Assembly (NCBI GenBank): GCA_963727625.1 | Contig: CAVSHR010000012.1 | Coordinates: forward strand, 320,001 to 384,000 | Length of the DNA stretch: 64,000 nt | Direction: 5' to 3' | Source: an uncultured delta proteobacterium | GTDB lineage: Bacteria > Desulfobacterota > Binatia > UBA9968 | In this document: one piece after another, positions 1 through 64,000 of the stretch | How the letters are laid out: the number at the start of each line of letters is the position of its first letter | Position numbering within the stretch: position 1 is the first letter of the stretch | Program-made: the position numbers and the translations under genes | Notes under the pieces: model-generated | Told to the model about the DNA's origin: nothing | Databases searched by the model: none | Seen by the model: the letters and a program-made list of their open reading frames with translations, nothing else

Positions 1-810
1 GCTGCCGAGCAGCCAGCGGCCGATCCCCGACCGGCCGTGACTGCACATGGCGATCAAATTATGCTCGGTTCTGCGGGCGATATCGACGATCTCGCCGGCG
101 GGGTCGCCCTCCATGGCGGTGGCGACGACATTGTCGAGCCCTTCGGCGCGCAGTTGGTCGACCTTGCCGGCGAGGTAGAGCTCCGCTTCTTTTTGCATTT
201 CCTCGCGGTAAGGCGCCGAGCCCTGCGCGATCACGCCGTCGGCGACGACATAGGCGTTGGGCGGCAGCTCGTAGATCCGAATGAGCTGAACTTCCAATTT
301 CATCGACTTGGCTAAGGTTACGACCTGAGGCAAAACCTTTTCAGCGAGCCCCGAGCCATCCAGGGGCACGATCACCGTCGTGAATTTGACCGGAGTCGCC
401 GGATCGATGCCTTCCACCGGGCGAGCCAGCAACAACGGATTGACCGCTCTTTGAACCACCTTGCTCGTCACGCTGCCGAGCAACCACCGGCGCAAACCCG
501 ACATGCCATGGGTCGCCATCGCGATGAGGCAGCTCGGATCGGTTCGATTGCGCTCGACGATGATTTCCGCCGGTTCGCCGATCTCGACGTTCGATGTGGC
601 GCGAGGGGCGGTCGGAAAATATTTTTCACGAACTTCCTGCAAATACCGTTTGTCCGCCTGAGGCGGCCAGAACGGCGGACGCGCCTCCGGATCGGTCACC
701 GTGAACAGATCGACCGGAATGTTGTGCGCGGCGGCGAAGGCTTGCACCAATGGCAGAATTTGCTCCGCTAACTTGGAACCATCCAGTGGCACCGATATCT
801 TGCTAAACAT
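1..810 (-). CDS. Tandem-domain universal stress protein (3' end outside window; not in ORF track)
   Basis: Manual translation from ATG at 810: MFSKISVPLDGSKLAEQILP...IAMATHGMSGLRRWLLGSV...VIVPLDGSGLAEKVLP...IAMCSHGRSGIGRWLLGS; two USP domains, open to window edge. Confidence 0.92.
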   Translation of the reverse strand, partial: MFSKISVPLDGSKLAEQILPLVQAFAAAHNIPVDLFTVTDPEARPPFWPPQADKRYLQEVREKYFPTAPRATSNVEIGEPAEIIVERNRTDPSCLIAMATHGMSGLRRWLLGSVTSKVVQRAVNPLLLARPVEGIDPATPVKFTTVIVPLDGSGLAEKVLPQVVTLAKSMKLEVQLIRIYELPPNAYVVADGVIAQGSAPYREEMQKEAELYLAGKVDQLRAEGLDNVVATAMEGDPAGEIVDIARRTEHNLIAMCSHGRSGIGRWLLGS

Positions 811-840
811 CTTTCTATGCTCTCCCCCCCAGGCGCCGCC

Positions 841-1746
841 TCAAGCAGTCGCCCGAACTATCAAGACCGGATTGGCCGCGTGGCGCGCAACGGTTTCCGC
901 CACGCTGCCAAGCACCCACCGTTTTAATCCCGAGCGACCGTGCGAACACATCGCAATCAAAATATTCGGGCTCGTCCGGCCGAACTCGATGATCTCGTCC
1001 GCGCTCATTCCTTGCTTCGATGCAATGACAACTCTTTCCAGCCCCGCGGTCTCGAGAGCAGCGCGCTTTTCTTCGAGATATTGCCGCACCGCCGCTTCGA
1101 TCCCGGCGACCACGCGTTCCAGATCGGCACCGTAGGAGCCGCCGCCATCGTAAATGCCGTAGGGAATATGGAAGACCCGAAGCAGAGTAACTTCGAGGTC
1201 GAGCTTTTTGGCGAGATCGACGACGCTGGGCAGCACCGTTTCCGCGAGCGGCGAGCCGTCCAGGGGCACCACGATCGACTTGAGCGGGCCATGCTCCGGG
1301 CCCGGCGCATTTGCCGACGCCCGCACCAGCAGCAACGGATTGCTCGTGCCGCGGAGAATCTTCTCGGCCACGCTGCCGAGCAGCCAGCGGTTCAGTCCGG
1401 AACGGCCGTGCGTGGCCATGGCGATCAAGGTATCCTCCCCGACCGCCGCAGCCTCAATGATGGCGTTTTCCGCTTTACCCTTTTCGACGCGCCGGTGAAC
1501 CGCCGCCCCCGAAAAGCTCTTGGCGACTTCGGCCAAATATTCCCGGCGGCGGCGCGTCTCATCTTCGGCGAGCGTGTCGAGGAAAATATTCTCCGCAGCC
1601 GAGACATTGTGGGCCAACTCGACCAGGTCGATCACGGAGATCAATTCCACCGCCGCGCTCAAGCCCCCGGCAAGGGTGCGGGCGAGCGGCAGAACATGCT
1701 CGGCGGCTGGCGAACCATCGAGCGGAACTAAAATCTTCCGGTACAT
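841..1746 (-). CDS. Tandem-domain universal stress protein
   Basis: Two PLDGS motifs and two HGRSG..RW.LGSV motifs. Confidence 0.95.
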   Translation of the reverse strand: MYRKILVPLDGSPAAEHVLPLARTLAGGLSAAVELISVIDLVELAHNVSAAENIFLDTLAEDETRRRREYLAEVAKSFSGAAVHRRVEKGKAENAIIEAAAVGEDTLIAMATHGRSGLNRWLLGSVAEKILRGTSNPLLLVRASANAPGPEHGPLKSIVVPLDGSPLAETVLPSVVDLAKKLDLEVTLLRVFHIPYGIYDGGGSYGADLERVVAGIEAAVRQYLEEKRAALETAGLERVVIASKQGMSADEIIEFGRTSPNILIAMCSHGRSGLKRWVLGSVAETVARHAANPVLIVRATA

Positions 1747-1774
1747 AACCTCTCGTCCTCCGCATCCGGTGCGC

Positions 1775-2680
1775 TCAGCCGGCGCGCACCACCAGCACCG
1801 GATCGACAGTGTGGCGCACCACGGTTTCCGTCACGCTGCCGAGCACCCAGCGCTTTACGCCGGACCGGCCATGAGAGCACATGGCGATCAAGCCGTCCGG
1901 CGTCTTTCGTCCGAGCGCAATGATCTCGTCGCCGGCGAAACCTTCCGCGCTCACCGAAGTCACTTTTTCGACACCGAGCTTTTTGACCTCGGCCACTTTC
2001 TTCGCGAGGTATTCGTTGGCTTCGTCGCGCACGCTGGTGATCAGTTCGTCATAATTCACCGCGTAGTAACCGTCATCGCCGGCATAGGCGTTATAGGGAA
2101 TATGGTAGGAGCGGAACAGCAAGACTTCGAGGCCGAGCTTCTGCGCCATCGCGGCCACGACCGGCAGCACGCTTTCAGCCAGCTCCGAACCGTCCAGCGG
2201 CACGATCACGGATTTGAACGCCGCCTCTCCTTCCGCTTTGGCTTGCTCGGTGGCCCGGACCAGCAACAAGGGATTGGCCGCGCCACGCAGCACTTTTTCC
2301 GCCACGCTGCCCAACAAGAACCGGTTAAGCCCAGAGCGGCCATGGGTTGCCATGGCAATCAACCTGGACTTGTCCGCTTCACCATTTTCGATGATGGTGT
2401 CTTCGGCCCGCCCCTTTTCGACCGTGCACTCAACCTTGGCGCCACGAAACGTGCCGGCAATGGCGCGCAAATAGGTCTCACTGCTGCGCATGCCGTTTTC
2501 AATCATGGTATCGAGGAAACGCGCGTTTTCGGCGGAAATATGGGTCGCCATCTCGGCGATATCGACAACCGCCACCAACTCCACCGGGAGATTGAATTTG
2601 CCTGCCAGGTGGCGAGCGTAGGGCAGGACTTTTTCGGCCGTCTTGGAGCCGTCGAGCGGAATCAAAATTTTGCTATACAT
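1775..2680 (-). CDS. Tandem-domain universal stress protein
   Basis: Two USP domains; RBS AGGAG upstream. Confidence 0.95.
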   Translation of the reverse strand: MYSKILIPLDGSKTAEKVLPYARHLAGKFNLPVELVAVVDIAEMATHISAENARFLDTMIENGMRSSETYLRAIAGTFRGAKVECTVEKGRAEDTIIENGEADKSRLIAMATHGRSGLNRFLLGSVAEKVLRGAANPLLLVRATEQAKAEGEAAFKSVIVPLDGSELAESVLPVVAAMAQKLGLEVLLFRSYHIPYNAYAGDDGYYAVNYDELITSVRDEANEYLAKKVAEVKKLGVEKVTSVSAEGFAGDEIIALGRKTPDGLIAMCSHGRSGVKRWVLGSVTETVVRHTVDPVLVVRAG

Positions 2681-2743
2681 TGTTTTCTCCTGGTCTCCTG
2701 TGCGACCCCCTTGCTTGCCCTACGTCTTACCCGGTCGCTGTTC

Positions 2744-3241
2744 CTAATCGACCTTTACCTTGATTTCCTTGGCCTTAGCCTCTTCAGTCTTCGGCACCCG
2801 AACTTCCAGCACGCCATTCTTGAACGACGCTTTAACCTTGTCGCCGTGGACGTCTCTCGGCAGTTCGATCGCTCTCATGAACGATCCGTAGGAACGCTCT
2901 GAACGGTAATAATTTTTCTCCTTAACCTCTTCCTCTTTTTTCTTTTCACCTTTGATGGTCAGCGTGTGGTCGGTCAGGTTGACTTCGATATTCTCTTTCT
3001 CCATCCCCGGCAGTTCCGCCTTGACGACGATATCATCTTTCTCTTCGAATAGATCGACCGCCGGTACCCCTGCCTCCGTCTCGTCGGCTCTAAACCACCT
3101 GTCTGGCCACCACGGTCGCATTCTTCGGCCGAAGAAATCTTCCATCATTCGGTCCATGTCCCGTTCCCAGCGGCCGAGATCCATAACGGGCCGTCGCGGC
3201 TCAATCGCCTTTGTTTCCTTTTCTTTAGCTTTGTCTGCCAT
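2744..3241 (-). CDS. Hsp20/alpha-crystallin small heat-shock protein
   Basis: PAVDLFE..AELPG..ERSYGSF.R..LP..A.FKNGVLEV.VPK; RBS AAGGAGG. Confidence 0.96.
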   Translation of the reverse strand: MADKAKEKETKAIEPRRPVMDLGRWERDMDRMMEDFFGRRMRPWWPDRWFRADETEAGVPAVDLFEEKDDIVVKAELPGMEKENIEVNLTDHTLTIKGEKKKEEEVKEKNYYRSERSYGSFMRAIELPRDVHGDKVKASFKNGVLEVRVPKTEEAKAKEIKVKVD

Positions 3242-3294
3242 GGCTAATTCCTCCTTCGTAATGAATAGTTTTCAATCCCCCACCGAATGACTCC

Positions 3295-3309
3295 GCAATC
3301 AGTGTGCCA
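3295..3309 (-). promoter_or_regulatory. sigma54 promoter for hsp20-usp-usp-usp
   Basis: TGGCAC-ACTGA-TTGC, perfect -24/-12 consensus. Confidence 0.85.
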
Positions 3310-3348
3310 ATATTTTGTGTCGTTTTTTCTTTTTTCACACTGATCCGT

Positions 3349-3395
3349 TTCGCATTCTTGAAAAAATTTTCCCTCTGTTCTGTCAAATTTGCGAT
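3349..3395. promoter_or_regulatory. Paired palindromic activator boxes (putative bEBP UAS)
   Basis: TTCGCA-TTCT-TGAAAA (3349) and CTGTCA-AATT-TGCGAT (3380), 31 bp apart. Confidence 0.7.
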
Positions 3396-3465
3396 CTAAG
3401 ATTTTCGAGTTTCAGAACTTCAAACAAAAGCGCTGCTGTCAACGGCGTCGAATGACCGCGTCGGC

Positions 3466-3480
3466 TGGCACCTATCTTGC
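3466..3480 (+). promoter_or_regulatory. sigma54 promoter for the 2-oxoacid oxidoreductase operon
   Basis: TGGCAC-CTATC-TTGC, perfect consensus. Confidence 0.85.
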
Positions 3481-3511
3481 GCTTTCTATTAACCAGAGCA
3501 TGGAGATTGCC

Positions 3512-4408
3512 ATGATTGAAGTTCGCTTTCACGGCCGCGGTGGCCAGGGCGCAAAGCTCGCGAGCCGGATATTCGGGTGCGCCGGGTTTTTGTCCGGACT
3601 TCAAGCTCAAGACTTCGCCTTGTTCGGCGCCGAGCGCAGGGGCGCGCCGGTGGTTTCTTTCACCCGCTTGAGCGACGAAGCGATCGATCAGCGCGGCTAC
3701 GTGGAACATCCGGATCTGGTCGTCGTCATGGACGATTCGCTGCTGAAGGAAGCGCCTGGACAAGTCTTTCATGGCGTTGACGATAAAACACCGCTCTTCG
3801 TGAACGCCGATCCTGATCGCTTCGCAATTGATCTGAAGGATTTGCCTGCGGCAAAGTTCCTGTTCGTCGACCTGTCGGCGATTGCACGGAAACTGATCGG
3901 CGCTCCTGTGGTAAGCGCCGCCGCGGCCGCCATCGCCGCCAAATGCGTTCCGTCCATCAGTCTGTCGGCGCTCGAAAATGCCGTTAAAATCGAACTCGGC
4001 GAATTTAGGCTGGCGCCGAACTTGGTCGAAAGGAACCTGGCCGCGGCCGGGGCAGCGTACCAACGGACGCCGGCCGTCGATCTCGTTCCGGTAGTCAAAG
4101 CCGAGAGAGTTTCCGCGCCGTCATGGCAGGCCGTTCCCTATCTCGGCACTTCTCAGTTTGCCGGTCCGACGATCCGCCACCAGGGCAGCGCGGCCTTGCG
4201 CCAAACCGGCAACTGGCGCATCGAACAGCCGGTCATCGAGCTGGATAAATGCAAGCGCTGCTTTCTTTGCTACCTCTACTGTCCGGAAGCGGCGATGCGC
4301 TTGGACGCGGAGAATTTTCCCCATGTCGACTACGATCACTGCAAGGGCTGCATGATTTGCTACGAAGAGTGCCCGACCGATGCGATCAGCCGGAGGTTGG
4401 AGGTATAA
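3512..4408 (+). CDS. porC: 2-oxoacid:ferredoxin oxidoreductase gamma-delta fusion subunit
   Basis: MIEVRFHGRGGQG..FGAERRGAP (gamma) plus CKRCFLCYLYCP and CKGCMICYEECP 2x[4Fe-4S] (delta); GGAG RBS supports start 3512. Confidence 0.9.
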   Translation: MIEVRFHGRGGQGAKLASRIFGCAGFLSGLQAQDFALFGAERRGAPVVSFTRLSDEAIDQRGYVEHPDLVVVMDDSLLKEAPGQVFHGVDDKTPLFVNADPDRFAIDLKDLPAAKFLFVDLSAIARKLIGAPVVSAAAAAIAAKCVPSISLSALENAVKIELGEFRLAPNLVERNLAAAGAAYQRTPAVDLVPVVKAERVSAPSWQAVPYLGTSQFAGPTIRHQGSAALRQTGNWRIEQPVIELDKCKRCFLCYLYCPEAAMRLDAENFPHVDYDHCKGCMICYEECPTDAISRRLEV

Positions 4409-4450
4409 GGTGTGCCGGGAAAAGTATTGCGACGGTGCCAAAAATCGCGG

Positions 4451-4470
4451 GGGCGCAATTCATTGCGCCC
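4451..4470. repeat. REP-like palindrome
   Basis: GGGCGCAAT-TC-ATTGCGCCC perfect inverted repeat in the intergenic gap. Confidence 0.6.
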
Positions 4471-4480
4471 GAGGTGTGAC

Positions 4481-5725
4481 ATGACCCGCACGATGCTCAC
4501 CGGCAACGTGGCGGCAGCCTGGGGCGCCCGGCTTGCCGAAGTCGATTACATTCCGGCGTTCCCAATCACGCCGCAGACCGAGATCATCGAAATGCTGGCG
4601 CGCTGGTGCCGGAACGGCGAGATGGCGGCAAAATGGGTGATGATGGATTCGGAACACTCCATGCTTGCGGCGGCGGCCGGCGCAGCCGCCGCCGGCGTTC
4701 GGGTCTTCACCGCCACTTCGAGCCAGGGTTTCCTCTACGGTTTCGAAATGCTCTACGCGATCGCCGGGCTGCGACTGCCGCTGGTTTTGGTCAACGTATC
4801 GCGCGCGCTCGCCCATCCAATCACTCTCGAACCCGATCACAATGACGTGCTTTCAGGGCGCGATACCGGATTCCTCCAGTTTCACTGCGAGACCAGCCAG
4901 GAAGTGCTTGATTCTATCTTGATGGCCTACCGTTTGGCCGAACATCAAAAGGTTCTTCTACCGGTGATCGTCAACCTCGACGGTTTTTACTTGTCCTTTA
5001 CACGCGAGCCGGTCGAAATTCCGGAATTGGAAAAAGTGAAAGACTTTCTGCCCGTTTTTACTCCTGCGTCTCCGGTCCTTTCCGATAAAGAACCGGTCGC
5101 CCTGGGGGCTGCGGTGCTAGACTCGAGTTTGTACAGCTACTTCAAACATCAGATGCACCACGCCGCTGAAGCCGCCTTGGAAATCTATCCGCGGATCGCC
5201 GCCGACTTCGCCGAAAGATTTGGCCGGCGCTACAGCGCCATCGAAGAGTTCATGCTCGACGATGCCGAGTACGTCATCGTCATGACCAACTCGTTCGCCT
5301 CCATGGGCAAAGCAGAAGTCAAGCGACTGCGCCAACAGGGAAAGAAAATCGGCCTGGCGCGCTTGCGCATGATTCGGCCGTTCCCGCACGCGGCGCTGCA
5401 GCGCGTGCTCCATGGCCGCAGAGGCGTCGCGGTCATCGATCAGAATATTTCCGTCGGCAAAGGCGGTATTTTATTCAGCGAGATCGCCAGCGCGCTCTAT
5501 GCGCTCGCCGACCGGCCGCCCATCTTGCTTTCGTTTATCGGCGGGCTCGGCGGACGACGGTTTCGCGCCGGCGAATTCGATACCATGCTTCGGAAATTGG
5601 AAAATCCGACGGAAACCGCCGCCCAGATGGCGCGGCCACACCTGCTTTTCACCGGTGAAGAATGCCGCGAGGTCGGCCGGTTCTTCTCGATCGCCGGGAA
5701 AGGAGAAGCCAGCCATGAAACGTGA
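4481..5725 (+). CDS. porA: 2-oxoacid:ferredoxin oxidoreductase alpha subunit
   Basis: GNVAAA..FPITPQTEI..SEHS..TATSSQG..VNVSR; RBS GAGGTG. Confidence 0.93.
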   Translation: MTRTMLTGNVAAAWGARLAEVDYIPAFPITPQTEIIEMLARWCRNGEMAAKWVMMDSEHSMLAAAAGAAAAGVRVFTATSSQGFLYGFEMLYAIAGLRLPLVLVNVSRALAHPITLEPDHNDVLSGRDTGFLQFHCETSQEVLDSILMAYRLAEHQKVLLPVIVNLDGFYLSFTREPVEIPELEKVKDFLPVFTPASPVLSDKEPVALGAAVLDSSLYSYFKHQMHHAAEAALEIYPRIAADFAERFGRRYSAIEEFMLDDAEYVIVMTNSFASMGKAEVKRLRQQGKKIGLARLRMIRPFPHAALQRVLHGRRGVAVIDQNISVGKGGILFSEIASALYALADRPPILLSFIGGLGGRRFRAGEFDTMLRKLENPTETAAQMARPHLLFTGEECREVGRFFSIAGKGEASHET

Positions 5726-6731
5726 ACTCTACAAGAGCCTGCGCACGATCTCGCGCCAAGACCCGCTCGGACCGGGCGGCCCGCTGTGCGCCGGTTGCGG
5801 CGGCCAGTTGAGCCTGCGGCTGTTTCACAAGGCGCTGGGTGAAAACGTGATTTTCGTCAACGCGGCGGGCTGCTCGACGCTGCTAGCCACCTATCCTTTC
5901 ACGCCGCTCAACTCGTCGTGGATCTATACCGCGATGGGTTGCGCTCCGGCGGGCGCCCAGGGGGTCCGCGATGCGCTCGACATTCTCAAAGCCAAAGGCA
6001 AGCTGCCGCCGGAGCAAGATCGCAAAGTCGTCGTCCTCACCGGCGACGGCGCAGCCCAGGACATCGGCTTGCAGTCGACCATGGCGGCGATCTATCGCGG
6101 CTTGGATTTCTATTATCTCTGCTACGACAACGAAGCCTACGGCAACACCGGATTTCAAACTTCGGCGAGCACTCCGTACGGCTCGTGCACCTCGACCGAA
6201 CCGGTGACGCCCACCTCGCCGCACGGCAGTTTGCATGAGCGGCGCGATCTGTTTGAAATCTGGCGGGTACAGAGACCGCCCTACCTGGCGACGATCTCGG
6301 CGGCCGATCCGCTCGATCTTTCCGAAAAAGTTTATCGCGCTTCGAAGCATCCCGGGCCCAAGCTGTTCTTAGCTCTGGCGCCCTGCCCGCCCGGCTGGGA
6401 TTTCGACCCGGAATGGTCCGTCGCGGCCGCGCGTCTGGCGGTGAACACCGGCATCTGGCCGCTCAAAGAGGCGGTCCATGGCGAGGTCGCACACACGCGG
6501 GTCCCGCGCAAGTTCGAACCGGTGGAAAATTACTTAAAGCGCCAGGGCCGCTTCCGCCACCTCTTCGAACCGAAGCGCGACGAAGCAGCCATCGCGCATA
6601 TTCAAGCGACCGTAAATAGTTACTGGCAGGCTGCCCAGCGCGACGTTAAAGGGACGCACCACGAAGCTCACCCCCGCCTCTTTCCTCCCCCGCACGCGGG
6701 GGAGGATGAAGGAGGGAGCCCTTCGCGGTGA
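5715..6731 (+). CDS. porB: 2-oxoacid:ferredoxin oxidoreductase beta (TPP-binding) subunit
   Basis: CAGCG..AAGC..GDGAAQDIG..YDNEAYGNTG..PCPPGW; overlaps porA end. Confidence 0.93.
   Translation: MKRELYKSLRTISRQDPLGPGGPLCAGCGGQLSLRLFHKALGENVIFVNAAGCSTLLATYPFTPLNSSWIYTAMGCAPAGAQGVRDALDILKAKGKLPPEQDRKVVVLTGDGAAQDIGLQSTMAAIYRGLDFYYLCYDNEAYGNTGFQTSASTPYGSCTSTEPVTPTSPHGSLHERRDLFEIWRVQRPPYLATISAADPLDLSEKVYRASKHPGPKLFLALAPCPPGWDFDPEWSVAAARLAVNTGIWPLKEAVHGEVAHTRVPRKFEPVENYLKRQGRFRHLFEPKRDEAAIAHIQATVNSYWQAAQRDVKGTHHEAHPRLFPPPHAGEDEGGSPSR
6683..6706. repeat. REP-like palindrome inside the porB 3' end
   Basis: TCCTCCCCCGC-AC-GCGGGGGAGGA. Confidence 0.55.
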
Positions 6732-6793
6732 AAGTTTATTCTTTGTTGAGGTTCATGGGCGACAATGTTCGGTTGAATGCAAACGACTAGGAG

Positions 6794-7900
6794 ATGACGA
6801 TGGAAAACGTTTTTGACTTCGCCGACGAATTAGGCCCGAGCAAAATCGTCCACGTCTACGATCCGAAATACGGTTTGAAAGCCGTGGTCGCCGTCGACAA
6901 CGTGGCGCGCGGCCCGTCCATCGGCGGGGTCCGCATGGCGCCCGACGTGAGCGCCGAGGAAGCCTTTCGCTTGGCGCGCGCCATGACGATGAAAAACTCC
7001 GCTGCTAATTTGCCCCACGGCGGCGGCAAATCGGTGATCTTCGGCAACCCGAAAATCGATTTGGCGAGCAAGGAGCCGTTGATCCGTGCCTTCGCCCGCG
7101 CCATCCGCGACCTGGTGGAATATATTCCAGGCCCGGACATGGGCACCGACGAGCGCTGCATGGCATGGATCCAAGACGAGATCGGACGCGCTGTCGGCCT
7201 GCCGCCGGAGATCGGCGGCATCCCGCTCGACGAAATCGGCGCCACCGGCTTGGGCCTGAGAGCCAGCGTCGAAGCGGCGCTTAAATATTGCAGCTTCGAT
7301 CTCAAAGGCGCGCGCGTGGTGGTTCAGGGCTTCGGCTCGGTGGGAAAACACGCCGCCCGCTTTCTCGGCGAGCAAGGCACGGTCCTGGTCGCCGCCTGCG
7401 ACTCGCACGGAACGATTTACAATTCCAGAGGCATCGACCTCGTGCGGTTAATCGCGCTTAAAGACGCCGGCAAGAACGTAAGGGACTATCCGGAGGGAGA
7501 GAAACTCAGCGTCGACGCGGTCATCGATATCGACTGCGAGATCTGGATCCCCGCCGCCCGCCCGGATGTGATCCGCAAGGAAAATGTCGATCGATTGAAA
7601 ACCAAGCTGGTTCCTCAAGGCGCGAACATCCCCTTCACCCCGGAAGCCGAACGCATCCTGCACGAAAAAGGCATCCTCGTGCTGCCGGATTTCATCGCCA
7701 ACGCCGGCGGCGTGATCTGCGCCTCGGTGGAATACCATGGCGGCACCCAAGCTCAAGCCTTGCAAACCATCGAAGAAAAGATCCGCGCGAATACCGAAGA
7801 GGTGCTCGCCAACGCAAAAAAGAGCGGTTCGCTACCGCGTCAGGCTGCGGTGAAATTGGCGGAAACGAGGGTGAAAAAAGCAATGGCGTACCGACGTTAG
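6794..7900 (+). CDS. Glu/Leu/Phe/Val dehydrogenase
   Basis: GGVRM..AMTMKN..LPHGGGKS, GPDMGT, QGFGSVG, PDFIANAGGVI. Confidence 0.93.
   Translation: MTMENVFDFADELGPSKIVHVYDPKYGLKAVVAVDNVARGPSIGGVRMAPDVSAEEAFRLARAMTMKNSAANLPHGGGKSVIFGNPKIDLASKEPLIRAFARAIRDLVEYIPGPDMGTDERCMAWIQDEIGRAVGLPPEIGGIPLDEIGATGLGLRASVEAALKYCSFDLKGARVVVQGFGSVGKHAARFLGEQGTVLVAACDSHGTIYNSRGIDLVRLIALKDAGKNVRDYPEGEKLSVDAVIDIDCEIWIPAARPDVIRKENVDRLKTKLVPQGANIPFTPEAERILHEKGILVLPDFIANAGGVICASVEYHGGTQAQALQTIEEKIRANTEEVLANAKKSGSLPRQAAVKLAETRVKKAMAYRR
7696..7900 (+). repeat. Direct repeat copy 1 (dehydrogenase 3' end; copy 2 at 10062-10266)
   Basis: 7696-7839 matches 10062-10205 with one mismatch; the rest is diverged mostly at synonymous sites. 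Confidence 0.9.
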
Positions 7901-8057
7901 TCGTACCTATGCATTGCTGTTCAATGGATTGGCTCCGACACCCCACGCTAACCATTCGATGGCGGACATCCCTCGCTGATTCCGGGCCTGCAACCTGAAA
8001 AGCACGTGCCGCGCGCGCCAACTCAAACAATCCTTCCGGCACGATTTCATGGCTTCC

Positions 8058-9008
8058 TCATTTATTTTTCACCTGGCCAATTTTTTTAATGCCCGATAGT
8101 AAGCGATCCGGTGATCCCCAGTCGCTCCAAGTCACATCGCGCACGGGCAGAACCAAAAGCGCTTGCCGATATTCGAAAGGAAGAAATTCGAGAACCGATG
8201 TGGAAAAATTGATCGGACTTAACTCATGATAAACCGCCTCGAGCGCGCGCTGTTCGTCAGGCGTGCCGATAGCCTTCAGGAAAGGTTCAAAAGAGCGGTA
8301 AATTTTCGGCGTGGCACTCCGAAATACATTTATCAGGGTCGTAGCCTTGAAGACCATCACCAATGTGTTCCACAAGGCCCCTATGTTAATGATTTTCTTT
8401 GCCGCCTCTACCGCGGGTTTTTCCACAAACAACTCGACCTCTCTAGCAGAAGCGCCGTCGAGCCATTTGATTTCCTCTCCTGGAACAATGTAACCATATT
8501 CCGGTTCGGGCGCGTGGGGCTCTACTCCTAAAAGTACAATCCGCGAGCTGTCCTGCTCCACGACTCGAAATGCTCGGTCCACATGCCTAATAAAAAGGTC
8601 CTCTTCCAGGATGAAATGATCCGACGGAAAAACTGCCACAATCGCATCCGGATGGCGTCGGAGAAGATAGATCAAGGGGAGAAGAAGTCCGGGCACAGTA
8701 TCTTTGTTCTCGGGTTGAATCACCACGGTTTCCGGAGGTCTGGATCGGATTTGGCGGCCAACTTCACTAAATTGTAAATGTTCCTTGGCGATGACGACGT
8801 AAAGCCGCTTGGGTGGAATTAGCTTTTCTGCGCGGTGAAAAGTATGCTCCAGCATGGACCGTTTGCCAACGAAGTTGACGTATTGTTTGGGGAAGTCATG
8901 GCCCCGAAAGCGATACACAAAATCCCGCATTCGCGTACCGTTACCGGCCGATAAGACAATCCCGCAGCGAATTCCAGAAGGAGCTGGATCGTCCAATGTC
9001 GGACTCAT
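8058..9008 (-). CDS. Sugar-phosphate nucleotidyltransferase (mannose-1-P guanylyltransferase-like, no isomerase domain)
   Basis: IVLSAGNGTR..PKQY..QPENKDT..PSDHFI..YGYI..FVEKP..WN..WSDWGS; start could be 9110. Confidence 0.85.
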   Translation of the reverse strand: MSPTLDDPAPSGIRCGIVLSAGNGTRMRDFVYRFRGHDFPKQYVNFVGKRSMLEHTFHRAEKLIPPKRLYVVIAKEHLQFSEVGRQIRSRPPETVVIQPENKDTVPGLLLPLIYLLRRHPDAIVAVFPSDHFILEEDLFIRHVDRAFRVVEQDSSRIVLLGVEPHAPEPEYGYIVPGEEIKWLDGASAREVELFVEKPAVEAAKKIINIGALWNTLVMVFKATTLINVFRSATPKIYRSFEPFLKAIGTPDEQRALEAVYHELSPINFSTSVLEFLPFEYRQALLVLPVRDVTWSDWGSPDRLLSGIKKIGQVKNK

Positions 9009-9232
9009 GATGACCGCCTCTAATTTGACTCTTTTGCTAGCGTGCCAAAGCTTGGGCCGATATTTCTCTAAATTCGCCGTGCTTCTTCCCCAGCCTCGGC
9101 ATAACTTCATTAATCCAATTCGGATGCGCCTATCCGTTACCTGGGTTACGGACGCGTTCTTTTTTATTGACTATGAAAGTTATTTTAAAGGCGGCGAAAT
9201 TCTGCATCGTGCGTTTCACAAGGGGGGGAACA

Positions 9233-9943
9233 ATGAAAAAGTCTGTCATCCAGACTTCAGAGCTTCGTAAAATGGGGACTTTCGAGGGGTTCTCTGAAAA
9301 GTGCCTCGATCGCTTAGCCAGCAATATGGAAGAACTGCGTGTGAGTCGGGGCGAAGCGATCTATCGTCCGGGACAACCGGCTAAGTACCTCTATTGTGTG
9401 CTGGAAGGCGTCATTGGTCTCTCACTACTCGGCAGTGAGGATCGCTTTGTGCGCCTGATGTTATCCGGGAGAGGAGACTTTTTTGGAATCGACGCGCTTA
9501 TGCGCAGATGGCGACGGGTGAGCGTGGCCACAGCCATGCAAGATTCACGTGTGGCAAGGATCAAGCCCCGCATTTTTGTCACCGAGGTTTGTGGCGTGCC
9601 TTGGGAGCCTTTTGACGGGTTAATTCACACGCTAATAACACCGGTTTTAAAGGTGTCCTTACAGCGGGCAGTGTTTTTAGTGGAAAATCTACCTGACAGG
9701 TTAGCCCTAGCCCTCTGGGAGTATTCACACGGTTTCGATATTAGACGATCGAAAGAGCTTTTGCCGACTGCCCTCACTCACGACGAACTTGCTGCAATGG
9801 TAGGCGCCTCCAGGCCGCGGGTGTCACTTGCGTTGAAGCAACTACAACGTCAAGGTCTCCTCATCGGAAGTCGGAAGCAAATTCGAATTCAAGAGAAACC
9901 TCTACGTGCTTACCTCGAGGACCGATATGGGTTCGCCTTTTAG
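9233..9943 (+). CDS. Crp/Fnr family transcriptional regulator
   Basis: cNMP-binding fold (IYRPGQPA.YLYCVLEG..GDFFG) plus HTH LTHDELAAMVGASRPRVS. Confidence 0.85.
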   Translation: MKKSVIQTSELRKMGTFEGFSEKCLDRLASNMEELRVSRGEAIYRPGQPAKYLYCVLEGVIGLSLLGSEDRFVRLMLSGRGDFFGIDALMRRWRRVSVATAMQDSRVARIKPRIFVTEVCGVPWEPFDGLIHTLITPVLKVSLQRAVFLVENLPDRLALALWEYSHGFDIRRSKELLPTALTHDELAAMVGASRPRVSLALKQLQRQGLLIGSRKQIRIQEKPLRAYLEDRYGFAF

Positions 9944-10038
9944 GCAAAGTTAGGAATTTCGCGCGTGCGCGGAAATCCGAGATTGGGTTTCGCGCCGCTC
10001 GTCCCAAGAGGATAGGCTCGGAGAAAGTACCTCGTTCA

Positions 10039-10266
10039 AAGACCAAGCTCGTGCCTCAATGCGCCAACGCCGGCGGCGTGATCTGCGCCTCGGTGGAATA
10101 CCATGGCGGCACCCAAGCTCAAGCCTTGCAAACCATCGAAGAAAAGATCCGCGCGAATACCGAAGAGGTGCTCGCCAACGCAAATAAGAGCGGTTCGCTA
10201 CCGCGCCAAGCCGCGGTCGAGTTGGCGGAAACGCGCGTAAGAAAAGCGCTGGCGTACCGAAAGTGA
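10039..10266 (+). pseudogene. Remnant 3' end of the Glu/Leu/Phe/Val dehydrogenase
   Basis: KTKLVPQCAN joined directly to AGGVICAS...ALAYRK*; 75 nt missing relative to the intact gene. Confidence 0.88.
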
Positions 10267-10283
10267 TGCTCCGATCCAATGTT

Positions 10284-10316
10284 TTGAACGACTGGAACGG
10301 TTGAAACGGCTAGAAC
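10284..10316. repeat. Degenerate 9-bp tandem repeats (TTGAACG-type)
   Basis: TTGAACGAC TGGAACGGT TGAAACGGC TAGAAC. Confidence 0.5.
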
Positions 10317-10341
10317 TCAATCTTCGGACATGATGCCGATC

Positions 10342-10593
10342 TCAAGAGCCGCCGGTCTTGGCGGTCAAGTAAGCCACACAGCCGTTGAGCGTGGAGAGCT
10401 TGGCAACATCGGCGTCGGGAATCTCGATATTGAATTCCTTGTGCAGGCCGATGACGAAATTGAGAAAGTCGACGGAATCGATATCGATCTGATCGCGCAG
10501 ATCTTTTGCCGGATCGATCGCATCCAATTCAACCTCCGGCGCCACATGGCTCAGCGCGTCGCGAACCGCCTGTTTGATTTCAACTTCAGTCAT
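10342..10593 (-). CDS. Acyl carrier protein
   Basis: 83 aa, acidic, DLRDQIDIDSVDF phosphopantetheine Ser motif, FNIEIPD. Confidence 0.9.
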   Translation of the reverse strand: MTEVEIKQAVRDALSHVAPEVELDAIDPAKDLRDQIDIDSVDFLNFVIGLHKEFNIEIPDADVAKLSTLNGCVAYLTAKTGGS

Positions 10594-10641
10594 TCGCCTT
10601 GCTCCAAGGCTATTCTCGGCATCCGTTAATTTTCAATTCGT

Positions 10642-11847
10642 TCACAGCTTTTCCGGCTCCTGAAGCAATCGATCGACGGTAATCAAAAAACGCCCGCCGC
10701 GGTGGCCGTCGCTGACGCGATGATCGGCGGAAAGCGTGGCATCGAGAACGGATCGCACGCCGACTATGCCGTTCGCAGCGACGGGCCGTTCCGTGATCTT
10801 ACCGAAGCCCACGAGCGCCACTTGCGGCGGATAAATAACGCCGAAGACGCTTTGGACTCCCTGCTCGCCGAGATTGGTGACGGTCATCGTGCCGTCGGAT
10901 AGCTCCGAGCTGCGCAGATGGCCGGTGCGCGCGCGGTTGACCAGATCGAGCATGCTTTCCATCACTTCATCTAAATTTTTCTTGTCCACATCGTGGATCG
11001 CCGGATTGACCAAGCCGCCTTGGCGCAATGAAATCGCCACGCCGACATGGATGCCGTCGCCCGCTTTAAACGCGTCATCGATCCAGAAGCCGTTGAGCTC
11101 CGGCGTCGTGCGCAATGCCAAAGCCACGGCGCGAATCAACAGCGCCGAATAGAGCAACCGCTTGGTCACCGGCCGCTTGTCGTTCTCCGCGCCGAGCCAG
11201 TCTAAAGCTCGGCGCATGTCGATCGTCGTCGCCAGATAGTAATGGGGAATTTCCCGCTTTGAGCGCGCCATGGCGACGGCGATGACGCGGCGCATGGCCA
11301 CGAGATCCAAACCCCTGGGTGTCAGAGGCGGCGCGGATATCGTCGGCGCTACCTCCGAACTCACGCGCTCTGCCGCCCGTTCGACATCCGCGAGCGAAAT
11401 TGAGCCATCTCCTGCGGTGCCGACCATGCCGGACAAATCAACACCGAGCTCCCGCGCCCGTTTACGCGCCAGCGGCGAAACACGCAGACGAGCAGGCTGT
11501 TCGCCGGGCGGTGCGATGGATATCTTCGACGGCGCCGTATCCTCTTTCACCGGCGCGATCGGCGCCGGTGAAATCGCCGCCGGCCTTGCCGGCTCTGCCT
11601 CGACCCTTTTACCGTCGCCGCTCAACACTGCCAGCGTTGCACCGACCGGAACTTTCTGCCCCGCCTGCACCACGAGGGTTTCAATCACGCCGCTTTCGAA
11701 GATTTCGACTTCGATCACGCCCTTTTCGGTCTCGACCGCCGCCACCACGTCGCCGTGCTTGACGGCGTCGCCCGGCTTGACGCGCCATTCGACGACGGTG
11801 CCGAATTGCATGTCGGCGCCGAGCGAGGGCATGCGAAATTCACTCAT
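10642..11847 (-). CDS. pdhC: 2-oxoacid dehydrogenase E2 (dihydrolipoamide acyltransferase)
   Basis: Lipoyl domain VETEKG, subunit-binding domain SPLARKRA, catalytic DHRVSDG. Confidence 0.93.
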
Positions 11848-12841
11848 GGCCGGTCACTATCCGCCGCGCCGCGGCGACGATACCCGGCACTTGCGGAATC
11901 GCCGCATCCTCGAGATGCTTGGGATAAGGCATCGGCACTTCCGCGCTGCACAGCCGCGCCACCGGAGCGTCGAGTTCGTAAAAGGCGTTTTCCATAATCT
12001 GCGCCATGATCTCCGCCGAGATACTGCCGGTTTTCCAGCCTTCATCGATGATCATGGCGCGATGCGTGCGGCTCACGGAGTCGACGATAGCCGCCGTATC
12101 CAGCGGTCTGAGCGTGCGCAGGTCGACGACTTCAGCGTCGATGCTCTCGCGCGCCAGATCCTCGGCCGCTTGCAAAGTTTTGAACAGAGTGCCGCCGTAA
12201 GTGATCAGGCTGATGGCCTTTCCCGGCCGGCGGATCGCCGCCTTGGAAATATCCACCGGGCCGGCGTCGGCCGCCAGCTCGCCTTCCATATTGTAGAGCA
12301 GACCATTCTCGAAGATCAGCACCGGATCGGGATCTTCCAATGCGGTCCAAAGCATGCCGCGCGCATCTTCGAGGGTCGCCGGCGTCAAGATTTTGATGCC
12401 GGGAATATGCGCGTACCAGCCTTCCAAGCTATGCGAGTGCTGCGCGGCTAATTGACGCCCCGCGCCGGTGGTCGTGCGAATGACTAGCGGAATATTGAAC
12501 TGCCCGCCGGACATATGCAGGATCGTCGCCGCGTTGTTGACGATCTGATCTAGGGCCAACAGACTGAAGTTCACCGTCATGATTTCCACGATCGGTCGCG
12601 CGCCGCCCATCGCCGCGCCGATACCGGCGCCGACGAAGGCCGACTCGGAGAGCGGCGTGTCGCGAATCCGCTCCGGGCCGAACTCGTCGAGCAATCCCTT
12701 GGTCACCGCGAAGCAGCCGCCGTAGCGGCCGACATCTTCGCCCATCAGAAACACCCGCTCATCGCGGAGAAGCGCGTCGCGGATCGCCGCGCGCATGGCT
12801 TCGCGATAGGTGGTCTTGATTTTCTCTGCGCTCCTATTCAT
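11840..12841 (-). CDS. pdhB: Pyruvate/2-oxoacid dehydrogenase E1 beta
   Basis: [24 protein letters not shown]. Confidence 0.94.
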
Positions 12842-12857
12842 TGAAGTCTCTCTCTTT

Positions 12858-12916
12858 GTTCAAGGTTCAAAGTTCAAGATGTCGGGCGGGGGCTTTGAAC
12901 GTTGAACTTTTGAACG
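12858..12916. repeat. Inverted heptamer repeat hairpin between pdhA and pdhB
   Basis: GTTCAAG GTTCAAA GTTCAAG ... TTTGAAC GTTGAAC TTTTGAAC. Confidence 0.65.
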
Positions 12917-12926
12917 ATGCACCACC

Positions 12927-13936
12927 CTATGAGGGATGATCCTGGTGCGCCTCCGAGTAAACAAACCGCGTCAGTTCCTCCACCGGCTCCCACTGGCCGG
13001 CCTCGGCGAACTCGACGGATTTTTCGATTTCATCGGTCACTTCCGCTTCCAACTGCGTCCAGTCTTCATCCCGCCAGAATTTCTGTTGCTTCAATCGCTC
13101 GATGAAATTTGCAATCGGGTCGCGCTTCTTCCACTCTTCGACTTCTTGTTTGTCGCGGTAGAGCTCGGGGTCGTACATCGAATGGGCGCGAAAGCGGTAA
13201 GTGCGGTACTCGATAAAATGCGGCCCGCCGCCCCCGCGCACAGCCGACGCGGCGCGTTTGCTGGCATCTTCGACCGCTAGAACATCCATGCCATCCACCG
13301 GCCAAGCGGGAATCTCGAACGCCGCGGCTTTGAGACAGATGTCAGTTTCCGATTCGGAACGAGACAACGCCGTGCCCATGGCGTAAAGATTGTTCTCGCA
13401 GCAAAACAGCACGGGCAGTTTCCATAGCGCGGCGAGATTCAACGACTCATGAAACTCGCCTTCGGCCACCGCGCCTTCACCGAAAAAACAGGCCGTGAGC
13501 TGTCGCCGTCCGGCGAGCTTGTCGGCGAGAGCAAGACCCACCGCCAGCGGCAGCCCGCCGCCGACAATGGCATTGCCGCCGTAGAAACCTGTGGCGGCAT
13601 CGAAGAGATGCATGGAGCCGCCGCGGCCGCGACTGCAACCTTCGACTTTGCCGTACATCTCCGCCATGATCGCGTTGGCCGACACGCCGCGCGCCAGCGC
13701 GTGGCCATGCTCACGGTAAGTCGCCACGATGGCGTCTTCGGGCTGCAGAGCTTGCATGGTGCCCACGGCTACCGCTTCTTCGCCGATGTAAAGATGGACG
13801 AAGCCGCGGATCTTGCTCGCGGCGTAGAGCTCCACGCATTTTTCCTCCAGACGGCGAATGCGCAGCATCTCTTGGAGCAGGTGCAGGGCATGCTCGCGCT
13901 CGATGGGTGGCTGTTTTCGTTTATTTCTTTGTGCCA

Positions 13937-13937
<1 letters not shown>
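12927..13937 (-). CDS. pdhA: Pyruvate dehydrogenase E1 alpha
   Basis: [32 protein letters not shown] motif, TYRFRAHSM. Confidence 0.94.
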
Positions 13938-15697
<1,760 letters not shown>

Positions 15698-15723
15698 CAG
15701 TTTCTCCGCTTATCGGTAGCTCT

Positions 15724-15873
15724 TTAGGACGCGGGCGCGATCAAAGTCTCGGTTTCCCGTTGCGCGCGGCGAATCAAACCGTTGGCGCTTTCGATGAGTT
15801 GCGCTGGGGTCAGCGTCTTCTTCACCGCTCCCTGTTCAATTGTTTTCAACCTCACCATCGCCGATTTGTTCAT
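15724..15873 (-). CDS. Small hypothetical protein (49 aa) heading the acsA operon
   Basis: AAGGAG RBS, ATG 30 bp downstream of a sigma54 promoter. Confidence 0.45.
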   Translation of the reverse strand: MNKSAMVRLKTIEQGAVKKTLTPAQLIESANGLIRRAQRETETLIAPAS

Positions 15874-15902
15874 TGCCCGCTCCTTCTCAGCCCCTGACTT
15901 CC

Positions 15903-15917
15903 GCAAGAAATGCGCCA
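15903..15917 (-). promoter_or_regulatory. sigma54 promoter for acsA-pdh-ACP
   Basis: TGGCGC-ATTTC-TTGC. Confidence 0.82.
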
Positions 15918-15956
15918 ATAGCCGACATGAACAAAGGGTCGGTTTCACCGTCAATT

Positions 15957-16003
15957 TTTTCAAAGCTGCGAAGAGACTCCCGAGTTTTTATCAAGCTTGA
16001 AGA
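15957..16003. promoter_or_regulatory. Paired palindromic activator boxes
   Basis: TTTTCA-AAGC-TGCGAA (15957) and TTATCA-AGCT-TGAAGA (15988), 31 bp apart. Confidence 0.7.
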
Positions 16004-16073
16004 ACCTGCTTCGCGAGGTCGCGATAAACCTGCGCACTTTCGGTGTTACCCAAGCCGTTGCTCCGCGGCGCCG

Positions 16074-16088
16074 CGGCATTGAAATTGC
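16074..16088 (+). promoter_or_regulatory. sigma54 promoter for DUF2267-dnaJ-mla
   Basis: CGGCAT-TGAAA-TTGC. Confidence 0.78.
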
Positions 16089-16147
16089 TCAGTTCAGATG
16101 GTTAAGGGAGCCCATCGAAAACGAATCGGCTGCGAGGAGGAATCGCC

Positions 16148-16630
16148 ATGAAAACCGGTCCGGCTTATCGTTACAAGCTAGTGGGTAGCGCGCCGCGGCG
16201 AAAAACCAGCCACGACCTCTTTGACGGCACGCTGCAAAAAACTCAAATCTGGTTGAATGATCTGACGTTCGAGCTGGGATGGGAGGGCAAGCCGGAAAAA
16301 ACTTATTTTGCCCTGCGTACGGTCCTGCATGCGCTCCGGGACCGCCTGACGATCGAGGAAGCCGTGCAATTAGGCGCGCAGTTGCCGATGCTCATCCGCG
16401 GCTTTTACTACGAAGGCTGGACCCTTAAGGGAAAGCCGCACAAAGAACGGCACAAAGAAGCTTTCCTCGCGCACATCAAGGATGCATTCAAGAACGATGT
16501 GACCGTGAGGCCGGAAAGCATCGTGCGGGCAGTCTTTAAAATTCTGGCGCGCCACACCAGCAAAGGCGAGATCGACGACGTCAAGAAGATTCTTCCCAAG
16601 GCGTTGCATGGGCTCTGGCCGGAAAAATGA
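16148..16630 (+). CDS. DUF2267 family protein
   Basis: ALRTVLHALRDRL..EAVQLGAQLPMLIRGFYYEGW; RBS GAGGAGG. Confidence 0.88.
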   Translation: MKTGPAYRYKLVGSAPRRKTSHDLFDGTLQKTQIWLNDLTFELGWEGKPEKTYFALRTVLHALRDRLTIEEAVQLGAQLPMLIRGFYYEGWTLKGKPHKERHKEAFLAHIKDAFKNDVTVRPESIVRAVFKILARHTSKGEIDDVKKILPKALHGLWPEK

Positions 16631-16722
16631 TCTGGCGCAAGCTATCCCCGATTCGGTCAAGCTCGCTTAGCTGGCGGAGAGTATCATGCGTGGCGCGACG
16701 ACTTGCCTAAGGGAGTGCGGCA

Positions 16723-17838
16723 TTGGCGCTAGAGCAACACAAGCGCGATTACTACGAAGCCCTCGGTGTCGACCGTACCGCCACTCGGGAGCAGATCAAG
16801 CAAGCCTACCGCCAGCTCGCGCTGAAATGGCACCCTGATCGCAACCCGGCGCCCGAAGCGACCGACAGATTCAAAGAGGTCGCGGAAGCTTACGCGGTGC
16901 TTTCCGATCCCACCAAGCGCGCCCAGTACGACAAAACCGGCCACGCCGGCGTGAGCGAGCGCTGGTCGACCGAAGATCTTTTCCGCGACTTTGAATTCGG
17001 TGACTTTTTTGGCGGCCGTTTCGCCGACCTGGGCGGTATTTTCGGCGATCTGTTCGGCGGACGTTCGCGCCGAGGCCCGATCAAGCCGCAGGGCGCCAAC
17101 CTGCATTACGATCTCAAGCTGACCCTTGACGGCGCTGCGACAGGGGGCGAGCGTGTGATCTCGATTACCAGATCCGATCGTTGTAAAACCTGCGGCGGCA
17201 ACGGCGCCAAGCCGGGCACGCAACCGGTCACCTGCCCCGAGTGTCAGGGCAGCGGCCAGAAGCAGCAAACACGGTCCGAGAAAGGCATGAAACTGGTATC
17301 CATTACCGGCTGTACCCGCTGTCTCGGCCGAGGGACATTGATCGAGTCGCCATGTCTCACCTGCCACGGCAGCGGTTATGAATCGGTGCCGCACCAGATC
17401 AAGGTACAAATCCCGCCGGGTATCGACGATGGCATGATGCTTCGCTTGGCCGGCCAAGGCGAAGCCGCGCCGCCGGGAGGATTAGCAGGCGATCTGCTTG
17501 TACGCATCCAGATCGAACCGCATCCGCTTCTCAAGCGCGAGGGCGAGGATCTCTACACCGGGACGGCGCTCGACTTCGCGAGCGCTGCGCTTGGCACCAA
17601 GGTCGATATTCCTTGTCTGGACCGAGAAACGGTAAAAGTCACGATTCCTCCGGGCATCCAAAGCGGCACGGCATTAAGACTCCGGGGCAAAGGCATGCCG
17701 CGCCTGCATGGCAGAGGCAAAGGAGATCTATACATCGTGGTCGAGGTCCGGACGCCCACTAACTTGAGCCCGCGTCAGCGCGAGCTGCTTAAAGAATTCA
17801 AATTGGAGGCCGTGAAAAGATCAGCGGCGCACACATGA
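16723..17838 (+). CDS. dnaJ: Chaperone DnaJ
   Basis: J domain HPD, G/F region, four CxxCxGxG repeats. Confidence 0.95.
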
Positions 17839-17890
17839 CACGCCTTTGGTCGCACTGTGATCGAAGCTAATCGGCGTAGAAATCGCCGAG

Positions 17891-18583
17891 ATGGGATTTG
17901 ATTTGAACTCCCTAAGATATTTTCTCGCGTTGCTTTTGGTGGTCACTCTGCCGCCACTGTTTTTTTACTGGCTGCTGCTCCACCCCTTTGTAAGGTTCTG
18001 GCGCAGCCGGGGGATCGGCGTGACCTACGGCAGCCTGCTAACGATCATCGCCGCCGGCATGGTCGGTCTATTTTCCATGCGCCATTTTTTGCTCCGCATC
18101 GACTACGGAACGAGCTATCTCCTGCTCGCCCTGGGGGCCCTCTGTTTAACGCTAGCGGCCATCATGCGTTTGGCGATCCAGAGGAAGCTTACCATCAAAG
18201 TCTTGTTGGGCCTGCCGGAAATCGCCCCGGACCGATTTCCCCGCAGGCTGATCACCGACGGCATTTACGCGCGCATGCGCCACCCTCGTTATGTGCAGTT
18301 TCTCATGGCGCTGAGCGGCTACGCTCTGATCGCCAATTATCTCGCCGGCTATTTAGTCATCGCCCTGTGGGTGCCGGGAATCTACCTGATCGCGCTGATC
18401 GAGGAAAAGGAACTGCGCGATCACTTCGGCGACATTTATCAGGCCTACTGCCGTAACATGCCGCGCTTTTTGCCCAAGTTACGAGGCGACTCTGATTCGG
18501 CATCAAAATTGAAAAATGCCGCGCATGGCGATGGCGCCCAGCGGCGGCGACGACCGACACGGCATAAACATGAATCGACCTGA
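17891..18583 (+). CDS. Isoprenylcysteine carboxyl methyltransferase/PEMT-like membrane protein
   Basis: Multi-TM; LITDGIYARMRHPRY..EEKEL..FGDIY..Y...PRF. Confidence 0.8.
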   Translation: MGFDLNSLRYFLALLLVVTLPPLFFYWLLLHPFVRFWRSRGIGVTYGSLLTIIAAGMVGLFSMRHFLLRIDYGTSYLLLALGALCLTLAAIMRLAIQRKLTIKVLLGLPEIAPDRFPRRLITDGIYARMRHPRYVQFLMALSGYALIANYLAGYLVIALWVPGIYLIALIEEKELRDHFGDIYQAYCRNMPRFLPKLRGDSDSASKLKNAAHGDGAQRRRRPTRHKHEST

Positions 18584-19718
18584 GAACCCGCAAGCGCAGA
18601 TAAAACATCAACCGGCTTGGATTTCCTTTGCCGCCGACGGCACACTTTGCTGTGGCGGCGTTTGGACGCTAGCGCACGCGGCGGAGCTGGAAGCTCAAAT
18701 CCTGTCTCTAGCGAAGACATCTGGCGGACGCATCAGCTGCGATGTCGGAGCCATCGAAGCCATGGACACCGGCGGAGCGTGGCTGCTGCAGCGAACCTTG
18801 AACCAGTTAGAGCAGAGCGGTTGCAGCATCTCATTGAACGGGCTCTCCGCCGATTTTGCCACACTGATGCGAACCGTGGCGCGGGGCTGGTCGCAAACCG
18901 ACCAGATCCAACCCTTGCCCCATTTCGGTCGGTTCAATCGCATGGGCCGATTTGTCTGGGCTTCCGGGGCAAATTTTTTCCAGGCCCTTGCCTTTATCGG
19001 TGAGACCGCGTCCGCTTCCTGCTCCCTGCTCGCCCATGCCAATCGGATGCGTTGGCGCGTTTTGCTTTACAATCTCCAGGTTGACGGTCTTAACGCCTTG
19101 CCCATCATCGGTCTGCTGTCATTTCTGATGGGCATCGTCATCGCCTATCAAGGCTCCGAGCAGCTCAAAACCTTCGGCGCCAATATTTTCATCGTCGACT
19201 TGGTCGGCATCTCGCTCCTGCGCGAGATCGCGCCGCTCCTGACGGCGATCCTCGTCGCCGGCCGCTCCGGGTCAGCCTACACCGCGCAGATCGGCACGAT
19301 GACGGTCACCGAAGAGTTGGATGCCTTGCGCTCGTTGGGCATATCTCCCATGAGCTTGTTGGTAATACCGAGGGCACTCGCCTTGGTCATCGCCCTGCCG
19401 TTGCTCACCGTCTTTGCCGATGCAGTCGGGGTATTCGGCGGCATGTTGGTCGCGTTAAGCCAGCTCGGCGTGACCTTTACGGAGTTTCTCAACCGCTTCG
19501 AATACGCGATCGTGTTGCGCCATTACCTGATCGGGATCGGCAAGACGCCGGTCTTTGCCGCCATTATCGCGCTGGTGGGCTGTTATCAGGGCTTTCAGGT
19601 GTCGGGCGGCGTCGACAGCGTCGGCCGCCACACCACCATCAGTGTCGTTCAAGCGATCTTTTTAGTCATCGTCACCGATGCCTTCTTTTCGATTCTTTTC
19701 AGCTGGTGGGGCATATGA
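18570..19718 (+). CDS. MlaE-family ABC permease with N-terminal STAS domain
   Basis: MDTGGAW (STAS); REIAPLLTAILVAGRSGSA..IGTM..EE.DAL. Confidence 0.92.
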   Translation: MNRPENPQAQIKHQPAWISFAADGTLCCGGVWTLAHAAELEAQILSLAKTSGGRISCDVGAIEAMDTGGAWLLQRTLNQLEQSGCSISLNGLSADFATLMRTVARGWSQTDQIQPLPHFGRFNRMGRFVWASGANFFQALAFIGETASASCSLLAHANRMRWRVLLYNLQVDGLNALPIIGLLSFLMGIVIAYQGSEQLKTFGANIFIVDLVGISLLREIAPLLTAILVAGRSGSAYTAQIGTMTVTEELDALRSLGISPMSLLVIPRALALVIALPLLTVFADAVGVFGGMLVALSQLGVTFTEFLNRFEYAIVLRHYLIGIGKTPVFAAIIALVGCYQGFQVSGGVDSVGRHTTISVVQAIFLVIVTDAFFSILFSWWGI

Positions 19719-20518
19719 ATGCGCCGCGCAATTCCATCGAGCCGCGCCACCCGGTGATCCAAGTGCGGCATATCCACACACGCTTCGGCGCCGCCGTCGT
19801 GCATGAGGACGTCAGCCTGACCATCAACAAGGGCGAAGTGTTCGCTATCGCCGGCGGCAACGGCAGCGGGAAATCGGTCTTGATGCGGGAAATGATCCTT
19901 CTGCAAAAACCAACGGCCGGCGACATTCAAATCTTCGACCAAAATGTCCGAACGATGAGTGAAGCCGACGTGGCGGCGTTGCGCCGGCGTTGCGGCGTGC
20001 TGTTCCAACATGGCGCGTTGTTCAGCTCGCAGACCGTGAAGGAAAACGTCGCTGTTCCCTTGCGTGAGCATACGGCCATCAGCAAACGATTAATCGAAGA
20101 GCTGGCCCTGCTAAAGATCGCCAGCACCGGCTTTCCGATGGCGAGCGTGACCAAGTATCCCAATGAACTGAGCGGCGGTATGCGCCGGCGCGCCGGCCTG
20201 GCGCGCGCCATGGCGTTGGATCCTGAACTGCTGTTTCTCGATGAGCCCACCTCGGGGCTCGACCCGATCAGTGCCGCCGGTTTCGACGAGCTGATCCAGC
20301 AACTGCGCGAATGGTTTCGGCTCACCATCGTCATCATCACCCATGATTTGGATTCGCTCTGGCGCATTGCCGATCGGGTTGCGGTGTTAGGCAATGGCAA
20401 GGTCCTTGGAATCGGCAGCATGAGCGAACTTTCCCAATCAAAGGATCCTCTGATTCACGAATATTTCTACGGGCCGCGCGGCCGCGCCGCCAGGGAGCAA
20501 GCATGGAACCGAAGGTAA
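19715..20518 (+). CDS. MlaF-family ABC ATPase
   Basis: GGNGSGKS, LSGGM, LFLDEPTSGLDP; ATGA overlap. Confidence 0.93.
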   Translation: MNAPRNSIEPRHPVIQVRHIHTRFGAAVVHEDVSLTINKGEVFAIAGGNGSGKSVLMREMILLQKPTAGDIQIFDQNVRTMSEADVAALRRRCGVLFQHGALFSSQTVKENVAVPLREHTAISKRLIEELALLKIASTGFPMASVTKYPNELSGGMRRRAGLARAMALDPELLFLDEPTSGLDPISAAGFDELIQQLREWFRLTIVIITHDLDSLWRIADRVAVLGNGKVLGIGSMSELSQSKDPLIHEYFYGPRGRAAREQAWNRR

Positions 20519-21465
20519 ACTACACGCTGGTCGGTCTTTTCATCGCGCTCTTGGGCGCCGCAGCGCTCGCCGGAGTTCTGTGGCTGAGCCGAACGGATTA
20601 TCGCGGCGTCTACGACCGCTACTACACCTTCATGGATGAATCGGTCGCGGGTTTGAGCACCGACTCGTCAGTCAAATACCACGGCGTCGATGTCGGCCGG
20701 GTCAAGGAGATTGCCTTGAACCCGGACAATCCCGAGCAGGTGCGCCTTGCCCTCGATCTGCGGCGAGGTACTCCGATTAAAGAGGATACCGTGGCGGTGC
20801 TGCAAACCCAGGGGCTGACGGGCATAGCAACCGTGAATCTACGGGGCGGCAGCCGTGTTTCAGCGCCTTTGAGGGCCCGACCCGGCGAAACTTATCCAGT
20901 GATTAAAAGCCGACGGTCATTTTACGCCCAGCTCGACAATACACTGTCGCGGCTGATGACCAATGAGCAGATTCCGGCGCTTCTGGCCAATCTTAATAGC
21001 CTGGCCCAGGAAGCGCGCGGCCTGGTCGATGCCCAAAGCCGGGTGGATTTAAAGCGAATTCTTGCCGACCTGGCTCAGGTAACCCATACCTTGGCGGCGC
21101 ACCGGGCCGAGCTCGCTGACAGTCTCGCCCAATCCGACGCTGCCTTCGAGCGCTTCGCCGCCATGGGCAAAAAACTCGATGAGCGGATGCCGCAATTGTT
21201 ACAGCAAACTTCCGCAAACCTGCTCGCCATGCAAAACATGACGGATGCAGTCGCGCGCACCAGCTCGGCAGTGGGTTCGATGGTAGACGGCAGCCGCGCC
21301 GATATCACCCAGTTTACCGGCCAGACGTTAGCCGAGACGGGGCTTTTGGTCGCGGAGCTGCGGCAGTTGACCGCAACGTTGCAGCGACTGGCGAGCGGTC
21401 TGGAGCGCCAACCGAACGCGCTGATTTTCGGCCGCGGCCCCCCGGCACGGGGTCCAGGGGAATGA
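20503..21465 (+). CDS. MlaD/MCE family protein
   Basis: VGLF TM, SVAGL..SSVKYHGVDVGRV, QGLTG, helical tail. Confidence 0.92.
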   Translation: MEPKVNYTLVGLFIALLGAAALAGVLWLSRTDYRGVYDRYYTFMDESVAGLSTDSSVKYHGVDVGRVKEIALNPDNPEQVRLALDLRRGTPIKEDTVAVLQTQGLTGIATVNLRGGSRVSAPLRARPGETYPVIKSRRSFYAQLDNTLSRLMTNEQIPALLANLNSLAQEARGLVDAQSRVDLKRILADLAQVTHTLAAHRAELADSLAQSDAAFERFAAMGKKLDERMPQLLQQTSANLLAMQNMTDAVARTSSAVGSMVDGSRADITQFTGQTLAETGLLVAELRQLTATLQRLASGLERQPNALIFGRGPPARGPGE

Positions 21466-21469
21466 CATC

Positions 21470-22108
21470 ATGCCTGGCTCGCGTGAGATGATGCGAATCC
21501 TCAAATTGGCGCTGTTTTTCTTTTTGAGCGCCTGCGCTCTGGGTCCCGTCGAAACCAGCGCGCCGCGAACCTATTTCCTCAACCCTGAGATCTCGTGGAA
21601 AAATCCGTACGCATATGGCGAGCGCGTCGGCACCTCGGTTCTCCTGATCACGCAACCCGGATCACAAGCCGGCTTCGACACCGCCCGCATGGCCTACCTG
21701 TTGCGTCCGTACGAGGTTAACTATTATGCTCTCAATCAGTGGGCCGATACGCCGGCGCGCATGTTACAACGCGTCATGGTTGAGAATCTGGACAAAACCG
21801 GCCTGTGGAGCGCGGTACTGCAAACGCCGGGCGCAGTGGCGGCTCGATATCGGCTCGATTGCGACAATCTGGTTTTGCAACAACAGTTCTTCTCCCGCCC
21901 CAGCCGCGTGCGTCTGGCAATCCGCGCGCAAATCGTCGATACGAAAACACAGTCGGTTCTCGCCACCCGATATTTCGAACTCTTCGAAGCCGCCCCGAGC
22001 GACGATCCCTACGGCGGGGTATTGGCCGCCAATCACGCGTCCGCGAAACTGATCACTGAGGTCGCCCAGTGGTTAGACCAAGTAGTAAGAGACACCGTGA
22101 AAAAATGA
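21470..22108 (+). CDS. PqiC-like ABC auxiliary lipoprotein
   Basis: Lipobox LSAC; WADTPARML; last gene of the MCE operon. Confidence 0.85.
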   Translation: MPGSREMMRILKLALFFFLSACALGPVETSAPRTYFLNPEISWKNPYAYGERVGTSVLLITQPGSQAGFDTARMAYLLRPYEVNYYALNQWADTPARMLQRVMVENLDKTGLWSAVLQTPGAVAARYRLDCDNLVLQQQFFSRPSRVRLAIRAQIVDTKTQSVLATRYFELFEAAPSDDPYGGVLAANHASAKLITEVAQWLDQVVRDTVKK

Positions 22109-22422
22109 AAACATAGCGGCCAGCCACTCACGGTTCACGGACACGGTAACTTTCCTGACACGACCACGGCTTTTCTCCGCACACGATCACATTTGAGGAG
22201 GAGAAGGAAAGACGAGATCCCTATAAACCGTCATGGGACAGGACTTGATCGCCGTACTTTCGCCGAGCGCGGCTGATGTAGCGGGGCGACATTCTCCGCG
22301 TTGACCTCTATTATTTTCTCGCGTACAAGCTCAGTGGCCTTTTTTGCTGTTGCTGCCCCCTTCCACGCCATGCCCGCCCGTCGCGCTCCACTCCCAGGCG
22401 GAGCGAAGATTGAGACATTGCC

Positions 22423-22863
22423 TCAAGGTCGGTACTCGGTGTGATCCAGTTTGCTACCCGCCAAGTAGTCATGGATCGCCGTGCGTACGCCGTCGAACGC
22501 CAGGGGCTTGGATAGACAAAGATCAACTGTGGCGGATATCGATGGAGTTGGAGCGAAATCCCAGCCACCCATCCCGACGACAAACACTTGCGGCAGCTTG
22601 AGCTGCGCATGTTGGATGATCGAGGCGCAGTCGGGCAGATATAAATCGACGAGCAAGACGCTCAGATCAAGGTTCGCTTCGATGCATGCGACCGCTTCGT
22701 CCCCATCTTCCGCTTCGAACACGCGGTAACCTTCGTAACGCAGCAGATCCGACAGGCTGGATCGAGCCGAAGCTGTATTTTCAGCCACGAGCACTGAAAT
22801 CGCCGAATGCTTTTGAAACTCCAATCGTGACTCTTTCTCGCCGCGCCGCCTACCGTTGATCAC
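22423..22863 (-). CDS. Single-domain response regulator (atypical receiver)
   Basis: VLVAEN..LL..EGY.V.EA.DG..LLVDLYLPD..LSKP; start uncertain. Confidence 0.72.
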   Translation of the reverse strand: MINGRRRGEKESRLEFQKHSAISVLVAENTASARSSLSDLLRYEGYRVFEAEDGDEAVACIEANLDLSVLLVDLYLPDCASIIQHAQLKLPQVFVVGMGGWDFAPTPSISATVDLCLSKPLAFDGVRTAIHDYLAGSKLDHTEYRP

Positions 22864-23100
22864 GCTCGATTACGCGGACGATACCACTCCAAAGACGGTC
22901 GATGGTCGCCGAGCAAACCTCCCTCGCCTTTAAACCGGCGGGAGCGGTATCGATGATTCCGACGCCGCGACCGATTAGAAAGCAATCGGCGTGCCTAAGA
23001 ATTTCCATTCAATTCACGCGGCAGCCGTGGATTTTGCTCATCCGTGCGAAGTTGAGTTTTGCTCACTATCATTTCTGACAAGACCCGGCACATCTACCGG

Positions 23101-23205
23101 ATCGCAGATGATATCGGCATACCCCAACCCTTGGCGTTCGACGATTTCCATTCCGCTCTTATCCGGGGTCCGGGTATCTACCCGTTCGACCTGAGTTCGA
23201 TTCAC
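23101..23205 (-). pseudogene. N-terminal remnant of archaeal-type SAM synthetase
   Basis: MEIVERQGLGYADIICD versus IEIVERKGLGHPDTICD in the intact gene at 51825-53033. Confidence 0.7.
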
Positions 23206-23523
23206 CGGGATTGGTAACTTCGCCCGAGTGGCACTAGGCATATCTCGGCGGGAATTACTTATGCCGAGGGCTCGTTTTCTCGGAACAGTCCTATCCCTCC
23301 TCAGACTGGGCGCGCGCCAACAAACGGCTTGCCGGAAGCCAAGGACAAACCAAATTTACAAAAACATCGTCCCTGCCGGTCTCTACTATTGCGTCCTTAC
23401 GCTGAAAAAAGACTTCGGAAAAATTAAGGAGACATTTCTAGCTCGCCGCATGGTTAGAGACGATTGCGAAAATCATGAAATGATCGTCCCATCAACTTCC
23501 AGCGCGCTTAACTTCCGTGCCAA

Positions 23524-23727
23524 CTACGCCGTTCGTAATTCCACCGGGTAACCAAGCTTTCGATAAGATTTCAGGCTCAACAGCGGCTCGTGTTCACGAA
23601 CATAATCCAACCGGATTTGAAACCAAGTCTCTCTTGGCCAATGCCAGTTTAATTGCGGCAGCTCATCCTCTTCGTAGCAGCCGTCGTTGACCGGACTCTG
23701 TAAAAAGATCGACTCCCAAGCGTTCAT
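23524..23727 (-). CDS. Small hypothetical protein (67 aa)
   Basis: GGGAGGA RBS before ATG; sigma54-like promoter upstream. Confidence 0.55.
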   Translation of the reverse strand: MNAWESIFLQSPVNDGCYEEDELPQLNWHWPRETWFQIRLDYVREHEPLLSLKSYRKLGYPVELRTA

Positions 23728-23767
23728 AGAAATGTCCTCCCTCAAATTTCAATAATTCTAAATTCAA

Positions 23768-23782
23768 GCGAAAATCATGCCC
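23768..23782 (-). promoter_or_regulatory. sigma54-like promoter
   Basis: GGGCAT-GATTT-TCGC. Confidence 0.55.
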
Positions 23783-23911
23783 CGACTTGGCTGTGCCAAT
23801 TTTTGGGCTTGGTTTTTAGCCATCCGCAAGCGCAGTGCCAACGAGATTGCGGATCTAAACGCTAAAATAAAAGATTTTTTCTCTGAGTTTCGAATAAAAG
23901 CCTGCTGTGAA

Positions 23912-23958
23912 TTTTCAAATTTGCGATTATCCCCAAATCTTCTTGTCATAGCCGCAAA
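23912..23958. promoter_or_regulatory. Paired palindromic activator boxes
   Basis: TTTTCA-AATT-TGCGAT (23912) and TTGTCA-TAGC-CGCAAA (23943), 31 bp apart. Confidence 0.68.
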
Positions 23959-24177
23959 CAAACATTGGCGTGCAATCGCTTGGCGCTGGCTGTGGCGAGC
24001 CATAGACTATATCTAGCCGGCGAGACGGTCCTCGAGCCCCGATTCTCAGTGATGAAAAAGATCGATGGACCCGCTGATTTAGTTCCCCCATCGGGCAACA
24101 CCCAAGAAGCTCGAAACCGTTTTCCAAACCGCGGATCAACTGGACGACAATTCTGGGCATGTACCGAAAGAGCCCGT

Positions 24178-24192
24178 TGGCACAACAATTGC
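24178..24192 (+). promoter_or_regulatory. sigma54 promoter
   Basis: TGGCAC-AACAA-TTGC, perfect consensus. Confidence 0.8.
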
Positions 24193-24203
24193 CAATGCGT
24201 TAA

Positions 24204-24659
24204 ATGGAGTCCGCGACAGAGAATCGCCATCCGGGGAGCAATATGGATGCGATCAGACGGAGCGTGGACGCCTACACCAAAGCCGGTCGAAGCACAAAGG
24301 AGCCCGGTAGCGCGTGCCCCGAGGAAAAACCGCGTGGTCTAAGGTGGCCGATCGAAAATGTCTATAGCCGCAACGGTAGAGTCAATGTCGGTTCCAGTCA
24401 TTCGGATAAAACCATGAGGGCGGCTTTACCGGACATTCACCTCACCGACATCGGCAAGCAGAAAAACGGCGCCACACCGGGCGAAGTCGCCGAAAAAATC
24501 ATCGACGCCCTCAGGAAGAGCGTAAACACGACCGTTGCCAGCGTGGATACGAGCAAGGTGCTGGGCGAGGCCAAGAAACAATTCGGTGCCGCGAGCCCCG
24601 GAATCGAAGAGAAGACGAAAGGCGCGGTCAGTGGTATAAAGGGCCTGTTCGGCAAGTGA
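24204..24659 (+). pseudogene. C-terminal half of an AsmA-like protein (probably 5' truncated)
   Basis: SNMDAIRRSV..LPDIHLTDIGKQKNGATPGEVA..KGLFGK; no N-terminal membrane anchor. Confidence 0.5.
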
Positions 24660-24779
24660 GACGCGGCAATGAGCTCGCTCGCCGTGGCCTTGCTGCTTCG
24701 ACATCGCCGCTAATAGACCTATAGGATCGGCATCGGTCCGAAAAAATTATTATTCGATGCGCGGCGCGGGAGACGGCCT

Positions 24780-26126
24780 ATGCGATTAAAAGAGCGGTTT
24801 TTAAAAAAACTTTCCGATACCGTCCGATTCTTAAACACCGGTATTTGGCGTTTACAAACCCATAAACTACCGCCTCGCCGGTCGTTTTGGATCACCCAGC
24901 TGAGGATTTTTCTCTTAGCCCTTCGCCGCTTTAATTTAGACAAATGCGAGCTGCGCGCTTCGGCGCTAACGTATTATTCGCTGCTGTCGATTGTGCCGGT
25001 GGTTGCGCTGGCTTTCGCGATCGCGAAGGGGTTCGGTGTCGATAAAATCCTTAGCGAACAGCTCATGGCAAAGATGCAAGGTCAAGAAGAGGTGGCAGAG
25101 AGGATCATCGGCTTTGCGCAATCTTTTTTGGAGAACACCAGAGGCGGCGCCATCGCGGGAGTCGGCATCATTTTTTTGTTTTGGACGGTCATCAAGGTCT
25201 TGGGCAACATCGAGAAATCTTTTAACGATATCTGGGGTGTGAAAACCCCAAGGGCCATGGGTCGCAGGCTCGCCGACTATTTATCGGTCATGATGATCTG
25301 TCCGGTATTATTGATCCTCGCCAGCAGCGTCACGGTGTTGCTCACGACTCGGGTTTCATCGATGTTGGAGCGGCTGTCTTTCCTGGGCTATCTCGCCGAC
25401 GCACTGATCTGGCTGCTGCAAATCTTACCCTACGGCGTCATCTGGTTGGTCTTTACGTTTATCTACGTTTTCATGCCGAATACAAAGGTCGCGATGAAAT
25501 CAGCTCTCTGGGGAGGGATCCTTGCGGGAACCATCTATCAGCTTGTCCAATTGGCTTATATAACATTCCAGATCGGCGTCTCCAAATACGGCGCTATTTA
25601 CGGCAGCTTTGCCGCGTTGCCGTTGTTCTTGGTATGGTTGCAATTGAGCTGGCTGATCGTGCTCCTGGGCGCGGAAGTTTCGTTCGCTCATCAAAATGTC
25701 ACGACCTACGAATTTGAGCAGGATTGTCTGAGCGCGAGCCACTCTTTCAAGAGAACAGTCGCTCTCGCGGTGACCTCGCTCTGTGTGAAAAAGTTTCTGA
25801 AAGGCGAAAATCCCCCGACTGCCGGAGATGTTTGCCGTGAGCTGGAGATGCCCATCCGCCTGGTTCGTTCAGTTCTCTCTGAATTGACGGAGGCGAGACT
25901 CCTTTCCGAGGTTAGTTTCGACCCTGCCGGCGACGTCGCCTATCAACCGGCGTGTGATATTCACCGACTGAGTGTGGCCGGCGTAATCGAACGGTTGGAC
26001 CAGCAGGGCGTCACCGCGGTTCCCATTGCCGACTCTCCCGAAGTGCAGAAGCTCGGAGAAACGTTGAAGTCCTTTCGCGAAATGAACAAGCAGTCGCCCG
26101 CAAACTTAAAACTTCAAGATTTGTAA
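24780..26126 (+). CDS. YihY/BrkB family membrane protein with C-terminal HTH-like extension
   Basis: RASALTYYSLLSIVP..IEKSFNDIWG..YGAIYGSFAALP.FL.W..LSW.IVLLGAE. Confidence 0.9.
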   Translation: MRLKERFLKKLSDTVRFLNTGIWRLQTHKLPPRRSFWITQLRIFLLALRRFNLDKCELRASALTYYSLLSIVPVVALAFAIAKGFGVDKILSEQLMAKMQGQEEVAERIIGFAQSFLENTRGGAIAGVGIIFLFWTVIKVLGNIEKSFNDIWGVKTPRAMGRRLADYLSVMMICPVLLILASSVTVLLTTRVSSMLERLSFLGYLADALIWLLQILPYGVIWLVFTFIYVFMPNTKVAMKSALWGGILAGTIYQLVQLAYITFQIGVSKYGAIYGSFAALPLFLVWLQLSWLIVLLGAEVSFAHQNVTTYEFEQDCLSASHSFKRTVALAVTSLCVKKFLKGENPPTAGDVCRELEMPIRLVRSVLSELTEARLLSEVSFDPAGDVAYQPACDIHRLSVAGVIERLDQQGVTAVPIADSPEVQKLGETLKSFREMNKQSPANLKLQDL

Positions 26127-26201
26127 CCTATCACCAGGCTCGTTTAGCTGCTTCGTGAATCGCCGTCAAAAGAGCCCCACCCCTTATCCTCGGAGCGACG
26201 G

Positions 26202-26555
26202 ATGAAATTTGAACTTCGGCCGATTGGATGGATACGCAAGACCAAAACCAAGACTCGGATCGTGCTGTACAAAAAATTTCAGGCCGGACTCGCGGGCATC
26301 GAGTCGAAGTCAGAGATCTGGGTGCTTTGGTGGTTTAACCGCAACGATACGCCGGAACGACGCGCCACCCTCAAGGTCCATCCGAAGGGCGACCCGGCAA
26401 ATCCCTTGACCGGCGTGTTTGCGACGCGGTCGCCGATGCGGCCCAATCTGATTGCGCTGAGCCGCTGCAAGATTCTCTCCGTGAAGAAAAATATTATCGA
26501 GATCGACTCGATCGATGCTTTTCCCGGCACCCCGGTGTTGGATCTAAAACCGTAG
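26202..26555 (+). CDS. tsaA: TsaA/TrmO (YaeB)-like SAM-binding protein, minimal domain
   Basis: PIG..GVFATRSPMRPNLIALS..DAFPGTPVLDLKP. Confidence 0.85.
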   Translation: MKFELRPIGWIRKTKTKTRIVLYKKFQAGLAGIESKSEIWVLWWFNRNDTPERRATLKVHPKGDPANPLTGVFATRSPMRPNLIALSRCKILSVKKNIIEIDSIDAFPGTPVLDLKP

Positions 26556-26907
26556 CAGCAAGTTAAGGCGGCTCTCTGACTAAGCCGTGAGCTGTCAATC
26601 CTGGCCGTTGATGTCATTCTTATTGTCCGTCCTGACACCGGCGCCTGCAAAGTGCCAAGCGCTAGGTTCGAAACGGCGCGGGACGGATCACTAAGACAGG
26701 ATCACCGCAATTGGATACGACACGATCGGTGACGCTACCAAGAACCCAGCGGCCCATGCCTGATCTTCCATGAGTCGACATCGCTACCATATTGCCGGAA
26801 CTCTTGCGCGCCAATTCGATGATTTCTTCCGCTCCTCTGCCTTCCTCAACCAGGGTGGTTATTTTTTGTATTCCTGCCGCCCTCAACTCTCCGGCCTTGG
26901 CTTGCAA
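26514..26907. repeat. Direct repeat copy 1 (394 bp)
   Basis: Near-identical to 27708-28101; spans the tsaA 3' end, intergenic DNA and the USP 3' end. Confidence 0.93.
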
Positions 26908-26943
26908 TAGGATGCCGGCATCCGCCAAGGCGGTATCTAGAAT
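26662..26943 (-). pseudogene. Internally deleted USP remnant
   Basis: ILDTALADAG (N-domain piece) joined to LQAKAGEL...RPAPFRT*, matching the end of USP 27856-28734. Confidence 0.85.
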
Positions 26944-27026
26944 CGCTTCAGCCGCCGCGCCGCTTCGGCTACACGCACACCGACACAGCCAAACCTAGCT
27001 AAGACACAATCGATGAAAAAGCCCGC

Positions 27027-27338
27027 TCATTCATCGTCAAAACCCAAATGGCGCTCGACCTGGAGATCACGTCTCTGGCGCAAGACTTCCTCTTTCCCCA
27101 GAGGATCGTGATCACAGGGTCCGTAGAAGTCGATGATATCCCCTTCGCTAGGCGCTGTAAGAACCGGCTCCAAGTAGAGGGTCTCTTTCCTGATTGCCGG
27201 AAACTTCAGATGGCAGTAACTGCCGGAAGTATCCGCTACTTTGTAAATAACCCCTTCAGCACCCGATCTTGGTGCAGCGCTGCAGGCCAGACCCGTTAAC
27301 AAAGGTAGGACGCCCAGCAAGTATTCAATCTTCCTCAT
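27027..27338 (-). CDS. Hypothetical lipoprotein
   Basis: Signal peptide with lipobox GLAC; YCHLKFPAI..DIIDFYGPCDHDPLG; RBS GAGG. Confidence 0.72.
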   Translation of the reverse strand: MRKIEYLLGVLPLLTGLACSAAPRSGAEGVIYKVADTSGSYCHLKFPAIRKETLYLEPVLTAPSEGDIIDFYGPCDHDPLGKEEVLRQRRDLQVERHLGFDDE

Positions 27339-27707
27339 CTTCGCCTCCGTTGGATAATACCGTAACCTTGGTTTTTACGCTTTCCGTCCCCAAGCGCGGG
27401 CTCAGGACATTCTCAGGCACAGATATTGACCGGCGCGGCGGGCAAAATCAACTTGGTCATTTCGAGCAGAGCTTCGCGCCTTTTTCTGAGGGTATATATC
27501 CTTGTTCAGTCGTCCATTCGCAGAGTTGAATGTTGGATCGCTTCGTTCGGCGACAGTCGTAGTAAAACGCAGCTCGTGGCCGCCGGGTTTAATCATCATG
27601 GCACATAAGAAGCCGATGCTTTCCGGCAGCCCGTAGATTCGCCGAATGGAGTCGAAGAGCTGTTCGGCCGAGCCTCCCGGAAGCCGCAGGCGGGCTCAAA
27701 ATATATA

Positions 27708-28101
27708 GATGCCTTTTCCGGCACCCCGGTGTTGGATCTAAAACCGTAGCAGCAAGTTAAGGCGGCTCTCTGACTAAGCCGTGAGCTGTCAATCCTGGCC
27801 GTTGATGTCATTTTTATTGTCCGTCCTGACACCGGCGCCTACAAAGTGCCAAGCGCTAGGTTCGAAACGGCGCGGGACGGATCACTAAGACAGGATCACC
27901 GCAATTGGATACGACACGATCGGTGACGCTACCAAGAACCCAGCGGCCCATGCCTGATCTTCCATGAGTCGACATCGCTACCATATTGCCGGAACTCTTG
28001 CGCGCCAATTCGATGATTTCTTCCGCTCCCCTGCCTTCCTCAACCAGGGTGGTTATTTTTTGTATTCCTGCCGCCCTCAACTCTCCGGCCTTGGCTTGCA
28101 A
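27708..28101. repeat. Direct repeat copy 2 (394 bp)
   Basis: Offset 1194 bp from copy 1, few mismatches. Confidence 0.93.
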
Positions 28102-28734
28102 ATAGTCCCCGATCTCTCTCTTGGTCTTTTCTCGGAGCTCAGCCATGTCAGGTGGAGAAACGCGGGCGGCCAAGAAGTACCCGGCGCTTGGCAGACTATA
28201 AGTTCGGATCAGCGCCACCTGCAATCCCAACTTGGTCGCAAAGAAAATGACCTGCGGGAATATCTGCTCCGCCAAGTGTGAACCATCTAGGGGAACGATA
28301 ACGGTTTCCAGCCGCACATCAGCGTTGGGAGAAGCGCCGCCTTGGGGGCGAATGAGCAGGAGAGGATTCTTCGATGCCTGCAGCACCTTCTGGGCCACAC
28401 GCCCCAGCAGCCAGCGTTGGCCGCCGGTTTGCCCGTGGGTGGCCATCGCGATAAGGCTGTCGGCATCCGCCGAGGCGGTATCAAGAATGACCTCAGACGC
28501 CGAACCGGTTTTCACAGCGCAACTCACGGTCAAATTGCTTGAGAACGAGGTCGCCACTTGGCTCAGGTAATCCGTTGCCCGAGTCGGATGCAGCGATGAA
28601 GAAACCGACTGCGGATCGCTGACGTGGATCAGGTCCACGGGCAGTTGCAGAGCCCCGGCAAAAAATCCGGCGTAGGGCAAGACGGCTTCGGCCAGTTTCG
28701 ACCCATCAAGCGGGACAATAATTTTATTGTACAT
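27856..28734 (-). CDS. Tandem-domain universal stress protein
   Basis: MYNKIIVPLDGS..ATHG..; VIVPLDGS..STHGRSGMGRWVLGSV. Confidence 0.94.
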   Translation of the reverse strand: MYNKIIVPLDGSKLAEAVLPYAGFFAGALQLPVDLIHVSDPQSVSSSLHPTRATDYLSQVATSFSSNLTVSCAVKTGSASEVILDTASADADSLIAMATHGQTGGQRWLLGRVAQKVLQASKNPLLLIRPQGGASPNADVRLETVIVPLDGSHLAEQIFPQVIFFATKLGLQVALIRTYSLPSAGYFLAARVSPPDMAELREKTKREIGDYLQAKAGELRAAGIQKITTLVEEGRGAEEIIELARKSSGNMVAMSTHGRSGMGRWVLGSVTDRVVSNCGDPVLVIRPAPFRT

Positions 28735-28810
28735 TTGATTTACTTTCTTATGGCTCGACTTTGTCGCGCTCCCGCGCAGATTCAAGAACAGCTGACGAAA
28801 TAAAAGCTAC

Positions 28811-28825
28811 GCAGGAGCCATGCCA
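28811..28825 (-). promoter_or_regulatory. sigma54 promoter for USP
   Basis: TGGCAT-GGCTC-CTGC. Confidence 0.7.
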
Positions 28826-29020
28826 ACAAGGACGGTACGCGAGGTCAGGAATCGCTGCGACTTCGAGTTTGTCTATTCTCACTCATAAAAAAATAGCGCG
28901 TAAAAATCTCGCAAACGGGAAAGCGTCAACTCTAATACGATAACATCGCACTCCATTGGCCGAGATAGAGACGATCTGGTATGTGGATGACTGATCTGAA
29001 ACCAACAAGGGGTAAAAACG

Positions 29021-29761
29021 GTGACTACGTTTTTTTGGATCTTTTCCAGTGGAATATTGATGAGCGCGATCGCGCTCATCGGCAGCGTCACTCTGTTTCT
29101 CAGCGAAGCAACGCTAAAAAAATTATTGTTACCGCTGGTCGCCATGGCGGCAGGCACACTGCTCGGCGGCGCGCTATTCCACATGATACCCGCCGCCATC
29201 GAAAAGAGCGGCAACCAACTGTCGGTTTACATCTGGATTTTGCTCGGCTTCACCCTCTTCCTGGCGCTCGAACAGTTTCTCCACTGGCATCACTGTCACC
29301 GGGCGCCGAGCGAACACCGCCCGTTGACCTATTTAATTCTGATCGCCGACGGGGTGCATAATTTCATCGGCGGCCTCGCCGTGGCCGGAGCCTTTCTCAT
29401 CGACGTGAGAGTCGGCGTCAGTACTTGGCTGGCAGCGGCCGCCCATGAGGTACCGCAAGAACTGGGAGACTTTGGCATTCTCATCCACGGCGGCTGGAAA
29501 AAAGGTCCGGCATTGTTCTACAACTTTCTATCAGCGCTCACCTTCCTGGTCGGCGGTATCGTCGCCTACGGCGCGTCTTTCACTTTTGATGTGACTTTTC
29601 TGCTTCCGTTCGCTGCCGGCAACTTCATCTACATCGCCGCGGCGGATCTGATACCAGAAATCAAACATGAGGAAAGCGCGAGGCTCAATGTCCTACATTT
29701 GGTATCGTTCCTGATTGGTATTGTCCTTCTCTTGATCGTACGATTCGTATTCGAAGATTGA
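29021..29761 (+). CDS. ZIP family metal transporter
   Basis: HWHHCH loop, DGVHNFIGG, HEVPQELGDF, FIYIA..DLIPE. Confidence 0.93.
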   Translation: MTTFFWIFSSGILMSAIALIGSVTLFLSEATLKKLLLPLVAMAAGTLLGGALFHMIPAAIEKSGNQLSVYIWILLGFTLFLALEQFLHWHHCHRAPSEHRPLTYLILIADGVHNFIGGLAVAGAFLIDVRVGVSTWLAAAAHEVPQELGDFGILIHGGWKKGPALFYNFLSALTFLVGGIVAYGASFTFDVTFLLPFAAGNFIYIAAADLIPEIKHEESARLNVLHLVSFLIGIVLLLIVRFVFED

Positions 29762-29782
29762 CGACTTTTGGGATGCCCAACA

Positions 29783-30565
29783 TCATTCTGTTCTCGAACC
29801 CTTACGGAAAACGATGACCTCTCCCTCAGGAAGTAAAACCCATTCCTCGTTAACCGTAAGAGGTTCGGTGGCCACAAGCGCAAGCCTCTGGTTTTCACTC
29901 CGTGGCTGTGACATGCGAATCGTCAACTCCGCACCTTGGAGGCATTCACTCGCAGATCGACACTCCCTAGATACATAAAAGAGCTGGGTGGATCGATGCG
30001 CATACAAGAATTCTGTGTCCGAAAGGAGAAAATTGAAGATACCGAATGTCGACACTTCTTTCGCCCAGGATTGAATGACAGACAATTTCCGAGAGAGATC
30101 GAGAATCGTTTCTTGGGTCAACTCGCAGCGGAGCCGATCCATCAGCAGGCAGAAGGCTCTTTCCGAGTCGGTCTCCCCGAGCGGCAAATAAAAACTCGGT
30201 TTGCGACGGGATTCATCCAGCACACCCGGAATGTCGCCGTTGTGCGCAAAAACATGCGCATAGCCATACAGCTCCCGTGCAAACGGATGCGTGTTCGCAT
30301 ACGACAAAGCTTTCGGAGCGGAGGCCTGACGAATATGAGAAATTACGATTTCGCTGTTAAAATCGTGGGTCTCAATGAAGCCGAGACAAGCGCTGTCGAA
30401 AGCCGGCGACGCTTCCTTGATGATGCGAAAATCTCGCCCTTCGTGAAACGCAATGCCCCAACCGTCTCCGTGGGGTTCATTCCCGCCGCCTCTTTCTCCA
30501 AACGCCTTGAGCGAAAACCTCACATTGGTTGGAAGTCTGCTCGACATCCCGAAAAGCTGGCACAT
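29783..30565 (-). CDS. Class II glutamine amidotransferase (YafJ/EgtC-like)
   Basis: MCQLFG, DGWGIA, HIRQA, NTHPF, FAHNG, GETDSE. Confidence 0.92.
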   Translation of the reverse strand: MCQLFGMSSRLPTNVRFSLKAFGERGGGNEPHGDGWGIAFHEGRDFRIIKEASPAFDSACLGFIETHDFNSEIVISHIRQASAPKALSYANTHPFARELYGYAHVFAHNGDIPGVLDESRRKPSFYLPLGETDSERAFCLLMDRLRCELTQETILDLSRKLSVIQSWAKEVSTFGIFNFLLSDTEFLYAHRSTQLFYVSRECRSASECLQGAELTIRMSQPRSENQRLALVATEPLTVNEEWVLLPEGEVIVFRKGSRTE

Positions 30566-31032
30566 TAATCGCCCCCGCGACCGACAGACTGCGCGACGAA
30601 CTCACGAATCGCAGCGGCCGGCCGAGCTCCGGCTGTGCGTCCGATCGCTCTTCCATGGGAAAAGACCATCATCGTCGGTATTGAGCTAATCTGGAACCTT
30701 TGCGACACGGCCAGGAGATTCTCGGTGTTCACTTTAACGACCAAGAGTCGACCGGCTTCAGCGATAGCCACCTTTTCCATCTCCGGCGCCACGGTTCGAC
30801 AGGGTCCGCACCACGGCGCCCAAAAATCGATCAGCACCGGCACCGGGCAGTTCGCAATAACGGCGTTGAAGTGCTCCTCAGTATCAATTTCAACTGGACT
30901 CGATAGCGTGGGGAGCGGTGCCTTGCATTTACCGCAGCGCCCGCGTCGATCGGCATGCCTAAAAGGCGTGCGGTTTTTCTGGCCGCAGCGTGGACAAACC
31001 GAGAGAATTCCTTGTGGATCAATTGAGGACAT
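30565..31032 (-). CDS. trxC: Thioredoxin 2 (zinc-finger thioredoxin)
   Basis: CPRC..CGKC plus WCGPC. Confidence 0.92.
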   Translation of the reverse strand: MSSIDPQGILSVCPRCGQKNRTPFRHADRRGRCGKCKAPLPTLSSPVEIDTEEHFNAVIANCPVPVLIDFWAPWCGPCRTVAPEMEKVAIAEAGRLLVVKVNTENLLAVSQRFQISSIPTMMVFSHGRAIGRTAGARPAAAIREFVAQSVGRGGD

Positions 31033-31038
31033 TCGGCC

Positions 31039-31887
31039 TCAAAACCGGTTCAACGGGATTTTTAGATAGGCGGTTCCGTTCGCTTCCGGCTCGGGAAACT
31101 CTCCGGCGCGGATGTTGATCTGGATCGCGGGCAAAATCAGCGCCGGCATGTCGAGCTGGACGTCGCGCGCTTTTCTGAGGGTCATATATTCCAGTTTTGT
31201 TGTCCCTTCGCGCAGTTGAATATTGGATCGCTTTTGTTCAGCCACGGTCGTGACGAAACGCAGCGCGCGGCCGCCGGGCTGGTAATCGTGGCACATGAAA
31301 AGCCTGGTGCTTTCCGGCAACGCATAGATTCGCTGAATCGAATCGAAGAGCTGATCTGCCGATCCGCCGGGAAAGTCGCAGCGCGCCGTGCCGTAGTCCG
31401 GCATGAAAAGCGTATCGCCGACGAACAGCGCCTCGTCGATCTGCCAGCACATATGCGCCGGTGTGTGTCCGGGCGTGTGCATGGCTCGCACTCGGAACGA
31501 ACCGACTTCGAGCTCCTGTCCTTCGTCGAGCAACAGATCGAACTGCCGCCCATCCACCGGAAAATCCGCGCCGAGATTGTAAATGTCACGAAAAGCGCGT
31601 TGGACTTCGCCTACCCGGCTGCCGGTCACCGTGCGGGCGCCGAATCGTTTTTTAATGAAAGACATGGCGGTCAAGTGGTCCGCATGCGCATGGGTGTCGA
31701 TCACGTAGCCGATGGCAAGATTCCGGTCATCTATATACTGTGCCACCGCTTCCGCGGACACGAGGGATGTGCGCGCACTCTTCGGGTCGTAATCCAGCAC
31801 TGGGTCGATCACGACCCCGGCTTTTGTGTCATGAACGACATAGGTTAACGTCGAAATTGCCGGATCGAAAAAGTGTTGAATGTTCAT
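31039..31887 (-). CDS. MBL-fold persulfide dioxygenase (ETHE1/Blh-like)
   Basis: THAHADHLT, TPGHT, GDTLFMPDYGTARCDFPGG, CHDY. Confidence 0.88.
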   Translation of the reverse strand: MNIQHFFDPAISTLTYVVHDTKAGVVIDPVLDYDPKSARTSLVSAEAVAQYIDDRNLAIGYVIDTHAHADHLTAMSFIKKRFGARTVTGSRVGEVQRAFRDIYNLGADFPVDGRQFDLLLDEGQELEVGSFRVRAMHTPGHTPAHMCWQIDEALFVGDTLFMPDYGTARCDFPGGSADQLFDSIQRIYALPESTRLFMCHDYQPGGRALRFVTTVAEQKRSNIQLREGTTKLEYMTLRKARDVQLDMPALILPAIQINIRAGEFPEPEANGTAYLKIPLNRF

Positions 31888-31992
31888 TTCAAATCCCGGT
31901 TAAAAATCATTCGCAATACGAATCTTCATAGCTGAAGGCGCTAAAAGAGAATCAACGTTTCACCGGTAGCCCCTTCTTTGGGAACCGAAGAT

Positions 31993-32478
31993 CTAAATAT
32001 GCCCGCGGGCGTCTTGCAATTTCTTGTACCAATCGGGGACCGTGAATTCATCGACCCGGTAGGTCGGGCGGTAGCCTTTGATATCGAGGATCGGTGTGCC
32101 GTCGAAGTAGTCGAGCCCGCTGACTTTGAGAAAGCGGCCCTGCCGGCCGAGCAGGCGAACCAACGTGAGCCCGATCGGATTGGGCCGCGTCGGCGAATCC
32201 AGGGCGAAGACGCCGAGCAGCGGCAGTTCCTCGAGTTTGAACCCTCTTTTGACTAGCCTTCGCGGTTTCACCTGCAGCGGGCCGATCTGATCGGCTCTGA
32301 GCCGGTCAAAATATCCAAGCACAAAGAGATGCGAATAACCGTCGAGCCCCTCCAGTGCGGGCTCAAACTCGGCATAGATTTCCAATTCTCCAACCAGATC
32401 CTTGCCCTCACCGCGAACCTCGCCTTCGGTAAATTGCGCTTTGACCCGCCCAATGGGCTTGAAAACAATTTCAGCCAT
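31993..32478 (-). CDS. Second TsaA/TrmO-like protein
   Basis: FKPIG..GVFALDSPTRPNPIGLT..LDYFDGTPILDIK; RBS GGAGG. Confidence 0.85.
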   Translation of the reverse strand: MAEIVFKPIGRVKAQFTEGEVRGEGKDLVGELEIYAEFEPALEGLDGYSHLFVLGYFDRLRADQIGPLQVKPRRLVKRGFKLEELPLLGVFALDSPTRPNPIGLTLVRLLGRQGRFLKVSGLDYFDGTPILDIKGYRPTYRVDEFTVPDWYKKLQDARGHI

Positions 32479-32683
32479 AAAAATATCTTCCCTCCGCCAG
32501 AATTGAGATCCATTTGCCGCCGGCCTTGCCACGAAGTGCCCGGAGCACAGCCGAAGCCCGAGATTCCCTGACGTATGCGAGGATGATCACCATTTCTTTC
32601 ACGATGCTCTGCGGATTATCACGCGGACGCTCGCGCGGCGCGCCACGTCCACACTGGGTCTAGGCGCGGTTGTCTGGTATCGG

Positions 32684-33178
32684 CTATTTCTTCAACATGA
32701 AGTCCAAGTCCTCAGCGAGTGATTGGAGATCCTCCTCGTGCGCCACCTCATCCTGAAGAATTTGCAACACCATGTTGTAAGTCACCGGATCTTTTCCTTG
32801 GGTAGCGTCGAGCAATCGTTTGTAAAAGCCGATGGCGCAGCGTTCGCCTTGGATATTCTGTTTGAGGATGGTCTCGACGAACGGATCGTCGGGTGCGTCA
32901 TAGCCGCAACTGGTCACCTCGTACCACTTTTTCGGCTCGGTCACCGGCGTGCCGCCAAGCTGAATGATCCGGGTTGCGACCATGTCCGCGTGGCGCAGCT
33001 CGTCGGCGGCATGCTGCAAGAGTTCGGCGATAACTCCCTCTTTCATCGGCCCCTTCACCACCTTGGCGCCAAGCCAATACTGATAATAGGCAAACCATTC
33101 ATCCGCAAAGGCCTTGTTCAGTAGATCCAACAGCTGCTTCACATCCATGCCGACAATTTCGATGCCTTTGCTTCCCAT
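32684..33178 (-). CDS. DPS-like ferritin-family protein (DPSL/thioferritin type)
   Basis: ADEW.AYYQYW, DELRH, RIIQLGG.P, CGY..ERCAI, DEVAHE; Cys pair typical of DPSL. Confidence 0.85.
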   Translation of the reverse strand: MGSKGIEIVGMDVKQLLDLLNKAFADEWFAYYQYWLGAKVVKGPMKEGVIAELLQHAADELRHADMVATRIIQLGGTPVTEPKKWYEVTSCGYDAPDDPFVETILKQNIQGERCAIGFYKRLLDATQGKDPVTYNMVLQILQDEVAHEEDLQSLAEDLDFMLKK

Positions 33179-33195
33179 CGTTCATCCTCCCTAGC

Positions 33196-34311
33196 TTAGC
33201 TCGCTACGATCCAGTCCGGTTCCCGGGTAATTGTTTTGAGTTGCGCCCGCTCTTCCGCGCTCGGCAGCGCTTCTTTGAGGTGAAGCGCGTAGGCGTTCTC
33301 ATCGAGTGGCTCGCCGGTCGCGCTAAAACGCTTCCCCTGGCTGTCCCCGATGCTTCGATGGAACTTGAGATCCGGGGTATAGAGCTGCGGTTTGTCGGGG
33401 CCGATGTCTTTGTTGAGAATCTCGACCAGCCCTTGCACTTCCTTATGGTAGAGATTTCGGGCGAGCTCGTTCACGGCGTCGGGATCAGCCAAAGCACCGG
33501 CTTCGTTTTCGTTGAAGCGCCCTTTTAAGCCCCACCGGTACGCCTTGCCCCCCCCTTTGGAACGCTCATGGCCGAACAGGTCAAAGCAAACCGGCAACCA
33601 GCGGTTGAGTATTTTTTGGACAATCTCCACCGGCACCTTTCCAGCGCGCAGGATTCGCTGCAAACCGGTGAGGCCGGTCAAAAGGTGAAACGATTCTTCA
33701 TTCAACATCGGCCCCATGCTGCTGCCGAGCGGGCCGAACCCCGAGTGACTGAGCATCTTGAGTTGGTACATGCCGTCGCGATCGACGAACGCAGTGAAGG
33801 TGAAGAAGTCGAGCCAATCTTCGACCGGTTCGTTAAAGGCGCCAAGGATTCTCTCCTTCTTGTCCGCGCGCCGTTCCAAAAGCTTGCGCGCTTCGGCCTT
33901 TCCCGCGTCGCCGAAGTGGCGCACCAAGAGATAGCTCATCTGCCAGCCATGGCGCATCTCCTCGGCATTGATCCGCACGATGCTGCGCAGATCGCGCTCC
34001 GTCGGCGCCGAGTCGAGCAACTTGCGCTGCAATTCCACCGACGCGAACTCCGTGTCGCCCTGAATCGTGATCAATTTTAAAAGCAGATCGCGGATCTCGG
34101 GTCGGGGAATGTCATTGACGTCCTGCCATCTCCCTGTGCCGCTAAATTCACCGAAGCCTATTTCTCCATTCGGCGATTCGGCAAATTTCTCTGAAAATTC
34201 ATAGCCCTGGAGCACCGAGGAGAACAGCTTGGAATCGTAGTTGATGTCCTTCTGCCATTGCTGAAAAACATCTTTCCAATCATCGAAGGTTTCTATGCGC
34301 GTGGTCTTCAT
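33196..34311 (-). CDS. BoxB/PaaA-like di-iron aryl-CoA epoxidase subunit
   Basis: QGDTEFASVE, EEMRH, RILGAFN, DRDG.YQL, EESFH; RBS GGAGG. Confidence 0.8.
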   Translation of the reverse strand: MKTTRIETFDDWKDVFQQWQKDINYDSKLFSSVLQGYEFSEKFAESPNGEIGFGEFSGTGRWQDVNDIPRPEIRDLLLKLITIQGDTEFASVELQRKLLDSAPTERDLRSIVRINAEEMRHGWQMSYLLVRHFGDAGKAEARKLLERRADKKERILGAFNEPVEDWLDFFTFTAFVDRDGMYQLKMLSHSGFGPLGSSMGPMLNEESFHLLTGLTGLQRILRAGKVPVEIVQKILNRWLPVCFDLFGHERSKGGGKAYRWGLKGRFNENEAGALADPDAVNELARNLYHKEVQGLVEILNKDIGPDKPQLYTPDLKFHRSIGDSQGKRFSATGEPLDENAYALHLKEALPSAEERAQLKTITREPDWIVAS

Positions 34312-34337
34312 GATAACCCTCCGATCGAGCGAAGGCC

Positions 34338-34352
34338 GCAAATAACATGCCG
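34338..34352 (-). promoter_or_regulatory. sigma54 promoter for boxB-like/DPSL
   Basis: CGGCAT-GTTAT-TTGC. Confidence 0.78.
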
Positions 34353-34391
34353 CTAGGAATTACTACTTTTCGTATATTTGTCCCCGCTTGC

Positions 34392-34438
34392 TTCGCAAAG
34401 TTGCAAATACAGCGCCTCTCTTCTGTCAGATATGCCGA
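34392..34438. promoter_or_regulatory. Paired palindromic activator boxes
   Basis: TTCGCA-AAGT-TGCAAA (34392) and CTGTCA-GATA-TGCCGA (34423), 31 bp apart. Confidence 0.7.
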
Positions 34439-34634
34439 AACGCCGCGGTGTGGCCACTATCTCAGCGTCGGCAAGACGAGACCACATTAAATAATAAAAC
34501 GACTCGGAGAAGCGCTTCATCGCCGGGGCTTGAAATCAGTGGGCGAGAGTGATGACGACGGCATAGCGTCGTGACGTGCCCGTAGCTCAGCCAAAGCCCG
34601 AGACTTTCTAGCATAGGCTATGACAACATCTCCT

Positions 34635-35546
34635 TCACGATGCTCTGCGGATCAGCACCGGCGCGCTCGCATGGCGCACCACGTTCTCTGTGACGCTGCC
34701 CATCGCCCATCGGGTGATACCGGAACGACCATGTGTACACATGGCAATCAAGCTATCCGAGGTCTCGCGTGCCAGAGCGATGATCTCGTCACTGGCCATG
34801 CCTTCTTTAGATATGTGCCTGACCTTGTTGACGCCCAGTTTTGTGACTGCCGCAGCCTTCTTCTCAAGATATTCGTTGGCGCCATCCCGCGCAATGGCGA
34901 TTAACTCGCGGGAGTTGAGACCGATATTATAGTAGCTCTCATTGGTTGCGTAGCGGGCGTACGGGACATCGTAAGCGCGGAATAAGACAACCTTGAGGTC
35001 TAATTTCTTCGCCACTTCGGCAACCATCGGAAATACGCTCTCCGCCAGTTCCGAGCCGTCGAGCGGCACGATGACGGTTTTTAACGTTACCACGCCTCGA
35101 TTCTCAGCCTTTTCTTTCGCGCGCACGAGCAGCACCGGATTACCTGATCCCCGGACGACTTTTTCGGCAATGCTCCCCAACAACCAACGCTGAAGCCCCG
35201 ACCTCCCGTGCGTGGCCAGGGCAATCAAAGTGTTTTTGTCCTCTGCCGCCCGGTCGATGATGACCTCCGCCGCGTTTCCATGGTTCAACGTGCACTTCAC
35301 GTGTAGGCCGGGAAAACTTCCGGAAATAAACTCTAAGTAACTCTTGCCCCGTCCTATCTGGTCTTCTCGCAAGATGCTTAAGAGGCGCGCTCTGTTGGCC
35401 GATGCATGAGCGCCGAAGCCTGCCGTGTCGATTACGGTTAGAAGCTCGACAGGAATTCTCAGCTTGTCGGCCAGGCAGCGGCCGTAAGGCAGCGCCTGCT
35501 CGGCCGTCTTTGAGCCGTCGAGCGGAATCAGTATGCGGCTGTACAT
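34635..35546 (-). CDS. Tandem-domain universal stress protein
   Basis: MYSRILIPLDGS; two USP domains; close paralog of 1775-2680. Confidence 0.94.
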   Translation of the reverse strand: MYSRILIPLDGSKTAEQALPYGRCLADKLRIPVELLTVIDTAGFGAHASANRARLLSILREDQIGRGKSYLEFISGSFPGLHVKCTLNHGNAAEVIIDRAAEDKNTLIALATHGRSGLQRWLLGSIAEKVVRGSGNPVLLVRAKEKAENRGVVTLKTVIVPLDGSELAESVFPMVAEVAKKLDLKVVLFRAYDVPYARYATNESYYNIGLNSRELIAIARDGANEYLEKKAAAVTKLGVNKVRHISKEGMASDEIIALARETSDSLIAMCTHGRSGITRWAMGSVTENVVRHASAPVLIRRAS

Positions 35547-35576
35547 TCGTGCCTTCCTCTTTTCCTCCGCGACTTT

Positions 35577-35591
35577 GCTTCTATCTTGCCA
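35577..35591 (-). promoter_or_regulatory. sigma54-like promoter for USP
   Basis: TGGCAA-GATAG-AAGC (GG-N10-GC kept). Confidence 0.5.
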
Positions 35592-35660
35592 AGGTAGAGC
35601 AAAAAAAATACCACAAATTGTCCAGCGCGGCGAAGCCGCAACCGAATCTCGGAGTATTTC

Positions 35661-35766
35661 TCGCAAAGACGCAAAGGGCGCAAAGCTCGGAAATTAAAGG
35701 CAAGGTCATTCGCAAGCGTTTTCGTCATTTCCTCGTAAACTTGGCGACTTTGCGCCTTCGCGGGAA
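35661..35766. repeat. CGCAAAG-type inverted tandem repeat (REP/MITE-like hairpin)
   Basis: TCGCAAAGACGCAAAGGGCGCAAAG ... CTTGGCGACTTTGCGCCTTCGCGGGA. Confidence 0.6.
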
Positions 35767-35871
35767 GAAAATCCGAATCGGAAACGTCTCATGTGTAGAA
35801 AATTTGCGCGGGCCGCGAAAATTTCGAAGTATAGTAGTACTATGTTTTCCGGAAGCGTCTCGTAACTACGT

Positions 35872-35919
35872 TTGCCAGCATTGCTAGGACATAAGTTGAT
35901 ATTTTTTCAAATCTGATAA
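35872..35919. promoter_or_regulatory. Paired palindromic activator boxes (weaker)
   Basis: TTGCCA-GCAT-TGCTAG (35872) and TTTTCA-AATC-TGATAA (35904), 32 bp apart. Confidence 0.5.
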
Positions 35920-36034
35920 GCAGCGGTTATTTTTCCGACCATTCCTGATCCCTCCGCTTGGACCCCAAACAAAAGTAAAGGGTTTATGAGACCAAAAAAA
36001 TCGAATTAACATCCCATAAAATAAGGCTGTAGTC

Positions 36035-36049
36035 TGGCATAGAAAATGC
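36035..36049 (+). promoter_or_regulatory. sigma54 promoter
   Basis: TGGCAT-AGAAA-ATGC. Confidence 0.75.
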
Positions 36050-36094
36050 TCATTAATCTAAACAACTGCAGATCGCAAACGTCGAGAGGTCCGT

Positions 36095-36664
36095 ATGATT
36101 GCGATAATTTGGATAGGAGGCGCGATCGTTGCGTTGAGCGCTGTATTTATCGTCGCTTGGAGCGCGGTTCGTGAGTACTTCAAGTTCCGCGGGAAGAGGC
36201 TAGTCACCTGTCCCGAGACAAGCGAACCTGCGGCGGTTGACGTGGATGCAATGCATGCCGGGTTCTCGGCCCCGACCGGTGAGCTCGGTCTTCGCTTGAA
36301 GGACTGCAACCGATGGCCGGAGCGCAAAGACTGTGGCCAACAATGCTTAGCGCAGATCGAAGCTGCGCCGGAGGACTGCCTTGTTCGGACCATCTTGACG
36401 AAGGGGTACGCGGGGAAAAAGTGTGTTATTTGCGGCAGCGCGTTCGGTGCGATTAATTGGCTCGATCATAAACCGGCTTTGATGAGCCCTGAGCGATTGA
36501 CCGTAGAATGGAGTGAAGTCCCTCCGGAGCAAGTTCCTGAAGTCCTGGCCAGTCACAAGCCGGTCTGCTGGAACTGTCACATCGTCGAGAGGTTTCGCCA
36601 CCGTTACCCGGAATTGGTTGTGGATCGCCCTTGGAAACCGGGGGAGTCGCACCGAAGCAGGTAA
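36095..36664 (+). CDS. Membrane-anchored Cys-rich hypothetical protein
   Basis: N-terminal TM, 9 Cys (CPET, CNRWP, CGQQC, C, CVIC, CWNCH); RBS GAGG. Confidence 0.8.
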   Translation: MIAIIWIGGAIVALSAVFIVAWSAVREYFKFRGKRLVTCPETSEPAAVDVDAMHAGFSAPTGELGLRLKDCNRWPERKDCGQQCLAQIEAAPEDCLVRTILTKGYAGKKCVICGSAFGAINWLDHKPALMSPERLTVEWSEVPPEQVPEVLASHKPVCWNCHIVERFRHRYPELVVDRPWKPGESHRSR

Positions 36665-36757
36665 ATCGGCTCCGAAAGGGCTGAAAATCTGGATTCGCTT
36701 CATTCGGTTGGCCAAATTGCCTACCCGCTGTAGCGAACTCAGAACCGTGAGAGGGGG

Positions 36758-36979
36758 ATGGCCATGCCGATGATAGAACTTACGACGGTTGAAGCGAATT
36801 TATTGAAGGAAATCCTTGAGAGCGACCTGGGCGACCTGAGGATGGAGATTGCCGGCACCGATCTGAAGAGCTTCCGTGACAAGCTCAAGGAGAAGGAATC
36901 GATCATTACGCAATTAATCGAGCGCCTGGGAGCCAACCCTCCCACTCTTCTCAGAGGAGGCGGAGCTGAAATCCCGTAG
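36758..36979 (+). CDS. Small hypothetical helical protein
   Basis: LTTVEANLLKEILESDLGDLRMEIAGTD..FRDKLK; RBS GAGGGGG. Confidence 0.7.
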   Translation: MAMPMIELTTVEANLLKEILESDLGDLRMEIAGTDLKSFRDKLKEKESIITQLIERLGANPPTLLRGGGAEIP

Positions 36980-37060
36980 AAAGATTTTAAAAACCCGCGT
37001 TCGAATCATCCGAACCGCCAACGAGAGAACAACTGACCCTGAGCCCGGAAAGACTGTACG

Positions 37061-37309
37061 CTAACGAGTGCTCAGTAAATTATAAAGCCACGCGAATATT
37101 GCACCGCCGATCAACGCATCGACAAAACCCCAAAGCAGACCCATAACACTACCCGAAGGGCTTATGCTGTAGCCGCGGTAAACATGGCCGATAAAGGGAA
37201 CCTCGCCCGTGCTCCCGTCAAAAGCGATGATCCACCAGGTAAGAACAAAAAGACCAATGCCCCAGAGTAACGCGCATGTAAGCGCGAAAGCTTTCACGTT
37301 CAATTTCAT
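37061..37309 (-). CDS. Small two-TM membrane protein (holin-like family)
   Basis: Two hydrophobic helices, YRGYSISP.GS..G..WGFVD..IGGAIFAWLYN; RBS AAGGAG. Confidence 0.75.
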   Translation of the reverse strand: MKLNVKAFALTCALLWGIGLFVLTWWIIAFDGSTGEVPFIGHVYRGYSISPSGSVMGLLWGFVDALIGGAIFAWLYNLLSTR

Positions 37310-37394
37310 CCCCGACTCCTTTCACTCTATTCGCCCTGGCTGATACCACGGTCCGCGTCCTGGCGTAATTCTTATATGGACGCTCCCGCGGATC

Positions 37395-37904
37395 TTATTT
37401 TGCCGGCACCCGGAAGAAAGTTTCCGGGAGATGCGCGCGAATCTCGTGCGGCGTCATCTGAACAAGATCCAGACTAAATTCCTCTTCTATCATCCGGCGA
37501 AGTTCAGAGGTCAGGTGGTCGCGCAACAGTCCGAGAAACTCGGGTGCGGCAACTAGAATCAATCGTTCCACCTCGCCCTGGCGCCGGCCGCTTTCCAAAC
37601 GATCGGTAACCTGCTTGGCGAATGCGATCGCTCCTTGTTTCTTTGGGTCGACTTCCCGGCTCATGGCATGGCGTGTCATGCCTGTGCTTTCGAAAGACCT
37701 GCCGGGGCGATCCGCATCGATCGCCTGGGATTTCAATCGTCCTTCCGAATGTTCGAGCTTTTCCAATTCGACCAGCCTTGACGGCGGCGATTCCGCCGGG
37801 GAGGACTGGAATGTTTGCGGATCTTTCACACGCGGCGCCGGCGGCGCCGGCATGAAAATTCTCGCTCCGGTATTGTTGGCGACCACGACCCAGTTTTTTG
37901 CCAT
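37395..37904 (-). CDS. Host-attachment (AtsE/baeRF12-like) protein
   Basis: WVVVAN..ARIF..DRPGRSF..FAKQV..LILVAAPEFLG.LR; RBS AAGGAGG. Confidence 0.85.
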   Translation of the reverse strand: MAKNWVVVANNTGARIFMPAPPAPRVKDPQTFQSSPAESPPSRLVELEKLEHSEGRLKSQAIDADRPGRSFESTGMTRHAMSREVDPKKQGAIAFAKQVTDRLESGRRQGEVERLILVAAPEFLGLLRDHLTSELRRMIEEEFSLDLVQMTPHEIRAHLPETFFRVPAK

Positions 37905-37937
37905 GTTGCCCTCCTTCATGATTCCAATGGCGTGATC

Positions 37938-38027
37938 CTAACCCGGCCACATCCAGTTGCGTATCTCCGGCACGTTCTCCCCATAATGGCTGATGTAATG
38001 CCGGTGCTTGGCGAGTTTGTCGCACAT
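37938..38027 (-). pseudogene. C-terminal remnant of phosphoketolase (Xfp)
   Basis: MCDKLAKHRHYISHYGENVPEIRNWMW resembles the Xfp terminus (DKLxxHxxYIxxxGEDxPEIxxWxW). Confidence 0.6.
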
Positions 38028-38093
38028 GAGCTGCGTTAAAGACGATCACCCCGGTCGCAATCGCGGCGATCCAGGCAACTCGCCGCGAGTGAC

Positions 38094-38363
38094 TCAGCTG
38101 AGCTTTTTCTCGACACGATTCGACGAGTGATCCAGGCGCTCGAGGACCATGTCTATTTTCTTCAGTTCTTTGCCGTACCAACCATGGATTTCGTCGAGCA
38201 GCCGCCTTCGCTTTCGCTGTGTAGAGGGACTTTTCCACTGCCGGTTGGTGTCGACGATCTCCCGCTCAGCGTCGAGGTGATCAAGCGTCCGCACGACGAC
38301 CTTGCGGCGTTGCATCAACCGAAAGCGACACAGGGCATATCTTAGGTTGTCGGCAAAGCGCAT
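38094..38363 (-). CDS. Hypothetical basic helical protein
   Basis: ORF directly downstream of a perfect sigma54 promoter; no family recognised. Confidence 0.5.
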   Translation of the reverse strand: MRFADNLRYALCRFRLMQRRKVVVRTLDHLDAEREIVDTNRQWKSPSTQRKRRRLLDEIHGWYGKELKKIDMVLERLDHSSNRVEKKLS

Positions 38364-38433
38364 GCGAAATTTCCCCTGGATTGAAGTGTGCATAAGACTT
38401 TCGTCCAATAAGAACTTACTTACTTTGGAGGCC

Positions 38434-38448
38434 GCAAGAGATATGCCA
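38434..38448 (-). promoter_or_regulatory. sigma54 promoter
   Basis: TGGCAT-ATCTC-TTGC. Confidence 0.8.
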
Positions 38449-38488
38449 GCATCCTATGGGTTGATTTACCGAGGGTCGCGCCACGCGA

Positions 38489-38536
38489 TTCTCAAATTCG
38501 ATAAAGGAACCGAGCCGAGGATCTCAGCACAGCGAA
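38489..38536. promoter_or_regulatory. Paired palindromic activator boxes
   Basis: TTCTCA-AATT-CGATAA (38489) and ATCTCA-GCAC-AGCGAA (38521), 32 bp apart. Confidence 0.55.
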
Positions 38537-38545
38537 AAGCTTTGG

Positions 38546-38644
38546 TTATAGTAGCCCGGTAGCTTCCAGCACCGCATCCATGACCGCGGCGATCAAATAC
38601 CCGAGGGAAACCTGCATCGTTTTATCGTTGGTATAGGGCGGCAT
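38546..38644 (-). CDS. Small ORF (32 aa), possibly truncated
   Basis: AAAGGAGGAG RBS then MPPYTNDKTMQVSLGYLIAAVMDAVLEATGLL*. Confidence 0.4.
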   Translation of the reverse strand: MPPYTNDKTMQVSLGYLIAAVMDAVLEATGLL

Positions 38645-38731
38645 ATGATTATCTCCTCCTTTGTCCGTTACCGTTGACGGATGCAAGTTAACTGGCACGG
38701 CCGCAAGGCATCGATCGAACCGAGTTTCGCA

Positions 38732-39061
38732 TCACGGGTCCGACCTTGCAGATTTCCGTCTTTGGCAACGCAGCGCCAAGCCGACCAGAATGCCGAGACC
38801 GGCAGCAAGAGCAAACCGCCGCCAGCCCTTGTCTTGCGCGAGATCGACGGCACGTGCTTTCGCCTGCTCAGCCTGCTCGCGCAACTCATTCTTGCGCTGT
38901 GCCAATGCGGCTTTTCCCTTCTCGACCCGCTCGACCAGACGTTGACGGAGCTCGGCGATCTGCCCGCCGACATTATCTGCAGTGGCCTTGATCAACTCCT
39001 CCGCGTCATCGATAAGAATCTTGCAGTCTTCGAGTAATTTTTCCGTCGTGACCTCGCTCAT
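38732..39061 (-). CDS. ElaB/YqjD/DUF883 family protein
   Basis: LIDDAEELIKATA helical body with C-terminal TM anchor AAGLGILVGLAL; RBS GGGAGG. Confidence 0.85.
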   Translation of the reverse strand: MSEVTTEKLLEDCKILIDDAEELIKATADNVGGQIAELRQRLVERVEKGKAALAQRKNELREQAEQAKARAVDLAQDKGWRRFALAAGLGILVGLALRCQRRKSARSDP

Positions 39062-39261
39062 GACCAACCTCCCTTTCAAGCCGTTTTCAAGTGCTCAACC
39101 CCCGCTGCAAGCCTCGCGCTGAGCGCCCTTCGCAAACCCAACCTATCCGGCGCTGCGGCGCTAAAGCAGGTTCGCTAGTCGAGCTGCCGGACGCCGCAGC
39201 AATCTGTTCGACCACACAACCCGCGCATCCGCGAGACTCATTGAAATCGCCAGGAGCGTCT

Positions 39262-39276
39262 GCATGATTCATGCCC
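39262..39276 (-). promoter_or_regulatory. sigma54-like promoter upstream of DUF883 gene
   Basis: GGGCAT-GAATC-ATGC. Confidence 0.5.
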
Positions 39277-39506
39277 ACAATCGGTGTTCTGTCAAACCTC
39301 CAAATCCACACATGAAAGCACCCGCAACTTCGTGATTGTGACAACAAACGCTGCAGATTGCCTGCATGACTGCAAATAATTGCGTTTTATCAGCCGAACG
39401 CCGGACACGCCGCAGCTATTTTTCGGCTTCCAATTGCCGCGAGATACGACCTCATGTCTGTAGATTTGTCGGGAATGAGATCGGCAGGAATCTAAGCATT
39501 TGGAGG

Positions 39507-39553
39507 TTGCCAAACCTGAAAAGAAAAGCACGGAAAATTCTCGCAACCGCAAA
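39507..39553. promoter_or_regulatory. Paired palindromic activator boxes
   Basis: TTGCCA-AACC-TGAAAA (39507) and TTCTCG-CAAC-CGCAAA (39538), 31 bp apart. Confidence 0.55.
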
Positions 39554-39607
39554 AACACAAACGGCCGCCCTTCACTCGTCCAGCATCCTTTTGTCTCTCG
39601 TCTGCAA

Positions 39608-39622
39608 CGGCAAGCTTGTTGC
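39608..39622 (+). promoter_or_regulatory. sigma54 promoter
   Basis: CGGCAA-GCTTG-TTGC. Confidence 0.62.
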
Positions 39623-39713
39623 AACACTTGTTATTTAACCAATCAAGCGCTTCGCTTCCAGGCCAAACGATCATAAAGCGCCAACTGCATTTATAATAAA
39701 AGGAGCGCTTCCC

Positions 39714-40754
39714 ATGAACGATCGAACGACTCCGAGCCAGGCTGACCTTTGGGGGCTTGTATTAGCGGGCGGCGAAGGCAAGCGTCTGCAAGAATTCGTA
39801 CACCAACTGCGCGGCGAGTCTTTGCCCAAGCAATACGTCAATTTCGTCGGTACCCGCTCCATGCTTCAACACACCTTGGATCGTGCCGAGCGCTTGATCC
39901 CTCGGCGAAAGATTTTGACCGTCGTTACCGAACACCATCTTTGGGCCCCCACGGTGCGCCGGCAATTGTCGGATCGCGCGCCGGCCACGGTGATCGTTCA
40001 ACCGGAAAACAAAGACACCGGACCGGGAATACTTCTTCCGCTCACGTACCTTTACAAGGGCTGTCCCGACGCCACCATCGCTCTTTTCCCATCGGACCAT
40101 TTTATTCTCGAGGAAGATCGCTTCCTTGACCATGTCCGCCTGGCAGCCCGCGCCGTGCATCATGATTCCTCCCAGATCCTGCTTCTGGCTATAGAAGCTC
40201 AGCGGGCGGAAACAGAATACGGCTACGTGGTTGCCGCCGGTTACAACGGCCATATCGATTTGTGCGGATGCCGAAAGGCAGCCCATTTCGTAGAGAAGCC
40301 GGATCCAGCGGAGGCACGTTTGCTGGTTGCTGCGGGCGCGCTATGGAACACCATGATCATGGTGTTCAAAGTCGAAACGCTATTGCGCCACGTCCAAACA
40401 CTCTATCCCGAAGTCGCGAGTCTCTTCCGCGCGCTTTCGGACTTGATCGGCACAGCAGCGGAAGACCGCAAGATACAAGAAATTTATCGCCATCTACGAC
40501 CGCTAAACTTTTCCAAGGATATTCTCGAAAGCATCGCAGCTCGCTTCCCGGCATCGATTTCGGTGCTGCCCGTTTTGGGGGTGACCTGGAGCGACTGGGG
40601 ATCGCCGCAGCGGCTATTGGAAAGCAAAAAATCCCTCGATCTGCGCCCCCATGTGCCATCGCCTACGCTACAACCGCCGACGGTCACGCCCGGGTCCCAA
40701 TCAGGTCGGCCGGCCGCTCCGGACGTTGCGGTCCGCCAGCGCCGATTAGGATAA
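39714..40754 (+). CDS. Sugar-phosphate nucleotidyltransferase (second GMP-like paralog)
   Basis: VLAGGEGKRL..PKQYVNFVG..QPENKDTGPG..PSDHFI..FVEKP..WSDWGSP. Confidence 0.87.
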   Translation: MNDRTTPSQADLWGLVLAGGEGKRLQEFVHQLRGESLPKQYVNFVGTRSMLQHTLDRAERLIPRRKILTVVTEHHLWAPTVRRQLSDRAPATVIVQPENKDTGPGILLPLTYLYKGCPDATIALFPSDHFILEEDRFLDHVRLAARAVHHDSSQILLLAIEAQRAETEYGYVVAAGYNGHIDLCGCRKAAHFVEKPDPAEARLLVAAGALWNTMIMVFKVETLLRHVQTLYPEVASLFRALSDLIGTAAEDRKIQEIYRHLRPLNFSKDILESIAARFPASISVLPVLGVTWSDWGSPQRLLESKKSLDLRPHVPSPTLQPPTVTPGSQSGRPAAPDVAVRQRRLG

Positions 40755-40995
40755 GGAAGCCTTCAGGTACATGAAGTCGTCGCGATGGCAGGAATCAGAG
40801 ATCGATTTTCCGGTCAATCTTGAGAGATGCCAAGGGAAGGTTTACGATGGTCTTGTGTAGAACATCGGTATCGGTAACGCCCATCGATCGCTCGCAGTTT
40901 CATCGCATCGTCGACAAGTGTTCGTTCAATGAGTTGGTGCAAATGATCCGCGACACAAGCTTCAGTAACGCGGGTGGGTTTGACGGGAGGACTCT

Positions 40996-41496
40996 ATGTC
41001 TCTGCGCACCTTCTTGATCATGCTTGTGCTCGGCGCTTTGTCGCTGTTTACGGTGGCTAACTGGCACGCCTTTACAACGCCCACGAAGCTTTCTCTCATC
41101 ATCGCCACCGTTGAGGCGCCCCTAGGGCTCATGCTGCTTGGCGTCGTTGTTCTGCTCACGGCTTTGTTTCTGATCTACATCGCTTATTTGCAATCGTCGG
41201 TGTTGTTTGAAACCCGTCGCCGCGGCCGCGAGCTCCAAGCCCAGCGCGAGCTTGCCGAGCATGCTGAAATCTCGCGTATCCACGAGTTACGTTCCAGCTT
41301 GGAAACCCAGCTACAGACTTTGGGAAAACAAACCGAGCGCTCGCAGTCGGAATTGACGGCGCGGCTAGACTGTCTGGAAACTGACCTCCGCCAAACTGTA
41401 GAGCAGTGTCAAAACGCTCTGGCAGCCTCCCTCGCTGAAATCAACGATCGTATTCAGCATGGTACGGTTCAATTGCAGCCGCGAAAACTAGCCTAG
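40996..41496 (+). CDS. LapA (DUF1049)-like membrane protein with coiled-coil tail
   Basis: Two TMs around NW..FTTPT.LSL..VEAPLGL; RBS GGGAGG. Confidence 0.75.
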   Translation: MSLRTFLIMLVLGALSLFTVANWHAFTTPTKLSLIIATVEAPLGLMLLGVVVLLTALFLIYIAYLQSSVLFETRRRGRELQAQRELAEHAEISRIHELRSSLETQLQTLGKQTERSQSELTARLDCLETDLRQTVEQCQNALAASLAEINDRIQHGTVQLQPRKLA

Positions 41497-41539
41497 CAAC
41501 CTGAGTTTCCTAATCAGTCGCCCAGGGCGAGGAGATTGC

Positions 41540-42097
41540 ATGAAAAGCAAAACGACTTATCAAAAAAAAATTGAATCCCAGTTAACCAAGTGGAAAACCA
41601 CAATTGACGGCCTAAAAACGAAGATCGAGCAGGCTGAAGTCGCCGGCAAGGCCAAGCTTCATGCACAACTTGACAGGTTGCATGACAAACGAGCCGGAGC
41701 GGAAAAGCTGCTCGAAGAACTCTCCGCCACGAGCCAGGACGCCTGGGACGAGATCAAGTCGGGCATTGAACAAGGCTGGAGCGAGGTTACCCGCACAGCA
41801 AGAAAGACTATGGCAAAAGTGCGCGAAGCAATAGAGCCTCCAAGCCGTGAGGATGAGATTCGCCAGATTGCCTATCAACTTTGGCTAGACGAAGGTTGTC
41901 CCCACGGCCGGCATCTGGATCATTGGTTCAAGGCGGAGTCCCTCTGGCGTGAACAGCAAGAGGCAAAACAGCCGGAGGCCCCTCGGCCGGCAAAATCGAA
42001 ACCAAGACGGAAAAATACGGCTGCGGCGCAACCCATCAAAACTCGGGCCGGTAAAACCAAAACCGGTGGCAGCAAACGCGGCATAGACAAACCGTAA
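41540..42097 (+). CDS. Coiled-coil stress protein fused to DUF2934
   Basis: YQKKIESQL..W..ID.LK..AWDEIKSG.E.GW plus IRQIAYQLW..EGCPHGR.LDHW.KAE; Lys-rich tail. Confidence 0.8.
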   Translation: MKSKTTYQKKIESQLTKWKTTIDGLKTKIEQAEVAGKAKLHAQLDRLHDKRAGAEKLLEELSATSQDAWDEIKSGIEQGWSEVTRTARKTMAKVREAIEPPSREDEIRQIAYQLWLDEGCPHGRHLDHWFKAESLWREQQEAKQPEAPRPAKSKPRRKNTAAAQPIKTRAGKTKTGGSKRGIDKP

Positions 42098-42331
42098 TGG
42101 AAGACCCGATGGCGTTCCAACGATTGATCAAACGAGTAGGCGCGGAGTGGGTTGGGACGATACCGAGCTTCACCAGACTGGCACGGCCGCTTTTGCCTTT
42201 TAAGTCATAAAGCGATCAAGGATACCATCTAGAAAACAGCAACACAGGCAAAGACCGAGAGGATACTGTTCTTTCATCTCGGATGATCCCGCCTGAGCCA
42301 CGGTATGATCTTATGTAAATGCGTCAACCGC

Positions 42332-42554
42332 GCGTGGGCCGTCGTTAAAACAACTGGCCAGGCTTTTTATCAAGACAAAAGGCTACTTTCTGGACATGGG
42401 CTTGGCTTATAATCTGCTGCTCTATTTCGTGCTGCTAATCCTGCTGATGATTTCAGCGCTGGGATATACGGCGCTTGACCCTGAAAGAGCGATGGTCGAA
42501 GTGCAATCCGTGATGCGCCAATTCCTGCCGCATTCGGAGCAGGCGTTTGCGGAC
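42332..42554 (+). pseudogene. Frameshifted N-terminal remnant of a YihY/BrkB protein
   Basis: AWAVVKTTGQAFYQDK then, after a frameshift, GYFLDMGLAYNLLLYF..ISALGY. Confidence 0.5.
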
Positions 42555-42658
42555 GCTAGATTCCGCTGCCAAGCAGTCTCCGGGGCAGCCGGCATGCTAC
42601 GGGTGTTGATCTTTGAATTGTTCAATAGATCATTCGCCACAAGGGAGGGGGTTTCGCT

Positions 42659-43189
42659 ATGCAAGCCAAACATACTTTTGTTGATCGGCTGATCGCGATT
42701 GAGCGGCGAGTCTGCCGCGTTTACCAGAAATGGACCGCAAATGATACCTTCTCGGCCGACCTCCGTTCGTTCTTTAGAGCCATGGCCGAAGAAGAAAAGC
42801 AGCACCTTGCCATCCTGGAACGCTCTGCCGGTCTGCTAAATCTTGCCGCAGCGCCGCCGCACTCAGCGACCGCGCAGATGGAGAAAGTCGAAGCGCAAAT
42901 CTCAATGGCGGAGCGGGTCGGCGATAAGCCGGACTCGGCGGCCGACGAAGTTTTGGGCCATTCCCTCGCCCTCGAGAGCTCGGAACTGAACCAGCTCGAT
43001 AACGCCTGGTTGAAAGGGTTCCAGCCGGATTTAGCAAATCTGCAGCAGGCATGGCTGCCGGCGCATGAAGAGCATATCCGTCGGCTGTCCGATGCCATTT
43101 GCAGGTTCACGGCCAACGAGAACCTACACAAAGAGGCTGCAGCCTTGTTGTCGGAATACGAGAGACAAAAAATGACTCGCACGGGATAG
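42659..43189 (+). CDS. Ferritin/rubrerythrin-like helical protein
   Basis: IE..Y..FF..MAEEEKQH...LE..HEEH pattern; RBS GGGAGG. Confidence 0.65.
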   Translation: MQAKHTFVDRLIAIERRVCRVYQKWTANDTFSADLRSFFRAMAEEEKQHLAILERSAGLLNLAAAPPHSATAQMEKVEAQISMAERVGDKPDSAADEVLGHSLALESSELNQLDNAWLKGFQPDLANLQQAWLPAHEEHIRRLSDAICRFTANENLHKEAAALLSEYERQKMTRTG

Positions 43190-43320
43190 CTCTGTCGAGG
43201 TTGCCGGATCGAAGAAGTGCCGGCTTGTCGCATGGGTTTTGCGTTATGCCGTGAAAAGTAGCCAGTGCTCTAACCCGCTCTTCAACGTCGTTGATCAAGA
43301 TCTTGCCAGTTTGAGCCAGC

Positions 43321-43445
43321 AGACTGCTGAAAAACCCTAGAGTCCTTCGACGATGCTCTGGACGAACGGGAGCGGGTTGATGCCATTGATATGTTTCCGT
43401 TCAACCTGAGCTCATCGAAGCATTCAAAATTTTTTTCAGTAGCCC
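43321..43445. mobile_element. MITE-like element with internal REP-like hairpin
   Basis: TIRs CTGCTGAAAAA / TTTTTCAGTAG; internal IR CTTCGACGATGCTCTGGACGAACGG / CCGTTCAACCTGAGCTCATCGAAG. Confidence 0.6.
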
Positions 43446-43459
43446 ACTGGGTTTCGTCC

Positions 43460-44923
43460 TTAGGGCGGCATCCCTGCCAGGGGTGTCCAACCCCCGCCTA
43501 AGGCTTTATACAGGCTGATGAGATTCGACGTCACCTGCCCGCGGCTCTGGGCGAGTTGGTCTTGAAACGTCAGTAAGGCGCGCTCGGCGTCGAGCACGCT
43601 TTGAAAGTCGATGAGCCCCGAGGCGTATTGATTGCGCGCCAGCTCCGCGGCTTTTTGCGCGGCATCCGTCGCTTCTGCCAGCGCCTGCTTGCGGTTCTGC
43701 TCCTCACCATAGGCCACAAGCGCATTTTCCACATCTTCGAGCGCCGTGCGAATCGTTCCCTCGTAGTGATTCAGTGCCTGCTCCTGCAGCGCGTTTTGTA
43801 CTTCGATGTTCTGACGAATGGCGCCGCCTTTGAAAAGCGGCCAGGCGAAACTCCCCGCGATGCTCCAGACGCGATTGGCGGTATTGAAAAAGTGGTTGGT
43901 CGTCAGCGATTCGAGTCCAATCGAGCCCGGCAGCGAAAATGTCGGATAGAGATCCGCCGTGGCAACGCCGACCCGGGCAGTCTGAGCCGCCAGTTGCCGC
44001 TCGGCGCGCCTAACATCCGGACGGCGGCGCAAGGTTTCGGCCGGGACACCGATCGCCAACTCCATCGGCGCTTCCGGTATCGGCCCTCTTGGACCGAGCT
44101 GCGCCTCTAAAGCGCCGGGGAACGCACCGAGTAACATGGCAAGGCGGTTCTTCGCCTCTTCGATGGCTGAGCGCAGCTTGGGCAACTGCGCGCGCGTGCT
44201 TTCCAGGTTGCCGCGCGCCTGCTCGACATCGAGCCGACTGACCAAACCCGCTTCATAGCGCCACTGCGTGAGCTGCAGCGTTTCCTGCTGGGCCTTTAGA
44301 TTTGCTTCCGCCGCCGTGAGCTGGGTCTGAAGCGTCCGCGCCTCGACGTAGTTAAGCGCCACTTCCGCCACGAGACTCACCAGCACGTCATGGTAATCGG
44401 CCTCGCTTGCTTCGAGATCGCCCTGCGCCGCTTCCACCGAGCGGCGCAAGCGACCGAAGATATCGATTTCCCAGCTTGCATCGAAGCCGAGCCGGTAAAG
44501 ATCTCGAATCTCGCCGCTGCTGGTTTGTTCACTGCCGCGGCTTCGGGTTGCCGAGCCGCCGGCGCTGAGTGTCGGCAACAAACCTGCCTGCGCCACGCCG
44601 CGGCGCGCCCGCGTCTCGCGCACCCTGGCTTGAGCGGTTTTCAGATCCAAGTTGCCGGCGCTCGCGCGCTCGATCAGATCGGACAGGTCCGTATCGCCGA
44701 GCACGCTCCACCATTGCGCGAGCGCCGGTGCGTCGGGCGTTGCGGCAGTCACGCCGCCATGCAAGCTCTGACTCCACTCGCGCGGCGCCGCAATGTCCGG
44801 AGATTTGTAATCGGGCCCGACGGCGACACAGCCGGAGAGTATTCCCGCGACGACGCTGGTAACCAGCGGCGGTATAGGGCAACGACCTAGACGGATCAGC
44901 AACAATCGCATGAGATTTTCCAT
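43460..44923 (-). CDS. Outer-membrane efflux factor (NodT/OprM family lipoprotein)
   Basis: LSGC.VGPDY, ASWEIDIFG, RRPDVR.AE, LYKALGGGW. Confidence 0.94.
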   Translation of the reverse strand: MENLMRLLLIRLGRCPIPPLVTSVVAGILSGCVAVGPDYKSPDIAAPREWSQSLHGGVTAATPDAPALAQWWSVLGDTDLSDLIERASAGNLDLKTAQARVRETRARRGVAQAGLLPTLSAGGSATRSRGSEQTSSGEIRDLYRLGFDASWEIDIFGRLRRSVEAAQGDLEASEADYHDVLVSLVAEVALNYVEARTLQTQLTAAEANLKAQQETLQLTQWRYEAGLVSRLDVEQARGNLESTRAQLPKLRSAIEEAKNRLAMLLGAFPGALEAQLGPRGPIPEAPMELAIGVPAETLRRRPDVRRAERQLAAQTARVGVATADLYPTFSLPGSIGLESLTTNHFFNTANRVWSIAGSFAWPLFKGGAIRQNIEVQNALQEQALNHYEGTIRTALEDVENALVAYGEEQNRKQALAEATDAAQKAAELARNQYASGLIDFQSVLDAERALLTFQDQLAQSRGQVTSNLISLYKALGGGWTPLAGMPP

Positions 44924-46126
44924 TCACTCATGGCGCAGCGCTTCGATCGGATCGAGCTGGGCGGCGCGTCGCGCCGGAACGTAACCGAATATCACCCCCA
45001 CGGCGCCGGAGAAAAGAAAGGCGAGCACCATGATGCCTGGATTGAAGACCAACGGCACCTGGAGAACTTGCGCAAGCACCGCGGACGCGGCGAGCGCGAG
45101 CAGGACACCGAAAAGCCCGCCAAAGGAGGCCAGCACCATGGCTTCCACCAGAAATTGCGTGAGCACGTCGCGCTCATAGGCGCCGATCGCCAGGCGAATG
45201 CCGATTTCCCGGGTGCGCTCGGTCACCGACACCAGCATGATGTTCATGATGCCGATACCGCCGACGAGCAGGCTCACTGCCGCCACCGCGCTCAACAGCA
45301 GTGTGAGGATGCGGGTGGTGCCGGTCAGTATCTGGGCGATCTGGCGCGTATCCATGACCGAGAAATCATTTTCTTCGTTGGGCGCGAGATGGCGGCGCTC
45401 GCGCATCAAGCGCTCGATGGCCGATTTGACTCCCTCGAGAGCGCCGGCGTCACGCACCGAAAGTTGAATCTGCGAGATATCTCGATTGCCGGAAATACGG
45501 CGCTGAAAAGTTCGCAGCGGAATGACGATGAGATCGTCTTGGTCCCTGCCCATCACCGACTGCCCTTTCGCCTCCAACCGCCCGATCACGTCGCAAGAGA
45601 CGTTCTTCAAACGGATATTGTTGCCGAGCGAGTCTTGGGCGCCGAAGAGCTCTTTAGCCACGGTAGCGCCGACGACGCAGACCGCTTTGCCGGCGCGCAG
45701 CTCGCTTTCGGTAAAGGTTCGGCCCTGGGCAATCACCCAGTTGGCCGCCGTAAAGTAGTCATTGGTCGTCCCCGTGATGGCGGTGGACCAGTTCTTGTTG
45801 GCGAAGACAGCGGTCACTGATTTTGTCGCCGTCGGCGCGACAGCTTTGAGATCGCCGATATCACGCGCGATCGCGTCCGCGTCGCCGTCACTGAACTGCG
45901 CGACGCTTGAACTTCGTCCCGGTCCCATCTGACCGGGAATGAGAATCACCACATTGCTGCCGAGGCTGGCGATTTGTTGGGACACCTGAACCGTGGCGCC
46001 GCTTCCAAGCGTGACCATGACGATCACCGCAGCCACACCGATGACGATGCCGAGGATCGTCAGGAAGGAGCGCAGCACGTTGCGGCGCAGCTCCCGCAGG
46101 GCGAGCAAAAACGCATTCCAGATCAT
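44924..46126 (-). CDS. MacB-type ABC permease
   Basis: LRSFLTILGIVIGV..GGIGIMNIMLVSVTERTREIG.R.A.GA..DPIEALR. Confidence 0.94.
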   Translation of the reverse strand: MIWNAFLLALRELRRNVLRSFLTILGIVIGVAAVIVMVTLGSGATVQVSQQIASLGSNVVILIPGQMGPGRSSSVAQFSDGDADAIARDIGDLKAVAPTATKSVTAVFANKNWSTAITGTTNDYFTAANWVIAQGRTFTESELRAGKAVCVVGATVAKELFGAQDSLGNNIRLKNVSCDVIGRLEAKGQSVMGRDQDDLIVIPLRTFQRRISGNRDISQIQLSVRDAGALEGVKSAIERLMRERRHLAPNEENDFSVMDTRQIAQILTGTTRILTLLLSAVAAVSLLVGGIGIMNIMLVSVTERTREIGIRLAIGAYERDVLTQFLVEAMVLASFGGLFGVLLALAASAVLAQVLQVPLVFNPGIMVLAFLFSGAVGVIFGYVPARRAAQLDPIEALRHE

Positions 46127-46857
46127 CAGGCGGCCTCTTTATCATTGCGCTCATCGGCCTCCACTCGTCCATCGACAAAGCGCACGATGCGCCTGGCATA
46201 GGCGGCCATGTCCGGCTCGTGGGTGACCATGACGATGGTAATGCCGCGATTTTGATTGAGCCTGGTTAACAACTCCATGATTTCGCGGCTGCGCGCCGTA
46301 TCGAGATTGCCGGTCGGCTCGTCGGCGAACAGAACATGCGGCGAGGTCACGATAGCGCGGGCGATCGCCACCCGTTGCTGCTGCCCGCCGGAAAGCTCAC
46401 CGGGGGTGTGACTTTCCCAGCCGGCCAATCCCACCGCGCCTAACGCTTGGCGCGCGAGCGTGTGCCGCTCGGCAATCGGCTTCTTGCGATAAATCAACGG
46501 CAGCTCGACGTTTTCCAGAGCCGAGGTGCGATTGAGTAAATTGTACCCTTGGAAAACAAAGCCGAGATAATAGCGGCGCAGCCGCGCCCTCTGTAGGCGC
46601 GACAATCTTTCCACCTCCACCCCCTCGAACCGATAGGAACCCGAAGTTGGCATATCCAAGCAGCCGAGAATGTTCAGACAGGTGGATTTTCCTGAGCCGC
46701 TCGGCCCCATGACCGCGACAAACTCACCCCTGTCGATAGCCAGCTCCACGCCCCGCAGCGCCTCCATGGCAGCCGCGCCGGCGCCGTAAACCTTGGTCAC
46801 GCCGCGAAGCAGGATCTGCGGCGGCCCGGCATTTTCGGCGAAAGCCTTTTCCGTCAT
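46126..46857 (-). CDS. MacB/LolD-type ABC ATPase
   Basis: [32 protein letters not shown]. Confidence 0.95.
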
Positions 46858-48194
46858 GGGTTCGCCGCAATCATGTCCGTGATCACTTCGCTTCCCACCG
46901 CGATGTCGCCGCCGGTGACTTCAGTCATGACGCCATCCGTTGAGCCCGTGGCAATGGCGACGGCGACCGGCTTGCCATCGCGCAACACCCAAACGCGCTG
47001 TTGCTTGCCTTTGGCACCACCCGAGTCCGCTGGCCTTGAAGTCTGCGGCGGACGCGGGAACAGGCGGCTTAACAAGCTACCGCCGGTTTGCGCGGTTTCC
47101 GCCGTGACCGGCGGCGAGAAACGGAGCGCTGCATTCGGCGCCAATGTCACATCGGTGGCCCGATTCACCGTGATATTGGCGGTGGCGGTCATGCCGGGGC
47201 GCAAGGCGAGATCGGAGTTGTCGACCGCCAATAAGGTCTTGTAGGTGACTACCCCCTGAACGGTCTCGGGGCCATAGCGCACTTGTGTGACCACGGCGTT
47301 AAACGTTCGCCCGGGATAGCCATCCACCGTAAAACTTGCCGGCTGCCCTACTTTGACCTGAGCCACGTCGGCTTCGTCGACGTCAACTTGCACTTCCATC
47401 TGCGCGAGATTCTCGGCGATGGTAAAAAGCACCGGCGTTTGCAGTGACGCCGCCACCGTTTGACCGGGCTCGACTTGCCGCTTGAGCACGACGCCGTTGA
47501 TCGGCGAGCGGATCACTGCCTTGGATAAATTAGTTTGATCGATACTGAGCTTCCATTTGGCCTCGGAGATCAACGCCTTGAGCGTGGCTTCGTTCGACAC
47601 CGCGCGCTTGAGCACCGCTTCCGCACCGTCAAATTCTTTTTGCGATGGAACCTGTCCGCCGCTCATCTCGCGCACGCGCTTGAACCGTTCCAAAATGTCG
47701 CGCGCCTCGACGACGGTCGCCTGGGCATCGGCCAACTTGGCTTGCGTCGATTCCAACGTCGACTGAGACTGGAAAACTTGAGCTTGCAACTTTTCGGTGT
47801 CGATCCGCGCCAGCACTTGGCCGACTTTCACCCGATCATTGTAATCCGCTTCAACCGTCCTGATGGTGCCGGAAATCTCGGTGCCGACGTCGACTTGATT
47901 GACCGGCTGCACCGTGCCGGTCGCCGTCACTGCCACGGTGAGATCGCCGCGTGTGACCCGAGCGGTCCTATACTGAACCGTCGCGCTATCGCGTGTCGTG
48001 AAATACCAAACCGACGCAGCGATCACGCCCAGCAGCGCCGTCGTCACAAGGGCAATCCGCGCGCGCCTGCGACCGCGCGGCGCCTCGTCGAGGCCCAAAA
48101 CCTCGGCGATATCACGAGCATTAGGTTCATCGGCGCTCATCGACGATACTGACACTCTCGTCATCATGCGCCGTTCGTTCTGTGGGAAGCGCAT
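46854..48194 (-). CDS. MacA-type periplasmic adaptor (start may be further downstream)
   Basis: ATGTVQP..VGTEISG..GQTVAASLQTP.LF..VDEAD..LRPGMTA. Confidence 0.92.
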   Translation of the reverse strand: MRFPQNERRMMTRVSVSSMSADEPNARDIAEVLGLDEAPRGRRRARIALVTTALLGVIAASVWYFTTRDSATVQYRTARVTRGDLTVAVTATGTVQPVNQVDVGTEISGTIRTVEADYNDRVKVGQVLARIDTEKLQAQVFQSQSTLESTQAKLADAQATVVEARDILERFKRVREMSGGQVPSQKEFDGAEAVLKRAVSNEATLKALISEAKWKLSIDQTNLSKAVIRSPINGVVLKRQVEPGQTVAASLQTPVLFTIAENLAQMEVQVDVDEADVAQVKVGQPASFTVDGYPGRTFNAVVTQVRYGPETVQGVVTYKTLLAVDNSDLALRPGMTATANITVNRATDVTLAPNAALRFSPPVTAETAQTGGSLLSRLFPRPPQTSRPADSGGAKGKQQRVWVLRDGKPVAVAIATGSTDGVMTEVTGGDIAVGSEVITDMIAANP

Positions 48195-48205
48195 GATGCT
48201 CCAAC

Positions 48206-50080
48206 CTAGCTTCGACCCTGACTTTCCTCATACTCGGCGTCGACGACCTTTTCCTTCGCGCCATCCCCGGCGTTGCCCTTTTCCGCTGCTTCGGTTCGTG
48301 AGGTTTGCCGATAGATCGCTTCGGCGAGCTTGTGGGACGCTTGAGTCAGCTCTTCGGTCGATTTTTTGATCCGGTCGAGATTCTTGTCCTTGATCGCCTG
48401 TCTCAAGTTATTGACAGCGGCCTCGATGTCGCCGCGCTCCTTCTGGCTGATTTTGTCGCCGTAGTCCCGTAGTGACTTTTCCGTAGCGTAAATCAAATTA
48501 TCGGCAAGATTGATGATTCCCACCTCCGCTTTTTTCTTGGCATCTTCTGCGGCGAACTTTTCCGCGTCTTGGACCATGCGGTCGATTTCTTCCTTGCCGA
48601 GCTTCTTCGGCGCGGTGATACGAATCGACTGCTCTTTGCCGGTGCCCAGGTCCTTGGCTGCAACATGGACGATACCGTCGGCGTCGATATCGAAACCGAC
48701 TTCGATCTGGGGCATGCCGCGCGGCGCCAGAGGAATGCCGATCAAGTCGAATCTGCCGAGCTCGACATTGTCGTTGGCCATGGGTCGCTCACCTTGCAGG
48801 ACGCGGATCGTCACTGCCGTCTGGTTATCGGCGGCGGTCGAAAAAATCTGGCTTTTTCGCGTCGGCACCGTGGTGTTTCTTGCGATCAGCGCGGTGCTCA
48901 CCCCGCCCAGGGTTTCTATCCCCAAGGACAGCGGCGTCACGTCGAGCAACAAAATATCTTTGACTTCGCCCTTGATGATCGCCGCCTGGATCGCCGCGCC
49001 CATGGCGACGCAGTCCATCGGGTCGATGCCGCGCTCGATCTTCTTGCCGAAATAATCCTCGACAAATTTTTGCACGATCGGCATGCGCGTCGGACCGCCG
49101 ACCATGATGATCTTGTCGATATCCTGGCCGGTAAATCTTGTTCCCTCTTTGACGAAGGCATCCTGAGCGTCTTTCAACGCCTGTTCGAGAGGACCCCGAC
49201 ACTTTTCAATGATTGGACCGACCATTTCATCAAGTTTGGCTCGATTGATCGATAGCGTTAGATGTTTCGGCCCGCTCGCATCCGCGGTGATAAAAGGCAG
49301 GTTAATATCGGTGGTCAGCGCGCTGGATAGTTCGACTTTGGCTTTTTCCGCCGCTTCGCGCAGCCGTTGCACGGCCATACTGTCGTTGGTGAGATCAATA
49401 CCCGTCTCCCGTCTGAATTCCTTGGCGATATGATCGATCAGCACGCGGTCCATGTCGGTGCCGCCCAACTGGGTATCCCCACTGGTCGCCACCACCTTGA
49501 ATCCGCCTTCTTTCCACATCTCCATGATGGTGACGTCGAGAGTGCCGCCGCCGAAATCAAAAACCAGGATTTTTAATTCCTTGCCGGCTTTCTCCAGGCC
49601 GTAGGCGAGGCAGGCGGCCGTCGGCTCGTTGACGATCCGCAAAACTTTCAGACCGGCGATCTCACCCGCGTCCCTGGTCGCGGTGCGCTGGTTGTCGTCA
49701 AAATAGGCCGGACAGGTGATCACCGCCTCTTCGACTTTATCGCCGAGGTGCGCTTCGGCGTCCTGTTTGATCTTTTGTAAGATGAACGCGGAGATCTGTT
49801 GTGGCGTGTATTCTTTATCGAAAACTTTGAACTTGAAATCCGACCCCATCTTTCGTTTTGCCGCCTGGATGGTGCCTATGGCATTGATCGCCGCCTGGCG
49901 CCTTGCCGGCTCGCCGACCAGTCGTTGACCGTCCTTGGTAAAAGCCACGTAGGAAGGAAAAGCTTTGCCCGAGGCGACCCCGGCGCCCTCAGCCGAAGGG
50001 ATGATCACCGGTCTGCCGCTTTCGATAACCGCGGCTGCGGAGTTGGACGTGCCCAAATCTATGCCGATTATCTTGGCCAT
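48206..50080 (-). CDS. dnaK: Chaperone DnaK (archaeal/monoderm type)
   Basis: [40 protein letters not shown]. Confidence 0.96.
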
Positions 50081-50166
50081 TTTACGCCTCCGCTAAAATC
50101 ATCGATCGCTGCGCGTGCTAAGAGCCCCCTCCTTAAGAATGTCGCCGGCCATCTCATCAATTTTCG

Positions 50167-50655
50167 TCACGGCTCGGCTGTTTCGCCGACATCCCAAAGC
50201 AAGCTACGCTGCACCGTTTTGTTCTTCGGCACTCGCAGCGCCTTGACCTGCTTTGATTGCCCTTTGAAAGTCGCGCCTATGAAATAACTCCCCGGCGGTA
50301 GTTTGATATAAAACCAGGGCCCTTCGGTCCGAAGTTTTGCGATCTGCGCGCCTTTGGCGTCAGCGATCACCAGACTCACGCCTGAGACAAAGGCTCCGCT
50401 CTTGGCCGCGAACACGAGCTTGACGTTAAACTCCTTGGCCCGTTGCGCCATCGCCTCGCGTTCGTCGCTGCTCACACCGCCGAAAAGATAGGCATAGCCC
50501 TGTGTCGTTTTGCCCTCGGTCATCATGATCGCCGGCGGAAATTGCGCGGCTTCAGCGTCCGTCGTCGGGAGACTGCAACGCATGGGTTGCAGCGATAGGG
50601 CCAAAATAAGCGCCGCAGTCCAACGCGCCTTGTGACTCCAATGCCATTGCATCAT
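50167..50655 (-). CDS. Secreted protein with carboxypeptidase-regulatory-like (beta-sandwich) domain
   Basis: Signal-like N-terminus; GGVSSDEREAM..GPWFYIKLPPGSY. Confidence 0.7.
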   Translation of the reverse strand: MMQWHWSHKARWTAALILALSLQPMRCSLPTTDAEAAQFPPAIMMTEGKTTQGYAYLFGGVSSDEREAMAQRAKEFNVKLVFAAKSGAFVSGVSLVIADAKGAQIAKLRTEGPWFYIKLPPGSYFIGATFKGQSKQVKALRVPKNKTVQRSLLWDVGETAEP

Positions 50656-50662
50656 CGGCCTC

Positions 50663-51001
50663 CTAACGCTCTTTCGTTCCTTTTTTTAGTCTTTCCAGCT
50701 CTTCGCGCTGGCGCCGCAGTTCCAACTCGTTTTGTTTGATCTGTTGATCGAGGTCGGTCTGCTTCTTTTCCAGCGCCTGAATCCGATCGCCGACCAATGC
50801 TCCGGTGCCGAGCCCAAGCGCGCCGCCGACTGCGGCGCCCGCGCCCGGATGACCGACCGCGCTGCCGACGATGCCGCCGACCGCGGCGCCGCCGACCGTA
50901 CCGATGGCGGCGCCCTTTTCTCGCGTCGTCAGCGGTTCGCTGCAACCAACAGCGCCGAGGAAAATCAAAGACATCGTCACAACCGTCAAGCGATGTTTCA
51001 T
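50663..51001 (-). CDS. Glycine-zipper lipoprotein
   Basis: Lipobox VGC; GAAIG..GG..GG..G repeats; coiled-coil tail. Confidence 0.85.
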   Translation of the reverse strand: MKHRLTVVTMSLIFLGAVGCSEPLTTREKGAAIGTVGGAAVGGIVGSAVGHPGAGAAVGGALGLGTGALVGDRIQALEKKQTDLDQQIKQNELELRRQREELERLKKGTKER

Positions 51002-51032
51002 GGCAAATACTCCCCCGTGATTACCTCAGTTG

Positions 51033-51047
51033 GCAATAATTGTGCCG
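51033..51047 (-). promoter_or_regulatory. sigma54 promoter for lipoprotein-dnaK-efflux unit
   Basis: CGGCAC-AATTA-TTGC. Confidence 0.8.
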
Positions 51048-51177
51048 CCAGAAGAGCGATCATTTCGCCGCTAGATAAAGTCGAGCCGGCGATTGAGAAT
51101 AGTCGTTTTTTTCTGAGATAACTCCGGCATCTTTAAACAATAGACGAAATCCCATGTTTGCCGCGCTCTAGGGGCAG

Positions 51178-51224
51178 TTCGCAAGATTGAAAACTTCCTG
51201 CTTGCAAGTTTCCAGTTCTGCAAA
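51178..51224. promoter_or_regulatory. Paired palindromic activator boxes
   Basis: TTCGCA-AGAT-TGAAAA (51178) and TTTCCA-GTTC-TGCAAA (51209), 31 bp apart. Confidence 0.7.
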
Positions 51225-51240
51225 CAGAGCGACGATTACA

Positions 51241-51255
51241 TGGTACGCCAATTGC
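51241..51255 (+). promoter_or_regulatory. sigma54 promoter for cytochrome c
   Basis: TGGTAC-GCCAA-TTGC. Confidence 0.72.
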
Positions 51256-51326
51256 TCCGAACATGAGCGGTTGCTCAATGGAGCCGATTGGAAACTAGAT
51301 GAGGGTAACCATCGTAGGGAGGTCTT

Positions 51327-51755
51327 ATGCGACGAGCCGTTAACTTGATTCTCGCTCTGCTCTTGTCAGCCGGCCTCGGCTTCGCGCTTGGCGGCGAACG
51401 GGCGATAGCCCAAGAAATGGAAGTCATCGCCGGCGGCGAAATCGAATATCAAAATTATTGCGCCGTCTGTCACGGCGTCGACGCCAAAGGTCAAGGGCTG
51501 ATGAGCAGGTTCTTAACCGTTCGACCGGCGGATTTGACCCAACTGGCCAAGAAGAACGGCGGCGCTTTTCCGTTTTGGCAAACTTATCGCGTCGTCGACG
51601 GACGAGAAGAAGTGCGCGGCCACGGCTCGCGTGAAATGCCGATTTGGGGCGATCGCTTCAGAACCCAGGCGGGCGGGAACGATAGCGGCTCGCGGGCACA
51701 AGCCGCCGGGCGGTTGATCGGCCTGGTTTTCTATTTGCAGTATATCCAAGATTAA
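51327..51755 (+). CDS. Monoheme cytochrome c
   Basis: Signal peptide, CAVCH, distal Met in EMPIWG. Confidence 0.92.
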   Translation: MRRAVNLILALLLSAGLGFALGGERAIAQEMEVIAGGEIEYQNYCAVCHGVDAKGQGLMSRFLTVRPADLTQLAKKNGGAFPFWQTYRVVDGREEVRGHGSREMPIWGDRFRTQAGGNDSGSRAQAAGRLIGLVFYLQYIQD

Positions 51756-51824
51756 TTGCCAGACCATTTTCGGTCCAGCTCAAGCGTTCAACCTCAGACA
51801 CAGCGAGGGCGGATGCAATCTCGA

Positions 51825-53033
51825 TTAACAGATCGGATATTTTCCTTGCGCCAGTTCGGTGCAGAACCGCGCCATTCCATCCAACTCCTCTCTCAGAATC
51901 CGGCGCACCGGCTCGGCGACACCGGTGAGCTTCGATCCGGCTTTGAGCTTCACCTGCACGGCGGCAACCTGCGGCTCGTTGATCGGCATGCCGATCCGGC
52001 TGCAGAGCCAGACGATGACTTGATCTAAACCCGAGATTTCTCGATAGATGCGCTCGGCCAGCACGTGCGTCAAGACGCTGTAAATCTTGCCCACGTGGCT
52101 AACGGGATTTTTTCCCGCGGCGGCTTCCGAGCCGCGCGGCCGGTTGAGCGCGATGATGCCGTTGACCTGATTGCCCCGTCCCACTTCGCCGGAATCGGCG
52201 TCTTCCGCGGAAGTTCCCAAGACCGAAAGATACATGCCGGCGAGCCCGCGGCCCGGCCGATCCAGCGTGTTTACGCCGGCGACGACTTCGCGGAGCGCGA
52301 CTAGACGCCGGCTCAAGTGCGCGATCAGCGCCTGGCGCATCGCTTCTTTCTGGAGAAAATAGCCGACCTCGCTTTCGACGTAGCGGTCCAACAATGGAAT
52401 CGCCACCGTGAGATCGAGCCGGCTGCCATGGCGCACTCCCATAACCTTTACATCCTGACCGCTTACCGGAAATCGCCGCTTGAACTCGCCGCCGTTCAAG
52501 AATTTTTCCGCCTCCAAAACCGTCTGTTCGGTTTCAGTGAGAGGGGCATAGCCGACTGCCGCCGAAGTATCGTTCGCCAAGGAGACAGTCGAGTTCTCGC
52601 TGAATATGCCGGTCAACTCCTCTGACCCGCCTTTGAGCTCCATTTGGAAAACCAGATGTCGCTCCGGATCGATCTCGGGGAGATTTTCTCGAAACCAGCT
52701 CTTGGCGGTTTCTATGGCGAGGGCGCCGACGTCGAACGCTTGCACGAGCGTCGCCCGGTCGCCGATCACCAGGCGCATCGGCTCGATGATCCGGCCGCCG
52801 CCGAGACGGTGCTCCGCCTGTCCGGCAACCAGCAAACCTTTGTCGCAATTGTGATGAAGAATCCGGCCGAACTGTTCCCGGTACGCTTTGGCTAAAGCTT
52901 GCGAGATGCGCTCCATTACGAGATCGCAAATCGTATCGGGATGGCCCAACCCCTTGCGCTCGACAATCTCGATTTGATTTTGTTCGGGAGTTGGCGCGAC
53001 GGACTGTTCTACGTGGATGGCGGTGACGGGCAT
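51825..53033 (-). CDS. mat: Archaeal-type methionine adenosyltransferase
   Basis: EIVERKGLGHPDTICD, HHNCDK, ANDTS, DVKVMG, DSGEVGRGN, EAAAGKNPVSHVGKIY. Confidence 0.9.
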   Translation of the reverse strand: MPVTAIHVEQSVAPTPEQNQIEIVERKGLGHPDTICDLVMERISQALAKAYREQFGRILHHNCDKGLLVAGQAEHRLGGGRIIEPMRLVIGDRATLVQAFDVGALAIETAKSWFRENLPEIDPERHLVFQMELKGGSEELTGIFSENSTVSLANDTSAAVGYAPLTETEQTVLEAEKFLNGGEFKRRFPVSGQDVKVMGVRHGSRLDLTVAIPLLDRYVESEVGYFLQKEAMRQALIAHLSRRLVALREVVAGVNTLDRPGRGLAGMYLSVLGTSAEDADSGEVGRGNQVNGIIALNRPRGSEAAAGKNPVSHVGKIYSVLTHVLAERIYREISGLDQVIVWLCSRIGMPINEPQVAAVQVKLKAGSKLTGVAEPVRRILREELDGMARFCTELAQGKYPIC

Positions 53034-53091
53034 CTCGACCTCTGCTTGCACAATCAATGAGTCAAACCAGCAACTCGGATGAGATGAATGA

Positions 53092-53106
53092 GCAAGGGTC
53101 ATACCG
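53092..53106 (-). promoter_or_regulatory. sigma54 promoter for mat
   Basis: CGGTAT-GACCC-TTGC. Confidence 0.65.
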
Positions 53107-53155
53107 TGGTAACCGGCTCTTGAGCGCGGCAAATCGTTCGAATAACGAATTTTCC

Positions 53156-53202
53156 ATCGCAATTTTAAAAATTTACCGGATGAATTTTCGCGGCACTGCG
53201 AA
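53156..53202. promoter_or_regulatory. Paired palindromic activator boxes
   Basis: ATCGCA-ATTT-TAAAAA (53156) and TTCGCG-GCAC-TGCGAA (53187), 31 bp apart. Confidence 0.68.
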
Positions 53203-53263
53203 TCTCTAGGCCGCCGTCGACACCGACCGTTCTGGTAACCACAGGCTTTTCGGCAAATTTATC

Positions 53264-53278
53264 TGGCACAGCCATTGC
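53264..53278 (+). promoter_or_regulatory. sigma54 promoter for archease-rtcB
   Basis: TGGCAC-AGCCA-TTGC, perfect consensus. Confidence 0.85.
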
Positions 53279-53310
53279 GCGAAGAAAGTCCTTATCGATA
53301 GGCTTTAACC

Positions 53311-53733
53311 ATGGAGGAGGCGCGCTGGGAACATCGACCCCATGGCGCCGATGTCGGCGTCTGCGGCATCGGCCGCTCCAAGGCCGAAGCGTTCGAACAG
53401 GCGGCTGTGGCATTGACAGCCATCGTTGCCGATCCCGAGTCGGTTGCCGCTAAAGATGCCGTCGAGGTAAGCTGTGACGCACCCGATGATGAGCTGCTGC
53501 TGGTCGAGTGGCTCAATGTTTTGATCTACGAGATGGCCACGCGAAAGATGCTCTTCGCGCGCTTTGCGGTTCATATCGATGATCATCAATTGGCGGGCAA
53601 AGCCTGGGGCGAAGCGATCGACGTCGACCGCCATGATCTAGGGGTCGAGGTCAAGGGCGCGACTTGCACCGACTTAAAGGTGACTCGAGAAGAGTCCGGG
53701 CTATGGCGCGCCCAATGCGTGGTCGATGTCTGA
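53311..53733 (+). CDS. Archease
   Basis: H.ADVG..LLVEWLN..EVKGAT..VVDV; adjacent to rtcB. Confidence 0.92.
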   Translation: MEEARWEHRPHGADVGVCGIGRSKAEAFEQAAVALTAIVADPESVAAKDAVEVSCDAPDDELLLVEWLNVLIYEMATRKMLFARFAVHIDDHQLAGKAWGEAIDVDRHDLGVEVKGATCTDLKVTREESGLWRAQCVVDV

Positions 53734-53742
53734 GGAGCTGTT

Positions 53743-55173
53743 ATGGAGTTGACGCGATTGCGACGGAAGGCGGAAATCCAGTGGTGGATCGCGCCCCACG
53801 GCAAGATGCGTGTCCCCGCGATTATCTTCGCGAGCGAAAATTTAATGCGCGACATGGACGAAAAAGTTTACGAACAGGTCACCAACGTCGCCACCTTGCC
53901 GGGGATCGTCAAAGCCTCCTATGCCATGCCGGATGCTCACTGGGGTTACGGCTTTCCGATCGGCGGCGTGGCCGCTTTCGACCCGGAAAGGGGCGGGGTG
54001 ATTTCCGCCGGCGGCGTCGGCTTCGACATCTCCTGCGGCGTGCGCACGCTGCATACCGGGCTCATCCTCGAAGAGATCGAGCCGGTCAAGGAGCGACTGG
54101 CCGATGTGCTTTTTCGAGAAATTCCCGCCGGCGTCGGCAGCACCGGCAAGCTAAGCCTCAATCAGAAAGAAATGGACGCCATGCTGCTCGGCGGCGCGCG
54201 TTGGGCGGTCGAGCGCGGCTACGGCACCAAAACGGACCTCGATCGCGTCGAAGAGGCCGGGTCCATCTCCGACGCGCAACCTGACCAGGTTTCCGACCGC
54301 GCCAAGAAACGCCAGCGCGATGAGATGGGCACGCTGGGCTCGGGCAACCACTATTTGGAAGTCCAGCAGGTCGCCAAGATTTGCGATGCCGCGATCGCCG
54401 CGGCCTTTGGCGTACGCCAGGGCGACATTGTGCTCAGCATCCACTGCGGCTCGCGCGGCCTCGGCCACCAGATCGGCACCGAATTTCTCAGCCGCATGGC
54501 AGCCACCGCGGCGCAATCCGGCATCGACCTTCCCGACCGGGAATTGGCCTGCGCGCCGATCCATTCGCCCGTCGGACAAGCCTACCTCGGCGCCATGCGC
54601 GCGGCAACCAACTGTGCGCTGGCCAATCGGCAGATCATCACCCACCTGGCGCGCCGAGCGTTTAATCATATCTTTCCCAAAGCGGAGCTGCCGCTGCTCT
54701 ATGACGTCTCCCACAACACCTGTAAGATCGAAGAGCATGTCGTCGACGGCAAAACGATCCGGTTATTCGTGCATCGAAAAGGCGCCACCCGCGCTTTCGG
54801 TCCGGGCCATCCGACGGTTCCCGGATCGCTCAGCGAAGCCGGCCAGCCGGTCTTGATCGGCGGCACCATGGGCACCGCTTCTTATATTCTGGCCGGGACC
54901 CGCCAGGGAATGGAGTTGGCGTTCGGCTCCGCCTGTCACGGCGCGGGGCGCAGCATGAGCCGGCATCAAGCGCTGCGTCAATGGCGCGGCCGGGAGGTCA
55001 TCGAGAAGCTCGCATTCCGCGGCGTGCTTATCCGCAGCCGTTCCATGCGCGGGATCGCCGAGGAGGCGCCGGGAGCGTATAAGGACGTTACTGAAGTCGT
55101 CGATGCCGCCGATCGCGCCGGCTTGGCCCGCACCGTCGCTCGGCTTGAACCGGTGATCTGTGTTAAGGGATAA
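53743..55173 (+). CDS. rtcB: RtcB family RNA ligase
   Basis: MPDAHWGYGFPIGGV, GFDISCG, GSGNHYLE, HCGSRG, HN, HRKGAT, HGAGR, EEAPGAYK. Confidence 0.96.
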   Translation: MELTRLRRKAEIQWWIAPHGKMRVPAIIFASENLMRDMDEKVYEQVTNVATLPGIVKASYAMPDAHWGYGFPIGGVAAFDPERGGVISAGGVGFDISCGVRTLHTGLILEEIEPVKERLADVLFREIPAGVGSTGKLSLNQKEMDAMLLGGARWAVERGYGTKTDLDRVEEAGSISDAQPDQVSDRAKKRQRDEMGTLGSGNHYLEVQQVAKICDAAIAAAFGVRQGDIVLSIHCGSRGLGHQIGTEFLSRMAATAAQSGIDLPDRELACAPIHSPVGQAYLGAMRAATNCALANRQIITHLARRAFNHIFPKAELPLLYDVSHNTCKIEEHVVDGKTIRLFVHRKGATRAFGPGHPTVPGSLSEAGQPVLIGGTMGTASYILAGTRQGMELAFGSACHGAGRSMSRHQALRQWRGREVIEKLAFRGVLIRSRSMRGIAEEAPGAYKDVTEVVDAADRAGLARTVARLEPVICVKG

Positions 55174-55214
55174 TCAAACGGCATCCTGATTGAAATGTTG
55201 GGAACGCCGGCGAT

Positions 55215-55238
55215 TTGAACGGCTTGAACGATTTGAAC
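55215..55238. repeat. 9-bp tandem repeats (TTGAACG-type)
   Basis: TTGAACGGC TTGAACGAT TTGAAC. Confidence 0.55.
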
Positions 55239-55257
55239 AACCAGCGCGGAGGCGATC

Positions 55258-56043
55258 ATGTTCCAGCTACTCGGCGAGTTTGTCGGTCTGCTCGGCACCG
55301 TCGTGGTTATCGCGGCGATAATTCTGATCAGCGGCATCAAAATCCTCCGCGAATATGAGCGCGGCGTCATCTTTCGCCTCGGGCGGCTGGTCGCGCCGCG
55401 CGGCCCCGGCATCATCTACGTCATTCCACTGATCGAAAAAATCGTCCGGGTGCAACTGCGCACCGTGACCATGGACGTGCCGCCGCAGGATGTCATTACC
55501 AAAGACAACGTTTCGGTCAAGGTCAACGCGGTGGTTTACTTTCGCGTCATGGACGCGAACCTGGCGATTCTCGAGGTCGAGAACTATCTTTTCGCCACCG
55601 CACAGCTCGCCCAGGTGACGTTGCGCAGCGTTTGCGGCCAGGCCGAGCTCGACGAGCTGCTCGCGGAAAGAGAAAAACTCAACATCAAGCTGCAGGAGAT
55701 CCTCGACGCCGCAACCGACCCTTGGGGAATCAAGGTCGTGGTCGTCGAGCTCAAGGATATCGATCTACCCCAGGAGATGCGCCGCGCCATGGCCAAGCAG
55801 GCCGAAGCCGAACGGGAGCGGCGCGCCAAGATCATTCATGCCGAAGGCGAGTTTCAAGCCTCGCAAAAGCTGGCCGAAGCGGCGGAGATCATCGCCAAGC
55901 AGCCCAACGCCATGCACCTGCGCTTCCTGCAAAGCCTGGTCGAGGTGTCGTCGGAAAAAAACCACACCGTCGTGGTCCCGATTCCCGTCGATGTCGTCAC
56001 CCGAGCGCTTGCGATGTTAAAGCCGGAAGAGCCCACCGGGTAG
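55258..56043 (+). CDS. Stomatin/slipin (SPFH) protein
   Basis: [40 protein letters not shown]. Confidence 0.95.
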
Positions 56044-56071
56044 CTTGCGTCGAGACAAAACGGAGCATTGG

Positions 56072-56335
56072 TTGAATATCGAATTCAACGCCGACGAATG
56101 GCACGACCCGCATCGGCGCCAGGTCGTGTGGTTCAGCGCCATAGTCGACGACAAATGCATCGACTGCGGCATTTCCATCGAAGCCCTCGCCGGCCATTTC
56201 GGCGCATTTCAGGATGACCCCTTGCCCGCGTTTCGAGCCCACCGAGAACGCATCCGCGAAGCAGCGTCGAGACTGATCACCGAGCGTCGCTTCGAAGCCG
56301 ACGGCACAATTCTCATCCGAAGCGCGGATCTATGA
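56072..56335 (+). CDS. DUF1488 family protein
   Basis: F.A.VD...C.IS.EAL..HF..AF..HR.RI..AA; TTG start after GGAG. Confidence 0.75.
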   Translation: MNIEFNADEWHDPHRRQVVWFSAIVDDKCIDCGISIEALAGHFGAFQDDPLPAFRAHRERIREAASRLITERRFEADGTILIRSADL

Positions 56336-56412
56336 ACAGCGTAAACGCGACGATTACGATCCACCGTTAATGCCGAGTAGAGCGTAATCGGCACTCCGCC
56401 TCACTGTCGATT

Positions 56413-56459
56413 CTTTCAATCGTGACAACCGTGTCGAGGTTATTTCCGGCTTATGCGAA
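56413..56459. promoter_or_regulatory. Paired palindromic activator boxes
   Basis: CTTTCA-ATCG-TGACAA (56413) and TTCCGG-CTTA-TGCGAA (56444), 31 bp apart. Confidence 0.62.
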
Positions 56460-56529
56460 TTACTTTTTTCTCTTCTCGCCTGTGCCTTTAGTTTAAAGAC
56501 TTCTCGCTCACAATGGACCGCCCCGACAG

Positions 56530-56544
56530 TGGCGCACCGATTGC
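56530..56544 (+). promoter_or_regulatory. sigma54 promoter for the CoA-activase gene
   Basis: TGGCGC-ACCGA-TTGC. Confidence 0.82.
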
Positions 56545-56591
56545 GTCACTGGTAACTGGCGTATCTGTCAGAAGGGCTCCTTGGTGCAGCG

Positions 56592-59500
56592 GTGAAATAT
56601 ATCGGCATAAATATCGGTGCCCTGACGGTCAAGCTCGCGGTCTTGGATGGGGCTCAAACCTTTGCGGCGGTGGTACCCCATCTGGGCCGCCCGCTCGCGG
56701 TTCTCGAAAAGCTCCTCGCTGAGAAAGATTTCGCCGGTGCCGATTATTACGGCGTGTCGGGCCATCTTGGCCACCTCTCGGAGGCCGCGGCCATTCAACG
56801 CGCTCTGGGCGAGGTAAAAAGCGATTTTGATGCGGTGGTATCGCTGGGCGGCGAGTCGTTCCTGGTTTACATCGTTGCGAAAGGCCGGATCAGCAACGTC
56901 CTGTCCCATAACAAGTGCGCCGCCGGCAGCGGCGAGTTCTTCGTGCAGCAGATCGGCCGCATGGGGCTCGGCATGGAAGAGGCCATCCGCAATTCGTTCG
57001 AGGGCAAGGTCGTGCCGTTGGCGGCGCGCTGCTCGGTGCACTGTAAATCCGACATCACCCACAAGCTCAACCGCAACGAGGCGACCGCCAAAGACATTCT
57101 CCATACGCTCCATGACAGCATGGCGAGCAAAGTCGTTGCCCTGCTCGAAAAAGGTCAGAGCGATCTCCGGCGCGTGCTTTTGATCGGCGGGGTTACCCGA
57201 AACGCGGCGATGCTGGCGGCGCTGCGCGAGAAGCTTCTATCTACTGAGTTCGTCGTGTTACCCGAGAGTCCCTGGTTCGAAGCCTGGGGCAGCGCATTGC
57301 TCACGCGCGACCTGCCGCTGTATCCTGCACCAAAAACATCGACCCAGGCGACTCTCGGCCACCTGCCGGCGCTCAAGCTCTATAGCGATCGGGTCGAAGT
57401 CATTCCCGTGCCGCCGCAGCAACCGGCGCCTGACGGCCCGATGGTGCTTGGTGTGGACGCGGGATCGACAACCACTAAAGCCGTGCTTGTCGACGCCGCG
57501 ACCAAGGCGGTGGTGGCGACGAATTACACGCGAACCCGGGGCGATCCGGTCGCCGCGACGCGCGAATGTTTGAGAGCACTGGTCGAACAGATCGGCAACC
57601 GGTGCATCGGCTTGGTGGGCTCCACGGGTTCAGCGCGCGAGCTCGCCGGCGCCTACCTCGGCACCGAGCATGTCTACAATGAAATCTCAGCCCATGCCGC
57701 CGGCGCCGCGCATTTTGACGCGGACGTCGATACGATCTTTGAGATCGGCGGCCAGGATTCCAAATATATCTATCTTCGCAACGGCGTGCCCATCGACTAC
57801 GCGATGAATAACGCCTGCTCGGCGGGCACCGGTTCTTTTCTCGAGGAAAGCGCCCACGGCGATCTCGGCATGGACGTCTCGGAGATCGCCGAGCTCGCGT
57901 TGGCCGCTCCCGCGCCGGTGCAATTCAAGGCGACCTGCGCGGCGTTTATCAACTCCGATATCCGCATCGCCCTGCAAGAAGATCACTCACGCGAGAACAT
58001 CGTCGCCGGTTTGGTTTATGCCATCGCCGGCAACTACCTGAACCGCGTCAAGGGATCGCGCTACGTCGGCAAGAAAGTCTTCTTGCAAGGCGGCGTCGCG
58101 CTGAATCAAGCGGTCGGTCACGCATTTGCGCACAGTGTCGGGCGCCAGGTCGTCATTCCGCCCAGCCCGGAATTGCTCGGAGCGTTGGGGGTGGCGTTGC
58201 TGGCCCTGCAACGGGCGGACGGCTCGTTAGGAACCGCGACGGAGCTCTTGACTCTGGCCGCGCCGGAGATGAAGCGCACCGGTGGATTTACCTGCGGCGC
58301 CTGTGGCCTGTATTGCAGCATCGATCATTTCGAAGTCGCCGGACGGCGCTTTCCCTTTGGCGGCCGCTGCAGCCTCTATGAAAACGTCTGGAAACGAAAA
58401 AACCGCAGCGCAGCGGCGCCAGATCTAGTCGAGCAAAGGAGCAAGCTGCTATTTGACCGTCCCAAGGGCGAGAGCTCGGGCAACGGAAAACGAATCGGAA
58501 TTCCCAAGGCGTTGACGACGCACTCGCTCTACCCGCTCTATTCGACCTTTTTCGCCGGCATGAGCATGGAGGTCGTTTTATCGGCAGTCGACCCGCGCGG
58601 CGAACTCAAATCGAATGCGGGATTTTGCTTTCCCGCGCAGATCGCCCACGGCGCGGTACTGGACCTGGTTCAGCGCGGCGTGGAGCTGATCTTTTTGCCT
58701 CATGTGATGCGCATGCCGCGGCAGGAGGCGTGGAAGGAATCCTATTTATGTCCGATCACGCAGGCCAGCCCTTATTTCCTGGCCAAGGCTTATCCGCAAA
58801 TTCATCTGCTCTCGCCATTGCTCGATTTTAGCGACGGTTATGCCGCGAGCTCCACGCTGGTCGACATGGCGATCAACGAGCTTGGTCAGCCGCGCGATCT
58901 CGCCGAGCGGCAGTGGGCGGCGGCAGTAACGGCCCAAATTGAAGCGGAGCGCGATCTTTTGCAGTTGGGTCGCAGGGCGCTGGCGCAAGCGATCGCCGAC
59001 GGCAAACCTGCGGTCATTCTTGCGGGCCACAGCTACAACGCTTTCACACCGGAAGGGTCACAGTCGGTCGGCAAGAAATTATCGAGTATGGGAGTGGCGG
59101 CAATTCCCGCCGACTGCCTTTCACCAGCGGGCACCGGTCCCACCTCGTGGCATTTCGCCAACCAGGTGATGAATGCGGTGAAGGCGGTCAAACAGCAGGC
59201 CAATCTGTTTCTCCTTTGCGTGAGCAATTTCAGTTGCACCATCGACGCTTTCACCCAATCGATGCTCGCCGCAGAGATGGGTTCGAAGCCCTATCTCATC
59301 CTGGAGATCGATGCCCATACCGCCGACGCAGGCGTGCAAACCCGCTTGGAAGCGTTTCTCGATATCGTCAAGAATTATCATGAAGGCGAGATCAGCCGCC
59401 GCAGCGAATTCAACCCGGCTAAACTGATCGGCGGCGGTCAAGTGCTTCGCGGCAATGGCGAGCGAGTAGCGCTCACGGACCCGCGGGTCAAGCTCTATTT

Positions 59501-60734
59501 TCCCAACTTCTCGCAATATCACGCGGAATCACTGGCGATGTCGGTTGGCTGGCTAGGACTGCACGCCGGCACAGTGACTGCGCTCGACCGCAACCATCTT
59601 GGCAGAGGCCTGCAACACACGTCGGGACGAGAATGCCTGCCGTTGCCGATTTGCATCGGCCAGCTGCTCGAGATTCACGAACGGCGCGTGCCCGGTGAAA
59701 TCGCCGGCTACTATATGCTGGAGGGCGGAGCGCCCTGCGTCATCGACGCCTACATGGGCTATCTGGAACGGTTCATCGGCGAACAGAGCTTGGAGGATCT
59801 TTTCTTGCTCGTCCCCGGCGCTGACAACGATCACTGCGGTTATGACCCAGTGATCTTGGCAAAGTATACCCTGCCGGCACTTCTGGTAGCGGACATCATG
59901 GTCGAGATCGAACAAGTCCTTCACGTCGTCGGCGATGCCCACGCCAACGCACAGCTGAAACAGGAATGGCAGCGCTTCATTGCAAGCGCAAACTCATTGG
60001 AGCAGTTCCATGCGCAACTTCCTGGGTTCGTCGACCGCTTGGCGTCCATCCCGTGTAAACGAAACCCGCTCGATTCCCCGCGGGTACTGGTTACCGGCGA
60101 TTTTTTCACGCGCTTCAGTCCATTTTTCATGGAAGGCGTGAGCGAAATCTATAATGATCGCGGCATCATTCTCAAACCGGTCGATCTGAACGGCCTGTTG
60201 CTCTACGGGGCTTACAACATGGTCGCTGAAGCGGCCGGCGGTTGGGGACTCAAACCGGGCGGCGTAGCGCTAGCGAAAGCTTGCACAAGAATTTTCCAGC
60301 CCGACGGGCGAGAGTACTTGCGCCGTTGGCTCGCCTATCAGACTGAGAAGCGATCCGAAGCATACTACCGCAGGATCTTTCACAAGAGCGGCTATCTGCT
60401 AACACCGCAAGGAGACGCCTCGGCTACCTTTTTAGACGCCTCGGAACATATCTCGCCGAAGATTTACGGCGAGGTCATTCCGACCGTCGGCGACAGCGTA
60501 CGGGCGGATGTCGAAGGCTACGACGGCATCATCATTATCGGCCCGTTTAACTGCTTGCCGTTCCGCATCGCCGAAGCGATTCTCAAGCCGCTCAGCATTC
60601 GACGCGGCATGCCGATCCTCTCCTATGAGAGCGATGGATACGCCGTCTCGCCGTCATTTATCAGACAGGTTGAGGTCCACACGCAGCAGGTTCTTGAGCA
60701 CAGGGCGCGAAATTCGATTCGCGGCGCGGCATGA
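56592..60734 (+). CDS. Multidomain acyl-CoA dehydratase activase (2x BcrAD/BadFG ASKHA domains plus DUF2229/dehydratase-like domains)
   Basis: KCAAGSG, GVDAGSTTTK, EIGGQDSK, ACSAGTGSFLEE, C.FP, NFSC..D, LEIDAH.ADAG..TRLEAF, PFNCLP. Confidence 0.88.
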   Translation: MKYIGINIGALTVKLAVLDGAQTFAAVVPHLGRPLAVLEKLLAEKDFAGADYYGVSGHLGHLSEAAAIQRALGEVKSDFDAVVSLGGESFLVYIVAKGRISNVLSHNKCAAGSGEFFVQQIGRMGLGMEEAIRNSFEGKVVPLAARCSVHCKSDITHKLNRNEATAKDILHTLHDSMASKVVALLEKGQSDLRRVLLIGGVTRNAAMLAALREKLLSTEFVVLPESPWFEAWGSALLTRDLPLYPAPKTSTQATLGHLPALKLYSDRVEVIPVPPQQPAPDGPMVLGVDAGSTTTKAVLVDAATKAVVATNYTRTRGDPVAATRECLRALVEQIGNRCIGLVGSTGSARELAGAYLGTEHVYNEISAHAAGAAHFDADVDTIFEIGGQDSKYIYLRNGVPIDYAMNNACSAGTGSFLEESAHGDLGMDVSEIAELALAAPAPVQFKATCAAFINSDIRIALQEDHSRENIVAGLVYAIAGNYLNRVKGSRYVGKKVFLQGGVALNQAVGHAFAHSVGRQVVIPPSPELLGALGVALLALQRADGSLGTATELLTLAAPEMKRTGGFTCGACGLYCSIDHFEVAGRRFPFGGRCSLYENVWKRKNRSAAAPDLVEQRSKLLFDRPKGESSGNGKRIGIPKALTTHSLYPLYSTFFAGMSMEVVLSAVDPRGELKSNAGFCFPAQIAHGAVLDLVQRGVELIFLPHVMRMPRQEAWKESYLCPITQASPYFLAKAYPQIHLLSPLLDFSDGYAASSTLVDMAINELGQPRDLAERQWAAAVTAQIEAERDLLQLGRRALAQAIADGKPAVILAGHSYNAFTPEGSQSVGKKLSSMGVAAIPADCLSPAGTGPTSWHFANQVMNAVKAVKQQANLFLLCVSNFSCTIDAFTQSMLAAEMGSKPYLILEIDAHTADAGVQTRLEAFLDIVKNYHEGEISRRSEFNPAKLIGGGQVLRGNGERVALTDPRVKLYFPNFSQYHAESLAMSVGWLGLHAGTVTALDRNHLGRGLQHTSGRECLPLPICIGQLLEIHERRVPGEIAGYYMLEGGAPCVIDAYMGYLERFIGEQSLEDLFLLVPGADNDHCGYDPVILAKYTLPALLVADIMVEIEQVLHVVGDAHANAQLKQEWQRFIASANSLEQFHAQLPGFVDRLASIPCKRNPLDSPRVLVTGDFFTRFSPFFMEGVSEIYNDRGIILKPVDLNGLLLYGAYNMVAEAAGGWGLKPGGVALAKACTRIFQPDGREYLRRWLAYQTEKRSEAYYRRIFHKSGYLLTPQGDASATFLDASEHISPKIYGEVIPTVGDSVRADVEGYDGIIIIGPFNCLPFRIAEAILKPLSIRRGMPILSYESDGYAVSPSFIRQVEVHTQQVLEHRARNSIRGAA

Positions 60735-60781
60735 AAGCCGGCGGTAAATGATGCGCTCACGCTTATCACCGGGGAGGGAGA

Positions 60782-60952
60782 ATGGCGACTTACGCGTTTC
60801 ATTGCCAGAAATGCGATCTGAACTTCGAGCTGATGTTTTCGTTTGGCAAGTACCAAAGGAAGGTCAATCCCGTGCGATGTCCCAACTGCAATAGCACTCG
60901 GGTAATCCGGCGGATTTCCCTCTTTGAGGTGAAAACCTCGAAGAAGAGCTAG
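60782..60952 (+). CDS. FmdB-family zinc-ribbon protein (56 aa; not in ORF track)
   Basis: MATYAFHCQKC...RCPNCNS..VIRRIS..VKTSKKS; RBS GGAGGGAG. Confidence 0.85.
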   Translation: MATYAFHCQKCDLNFELMFSFGKYQRKVNPVRCPNCNSTRVIRRISLFEVKTSKKS

Positions 60953-60993
60953 ACCGCGCGACAGAATCCGCGGCGCTGCGCAAACGACGGCGC

Positions 60994-61641
60994 TTATCCC
61001 ACCGCCGAGACTTTCGACTTATCCCGTTTAAGGATTTCGACCACGTCTTCATCGGCAACCTGGCCGAACTCGTCAAAAAATTGGCCCACGGCGTAGAATT
61101 CACCCGGGACATCCAAACAGACCACCTCATCGCACTCGCGCGACATCGCTTGAGCCGCTTCCGGGGAAGCCACGGCGACGGCGGCAATCAGCTTTTTGGG
61201 CCCCTGGGCGCGCACCGCGCGCAACGCCGCCCTCATCGTTGATCCGGTGGCGATGCCGTCGTCAACCACGATGACCATGCGGTCTCGCGGATCGATCGGC
61301 GCCTGATGCGGCGTGTATACGGCTCGGCGGCGGCGCAGGACCTGCAGTTGGCGTTTTTTTTCCGCTTGCACATACTCGAAGTCGAGATCCAAAGCCCACT
61401 CGGAAACAAACGCTTTGCCGGTTTCATCGATGGCGCCGATGGCGAGCTCAGGCGACTCGGGATGGCTGAGCTTGTGCACGAGCACGACATCCAGCTCGCC
61501 GCCGAGGGCACCGGCGATGATCTTGGCCATCGGCACTGCGCCGCGCGGTATGCCGAGCACTAAAGGATTCTTGTTTTTGTACTGAGGACTCAAGCGCTCG
61601 ACCAAAAGCGCCGCGGCATGTTCTCGATTTCTAAATCGCAT
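60994..61641 (-). CDS. Phosphoribosyltransferase family protein (Rv0571c-like)
   Basis: F.NR..A..L, GIPRGAVP, VIVVDDGIATGSTM, FYAVGQFF..F.QV.D. Confidence 0.9.
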   Translation of the reverse strand: MRFRNREHAAALLVERLSPQYKNKNPLVLGIPRGAVPMAKIIAGALGGELDVVLVHKLSHPESPELAIGAIDETGKAFVSEWALDLDFEYVQAEKKRQLQVLRRRRAVYTPHQAPIDPRDRMVIVVDDGIATGSTMRAALRAVRAQGPKKLIAAVAVASPEAAQAMSRECDEVVCLDVPGEFYAVGQFFDEFGQVADEDVVEILKRDKSKVSAVG

Positions 61642-61677
61642 GGCTCACCTCGCTTAGCTCCCGGAGTCTGCATGGTG

Positions 61678-63063
61678 TCAAACCCTCGTCTCCGGTGATT
61701 TTCGATTGCCCGGTTGTCTTTGCCGCGCGTCGACTTCTTTGGCCAGAAGTTGAATCGCTTCGGCAACGCGCACGGGATAATCCGGCGCAGGCTCGAGCTT
61801 TTTCAACCCATCGGGCAGTTTCTTGAATTGCTCCAGTGCCCACGCCCGCGATTGCTTCAGGGACACGGGCGCTGTAAGCCGCCGTCCCTGCTGCATGACC
61901 GGCGCGATGAGCGCGGCCCCGCTGTTTTCGTCGCCTTCCAAGGTCAAGAGATCTCCAGCCATCAGTCCTGCGGAATCGTAGGTCCGAAACACCTGCTTTC
62001 TGCCCGGCCACAGCACCTTGCCTTCCGAGCGCTTGCGGCGGGCACGGCCGGCATACTCGACGAGCTTGTAGGCGCAGTCCAAGTAGGGCGCATCGGCGGA
62101 AGTATCCATATGCGTGCCGATGCCGAAGCCGTCGATGGGGGCGCCTTTCTCGCGTAGCTGTTGGAGCAGATATTCATCGACGCTGCCGCTGGCAAAGATG
62201 GTGACCTCATTGAGGCCGCCGGCGTCAAGAATGCGCCGCACTTTGAATGCATGATCGGCCAGATCGCCGCTGTCCAGCCGCACGCCTTTGATTTTAATCC
62301 CGTCGTGGCCAAGCTTGGGCGCCAGCTCGACGACCTTTTGGGCCGCCGCTTCAGTGTCATAGGTATCGATCAGGAGAATCACATTATTTGGCAGCGCCCG
62401 GGCAAAGTGCTCAAACGCCGCGCTTTCGTCATCGTGTGCCTGCACGAATGAGTGGGCCATCGTGCCAAATACCGGGATGTCGTAGAGCGGCGCCGCCAGC
62501 ACCGTGGCGCTGCCGGCGAAACCGGCCAAATAACTCGCTCGCGCCGCCAGCAGTCCGGCTTCGGCCCCATGGGCGCGGCGCAAGCCAAAATCCACCAGCA
62601 GTTTGCCTGGTGCCATCAGCACCGAACGCGCCGCCTTTGAAGCGATCAAGGTTTCAAAATGAAACAAGTTAATCAGCCGGCTTTCCACCAGCTGCGCCTG
62701 GTCGATCGGCGCCGTGACGCGCAGGATCGGTTCGTTGGGGAAAAAAATCGTTCCTTCAGCCATGGCGTGGACATCGCCGGTAAAGCGGAGATTTTTCAGA
62801 TAGCGCACGAACTTTGGATGAAACTCGCCATGCTTGCCGATCCATTCGAGCTCCGCTGCGGTAAAGCGCAGGTTTGCCAAAAACCCGAGCCCCTGTTCAA
62901 GGCCGGCGGCGACGAGAAAATTGCGCGAGCGCGGCAGCTTGCGAACGAAAAATTCAAAAACCGCGGTTTCTTCCATGTGCTGATCGAAGTAGCCCTGGAG
63001 CATCGTGAGCTGGTATAGATCGGTCAGCAGCGCGCTCGATAGAACGTTTCGCTCGATATTCAT
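61678..63063 (-). CDS. pncB: Nicotinate phosphoribosyltransferase
   Basis: LLTDLYQLTM, DFGLRRAHG, GTMAHS, LIDTYDT, VRLDSGD, YKLVEY. Confidence 0.95.
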   Translation of the reverse strand: MNIERNVLSSALLTDLYQLTMLQGYFDQHMEETAVFEFFVRKLPRSRNFLVAAGLEQGLGFLANLRFTAAELEWIGKHGEFHPKFVRYLKNLRFTGDVHAMAEGTIFFPNEPILRVTAPIDQAQLVESRLINLFHFETLIASKAARSVLMAPGKLLVDFGLRRAHGAEAGLLAARASYLAGFAGSATVLAAPLYDIPVFGTMAHSFVQAHDDESAAFEHFARALPNNVILLIDTYDTEAAAQKVVELAPKLGHDGIKIKGVRLDSGDLADHAFKVRRILDAGGLNEVTIFASGSVDEYLLQQLREKGAPIDGFGIGTHMDTSADAPYLDCAYKLVEYAGRARRKRSEGKVLWPGRKQVFRTYDSAGLMAGDLLTLEGDENSGAALIAPVMQQGRRLTAPVSLKQSRAWALEQFKKLPDGLKKLEPAPDYPVRVAEAIQLLAKEVDARQRQPGNRKSPETRV

Positions 63064-63254
63064 TGCGCTTTCCTATGCCTTGAACCGCCTCAGCCCATCC
63101 GGGTCCACCTGCGTCCAAGAGGTCGTCGCGCGCCTCGCTTTCGGCCCGCCGCAGCGCCGAGAATGCAAGCTGGTCATGCCAGCGCACCCAACACCTGCCA
63201 TCGTTGAGGACCAACAGCGAAAAATCGACACTCGGCGATTACGCTCTTGGAGTG

Positions 63255-63269
63255 GCAAACGGCATGCCA
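63255..63269 (-). promoter_or_regulatory. sigma54 promoter for pncB-PRT
   Basis: TGGCAT-GCCGT-TTGC. Confidence 0.78.
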
Positions 63270-63328
63270 TGAAACGGCTTAAGTTCAACCTGAAACTTGG
63301 CGCTAAATTCGCTTCTCGGCGGCGCAGA

Positions 63329-63375
63329 TTCCCGCGCGCGCAAAATTCGCTCCAATAAATTTTCATCGTTGCAAG
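63329..63375. promoter_or_regulatory. Paired palindromic activator boxes (weaker)
   Basis: TTCCCG-CGCG-CGCAAA (63329) and TTTTCA-TCGT-TGCAAG (63360), 31 bp apart. Confidence 0.5.
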
Positions 63376-63546
63376 AAGCGATCGCAGGACAGGTGTCGCT
63401 GGGGCGGAGCGGGCCATGGAATGGGTCCGCGGCGATTCAGGAGGCCGTGCTATGCGCCCATAAAGCGAGCACGCTGGATCCGGCGAGAGTACCCGGGCAA
63501 GATCACTTTTCGATGGTTCAGGAGCGCGAGTAGAGACAAACTTGTT

Positions 63547-64000
63547 TTAAACATCGATACTGAGCTTTTCGAGTTTACGGTAAAGCGTCGACAGGCTGAG
63601 GCCCAATAATTCCGCGGCGCGCACTTTGTCGCCCGCCGTTTTTCCTAAAGTACGCTCGATATGGCTCTTCTCATAGAGCTCGATGGCTTTGCTCAGATTA
63701 TCGTCGCTGTTGATTTCGCTGTCCGCCGCCGACTGATGTCCCGGCAAGTCGCCGGGAGATATCCATTCGCCGTTGCCGAGAATCATTGCCCGTTCCAAGA
63801 CGTTGTCCAGTTCGCGGATGTTGCCCTTCCAGGGCAGCGACATGAGGATTCTCATGGTTGCGCTGTCAACCCCTTTGTAGCTGGTCTTCATTTCCAGGTT
63901 GTGCCGGTGAATTAGATACTCGACCAGGCCGGGCAAATCCTCGAGCCGTTTGCGCAGCGGCGGTATGTCAATCTCAAAGACGTTCAATCGGTAGTAGAGA
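63547..64000 (-). CDS. sigma54-dependent enhancer-binding protein (NtrC/AtoC family), C-terminal part
   Basis: LYYRLNVFEIDIPPLRKR, WKGNIREL.N..ERA, Fis-type HTH RAAELLGLSLSTLYRKL. Confidence 0.95.
   Translation of the reverse strand, partial: LYYRLNVFEIDIPPLRKRLEDLPGLVEYLIHRHNLEMKTSYKGVDSATMRILMSLPWKGNIRELDNVLERAMILGNGEWISPGDLPGHQSAADSEINSDDNLSKAIELYEKSHIERTLGKTAGDKVRAAELLGLSLSTLYRKLEKLSIDV

Follow-up and report, generated by a model that had tools for sequence, protein, structure and literature searches.

The window (the whole stretch of 64,000 nt analysed here, whose position 1 is position 320,001 of the 661 kb contig CAVSHR010000012.1, hereafter C12) is probably the core of an island of ~100 kb, lying at roughly C12:313,000–406,000 in the genome of a Binatia-like diderm. 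Most operons of this island would be transcribed from sigma-54 promoters and are probably co-activated by one two-component system encoded within it. This reading draws on the gene families present, on the enrichment of candidate promoter and activator sites and their conservation in relatives, and, for the kinase and the activator, on their domains and key residues.

Gene families were assigned to the window ORFs by Pfam hmmscan. All of the genes named in an earlier note on this DNA, namely five tandem USPs, Hsp20, archease–RtcB, PRTase–PncB, a Host_attach/baeRF12 protein and two ferritin-like proteins, were present, and the diderm host that it proposed agrees with the TolC-type OEP, MacAB and MlaEFD encoded in the window. 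Promoters were searched for with the pattern TGGCAC-N5-TTGCW at ≤2 or ≤1 mismatches. The genes are given below together with the candidate −24/−12 sites and with dyads of the consensus T[TC][TG]CA-N4-TGCGAAA (window positions unless marked C12).

1–810 (−), tandem USP 1 (Pfam Usp, two stretches, E 1.2e-36), final USP of the Hsp20–USP operon; crosses the window start, whole gene ~C12:319929–320810
841–1746 (−), tandem USP 2 (Usp, two stretches, E 4.3e-47)
1775–2680 (−), tandem USP 3 (Usp, two stretches, E 6.4e-43)
2744–3241 (−), Hsp20/alpha-crystallin small heat-shock protein (HSP20, E 2.4e-26), first gene of the operon
3294–3309 (−), −24/−12 site TGGCACACTGATTGCG, 52 nt upstream of the Hsp20 start
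3348–3363 and 3381–3396, two dyads 33 bp apart (17.3 and 11.7 bits), common to the divergent Hsp20 and POR promoters
3466–3481 (+), −24/−12 site TGGCACCTATCTTGCG, upstream of the 2-oxoacid:ferredoxin oxidoreductase genes
3500–7900 (+), POR/OFOR gamma-delta, alpha and beta, then a Leu/Val-type amino-acid dehydrogenase (POR+Fer4, POR_N+PFOR_II, TPP_enzyme_C, ELFV_dehydrog); likely POR start codon ATG 3500 or 3512
10642–15697 (−), AMP-binding acyl-CoA synthetase, then branched-chain 2-oxoacid dehydrogenase E1alpha, E1beta and E2 (Pfam)
15902–15917 (−), −24/−12 site TGGCGCATTTCTTGCG, 204 nt upstream of the AMP-binding gene
15958–15973, dyad common to the divergent promoters at 15902 and 16074 (18.5 bits, relatives-only matrix)
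16074–16089 (+), −24/−12 site CGGCATTGAAATTGCT, 58 nt upstream of DUF2267
16148–22108 (+), DUF2267, DnaJ, PEMT-type methyltransferase, MlaE(STAS)–MlaF–MlaD and auxiliary lipoprotein (Pfam)
from 22423 (−), receiver-only response regulator
22981–22996 (−), −24/−12 site AGGCACGCCGATTGCT of the receiver-only regulator
23524–23745 (−), conserved 73-aa protein of no known family
23825–23840 (−), −24/−12 site of the 73-aa gene, with dyad 23913–23928
24178–24193 (+), −24/−12 site TGGCACAACAATTGCC with dyad 24042–24057, upstream of the next two genes
within 24042–26126 (+), 151-aa protein of no assigned family and BrkB-family membrane protein
27856–28785 (−), tandem USP 4 (Usp, two stretches)
28810–28825 (−), weak −24/−12 site of USP 4 (three departures from consensus), with weak dyad 28875–28890 (10.9 bits)
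32684–33178 (−), ferritin (Pfam)
33196–34341 (−), PaaA/PaaC-type ferritin-like protein (Pfam)
34402–34417 (−), ambiguous −24/−12 site of the PaaA-like and ferritin genes, overlapping a dyad-like palindrome
34635–35666 as called (−), tandem USP 5 (Usp, two stretches)
35598–35613 (−), −24/−12 site TGGTATTTTTTTTGCT of USP 5
36035–36050 (+), −24/−12 site of the 189-aa gene, with dyad 35903–35918
within 35903–36664 (+), 189-aa Cys-rich membrane-anchored protein of no known family
37395–37919 (−), Host_attach/baeRF_family12 protein (Pfam)
38433–38448 (−), −24/−12 site of Host_attach, with dyads 38488–38503 and 38522–38537
43460–51047 (−), glycine-zipper protein, 162-aa unknown, DnaK, MacA, MacB (ATPase and permease) and TolC-type OEP (Pfam)
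51032–51047 (−), −24/−12 site upstream of the OEP/MacAB/DnaK genes
51241–51256 (+), −24/−12 site TGGTACGCCAATTGCT of the cytochrome gene, with dyads 51177–51192 and 51210–51225
within 51177–51755 (+), c-type cytochrome
53264–53279 (+), −24/−12 site TGGCACAGCCATTGCG of archease–RtcB, with dyads 53157–53172 and 53188–53203
53311–53733 (+), archease (Pfam), adjoining RtcB
53743–55173 (+), RtcB (Pfam), then SPFH/Band 7 and DUF1488, unit to 56335
56530–56545 (+), −24/−12 site TGGCGCACCGATTGCG of BcrAD
within 56530–60734 (+), 1380-aa BcrAD/BadFG ATPase–DUF2229 'CoA enzyme activase' protein
60994–61641 (−), PRTase (Pfam), adjoining PncB
61678–63063 (−), NAPRTase/PncB (Pfam)
63254–63269 (−), −24/−12 site TGGCATGCCGTTTGCC of PncB–PRTase, with dyad 63359–63374
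C12:383547–384896 (−), NtrC-type enhancer-binding protein (bEBP) of 449 aa, 3' part at window 63547–64000
C12:385087–387702, upstream of the bEBP gene, GAF-PAS3 haem-type histidine kinase of 871 aa

The clustering of these genes is not due to chance, since 16 of the 39 Usp-domain matches of the genome fall within C12:319,950–401,712 (~1.2% of the genome) and six single-copy genes (RtcB, archease, Host_attach, PRTase, ferritin and DUF2267) were all located here by tblastn. DnaK, DnaJ and PncB of the island are second copies, with 55 and 46% identity to the C3 copies of DnaK and DnaJ and 47% to the C2 copy of PncB. Past base 64000 the bEBP and kinase genes are followed by three CBS-pair genes, hemerythrin, ribonucleotide reductase and further USPs, and this flank also carries an HPF–cold-shock fusion and a Lon-like protease; a DksA-like protein, a tRNA-editing domain protein and a CRP-family regulator are likewise encoded on the island. 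Strand and spacing predict that the genes at 43460–51047 form a single operon. The start of USP 5 is probably near 35546, as its Usp domain begins at residue 41. The candidate promoter of Host_attach lies ~500 nt upstream of the gene, with a doubtful 104-aa ORF in between. GC dips to 0.51–0.55 in parts of the window, and rearrangement remnants were seen at 26.2–27.6 kb.

At ≤2 mismatches the window has 48 matches to the promoter pattern, whereas 100 shuffles gave 29.6 ± 5.2 and none of them reached 48, the search being a permissive one with 1246 matches across the genome. At ≤1 mismatch there are 171 genome matches (~1 per 40 kb), and C12:320–360 kb is the top bin genome-wide with six, the next two bins having three and four. 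Seventeen intergenic, correctly oriented −24/−12 sites were found in the window and seven more in the next 19 kb. A dyad of at least 10.5 bits lies within 170 bp of 13 of the 17 window promoters and of 19 of the 24 overall; none was found at this threshold for the receiver-only, PaaA-like and BcrAD genes, nor for USP 5, whose dyad is present with the own-genome matrix and absent with that of the relatives. Dyads often come in pairs at 31–34 bp spacing, and the distance from their end to the downstream −24 element is ~40 or 80 bp. The same motif emerged from two separate runs of de novo sampling, one on the own genome and one on 64 upstream stretches of five relatives. With the matrix from relatives only, dyads of at least 12 bits precede 18 of 38 −24/−12 matches in the island versus 33 of 1208 in the rest of the genome (Fisher 8e-17); in downstream control windows the counts were 4/38 and 29/1208. 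A leave-one-out matrix at 14 bits gave 13/38 versus 14/1208. The dyad matrix is A/T-rich and of modest information (~11.5 bits), with some matches outside the island. Candidate sigma-54 promoters are absent for about one third of the window genes, including those for two NTP-transferases, the CRP-family regulator, ZIP, an archaeal-type SAM synthetase and DUF2934.

Of 18 same-genus genomes, 10 carry an ortholog of the activator (77–93% identity), a count that includes G005, which is flagged unpublished and on which no claim rests. In the loci read it adjoins USP, Hsp20, CBS, PRTase or PncB genes, and dyads precede the activator's own gene in six genomes. The −24/−12 sites are kept before orthologous bEBP, Hsp20 and POR (both in G014 and G017), DUF2267 (at identical distance in G014 and G017), cytochrome c (G014, G008), archease (G006, G014), BcrAD (G014) and 73-aa genes (two copies in G014, both with a site); by the same pattern none precedes the AMP-binding gene in G014. 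The archease site occurs in three of five genus loci and in none of four loci of a neighbouring family. When the Hsp20–POR spacers of three genomes are aligned, the conserved positions gather at the two promoters and the two dyads while the remainder has diverged, and the footprint TTTCGCA..TTGAAAA is invariant. Synteny with G014 extends over ~85 kb; no counterpart was found in that locus for the 24–48 kb segment, PncB, Host_attach or ferritin. RtcB is present in just 4/18 same-genus genomes; modules come and go.

The final 453 bases of the window encode the C-terminus of the bEBP (AAA lid and HTH_8), whose full architecture is REC-AAA+-HTH_8 with a Walker A motif GESGVGKE and a GSFTGA loop. 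It is the sole Sigma54_activat match on C12, the genome total being 35 (27 strong). Among the 26 other strong matches is a receiver-less paralog 56% identical to the activator, and these other bEBPs could bind the same or similar sites. There is one copy of rpoN in the genome. The earlier note had pointed to a PAS, GAF or haem kinase beyond position 64000, and the kinase found there has GAF, three PAS, HisKA and HATPase domains. Its last PAS domain (PAS3) is a FixL-type haem domain that matches the haem domain of Bradyrhizobium FixL over its full length (E 8e-28). In this alignment EHD...R...GRIR falls on the proximal His and the Arg residues of FixL; the proximal His and distal Arg are kept. 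PAS3 is 70–73% identical to its counterparts in the orthologous kinases of G014, G003 and G017, with the His214 equivalent not retained in G017. Taken with the sites, the common dyad, their conservation and the adjacent bEBP, the sigma-54 wiring that had been suggested for the island is supported in silico.

If the kinase works like FixL, oxygen bound to the haem of PAS3, the putative sensor next to the kinase core, would hold the kinase off, and its loss would lead to autophosphorylation and then to phosphorylation of the receiver domain of the adjacent activator. The activator would assemble on the dyads upstream of the −24 elements and its ATPase would open the sigma-54 holoenzyme complexes. 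Binding of the dyad by this neighbouring activator is presumed, operon boundaries and physiology are predictions, and low-oxygen induction is inferred from one homology, that of a single PAS domain to the FixL haem domain. The gene set suggests a low-energy, non-growing state. It would combine nucleotide-binding USPs and CBS proteins, chaperones (Hsp20 and the second DnaK and DnaJ), ribosome and RNA care (HPF-CSD, baeRF12, archease–RtcB, the tRNA-editing domain protein), NAD salvage (PncB and PRTase), ribonucleotide reductase, iron storage, hemerythrin, the Lon-like protease, the DksA-like protein and oxygen-independent catabolism of 2-oxoacids and amino acids.

The same sigma-54 island might instead be a general growth-arrest or stress regulon responding to a signal other than oxygen depletion as such, received through the GAF, another PAS or the haem, for example NO, CO, redox, energy charge or nutrient exhaustion. 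FixL-type haem domains bind NO and CO too. As the GAF and two further PAS domains have no assigned ligand, oxygen need not be the only or main signal; chaperones, HPF, DksA-like and Lon-like proteins and USPs also serve general starvation and stationary-phase responses, and the island's genes include a CRP-family regulator and a receiver-only protein. We nevertheless consider this rather unlikely, given a full-length FixL-type domain beside the kinase core that keeps its ligand-contact residues and is conserved in orthologs, together with hemerythrin, ribonucleotide reductase and 2-oxoacid:ferredoxin oxidoreductase, which are typical of low-oxygen responses elsewhere. The published lxa and NmpR regulons are similar in content and induced by low oxygen.

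Less likely still is a mosaic, in which unrelated operons under several regulators ended up side by side, the bEBP controls only a few adjacent genes and the likeness to DosR reflects a general tendency of stress genes such as USP and Hsp20 to cluster. The varying composition among relatives, the GC dips, the remnants, the four dyad-less promoters and the many strong bEBP matches would fit such a mosaic, but one dyad motif at preferred distances recurs over ~80 kb, it is strongly enriched even when the matrix is trained on other genomes, and variable modules retain their promoters in relatives. Moreover, the contig has no second bEBP, and FNR-type boxes are not enriched (21 matches versus 21.9 expected). 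That the −24/−12 and dyad matches are coincidences in A/T-rich spacers, with ordinary sigma-70 promoters in use, is very improbable: the searches were permissive, but the elements are enriched over shuffles and over the rest of the genome, counts in downstream control windows are low, orthologous-spacer identity falls exactly on these elements and the motif was rediscovered independently in relatives.

The preferred reading, a sigma-54 island under its own two-component system, places a content like that of the tuberculosis dormancy regulon under different wiring. The likeness to DosR that had been claimed stands at the level of families, and is larger once the flanks are included, which add three CBS-pair genes, ribonucleotide reductase, an HPF-type protein and more USPs; some hallmark families are missing from the island, as none of eight genome matches to nitroreductase, and none of eight to the DosR-type HTH GerE, lies on C12. 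We take Rv2630 to be an archease and Rv2629 a release-factor-fold protein. The table of a review lists Rv2631 (RtcB), Rv0570 (B12-dependent ribonucleotide reductase), Rv0571c (PRTase) and Rv0573c as members of the DosR regulon. USP 2 matches the Rv2623 structures (PDB 3cis/2jax) weakly (E ~8e-7). A dienelactone hydrolase is also encoded in the flanks, with no support for counting it in this overlap.

The earlier note knew of no description of such a system, a view overtaken by two reports of the same idea. The lxa locus of Burkholderia, FNR-type and induced by low oxygen, has a content similar to that of the island (PMC3721108). In Myxococcus NmpRSTU, a sigma-54 regulon induced by hypoxia is under the control of the NtrC-like NmpR, and a CBS protein, a USP and a hemerythrin are among its members (PMC11841059). 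The island is less unprecedented than first thought because both of these have already been published, and NmpR provides a precedent for NtrC-type, sigma-54-dependent hypoxia control of island-like genes.

Pfam scans of about 70 reading frames, with starts and operons assigned by ORF logic, confirmed in the window each of the gene classes that the earlier note had named. The located features of the window and its flanks are listed below, where numbers without a prefix are window positions, G000 is the source genome, C12 is the 661-kb contig carrying the window, and L001 and L002 are the C12 stretches on either side of it.

Located features of the window (Pfam) and of its flanks
C12:313003-319762 (L002:13003-19762), same strand as the Hsp20-USP string: adenosine-specific kinase (PF04008) and F-type ATPase operon
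1-810, 841-1746, 1775-2680, 27856-28785 and 34635-35666, all minus strand: five tandem USPs
2744-3241: Hsp20
9167-9943: CRP-family regulator
32684-34341: ferritin and PaaA/PaaC-type ferritin-like protein
37395-37919: Host_attach/baeRF-family-12 protein
51825-53162, minus strand: archaeal-type SAM synthetase (PF01941, E 1.8e-145), divergent from archease
53311-55173: archease and RtcB
60994-63063: PRTase and NAPRTase/PncB
C12:383547-384896: NtrC-type enhancer-binding protein (bEBP)
C12:385087-387702, same strand as the bEBP: GAF-PAS3 histidine kinase
L001:17273-17896 (G000:C12:400273-400896): HPF (S30AE) fused to a cold-shock domain (CSD), followed by a tandem USP

Further Pfam assignments in the window were a 2-oxoacid:ferredoxin oxidoreductase with a Leu/Val-type dehydrogenase, a branched-chain 2-oxoacid dehydrogenase with an acyl-CoA synthetase, the series DUF2267-DnaJ-PEMT-MlaEFD, DnaK followed by MacAB-TolC, SPFH/Band 7 with DUF1488, a BcrAD/BadFG-DUF2229 protein of 1380 aa, thioredoxin, a metallo-beta-lactamase-fold protein, TrmO, a BrkB-family protein, a ZIP transporter, a c-type cytochrome, two NTP-transferases and a receiver-only response regulator. 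No Pfam family was assigned to the ORFs at 23228, 23524, 24204, 26279, 27027, 36095, 38681, 40996, 42396, 42659, 50167 and 50732, and the Host_attach protein had no sequence match in the PDB at E values up to 1. The TolC, MacAB and Mla genes indicate a diderm envelope, which bears out the host type that had been proposed. The assembly is a MAG of 6.62 Mb in 15 contigs (about 56.5% G+C); against its estimated contamination of 6.3% can be set the location of the island on a 661-kb contig and its synteny in relatives. The clustering of the island genes is not due to chance, with 16 of the genome's 39 Usp-domain matches falling within C12:319,950-401,712. The island holds the genome's only copies of RtcB, archease, Host_attach, PRTase, ferritin and DUF2267. 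For DnaK, DnaJ and PncB there is another copy elsewhere, to which the island version is 55, 46 and 47% identical, respectively.

The next 20 kb past the window carry a PriCT-domain gene, three CBS-pair genes and genes for hemerythrin, dienelactone hydrolase and ribonucleotide reductase (RNR), and farther on encode two tandem USPs, a single USP, a protein with a tRNA-editing domain, a LonC-like protease and a DksA-like protein. At the other end, the adenosine-specific kinase and F-type ATPase operon follow the Hsp20-USP string after a gap of 73 bp, and the Hsp20 sigma-54 promoter may drive their transcription as well; the ATPase genes stand in the order beta, epsilon, a, b, alpha, gamma, as in the 'N-ATPases'. 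Given the gene content of both flanks, the unit was taken to extend over about 100 kb (approximately C12:313,000-406,000), with the window as its core. The PriCT_1 (primase C-terminal) protein of 371 aa is encoded between the kinase and the CBS operon (L001:5158-6273 = C12:388158-389273) and is kept at the same place, with 61-70% identity, in the related genomes G014, G017 and G013 and in the Binatia record L003.

The earlier note had likened this gene set to the mycobacterial DosR regulon, and at the level of protein families the overlap is real. DosR is the regulator of M. tuberculosis dormancy (DosS/DosT-DosR); DosR/DevR is of the GerE/LuxR type and acts at DosR boxes, and the DosS/DosT-type kinase holds its haem in a GAF domain. 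The DosR system places several dozen genes for survival without growth under a haem-based kinase and a response regulator, and a like arrangement is predicted here. The families in common are tandem USPs, Hsp20, RtcB with archease, a PRTase, a second PncB, RNR, a CBS pair, ferritin and an HPF-type protein; the effector families USP, Hsp20, RtcB, PRTase, PncB, RNR, CBS and ferritin were all found in the island by Pfam, with the RNR recognized by its barrel domains and its M. tuberculosis counterpart being B12-dependent. Tandem USPs, Hsp20, a CBS pair, ferritin and an HPF-type protein belong to the DosR regulon. The available part of a review table of DosR-regulon members includes Rv2631 (RtcB), Rv0570 (B12-dependent RNR), Rv0571c (PRTase), Rv0573c (nicotinamide recycling), Rv2630 and Rv2629.

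The likeness does not extend to the regulator or to the nitroreductases. GerE (the DosR-type HTH) and Nitroreductase (the domain of the Acg family Rv2032, Rv3127 and Rv3131) each gave 8 matches in the genome, none of them on contig C12, and the sequence matches to DosR-regulon proteins are distant (E about 8e-7 for an island USP with Rv2623; E 5e-9 for a CBS-pair protein with Rv2626c as a PDB match). These results argue that the island is an analogue of the DosR regulon or a convergent assembly, not an orthologous regulon. Its regulator is an NtrC-type REC-AAA+-HTH_8 protein acting, by prediction, at sigma-54 promoters instead of a GerE/LuxR-type protein, and Mla, MacAB-TolC, DnaK/DnaJ and 2-oxoacid catabolism are added to the gene set.

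The gene for this regulator, whose 3' end forms the last 453 bases of the window, encodes 449 aa with Response_reg (5-114), Sigma54_activat (145-309, E 1.5e-69), AAA_lid_14 and HTH_8 (405-445) domains. Its translation contains the Walker A and B motifs (GESGVGKE and IFLDEIGE) and a sigma-54 contact loop, GSFTGA, with one conservative departure from GAFTGA. Sigma54_activat had 35 matches in the genome (27 strong), and the island bEBP is the sole one on the 661-kb contig. Its relatives in the species-representative genome collection were two 'Candidatus Binatia' MAG records, L003 (86% identity) and L004 (60%), the rest having at most 47%, a result that points to a Binatia-like host without finer placement; the closest Myxococcota bEBPs, at 42-43%, are at the general NtrC-family level. 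Orthologs with 77-93% identity were present in 10 of 18 sampled genomes of the same genus (a count that includes the unpublished G005, on which no conclusion depends), and the best match in 12 genomes of two neighbouring families was 39-45%. At these identities, no ortholog of the regulator could be traced beyond the genus in either the 12 genomes or the collection. A receiver-less bEBP, 56% identical to activator residues 137-447, was also seen in another phylum, on L023 (an 8973-bp record of a MAG titled Candidatus Eisenbacteria), with PaaA-like and RtcB genes nearby, which hints that a bEBP paralog family travels with genes of the PaaA-like/RtcB type.

A PAS/GAF/haem sensor kinase, which the earlier note had suggested seeking past base 64000, is present directly upstream of the bEBP gene. 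It has 871 aa with GAF (76-218), three PAS, HisKA and HATPase domains, and the domain scan gave neither a globin nor a receiver domain. In a PDB search, residues 519-645 (the PAS adjoining HisKA) matched FixL haem domains and, more weakly, the haem-PAS of E. coli DosP. A search with this PAS alone aligned 127 of 131 residues with Bradyrhizobium FixL (1dp6; 1-127 to 3-129, E 8.4e-28). The HMMER alignment pairs E-H-D, an Arg six residues on and G-R-I-R of the kinase with R-H-D, R and G-I-G-R of FixL, the stretch in which FixL has its proximal histidine and the arginines touching propionate and bound O2 (His200, Arg206 and Arg220 in FixL numbering). The orthologous kinases of G014, G003 and G017 retain the haem-contact residues in a haem-PAS that is 70-73% identical; the His 214 equivalent is not kept in G017. 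No DosS or DosT structure was among the 60 PDB matches listed for the kinase, and its likely haem site is the FixL-type PAS, not a GAF of the DosS type.

FixL is switched off by O2, and if the island kinase behaves in the same way, falling oxygen would lead to phosphorylation of the activator. Since the adjacent regulator is NtrC-type, the predicted FixL-like kinase and its partner are not a FixLJ system. The PAS3-HisKA-HATPase part of the kinase matches FixL of the rhizobial FixL-FixJ pair, but FixJ is GerE-type, the island kinase has an additional N-terminal GAF and two additional PAS domains, and the predicted island targets have no connection with nitrogen fixation or cbb3 oxidase. The G017 kinase has two tandem copies of the FixL-type haem-PAS (L094/L095, G017:C43, about 116650-117400). 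A second such domain in the source genome (C9:316629-316994, on another contig) is 68% identical to that of the island kinase. At a distance of about 8 kb is a -24/-12 site that has a strong dyad (C9:325159, 17.6 bits), and the domain may belong to a paralogous sensor that serves this regulon or a sister one.

The genome has a single copy of rpoN (522-aa frame, Sigma54_DBD match at C6:181555-182031, E 3.7e-62). Using the pattern TGGCAC-N5-TTGCW, with GG at -24, GC at -12 and fixed spacing, 48 matches with up to 2 mismatches were obtained in the window, compared with a mean of 29.6 in 100 shuffles (sd 5.2, maximum 43). When GG and GC were held fixed and at most 1 mismatch was allowed, 171 matches were obtained genome-wide (about one per 40 kb); among 172 bins, C12:320-360 kb ranked first with 6, and the following two bins had 3 and 4. 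Intergenic sites directed at the adjacent gene numbered 17 in the window and 7 in the following 19 kb. Those of the window precede Hsp20, POR, acyl-CoA synthetase, DUF2267, the receiver-only gene, a 73-aa ORF, a 151-aa ORF with BrkB, USP4, the PaaA-like gene, USP5, a 189-aa ORF, Host_attach, a glycine-zipper-DnaK-MacAB-TolC string, cytochrome c, archease, BcrAD and PncB, and those beyond it precede the bEBP, the CBS-RNR string, two USP units, HPF-CSD and, as a divergent pair, genes leading to the Lon-like protease. Judged by strand and spacing, we infer that about 44 of the roughly 65 window genes lie downstream of a -24/-12 site; none was found for the archaeal-type SAM synthetase. Some of the sites are weak, such as 28810 (three departures from consensus) and 34402 (overlapping a palindrome). 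The site at 24178 ends only 10 nt before the first ATG (24204) of the 151-aa ORF; either the mRNA is leaderless or the ORF begins at a later codon.

Gibbs sampling on 16 upstream stretches of the source genome gave an enhancer-like dyad, TCGCA-N4-TGAAAA/TGCGAA. The enrichment of this own-genome matrix is partly circular, and therefore leave-one-out scoring and a matrix from relatives only were used. Discovery on 64 stretches upstream of non-coding -24/-12 sites in loci of five related genomes (G014, G017, G003, G008 and G013) yielded the same motif (consensus T[TC][TG]CA-N4-TGCGAAA), with the gap to the -24 element clustering at 38-42 bp and 80-81 bp. With the relatives-only matrix at 12 bits, an upstream dyad was found at 18 of 38 island -24/-12 hits versus 33 of 1208 elsewhere (Fisher p 8e-17), and at 14 bits at 11 of 38 versus 14 of 1208 (Fisher p 1.5e-11), while downstream control windows of the same size at 12 bits gave 4 of 38 versus 29 of 1208. 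The leave-one-out own-genome matrix at 14 bits gave 13 of 38 versus 14 of 1208.

A dyad of at least 10.5 bits within 170 bp accompanies 13 of the 17 window promoters and 19 of the 24 overall; none reaching that score was found at the promoters of the receiver-only gene, the PaaA-like gene, USP5 and BcrAD. One dyad set is common to both members of divergent promoter pairs, paired dyads occur 31-34 bp apart at six places, and the HPF-CSD gene has two dyads upstream of its own -24/-12 site. The dyad was assigned to the island activator mainly because dyads precede the bEBP gene in all six genomes examined, an arrangement that suggests autoregulation; a paralogous bEBP could bind the same predicted dyad. 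One such paralog, receiver-less and 56% identical to the island activator over the AAA+ and HTH parts (C5:224734-225669), lies in a second, smaller cluster on another contig (C5:205000-245000; stretches L104 and L105). This cluster contains two USPs (one tandem, one single), CBS pairs, cytochromes of the c-type and multihaem kinds, VIT1-rubrerythrin, PFK, a PaaA-like protein, a small GerE protein and three -24/-12 sites with the same kind of dyad (C5:209008, 227018 and 236084).

Comparison with relatives showed the island to be syntenic over about 85 kb in G014, in the order AdoKin-USPx4-Hsp20, POR-LeuDH, BCKDH-synthetase, DUF2267-DnaJ-PEMT-Mla, DnaK, cytochrome c, archease-RtcB-Band7-DUF1488-BcrAD, PRT-CBS-bEBP-kinase, PriCT and CBSx2. 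Parts of it are present in G017, G003, G013, G006 and G008. The 24-48 kb segment of the window, PncB, Host_attach and ferritin were not found at the G014 locus, so the content of the island is modular. RtcB is patchy, occurring in 4 of 18 genomes of the genus and 4 of 5 of one neighbouring family; the sigma-54 promoter upstream of archease is present at 3 of 5 genus loci and was not found in G013 and G011 or at any of 4 loci of a neighbouring family. The -24/-12 sites stand at matching distances before the orthologous Hsp20, DUF2267, cytochrome c, archease, BcrAD, 73-aa and bEBP genes, and the Hsp20 promoter has its dyad 56 bp upstream (start to start) in all three genomes compared. When the Hsp20-POR spacers of three genomes (67% mean identity) were aligned, the invariant columns were the two -24/-12 elements and the two dyads, with divergence between them.

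Overall, we consider it probable that a FixL-type haem kinase and the NtrC-type activator switch on a sigma-54 regulon when oxygen is lost. The sigma-54 and bEBP wiring that the earlier note had proposed is supported in silico by the promoter sites, the dyads, their conservation, rpoN and the adjacent bEBP gene, and oxygen as the signal with dormancy as the outcome is plausible. That the -24/-12 and dyad sites are spurious appears hardly credible: none of the 100 shuffles reached the window count, and in the aligned spacer it is these elements that are invariant. A mosaic island under several regulators would suit its modular content and the promoters with no dyad of sufficient score; we regard it as distinctly improbable, with one kind of dyad recurring across the island and the contig holding a single Sigma54_activat match.

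A rather unlikely alternative, though a stronger one than the mosaic, is that the same regulon answers another or a broader cue than oxygen depletion. The kinase does carry a GAF and two PAS domains besides the FixL-type PAS, while the haem-contact residues of the latter are kept in its orthologs. Oxygen loss sensed by the FixL-type PAS remains the preferred cue. The most extended form of the proposal is put forward only tentatively, namely that this one haem kinase and one NtrC-type activator command about two dozen sigma-54 promoters over about 100 kb, converting oxygen loss into hibernation with a kit assembled independently of actinobacterial DosR.

The earlier note knew of no description of such a system. 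The idea is already embodied in print by the NmpR and lxa systems, and the searches described below gave no paper on it in Binatia. In the accessible part of its description, NmpR of Myxococcus xanthus is an NtrC-like, sigma-54-dependent and hypoxia-induced regulator with a haem-dependent kinase on top; the system is self-regulating and its targets include a CBS-domain protein, a USP, hemerythrin and cbb3 oxidase, with oxygen use central (cbb3 oxidase, HemN) and 7 promoters bound (PMC11841059). As far as that account goes, the island resembles NmpRSTU in its NtrC-like regulator, sigma-54 promoters and multiple dyad sites with a GCA...TGC core, while hypoxia induction and the haem kinase are established there and predicted from sequence here. 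NmpRSTU senses through a protoglobin kinase (NmpU) that signals to a hybrid kinase (NmpS) and then to NmpR, whereas the island has a single GAF-PAS3 FixL-type kinase. The NmpR site is GCGCA-N5-TGCGC, compared with YKCA-N4-TGCGA in the island, which has a 4-nt spacer and T/A-rich flanks. The island also differs from what is described for NmpR in scale (about 24 predicted promoters versus 7 bound) and in its larger, DosR-like hibernation set, with RtcB-archease, PncB-PRT, HPF, baeRF and chaperones.

The lxa locus of Burkholderia cenocepacia, again from the part of the source available, comprises 50 contiguous co-regulated genes in a diderm, among them six USPs, an alpha-crystallin and a class II ribonucleotide reductase; it is induced by low oxygen and required for anoxic survival, its genes have an Anr/FNR-like motif (TGA-N6-TCA), and its authors had already remarked on the overlap with the DosR regulon (PMC3721108). 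That portion of the description is without RtcB/archease, PncB/PRTase or baeRF, all of which the island has. Control mainly by FNR/Anr, as in lxa, was rejected for the window despite the CRP-family regulator at 9167-9943, as the box (TTGAT-N4-ATCAA; TGA-N6-TCA core) is at chance level there (21 matches with up to 2 mismatches versus 21.9 expected, and 55 of 100 shuffles reaching 21). RtcR-rtcBA of E. coli and Salmonella, from what is available on it, likewise expresses RtcB from a sigma-54 promoter under a dedicated bEBP, but RtcR has a CARF sensor domain, responds to RNA damage and serves RtcB with RtcA as partner, whereas the island has an NtrC-type activator and archease, and its RtcB has a predicted activator site common to about 20 other stress operons. 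Gene neighbourhood, in the material available, has connected the baeRF-1 families with HPF, a hibernation factor, and the HPF-CSD gene of the island is in keeping with this link.

Literature searches returned nothing on such a system in Binatia/Binatota, and besides NmpRSTU nothing combining FixL-type sensing with an NtrC-type activator, in a coverage that excludes subscription-only journals. Within open-access coverage, none was found for Binatota with 'universal stress'. The combination of DosR, sigma-54, USP and RtcB gave none beyond two tuberculosis papers, and none paired baeRF, Host_attach, Rv2629 and archease.

Programmes of low-oxygen persistence are known from a few cultured bacteria, each with its own regulator, namely mycobacteria with DosR, Pseudomonas and Burkholderia with Anr/FNR, and Myxococcus with NmpR. 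The island would represent a fourth arrangement for the same effector families, with a FixL-type haem-PAS kinase and an NtrC-type sigma-54 activator in an uncultured phylum. If the extended proposal is true, it would be among the largest contiguous single-bEBP regulons proposed and would give an uncultured soil and sediment lineage (Binatia) a hibernation programme. It would also point to a recurrent, phylum-crossing dormancy cassette (USPs, Hsp20, RtcB-archease, PncB-PRTase, RNR, CBS, HPF and baeRF), plugged into whatever oxygen sensor and sigma factor is available, and would connect the preservation of ribosomes under hypoxia with RNA repair and release-factor-like proteins. The island overturns nothing; it is of value for comparison and for the testable predictions that it supplies. 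RtcB-archease and HPF are put under one predicted switch, and the in silico regulon gives a condition (oxygen or energy limitation) to families that are poorly understood, namely baeRF12/Host_attach, DUF2267, DUF1488, the giant BcrAD-DUF2229 protein and the conserved 73-aa protein. The predicted enhancer motif is clean enough for testing, and the compact set of parts (kinase, activator, dyad and promoter) could be rebuilt in a laboratory host.

Two stretches of the window have features of their own. Positions 26200-27600 resemble a rearrangement scar: the 84 C-terminal residues of USP4 recur there with 97.6% identity (26662-26928), together with short fragments similar to the metallo-beta-lactamase gene and, on the plus strand at about 26215-26550, a TrmO-like frame with 30% identity. 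Positions 8001-10000 are low in GC (0.51) and hold an NTP-transferase and the divergent CRP-family regulator; a similar set recurs on another contig at C7:136000-142000, with an NTP-transferase 61% identical, two CRP-like genes and a GerE regulator.

Follow-up and report, generated by a model that had tools for sequence, protein, structure and literature searches.

What brings so many predicted sigma-54 promoters together in one stretch of a bacterial genome, and do the genes behind them answer to a single signal? We addressed this question wholly in silico for 64,000 nt of the genome of an uncultured soil bacterium of the Candidatus Binatia (contig CAVSHR010000012.1, henceforth C12, positions 320,001-384,000; this whole stretch is henceforth referred to as ‘the window’). 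A first-pass annotation had placed about 19 sigma-54 promoters at the head of most transcription units of the window and had read them as a physical cluster of at least 60 kb that forms one co-induced stress programme.

Sigma-54 promoters are concentrated in the window

The exact consensus TGGCAC-N5-TTGC occurs five times in the window (at 3295, 3466, 23826, 24178 and 53264) against a mean of 0.18 in dinucleotide shuffles, none of 100 of which reached five; genome-wide it occurs 46 times, 40 of them outside our coding mask. Four of the five (all except 23826) had been listed in the first-pass annotation, which rightly described several of its sites as perfect. With a 27-nt matrix built from this genome’s own non-coding matches (~6% of the training sites come from the window), 136 non-coding and 8 coding matches of at least 16 bits were found genome-wide, a 43-fold higher density in non-coding DNA, and 213 and 79, respectively, at 14 bits or more (292 matches, or 4.4 per 100 kb). 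The genome has one rpoN gene and ~180-210 predicted sigma-54 promoters. The window holds 17 matches of at least 14 bits, where 200 shuffles averaged 1.2 and never exceeded 4. Counted per 64 kb, its non-coding matches number 16 at this threshold (genome mean 2.1, sd 2.6, maximum 16) and 11 at 16 bits or more (genome mean 1.35, maximum 11), which makes it the joint densest of the genome, with equal counts only in overlapping neighbours on the same contig. The expected excess of sites over the rest of the genome, and in intergenic over coding DNA, was thus borne out. Chance or base composition could be invoked on the grounds that the consensus is only modestly enriched in the window when two mismatches are allowed (99 found, 69 expected); however, the shuffle and density counts, together with the correct orientation of the sites and their conservation in other genomes (see below), rule this out, and we give it next to no probability.

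At the level of single sites, 15 of the 19 first-pass promoters score 13.9-19.3 bits and four are poor (Table 1). Two of these, 23768(-) (3.9 bits) and 35577(-) (-6.4 bits), were rejected in favour of real sites 58 and 22 nt away, at 23826(-) and 35599(-), and 39262(-) (4.6 bits) likewise failed. The fourth, 39608(+), with boxes 62 and 93 nt before it, is a possible weak promoter for a nucleotidyl-transferase unit (39714-43189). The promoter at 22982(-) was absent from the earlier list, and a 14.1-bit match at 43228(+) has neither an upstream box nor a downstream gene. By our own rough parsing, which used a home-made gene caller and drew unit boundaries without terminators, 18 of ~24 candidate transcription units are headed by a sigma-54 promoter and contain ~52 of the 63 called genes of the window, in agreement with the claim that such promoters head most units.

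Table 1. Predicted sigma-54 promoters, palindromic boxes and regulatory genes (window numbering unless a contig is named)
Feature	Position	Strand	Bits	Boxes, genes and remarks
Promoter, perfect	3295..3309	-	18.2	Hsp20 and three tandem-Usp genes, 3241 to before base 1; conserved in G017 and G008
Doubled box, 31 bp apart	3349-3364; 3380-3395		18.1; 11.9	Common to divergent 3295(-) and 3466(+); conserved block in alignment A2
Promoter, perfect	3466..3480	+	19.3	2-oxoacid:ferredoxin oxidoreductase gamma-delta, alpha, beta and Glu/Leu-type dehydrogenase, to 7900; true start of first gene ~3512
Crp/Fnr-type regulator gene	9167-9943
Promoter	15903..15917	-	16.4	Acetate-CoA ligase, pyruvate-dehydrogenase-type E1 alpha/beta, E2, acyl carrier protein, 15697 down to 10342
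Two boxes between divergent promoters	15957-15972; ~15984-16003		19.9; weaker	Both conserved in three genomes (alignment A1)
Promoter	16074..16088	+	15.9	DUF2267, DnaJ, PEMT-like and Mla-type ABC transporter genes, 16148-22108
Promoter	22982..22996	-	16.0	Receiver-only response regulator, 22863-22423
Promoter, perfect	23826..23840	-	20.1	Boxes 23912-23927, 23943-23958; product uncertain (67-codon frame)
Promoter, perfect	24178..24192	+	16.2	Box 24043-24058; uncharacterised 151-aa protein, BrkB/YihY-type, TrmO_N-like, 24204-26555
Promoter	28811..28825	-	14.7	Box 28876-28891; tandem Usp, 28785-27856
Promoter	34338..34352	-	13.9	Box 34392-34407 (20.2 bits), 48 nt upstream; BoxB/PaaA-like di-iron protein, Dps, TrmO-like, metallo-beta-lactamase-fold, thioredoxin and amidotransferase genes, down to 29783
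Promoter	35599..35613	-	18.2	Tandem Usp, down to 34635
Promoter	36035..36049	+	18.1	Box 35904-35919; two uncharacterised small proteins, 36095-36979
Promoter	38434..38448	-	16.5	Boxes 38489, 38521 (32 bp apart); small uncharacterised protein and Host_attach/baeRF12-family protein, down to 37395
Doubled box, then weak CGGCAA-N5-TTGC	39507..39622	+	4.0	Boxes 39507-39522 (15.5 bits), 39538-39553 (12.1 bits), 31 bp apart
Promoter	51033..51047	-	13.9	Glycine-zipper protein, uncharacterised protein, DnaK, MacB-type efflux set and outer-membrane factor, down to 43460
Doubled box between divergent promoters, 31 bp apart	51178-51193; 51209-51224		19.1; 18.1
Promoter	51241..51255	+	15.3	c-type cytochrome, 51327-51755
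Promoter	53092..53106	-	17.6	Archaeal-type methionine adenosyltransferase, down to 51825
Doubled box, 31 bp apart	53156-53171; 53187-53202		14.3; 14.8
Promoter, perfect	53264..53278	+	18.6	Archease, RtcB RNA ligase, SPFH protein, DUF1488, 53311-56335
Promoter	56530..56544	+	14.1	Box 56413-56428; 1380-aa acyl-CoA-dehydratase-activase-like protein, 56592-60734
Promoter	63255..63269	-	14.3	Box 63360-63375; nicotinate phosphoribosyltransferase and phosphoribosyltransferase, 63063-60994
NtrC-type response regulator (activator) gene	63547-64896	-		Right edge; window holds 3' part, 63547..64000
Histidine kinase gene	65087-67702			Outside window; GAF, three PAS, HisKA, HATPase; adjoins activator gene, which lies downstream
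Sensor-less activator gene	C5:224734-225669

A palindromic box with fixed geometry is shared by the promoters

Upstream of 18 window promoters lies a palindrome, TTCGCA-N4-TGCGAA (box of at least 11 bits), which motif discovery on the promoters of the cluster returned as AATTTTTTCAA-N4-TGCGAA and which has the degenerate form TT(C/T)(G/T)CA-N4-TG(A/C)(A/G)AA. Measured from the -24 TGG, box centres lie ~48, 79 or 109 nt upstream, and the boxes often sit between a pair of divergent promoters; box-to-promoter distances peak at 45-60, 75-95 and 105-115 nt. Genome-wide, 35 box pairs are spaced 10-80 bp apart, 16 of them by exactly 31 bp, which corresponds to three helical turns, and 4 by 32 bp; 14 of these 20 are on C12. 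Using a box matrix trained only on loci of four other genomes (the seed came from this genome), a box of at least 12 bits was found 25-200 nt upstream of 25 of the 38 promoters in C12:190-450 kb (66%), compared to 11 of 175 elsewhere in the genome (6%; chance expectation 2.3%).

These results bear on whether the window instead contains several independent circuits, each under a different activator, so that the clustering would reflect a habit of the lineage of using sigma-54 for stress genes. The genome does encode 27 full-length sigma-54 activators for its many predicted promoters, other sigma-54-rich stretches exist on contigs C11 and C5, and 13 of the 38 promoters in C12:190-450 kb have no box of at least 12 bits. 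The common box and its fixed geometry at 18 window promoters, its rarity at promoters elsewhere and the presence of just one activator gene on the 662-kb contig C12 argue against independent circuits, which we consider quite unlikely.

Promoters and boxes are conserved in related genomes

In alignments with genomes of the same genus, in which the activator is 82-83% identical, the blocks of conservation coincide with the -24/-12 elements, boxes and ribosome-binding sites, and no further conserved block fit to be an enhancer was seen at the two divergent promoter regions aligned. Among 12 orthologous first genes in the relatives’ fetched loci, 10 have kept the sigma-54 site and the box, and gene order is largely kept in one same-genus genome. 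Around the activator ortholog, sigma-54 sites number 20 per 100 kb in G014, 17 per 80 kb in G017, 9 per 80 kb in G003 and 5 per 60 kb in G008. The exact composite pattern of promoter and box was counted 45 times, spread over 21 of 31 genus genomes, whereas a reversed control gave none. It is present in 15 of 17 genomes with an activator ortholog of at least 77% identity (14 of 16 without the unpublished G005) compared to 5 of 13 without an ortholog, relatives that are not independent samples. When 80 loci surrounding homologs in other species were compared, L041 (Binatia, 87% identity), seemingly identical to the G005 contig, was alone in having at least two promoter-box pairs.

We also considered whether the palindrome could be bound by a protein other than a sigma-54 activator, either the Crp/Fnr-type regulator encoded in the window or a bending protein such as IHF, with the true enhancers lying elsewhere. 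The 5-4-5 geometry is like that of Fnr-type sites, the comparable lxa locus uses an Anr/Fnr-like motif, and the first motif that we found, a T-rich arm and TCAA-N4-T, resembles the IHF consensus. However, the box is symmetric, occurs in both orientations, is doubled at exactly 31 bp and is also present in the activator’s own leader; the alignments offer no other enhancer-like block; and the lack of a box at 94% of the other sigma-54 promoters argues against a general bending site. We therefore regard another binder as very unlikely.

The cluster extends beyond the window

Promoters of the same type span ~C12:205-403 kb, interrupted by a gap at 280-323 kb, and another 25 are on other contigs. 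The physical cluster proposed in the first-pass annotation is thus real, but its edges are not in the window; the accompanying statement that such promoters usually lie scattered around a genome goes too far, given that the nif and flagellar genes are classical examples of sigma-54 regulons arranged in clusters. The cluster is without the marks of a mobile island: no tRNA was found and no integrase family among the window’s proteins, G+C is close to that of the contig, and gene order, as noted above, is largely kept in a same-genus genome. It is best read as one low-oxygen regulon of ~200 kb, as its gene content and the regulatory pair described below suggest.

Two candidate activators could act on the boxes

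The response regulator at the right edge of the window has a receiver domain, an AAA+ domain with a GSFTGA loop and a Fis-type HTH (HTH_8). In four genomes its own leader contains a sigma-54-like site, then two boxes 30-31 bp apart. It is from these leader boxes and from association that we infer its link to the box. A second, sensor-less activator encoded on C5 is 56% identical to it over the AAA+ and HTH parts and is the only one of the other 26 activators to have the same helix, SLS(T/S)LYRK; the sequence of this DNA-reading helix cannot separate the two. The C5 gene follows two small uncharacterised genes behind a sigma-54 promoter with a 17.5-bit box, and Usp genes lie nearby (C5:219-222 kb). 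Because it shares the DNA-reading helix and has a promoter of the same type, the C5 activator is probably a further binder of these boxes that either amplifies the response or adds a second input.

The C5 protein may even be the real or an equal binder, since 5 of the 13 ortholog-free genomes have the composite pattern, and in G012 and G018 the pattern lies 3.4 and 13 kb, respectively, from a match to the sensor-less type on the same contig. Were it the main binder, oxygen sensed through the kinase would not be the signal, or would be one of two inputs, and control might come from a partner protein, as PspA controls PspF. We hold this to be rather unlikely: 34 of 60 box-bearing promoters surround the response-regulator gene and not the C5 gene, and the doubled box in the regulator’s leader and the frequency of the pattern in ortholog-bearing genomes likewise favour the response regulator.

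The adjoining kinase resembles the oxygen sensor FixL

Residues 518-644 of the kinase, its last PAS domain, match DosP and the haem PAS domain of FixL (E 5e-28 to 1dp6). Two residues, the His in ‘EHD.YI.RY’ and the Arg in ‘IGRIRTV’, align with those of FixL and are presumably the proximal His and the oxygen-contacting Arg. This signature is kept in the kinases adjoining the ortholog in G003, G014 and G017, while the N-terminal parts, which comprise a GAF and two more PAS domains, differ among the relatives; against the NCBIfam FixL cut-off of 850 bits the kinase scores 223, far below. Low oxygen is the probable trigger, with this kinase as a putative haem PAS sensor of the FixL type, although such a domain may also report NO, CO or redox state.

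A probable low-oxygen regulon of a known general kind

Overall, we consider it fairly probable that the window forms the central part of a large sigma-54 regulon, whose most likely inducer is low oxygen, acting via the kinase/activator pair at the window’s edge. By analogy with FixL, the cytoplasmic kinase, through the predicted haem pocket of its kinase-proximal PAS domain, would be active when oxygen is scarce and, as the adjacency of the genes suggests, would phosphorylate the response regulator. Activator dimers would bind the boxes, typically two copies 31 bp apart, and the assembled AAA+ ring would remodel the sigma-54 holoenzyme at the -24/-12 elements, the established mechanism for this protein class. 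The predicted co-induced set comprises ~18 promoters and ~50 genes of the window, together with at least 16 further promoters in C12:205-403 kb and ~25 in the rest of the genome. In the window, the products would include tandem universal stress proteins, Hsp20, DnaK/DnaJ, Dps, RtcB with archease, pyruvate/2-oxoacid:ferredoxin oxidoreductase, acetate-CoA ligase with a pyruvate-dehydrogenase-type complex, and functions in NAD salvage, SAM synthesis and Mla and MacB transport; outside it, CBS proteins, hemerythrin, a B12-dependent ribonucleotide reductase, a ribosome hibernation factor, isocitrate lyase and an L,D-transpeptidase. The rigidly placed box, the edge pair and the layout conserved in relatives lend strong in silico support to the single co-induced programme proposed earlier, but its probable trigger, low oxygen, is more specific than stress in general.

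The C12:190-450 kb region has 18 of the genome’s 39 Usp domain matches; genes for CBS proteins, hemerythrin, Usp and the hibernation factor lie beside the kinase; and NrdJ_Z, DnaK, acetate-CoA ligase, NAPRTase and methionine adenosyltransferase exceed their NCBIfam cut-offs. With its Usp, Hsp20, DnaK/J, Dps, class II ribonucleotide reductase, CBS and hemerythrin genes, this content resembles that of known hypoxia regulons. The closest published system is Myxococcus NmpRSTU, and the CBS, USP and hemerythrin content of the NmpR regulon is matched here, as are the six USPs, alpha-crystallin and class II reductase of the lxa locus. The putative low-oxygen programme would thus be of a known general kind, yet unusual in its size and compactness.

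Sigma-54 promoters are concentrated in and around the window

The genome under study (6.62 Mb, 15 contigs, 57% G+C) carries one rpoN, recognised by its Sigma54_DBD domain, and 27 full-length Sigma54_activat genes. Our own dicodon model, which gives rough gene calls, yielded 5,324 genes covering 79% of the genome; the coding mask covers 72%, and the gene calls, matrices and unit boundaries used here are all our own. We counted five exact matches to the consensus TGGCAC-N5-TTGC in the window, compared to a mean of 0.18 in dinucleotide shuffles (0 of 100 shuffles reached five), and 46 genome-wide, with 40 of the 46 lying beyond the coding mask. When two mismatches were allowed, the window contained 99 matches against 69 expected, and this modest excess means that loose matching alone is insufficient for a promoter claim. 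We scored the genome with a 27-nt sigma-54 matrix trained on its own non-coding matches, and found 136 non-coding and 8 coding matches at 16 bits or more, 181 and 36 at 15 bits or more, and 213 and 79 at 14 bits or more. Because non-coding and coding counts separate so sharply, we predict roughly 150–200 sigma-54 promoters in this genome.

The first-pass annotation, made from the sequence alone, had described the window as a physical cluster of 19 sigma-54 sites, and the whole-genome scan bears out the clustering. The window contains 16, 13 and 11 non-coding matches at thresholds of at least 14, 15 and 16 bits, respectively, where the mean per 64 kb is 2.1, 1.8 and 1.35; at all three thresholds it is the genome maximum, tied only by overlapping neighbours on the same contig (C12). 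At 14 bits or more, the window had 17 matches in all, compared to a mean of 1.2 and a maximum of 4 in 200 shuffles, and in 32-kb bins the stretch C12:192–448 kb holds 34 of the 181 matches of at least 15 bits. As for the individual sites, 15 of the 19 scored between 13.9 and 19.3 bits and four scored poorly: two had been misplaced by 58 and 22 nt, one has no matrix support, and one scores weakly yet is preceded by a doubled box (Table). With the corrected sites and one that had been missed, 18 window sites (13.9–20.1 bits) have GG and GC elements ten bases apart, are non-coding and face a gene. By our parsing, 18 of about 24 candidate units in the window have a sigma-54 promoter at their head, and these units contain about 52 of the 63 called genes. 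A search of public sequencing runs returned no RNA run with DNA of the window, and the DNA runs found share 5–11% of the sampled words.

One further sigma-54-like site, at 43228–43242, may be an antisense promoter or else may match the matrix by chance. Promoter density is also raised in C11:96–350 kb and in C5:128–256 kb, the latter including an MtrB/PioB porin and a multihaem cytochrome behind a 23.5-bit promoter.

The word "island" in the first-pass annotation fails if it is taken to mean a mobile element. ARAGORN found no tRNA in the window and no integrase or transposase family was detected among its proteins; G+C ranged from 51 to 63% in 2-kb segments, the contig mean being 57%, and the gene order is largely common to a same-genus genome, G014. 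Rfam at gathering thresholds gave no match in the window.

A palindromic box, often doubled, precedes most of the clustered promoters

A plain k-mer contrast between upstream regions inside and outside the island gave no crisp motif. EM motif discovery upstream of 24 promoters in C12:300–420 kb returned AATTTTTTCAA-N4-TGCGAA, the best matches of which lie almost only in that region (7 of the 8 genome-wide matches of at least 22 bits). To avoid circularity, a palindromic matrix seeded from this genome was retrained on 40 upstream regions of four other genomes only; it reads TT(C/T)(G/T)CA-N4-TG(A/C)(A/G)AA. A box of at least 12 bits lies 25–200 nt upstream of 25 of the 38 promoters in the island (C12:190–450 kb), compared to 11 of the 175 elsewhere, the chance expectation being 2.3%. 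At looser thresholds 60 promoters of the genome have a box, of which 34 lie in C12:205–403 kb (18 in the window) and 25 on other contigs. Box centres cluster about 48, 79 and 109 nt before the TGG. The most telling number is the spacing of box pairs: of the 35 pairs found 10–80 bp apart genome-wide, 16 are spaced by exactly 31 bp and four by 32 bp, and 14 of these 20 sit on C12. Four divergent promoter pairs in the window each have one doubled box in common (Table).

We also considered reading the asymmetric motif found first as a binding site for IHF and set this aside, the box being symmetric, doubled at 31 bp and used in both orientations. Nor would IHF as a general bending site suit an element that is missing from 94% of the other sigma-54 promoters.

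The boxes may be bound by one of two related activators

The only activator gene on C12 is the one that ends inside the window, and its product (the window-edge activator) matches Response_reg, Sigma54_activat, AAA_lid_14 and HTH_8 in Pfam, that is, a receiver, an AAA+ domain and a Fis-type HTH. Its sigma-54 contact loop reads GSFTGA, which we take to be a functional version of GAFTGA. It scored below all curated cut-offs of the named equivalogs AtoC, NtrC, ZraR, NtrX, RtcR and NorR, the best being AtoC (421 bits against a cut-off of 714). Directly upstream on the same strand is the gene for an 870-residue kinase with GAF, three PAS, HisKA and HATPase domains. In the third PAS domain, which is similar to the haem domain of FixL (E 5e-28 to 1dp6) and to DosP, the His of EHD.YI.RY and the Arg of IGRIRTV line up with FixL residues; we presume these to be the proximal haem ligand and the oxygen contact of the distal pocket. 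Against the NCBIfam model for FixL (NF041777) the kinase falls short of equivalog status (223 bits against a cut-off of 850), and its partner is NtrC-type, not FixJ-type. By its pocket residues it is a predicted FixL-type haem PAS sensor, the signal of which may be oxygen, NO, CO or redox state. The haem PAS signature is kept in the kinases that adjoin the activator orthologs of G003, G014 and G017, while their N-terminal sensor parts vary; the G017 kinase has two such signatures in succession.

In the kinase–activator intergenic region of 4 of 4 genomes, a sigma-54-like site is followed downstream by two boxes 30–31 bp apart. Predicted boxes in the leader of an activator gene usually indicate autoregulation, and they provide the best available link between the window-edge activator and the box. 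A second activator, encoded on C5, has no sensor domain and is 56% identical to the window-edge activator; among the other 26 activators it is the only one in which the helix SLS(T/S)LYRK recurs, and its gene follows those of two small proteins in a unit headed by a sigma-54 promoter and a strong box. This activator could serve as an amplifier or, in the first alternative to our main reading, could itself be the main box binder, so that either activator may occupy the boxes. The two small proteins of this unit matched nothing in Pfam or NCBIfam and are candidates for partner-switch control.

Genes behind the promoters

The stress genes of the window encode five tandem Usp proteins, Hsp20, DnaK, DnaJ and Dps, together with thioredoxin, archease with RtcB, and an SPFH protein. 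Metabolic functions are represented by a 2-oxoacid:ferredoxin oxidoreductase, a Glu/Leu-type dehydrogenase, acetate-CoA ligase with pyruvate-dehydrogenase-type E1/E2, nicotinate phosphoribosyltransferase and archaeal-type methionine adenosyltransferase, and there are Mla and MacB transporters and many small proteins of no assigned function. Just outside the window lie genes for three CBS proteins, hemerythrin, a B12-dependent ribonucleotide reductase, more Usp proteins and a hibernation factor, and 18 of the 39 Usp domain matches of the genome fall in C12:190–450 kb. Box-bearing promoters elsewhere head genes for isocitrate lyase, FeoAB, OsmC, an L,D-transpeptidase, DegP and a glycogen-phosphorylase-like protein. 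Judged by analogy, the gene set is that of known low-oxygen or dormancy regulons. All functional steps of the expression programme proposed for the window are in silico predictions.

Several genes and frames are recorded in their own right (Table). The fusion of Ribosomal_S30AE to a cold-shock domain has no NCBIfam model for the whole protein. No partner dehydratase was seen near the 1380-residue protein, which is 85% identical in G014. The frame matching half of the Usp model may be a decayed copy, since it lies in a 1.3-kb stretch (26556–27855) without a called gene. The G014 ligase gene is separated from its upstream promoter by 1.4 kb, and leader content therefore differs between species. 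Transcription from the site at 67902 may yield either an antisense RNA or a long leader reaching the CBS-CBS-CBS-hemerythrin genes, which are 1.8 kb downstream.

Coordinates of features in and around the window (window numbering unless a contig is named; L, fetched locus)
Feature	Position (strand)	Position in fetched locus	Description
Divergent promoter pairs	3295/3466, 15903/16074, 51033/51241, 53092/53264		one doubled box common to each pair
Sigma-54 site	22982 (-)		absent from the first list
Sigma-54 site	23826 (-)		first placed at 23768 (-)
Sigma-54 site	35599 (-)		first placed at 35577 (-)
Listed site	39262 (-)		no matrix support
Listed site	39608 (+)		weak score, doubled box
Sigma-54-like site	43228-43242 (+)		14.1 bits; no upstream box, no downstream gene on its strand; faces 3' end of efflux operon
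Leader frame	15830-15880 (-)		49 codons, ribosome-binding site; start 29 nt after promoter 15903; between promoter 15903 and acetate-CoA ligase start 15697
Partial Usp frame	26683-26952 (-)		110 codons; matches only second half of Usp model
Methionine adenosyltransferase	51825-53033 (-)		archaeal type in a bacterium; under sigma-54 promoter; PF01941, NCBIfam equivalog over cut-off
Activase-like protein	56592-60734 (+)		1380 residues; two BcrAD/BadFG (acyl-CoA-dehydratase-activase) modules and DUF2229; own sigma-54 promoter
Window-edge activator	63547-64896 (-)		NtrC-type response regulator
Kinase	65087-67702 (-)		beyond the window
Sigma-54 site	67902 (+)	L001:4902-4916	18.8 bits (G014, L008:5134, 18.1 bits); points into antisense strand of conserved 371-codon minus-strand frame with weak PriCT_1 match
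HAD/ATPase protein	(-)	L001:14644-16371	575 residues; Cof-type HAD phosphatase joined to HerA/DUF87-like ATPase segment
S30AE/cold-shock fusion	C12:400273-400893 (+)	L001:17273-17893	behind box-bearing sigma-54 promoter
rpoN	C6:181555-182031		Sigma54_DBD
Sensor-less activator	C5:224734-225669
Two small proteins	C5:226304-226807, C5:225804-226304 (-)	L029:2271-2774, 1771-2271	about 167 residues each; precede sensor-less activator
G017 kinase	G017:C43	L017, ~1492-3315	beside activator ortholog

Promoters and boxes are kept within the genus

The closest named relatives of the window-edge activator are from Candidatus Binatia MAGs, and orthologs with 77–93% identity occur in 17 of 30 other same-genus genomes, including the unpublished G005. 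In the 60–100 kb fetched around four of them, sigma-54 sites of at least 14 bits are dense (20 in 100 kb in G014, 17 in 80 kb in G017, 9 in 80 kb in G003 and 5 in 60 kb in G008) and boxes lie between divergent promoters. The conserved blocks in alignments of orthologous intergenic regions are both promoters, the boxes and the ribosome-binding sites; the alignment between divergent promoters 3295(-) and 3466(+) places the start of the oxidoreductase gene at 3512, downstream of the 3466 promoter. Promoter and box were kept at 10 of 12 orthologous first genes. A composite pattern, matched exactly (promoter, a gap of 30–60 nt, then box), occurred 45 times in 21 of the 31 genomes of the genus, and its reversed control 0 times. 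It was present in 15 of the 17 genomes with an ortholog compared to 5 of the 13 without, counts that do not amount to a statistical test, the genomes being kin. In same-order genomes outside the genus, the best activator matches listed are about 38–45% identical. With the window-edge activator as query, the layout was not traced beyond the genus: 78 of 80 loci of distant homologs are without a promoter–box pair, one locus (L046) has one pair and one (L041) has four, the latter, the only one with at least two, being apparently the same contig as G005.

Meaning and comparison with known systems

Binatia are widespread, uncultured bacteria of soil and sediment, and to our knowledge nothing is known of their regulation. 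The locus offers a concrete and testable model of their survival when oxygen is lost, in which the sensor, the activator, the DNA box and about 60 target promoters are named. A sigma-54 promoter gives no transcription unless its activator is present, and such control fits a programme that needs to stay off in air. The small proteins of no assigned function under box promoters are candidates for new dormancy factors, and the rigid promoter design, with boxes spaced by 31 bp and placed at about 48, 79 or 109 nt, offers parts ready for use in reporters. About 34 predicted enhancer-bearing promoters and well over 100 genes lie within 200 kb around the activator gene, and related species keep this arrangement. 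That it is the largest physically contiguous regulon known for one type of sigma-54 activator, packed for a functional reason, we think unlikely on present grounds. Were it so, a scarce activator in a non-growing, oxygen-starved cell would need little time to find roughly 50 doubled sites placed near where it is made or, alternatively, the block would be one chromosomal domain opened as a unit; why regulons cluster around their regulator would then become directly testable.

Many sigma-54 promoters in one block are familiar from the Klebsiella nif cluster (NifA) and from flagellar clusters (FleQ/FlrA), where one activator works through upstream sites on one machine or pathway over roughly 25–60 kb; in contrast, the Binatia block is several times that size and its genes serve diverse functions. 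In E. coli, RtcB is transcribed from the sigma-54 promoter of RtcR-rtcBA. The Binatia archease–RtcB unit likewise lies behind a sigma-54 promoter, with the island's common box, but no RtcR-type activator adjoins it. The kinase-proximal PAS is clearly homologous to that of rhizobial FixL (1dp6, 1xj4 and others), with the pocket His and Arg aligned; unlike FixL of the FixL/FixJ pair, the kinase has an NtrC-type sigma-54 activator as its partner and has extra GAF and PAS domains.

In the mycobacterial DosR(DevR)/DosS/DosT system, a haem-sensor kinase and a response regulator control some 50 genes, including those for tandem USPs, HspX, the class II reductase NrdZ, a CBS protein and a ribosome-associated factor. 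DosR is NarL/LuxR-type and uses the housekeeping sigma factor, the haem is held in GAF domains, and the genes form several scattered clusters. The Binatia system resembles it in its haem-sensor-type kinase, response regulator and gene set, but differs in its NtrC-type activator, sigma-54, haem-type PAS and the packing of 34 candidate promoters into 200 kb. The USPs of the DosR regulon of Mycobacterium tuberculosis number six (PMC2914252).

The lxa locus of Burkholderia cenocepacia is described as a contiguous, co-regulated block in which 50 genes share a motif repeated at 17 intergenic points, and which encodes six USPs, an alpha-crystallin, a class II ribonucleotide reductase, ABC and outer-membrane transport and metabolic functions, and has a role in survival without oxygen (PMC3721108). 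The Binatia block shares the contiguity, the common intergenic motif and the Usp, small heat-shock, class II reductase, transport and metabolic gene content; co-induction was measured for lxa, whereas for Binatia it is only predicted. The lxa motif is Anr/Fnr-like (TGA-N6-TCA), the candidate regulators are of the Crp family, and its description includes no sigma-54 promoters (PMC3721108); the Binatia motif, TTCGCA-N4-TGCGAA, instead lies upstream of such promoters. The gene set of the DosR regulon and lxa can thus, as it appears here, be wired through sigma-54.

The closest published system, by analogy, is NmpRSTU of Myxococcus xanthus, in which a haem sensor acts through an NtrC-like regulator on sigma-54 promoters under low oxygen; as its accounts describe it, a four-protein relay includes the protoglobin kinase NmpU, the hybrid kinase NmpS and the phospho-sink NmpT, and NmpR binds doubled palindromes (GCGCA-N5-TGCGC, mostly 14–15 bp apart), regulates its own genes and controls 23 genes from 7 promoters at scattered genomic positions, with CBS, USP, hemerythrin and cbb3 oxidase among the products (PMC11841059, PMC6211767). 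A haem-sensor-type kinase with an NtrC-like regulator, doubled palindromes, genes for CBS, universal stress and hemerythrin proteins and, here as a prediction, boxes at the regulator's own gene are common to both. The likeness to NmpR is one of described design, the window-edge activator being only 42–43% identical to the Myxococcota homologs found, much as to those of other phyla. The half-site and inner spacer differ from those described for NmpR, while the doubled Binatia boxes are 31 bp apart centre to centre, which leaves a 15-bp gap between the 16-nt boxes and agrees with the NmpR spacing. In place of the relay as described, a single FixL-type kinase stands beside the regulator, followed by CBS, hemerythrin and other genes, with no NmpU/NmpS/NmpT set adjoining. 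In the full-text literature searched, no paper listed describes a Usp/Hsp20 regulon run by a FixL-type kinase and a sigma-54 activator, none deals with Binatia together with sigma-54, and only the NmpRSTU work joined the themes of sigma-54, low oxygen and universal stress proteins. Compared to the promoters described for NmpR, the one published sigma-54 oxygen regulon, the candidate promoters in Binatia are about nine times as many (about 60 against 7) and physically packed, with 34 of them within 200 kb; what is new here are scale and compactness.

Follow-up and report, generated by a model that had tools for sequence, protein, structure and literature searches.

In the genome of an uncultured soil bacterium of the Candidatus Binatia, sequence analysis supports paired palindromes as a genuine enhancer preceding dozens of sigma-54 promoters, and every computational test fits an upstream activating sequence (UAS). 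The enhancer reading rests on the dyad symmetry of the sites, their three-turn spacing, their link and phasing to promoters, and their footprint in relatives. As an account of the whole, we think it probable that the pairs are the UASs of a single large sigma-54 regulon, with P0001 as the binder, an oxygen-sensing kinase as the input and survival genes as the output. The analysis started from a 64,000-nt stretch of one contig (hereinafter the window).

Architecture and conservation of the paired boxes

Each box is a 16-bp dyad with the consensus TTC(G/T)CA-N4-TG(C/A)(G/A)AA, half-site centres 10 bp apart and both halves conserved to an equal degree. Two boxes form a pair at a distance of 31 bp (range 30-32), about three helical turns, and within each pair one box is strong and the other weaker; scores of 4.6-7.2 bits mark the weak boxes 28908, 56444, 63329, 34423 and 35872. 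All 12 pairs listed in the initial annotation were located where it had placed them. A palindrome-constrained EM search of the 13 sigma-54-bearing intergenic regions (4717 bp), supplied with no box positions, recovered the same consensus and, at width 16, 22 of the 24 boxes; box 56444 was recovered at width 18 only and box 28908 at width 14 only (z 0.71). The search added a 13th pair, 23035/23066, that was absent from the list, and yielded no second common motif from these regions.

The spacing is sharply preferred. At a threshold of at least 8 bits, the window holds seven pairs at 31 bp and two at 32 bp, with at most three at each other distance from 8 to 80 bp; outside the window, on sequence not used to train the matrix, 14 pairs at 31 bp are found at 9 bits or above, compared with 0-5 at each other distance from 10 to 90 bp. 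The IUPAC pattern of the initial annotation, written twice and allowed up to three mismatches, matches 17 times genome-wide at 31 bp versus 0, 1, 2, 0 and 0 times at 27, 29, 33, 35 and 37 bp. In the window it matches five times versus 0.00 expected from 100 dinucleotide shuffles, and the reversed pattern gives just 0-1 hits per genome in sets of 31 and 81 genomes.

A scan of related genomes, proposed in the initial annotation, found the paired pattern in 44 of the 49 family members sampled and in none of the 27 from a sister family; two of four genomes of a third family carry it, with 1-2 hits each. Upstream of hsp20, nine of the ten regions with enough DNA keep both boxes at fixed positions while their flanks diverge, and an eleventh, cut by a contig end, retains the proximal box only. 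In another genus (65% G+C), an 88-kb contig carries 12 pairs at 30-32 bp, ten of them with a sigma-54 promoter, and a single other pair, at 44, among hits of at least 7 bits at spacings of 14-70; the regulon on this contig comprises the same families. These controls leave practically no room for the idea that the boxes were selected by eye from chance matches or derive from a dispersed repeat. Single boxes are indeed as degenerate as first described (7757 genome hits at 7 bits), but the shuffles, the other spacings, the reversed pattern and the conservation of the dyad positions without their flanks in the hsp20 regions refute this reading.

Sigma-54 promoters and genes associated with the pairs

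Genome-wide, 21 of the 34 pairs at 31 bp have an outward-pointing -24/-12 element 20-140 nt away, versus 0-3 at any other single spacing between 14 and 69 bp; outside the window, such a promoter accompanies 14 of 26 pairs, versus 0-2 at other spacings. Of the 91 strictest sigma-54 promoters genome-wide, 17 lie no more than 200 nt from a pair; control spacings yield none. The promoters are of the GG-N10-GC type and lie at quantised distances from the pairs: 34 box-promoter gaps give a best period of 10.5 bp (R 0.54, scan-corrected p 0.0002, uniform null), much of this signal coming from the 13 gaps at 38-43 nt, and the gaps outside the window alone give 10.3 bp (p 0.006, uniform null). The helical phasing proposed initially, from offsets equal to our gaps plus 1, holds; some gaps (43, 54, 94 and 16 nt) are off-phase and speak against it.

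In the following, pairs are given with their extent and the bits of both boxes, and promoters with extent, strand and gap; gene families are from Pfam except at the promoters at 23825..23840, 36035..36050 and 51241..51256. Pair 3349/3380 (31 bp; 3349..3395; 17.8 + 12.7 bits), in the gap that separates the divergent hsp20-Usp and PFOR operons, is flanked by promoter TGGCACACTGATTGCG of hsp20 and three Usp genes (3294..3309, minus, 39 nt) and promoter TGGCACCTATCTTGCG of PFOR subunits and a Glu/Leu/Phe/Val dehydrogenase (3466..3481, plus, 70 nt). EM placed a third box (3402..3417; z 0.98) 22 bp past box 3380; its role is doubtful because no counterpart of at least 6 bits is seen in the hsp20 regions of relatives. 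Pair 15957/15988 (31 bp; 15957..16003; 19.8 + 13.3 bits), with a third box at 16010, likewise has a promoter on either side, one of acyl-CoA ligase and 2-oxoacid dehydrogenase E1/E2 genes (15902..15917, minus, 39 nt) and one of DUF2267, DnaJ, PEMT and Mla-type ABC genes (16074..16089, plus, 70 nt). The EM-derived pair 23035/23066 (31 bp; 23035..23081; 8.9 + 10.2 bits) lies by promoter AGGCACGCCGATTGCT of a single-domain receiver protein (22981..22996, minus, 38 nt). Pair 23912/23943 (31 bp; 23912..23958; 18.5 + 14.2 bits) is followed on one side by promoter TGGCACTGCGCTTGCG with a small ORF downstream (23825..23840, minus, 71 nt) and on the other, at 219 nt, by a promoter of an unknown 151-aa protein and BrkB (24178..24193, plus). 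The weak pair 28876/28908 (32 bp; 28876..28923; 10.2 + 4.6 bits), of which only box 28876 is recovered at width 16, neighbors the sigma-54-like promoter TGGCATGGCTCCTGCG of a tandem Usp gene (28810..28825, minus, 50 nt).

Further along, pair 34392/34423 (31 bp; 34392..34438; 20.0 + 7.0 bits) accompanies promoter CGGCATGTTATTTGCG of PaaA-like, ferritin-like, TrmO-like, MBL, thioredoxin and GATase genes (34337..34352, minus, 39 nt); pair 35872/35904 (32 bp; 35872..35919; 7.2 + 18.3 bits) accompanies promoter TGGCATAGAAAATGCT of an unknown 189-aa protein (36035..36050, plus, 115 nt); and pair 38489/38521 (32 bp; 38489..38536; 17.1 + 10.4 bits) accompanies a promoter of the Host_attach/baeRF12 gene region (38433..38448, minus, 40 nt). 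Pair 39507/39538 (31 bp; 39507..39553; 14.2 + 13.0 bits) is off-phase to the sigma-54-like promoter CGGCAAGCTTGTTGCA of an NTP-transferase gene and a DUF2934 gene (39608..39623, plus, 54 nt). Pair 51178/51209 (31 bp; 51178..51224; 19.5 + 15.4 bits) stands before glycine-zipper, second DnaK copy and HlyD/MacB/OEP efflux genes (promoter 51032..51047, minus, 130 nt), the canonical DnaK gene being elsewhere in the genome; on its other side, the putative sigma-54-like promoter TGGTACGCCAATTGCT of a c-type cytochrome (51241..51256, plus) is, at 16 nt, too close for the usual geometry. Pair 53156/53187 (31 bp; 53156..53202; 12.8 + 15.7 bits) separates the sigma-54-like promoter CGGTATGACCCTTGCT of an archaeal-type SAM synthetase (53091..53106, minus, 49 nt) from a promoter of archease, RtcB and a Band-7 protein (53264..53279, plus, 61 nt), and pair 56413/56444 (31 bp; 56413..56459; 11.5 + 4.7 bits) precedes promoter TGGCGCACCGATTGCG of a 1380-aa BcrAD/BadFG-type CoA-enzyme activase (56530..56545, plus, 70 nt). 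Finally, pair 63329/63360 (31 bp; 63329..63375; 5.6 + 15.2 bits) lies between the 3' end of an activator gene and the NAPRT operon, whose promoter TGGCATGCCGTTTGCC precedes NAPRT and phosphoribosyltransferase genes (63254..63269, minus, 59 nt); this activator-NAPRT gene order with a pair in between also occurs in another genus.

Pfam families assigned to the regulon by pair position include Usp, Hsp20, an extra DnaK and DnaJ, a Lon-like protease, the hibernation factor HPF and CBS proteins, as well as NAPRT, PFOR, a P-type ATPase and RtcB-archease. A hemerythrin and a class II ribonucleotide reductase gene follow the CBS genes in the same orientation, and we read them as part of the CBS operon. 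We interpret this content as a survival or dormancy-type programme.

Candidate activator and its sensor kinase

The activator gene that enters the window at 63550..64000 (minus strand, 3' part) continues to contig position 384896 and encodes P0001, a 449-aa NtrC-type response regulator with REC, Sigma54_activat (AAA+ with a GSFTGA loop) and HTH_8 domains; a gene for a GAF-PAS3 histidine kinase is adjacent upstream. P0001 is the sole sigma-54 activator gene on its 662-kb contig, which holds 18 of the 26 promoter-bearing pair sites. Its leader carries a pair in 10 of 10 orthologous loci of the genus, and five further genomes, three from other genera, have one at 26-34 nt from the start of the orthologous gene. 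At P0001's own gene the pair is downstream of a conserved sigma-54-like promoter, a position that could mean repression rather than activation. Across 59 relatives, pair count follows orthologue identity (Spearman 0.72; medians of 10, 4, 2 and 1 over four identity classes). Relatedness, the completeness of the genomes and the drift of a pattern that was defined on this one are confounders of this trend. Genomes in which no P0001 orthologue was found still have 0-7 pairs, some of them beside a receiver-less paralogue. P0001 is likely the binder of the box pairs.

Kinase residues 519-645 match the haem domain of FixL (E 5e-28) with the EHD histidine aligned. Across the matching loci of eight distinct relatives, this PAS domain is 69-73% identical, with EHD, ARY and RIR invariant, and the position equivalent to the second histidine of FixL varies. 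For the kinase, both the binding of haem and the sense of the response to oxygen are predicted by analogy. Low oxygen would, as with FixL, turn the kinase on; the GAF-PAS-PAS-PAS kinase would phosphorylate P0001, which would assemble on both dyads, the geometry placing two activator dimers on one face of the DNA, and contact the sigma-54 polymerase via a short, phase-dependent loop. The receiver-less paralogue probably reads the same boxes too. Most likely, one oxygen-sensing two-component system switches on a large stress or dormancy-type gene set.

We also considered whether this paralogue (334 aa, AAA+ and HTH_8, contig C5) is the main or sole reader, controlled in a PspF-like manner through a partner protein instead of phosphorylation, with P0001 binding something else. 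The two proteins are 56% identical over the AAA+ and HTH regions and share an SLS(T/S)LYRK helix, and the paralogue's C-terminal 60 residues are the nearest to those of P0001 among 29 matches ranked. Its gene lies inside a second island, of Usp, CBS, PFK and GAPDH genes, where three pairs occur within 16 kb; several sigma-54 promoters of this island have no pair. In three genomes without a detected full-length P0001 orthologue, 15 pairs remain, and 5 of them are within 9 kb of the paralogue. We nevertheless regard this reading as unlikely: the P0001 leader pair is kept in the genus and beyond, most pair sites share a contig with P0001 as its only activator gene, pairs are several-fold more numerous where a P0001 orthologue is present (medians of about 11 versus 2 in hand-listed genus genomes), and no pair is detectable at the promoter of the paralogue's own operon. 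The initial annotation had proposed the UAS of one master activator; the enhancer part stands, while "one" is not settled, given that the paralogue has the most similar DNA-binding end of the matches ranked and that pairs persist beside it in the three genomes just mentioned.

There is a slim chance that the dyads are instead sites of some other modulating regulator, either a different activator (the genome has about 27 sigma-54 activator genes) or a protein that is no activator, for example the Crp/Fnr-type product of the gene at window positions 9167-9943, with the true enhancer elsewhere. The 5-N4-5 geometry of the box presumably resembles that of Fnr-type sites, and a Crp-like gene does lie within the window. 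However, that gene sits in a low-GC3 stretch, sigma-54 promoters require an activator and the same regions yielded no other candidate motif for one, and fixed 31-bp pairing with 10.5-bp phasing to the -24/-12 element is the classic activator arrangement. Binding of the pairs by P0001 remains our preferred reading.

Comparison with known regulatory systems

Our literature search on this organism group and sigma-54 found nothing. In enteric bacteria, the sigma-54 promoter glnAp2 is preceded by two NtrC dyads spaced by roughly three turns of the helix, on which the activator oligomer nucleates, and its activation is helix-face dependent. The pairs share this layout but differ from the NtrC site in sequence; their boxes are also usually nearer the promoter (centres at about -73 and -104, calculated from a 39-nt gap) and serve stress and dormancy genes rather than nitrogen assimilation. 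Compared with rhizobial FixL-FixJ, the kinase PAS beside the phospho-acceptor domain can be aligned with the solved FixL haem domain along 127 residues and keeps the proximal histidine, whereas the kinase has an additional GAF and two more PAS domains and its partner is a sigma-54 activator, not FixJ.

Rv0573c of Mycobacterium tuberculosis encodes an NAPRT (pncB2). In this species, DosRST places a haem-based sensor kinase over a dormancy regulon with many Usp proteins, and its gene content resembles that described here in Usp, a small heat-shock protein, the ctpF P-type ATPase, nrdZ class II ribonucleotide reductase, Rv0573c, pfkB, thioredoxin and 2-oxoacid:ferredoxin oxidoreductase-type genes (PMC8044303). 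DosR, by contrast, is a NarL/LuxR-type regulator with another site at sigma-70-type promoters (PMC8044303). The likeness is thus one of gene content and logic (convergence), not of regulator ancestry.

NmpRSTU of Myxococcus xanthus is the closest studied system (PMC11841059). NmpR, like P0001, is an NtrC-type response regulator; at its sigma-54 promoters, two GCGCA-N5-TGCGC dyads separated by 14-15 nt (15 nt here) serve a hypoxia regulon of seven promoters and 23 genes that includes its own operon, just as P0001's own leader carries a pair (PMC11841059). The half-site core GCA/TGC is common to both, as are a CBS protein, Usp, P-type ATPase and hemerythrin among the regulated genes (PMC11841059). 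The enhancer had initially been called unrecognised; its consensus is not the enteric NtrC site, but its design has this precedent (PMC11841059). The dyads differ in having one base fewer between the halves here (TTCGCA-N4-TGCGAA). As predicted here for the kinase of P0001, a haem sensor conveys hypoxia to NmpR, but the input there is a protoglobin kinase with a hybrid-kinase relay (PMC11841059), and here one kinase of GAF-PAS3 type whose PAS is FixL-like; no protoglobin domain was found in the present genome. The NmpR regulon is also smaller, the present one spanning roughly 30 or more promoters and adding chaperones, HPF, NAPRT and PFOR (PMC11841059).

Paired dyads spaced by 31 bp at sigma-54 promoters

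All 12 pairs of a 16-bp palindrome (hereinafter the box) that the initial annotation had placed in the window are present where it put them. Palindrome-constrained EM, run on 13 intergenic regions with -24/-12 elements (4717 bp) and with the box positions withheld, returned TTCGCAA-NN-TTGCGAA at width 16 and regained 22 of the 24 listed boxes; the box at window position 56444 was recovered solely at width 18 and that at 28908 solely at width 14 (z 0.71). The same search yielded an unlisted pair at 23035/23066, 38 nt off the promoter of a receiver gene. Plain k-mer enrichment, promoter regions versus window, brought up chiefly A+T-rich words and gave nothing informative. Oriented counts over 17 promoter-linked pairs arrive at TTYKCA-N4-TGMRAA, the consensus first proposed, with T2 in 17/17, A15 in 16-17/17, C5 in 13-14/17, G12 in 14-15/17, and A6 and T11 in 13-16/17. 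The box is a true dyad whose two halves are conserved equally. Within each pair one box is strong and the other weaker, five boxes reaching merely 4.6-7.2 bits. We rejected IHF sites or a dispersed repeat as the explanation of the boxes because conservation is limited to the dyad positions. Third boxes, also returned by the EM, lie exactly 22 bp past the second box in two divergent-promoter regions (window 3402-3417 and 16010-16025); a third box at +22 was dropped as part of the unit, having no counterpart in the hsp20 regions of relatives.

The spacing within pairs is specific. With a matrix trained on window sites, hits of at least 8 bits in the window form seven pairs at 31 bp, two at 32 bp and at most three at any other distance up to 80 bp; in the remainder of the genome, which lies outside the training set, 14 pairs formed by hits of at least 9 bits are 31 bp apart, against 0-5 for each other distance from 10 to 90 bp. 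The literal pattern taken twice, with at most three mismatches, has 17 hits at 31 bp in the whole genome, and 0, 1, 2, 0 and 0 hits at 27, 29, 33, 35 and 37 bp, respectively. Five of these double patterns occur in the window versus a mean of 0.00 in 100 dinucleotide-preserving shuffles.

The pairs are linked to sigma-54 promoters, called here as GG-N10-GC with at most two mismatches to TGGCAC-N5-TTGCW, 20-140 nt from a pair and pointing outward from it. Genome-wide, 34 pairs at 31 bp lie above the score used and 21 of them have such a promoter; each other spacing between 14 and 69 bp gives 4-19 pairs, 0-3 of which have one. Outside the window, promoters accompany 14 of 26 pairs at 31 bp versus 0-2 for other spacings. 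Conversely, 17 of the genome's 91 strictest promoters (TGGCA[CT]-N5-TTGC) have a pair within 200 nt, and control spacings of 24-26 and 36-38 bp give none at these promoters at the score used.

The distances from box to promoter (34 gaps, each one less than the offset originally reported) fall into classes of 29 nt (2 cases), 38-43 nt (13), 50 nt (3), 54 nt (3), 59-61 nt (3), 70-71 nt (4) and 79 nt (1), with outliers at 16, 94, 115, 130 and 133 nt. The helical phasing described in the initial annotation is borne out, with a best period of 10.5 bp (R 0.54, p 0.0002 corrected for the period scan) against a uniform null, the big class near 39 nt supplying much of the signal; the gaps outside the window alone give 10.3 bp (p 0.006). 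Gaps of 16, 43, 54 and 94 nt are out of phase. Several pairs are shared by two divergent promoters at 39 and 70 nt, such as hsp20 with PFOR (pyruvate:ferredoxin oxidoreductase) and an acyl-CoA ligase operon with a DUF2267 operon. Two look-alike copies of a pair plus promoter, 12.5 kb apart at C4:108251 and C4:120768, both have a gap of 54 nt and a TGGCGGG-type -24 element and stand upstream of small ORFs of no known family, followed by NfeD or c-type cytochrome genes; a regulatory module with its off-phase gap seems to have been duplicated here.

Conservation of the predicted paired enhancer in relatives

The paired pattern is common in the genus and family of the source organism: it occurs in 31 of 31 genomes of the genus (1-24 hits per genome), in 44 of 49 sampled genomes of the family (up to 24 hits), in two of four genomes of a third family (1-2 hits) and in none of 27 genomes of the sister family (0 hits), and a reversed-pattern control gives 0-1 hits per genome. 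On an 88-kb contig of G046, a relative from another genus with 65% G+C, hits of at least 7 bits form 10 pairs at 30-32 bp and, over the other spacings from 14 to 70 bp, a single pair at 44 bp. Scored instead at no less than 6 bits for each box and 16 bits summed, the contig holds 12 pairs at 30-32 bp, 10 of them with a sigma-54 promoter. The downstream genes belong to the same families as in the source genome, encoding CBS proteins, a CBS-CoA-binding protein with OsmC, a TrmO-like protein, HPF-CSD, a tRNA-editing domain, DUF2934 with Hsp20 and a Lon-like protease, NAPRT with a phosphoribosyltransferase, DnaK-DnaJ, GroES-GroEL and a BON protein.

Upstream of hsp20, both boxes are retained in nine of the 10 relatives' regions with sufficient upstream DNA (a set that includes G005, flagged as unpublished), while their flanks diverge; an 11th region, clipped by a contig end, retains the proximal box alone. 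The proximal box, TTTTTCAA-N3-TG(C/A)GAAA, lies 38-41 nt from TGGCA(C/T)-N5-TTGCG, and the distal box, (A/C)TCGCA-N4-TGCGA(G/T/C), 31 bp farther upstream (32 bp in one genome). The paired motif, a predicted enhancer, is real, statistically secure and conserved. In the source genome (window about 3310-3348) and in relatives (loci L108-L116 and L120), the stretch from the hsp20 promoter to the proximal box has an A/T-rich, GAAAWT-like patch about 22-27 nt ahead of TGGCA, possibly a site of IHF type or an intrinsic bend.

Candidate readers of the boxes and a predicted sensor kinase

The candidate binder P0001, whose gene crosses the right edge of the window and ends inside it at position 63550, is a 449-aa protein with REC, Sigma54_activat (E 1.5e-69) and HTH_8 domains, and its translation reads GSFTGA, a GAFTGA-type loop. 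It is the only sigma-54 activator on its 662-kb contig. Of 55 matches in the genome once taken for such genes, 27 are left when the AAA+ domain is the sole query, the others being receiver-domain matches. Outward promoters, paired dyads, phasing and a candidate AAA+/HTH activator are all found, as would be expected of an enhancer (UAS) for an NtrC-family sigma-54 activator. Across 59 relatives (G005, G085 and G094, flagged as unpublished, among them), the number of pairs rises with the identity of the best full-length relative of P0001 (Spearman 0.72), a correlation confounded by kinship, genome completeness and motif drift; the median is 10 pairs at 77% identity or more, four at 67-73%, two at 59-65% and one where a full-length relative was not found.

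P0001 has a pair in its own leader, 18 nt upstream of the start codon; a sigma-54-like element, TGGCTTCGCAATTGCT, precedes this pair by about 46 nt. Element and pair lie within L001:1897-2086 (C12:384897-385086), just past the right edge of the window. The leader pair is present at 10 of 10 orthologous loci in the genus, with the upstream element found by screen in eight. Another five genomes, of which three belong to other genera, likewise have a pair 26-34 nt from the start of the P0001 orthologue. At the locus of a 60%-identical paralogue, both the leader pair and the upstream promoter-like element are absent. The leader pair could serve activation from downstream or auto-repression.

A second protein has to be weighed. 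A receiver-less sigma-54 activator of 334 aa (hereinafter the receiver-less paralogue), encoded on the minus strand at C5:224728-225732 (L099:3728-4732), is 56% identical to P0001, and among 29 matches ranked its DNA-binding end is the closest to that of P0001 (SLSSLYRK versus SLSTLYRK). Its operon contains a rubrerythrin-like gene, a gene without known family, an AAA_33 kinase-like gene and a tandem Usp gene, and is divergent from PFK-GAPDH-CBS-PaaA-like genes; three pairs lie inside 16 kb of this neighbourhood. At the sigma-54 promoters C5:224476, 227033 and 230249 of this second island, no pair is detectable, low thresholds included. In three genomes where a P0001 orthologue was not found (G007, G012 and G015), the paralogue has five of the 15 residual pairs no more than 9 kb away, and we therefore think that both proteins probably read the boxes. 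The assignment of the boxes to one master activator holds in part: as the predicted site of a master sigma-54 activator they are well supported, and the receiver-less paralogue is a second likely reader.

Directly upstream of P0001 lies the gene of an 871-aa kinase with GAF, three PAS, HisKA and HATPase domains. A kinase match stands beside the activator gene at six of 10 loci in the genus, at least two of those lacking it being clipped by a contig end, and in G046. Residues 519-645 match the haem-PAS domains of two other proteins: the solved one of Bradyrhizobium FixL (1dp6; E 5e-28) and the one of E. coli DosP (E about 1e-10). In the FixL alignment, the histidine of RHD falls on EHD, and the arginines of SRY and GRI on ARY and IRT (RIR); in FixL, this histidine is the proximal haem ligand and these arginines are pocket residues. 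EHD, ARY and RIR are invariant in eight relatives' loci. Across the matching relatives' loci, another genus included, no part of the kinase is better conserved than this PAS domain, at 69-73% identity; the longer kinase match shows 47-70%. PAS fold, proximal histidine and pocket arginines are all found, as in a predicted FixL-type haem-PAS oxygen sensor. A genome-wide search of the 98% complete genome for protoglobin (PF11563) gave no match.

We propose that low oxygen or a related redox signal would switch the kinase on, by analogy with FixL through loss of bound O2, and that the kinase would phosphorylate P0001. Two P0001 dimers, one on the strong dyad and one on the weak dyad three helical turns away, may then nucleate an active ring. 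From box centres at about -73 and -104 (positions obtained by arithmetic from the gaps), or one to four turns farther, the ring would touch the sigma-54 polymerase. The contact would be made via a short loop and be productive on the correct helix face alone. A single pair would often fire two divergent promoters, and P0001's own pair, inside the transcribed leader, may activate from downstream or act as a brake.

Gene content and parallels with known low-oxygen programmes

The window covers C12:320001-384000 of the source genome, which measures 6.62 Mb in 15 contigs with 56.7% G+C. Among named records, the nearest to it are metagenome-assembled genomes titled 'Candidatus Binatia bacterium', and one of these has an activator 87% identical to P0001. 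By Pfam, the window is a stress island encoding six Usp genes or fragments, Hsp20, DnaK, DnaJ, a ferritin-like protein and thioredoxin; RtcB with archease, NAPRT, a four-gene PFOR/amino-acid dehydrogenase operon and a 2-oxoacid dehydrogenase operon; an Mla-type transporter, a baeRF12/Host_attach protein, DUF2267 and DUF2934; and, at the right edge, the 3' part of the P0001 gene. The regulon DnaK is a second copy, the higher-scoring one lying on C3.

Promoter-bearing pair sites lie mostly on C12, the contig of the window (18 of 26, at about 205-402 kb), and otherwise on C3, C4 and C5. Outside the window, the predicted regulon comprises five Usp genes, Hsp20 with a Lon-like protease and DksA, a hibernation-factor/cold-shock fusion followed by Usp, a second PFOR with a CBS protein and Usp, three CBS genes, a P-type ATPase, OsmC, an M50-CBS peptidase, a fatty-acid desaturase, 2-hydroxyacyl-CoA dehydratase or benzoyl-CoA reductase-like genes, MtrB/PioB with multihaem cytochromes, and a TctABC transporter. 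Hemerythrin, dienelactone hydrolase and class II ribonucleotide reductase genes follow this CBS trio directly and in the same orientation; they lie outside the computed operon chain, and we read them as part of the CBS operon. Of the genome's 32 Usp-domain matches, 20 fall within the two islands.

A two-dyad, helix-face-dependent arrangement is the classic NtrC one. Among studied systems, NmpRSTU of Myxococcus xanthus comes closest. There the NtrC-like NmpR binds a pair of GCGCA-N5-TGCGC dyads, for which a separation of 14-15 nt is preferred, at sigma-54 promoters of its own operon (CBS gene first), of Usp, of a P-type ATPase with cbb3 oxidase and of HemN with hemerythrin; the system is hypoxia-induced via a haem protoglobin kinase (NmpU) that feeds the hybrid kinase NmpS (PMC11841059). 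The two systems have their logic and part of the gene set in common, and the 15 nt between the 16-bp boxes here compare with 14-15 nt there. They differ in the dyad, TTC(G/T)CA-N4-TG(C/A)(G/A)AA here, in the sensor, a GAF-PAS3-HisKA-HATPase kinase here versus a protoglobin kinase plus hybrid kinase, and in size. Four myxobacterial loci contain no paired NmpR-type sites, with a lone GCGCA-N5-TGCGC match in one of them (L028).

The gene content, and that alone, also parallels the DosR regulon, for which a review lists acr/hspX, the Usp gene Rv2005c, ctpF, nrdZ, Rv0573c, pfkB, trxB1, Rv2629 and 2-oxoglutarate oxidoreductase among hypoxia and DosR-regulon genes (PMC8044303); the regulator here is NtrC-type, whereas DosR is NarL/LuxR-type. 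According to a survey, predicted sigma-54 promoters are enriched ahead of chaperone genes among Planctomycetota and Bacteroidota and ahead of Usp genes among Planctomycetia (PMC12316311); sigma-54 control of chaperone and Usp genes therefore has precedent. Literature searches on Binatia with sigma-54, and on DosR with sigma-54, dormancy and universal stress, found no paper.

Binatia are widespread soil bacteria, and we know of no cultured member and of no regulation described for them. We tentatively suggest, at somewhat under an even chance, that this Binatia family has a hypoxia-triggered sigma-54 dormancy programme in which a FixL-like haem-PAS kinase phosphorylates one NtrC-type activator, with the receiver-less paralogue on the same dyads. 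The programme would fire about one-fifth of the strongest sigma-54 promoters, before more than half of the Usp domains and before auxiliary chaperones, a ribosome hibernation factor, NAD salvage, PFOR and RNA repair, as a convergent counterpart of the actinobacterial DosR regulon via enhancer-dependent transcription. Its interest would be that an uncultured class has a FixL-like sensor in charge of a sigma-54 programme of dormancy type, with a gene set that converges with the mycobacterial dormancy regulon, and it would be a second case, after NmpR, of sigma-54 activators behind low-oxygen survival. DNA alone yields a testable circuit of sensor, regulator, predicted binding site, about 30 promoters and their genes, which predicts how Binatia may survive soil oxygen swings, and the motif can be used for regulon annotation in about 20 genera.

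Several features of the island stand apart. Third-position G+C drops to 0.52-0.53 over window 8058-10279, which encodes an NTP-transferase and a Crp/Fnr-type regulator, versus about 0.7 in neighbouring genes; a second NTP-transferase with the same two Pfam families lies under a box pair at 39714-40754. TrmO-N-domain genes occur at 26202-26555 and 31993-32532, and a third lies under a box pair in the genus of G046. The archease/RtcB/Band-7 operon (53311-56043) is placed under a predicted paired enhancer; the usual activator of rtcB is an RtcR-type regulator. An archaeal-type S-adenosylmethionine synthetase, found here in a bacterial genome (51825-53162, minus strand; PF01941, E 1.8e-145), has a sigma-54-like promoter ahead of its gene, 49 nt from a box pair.
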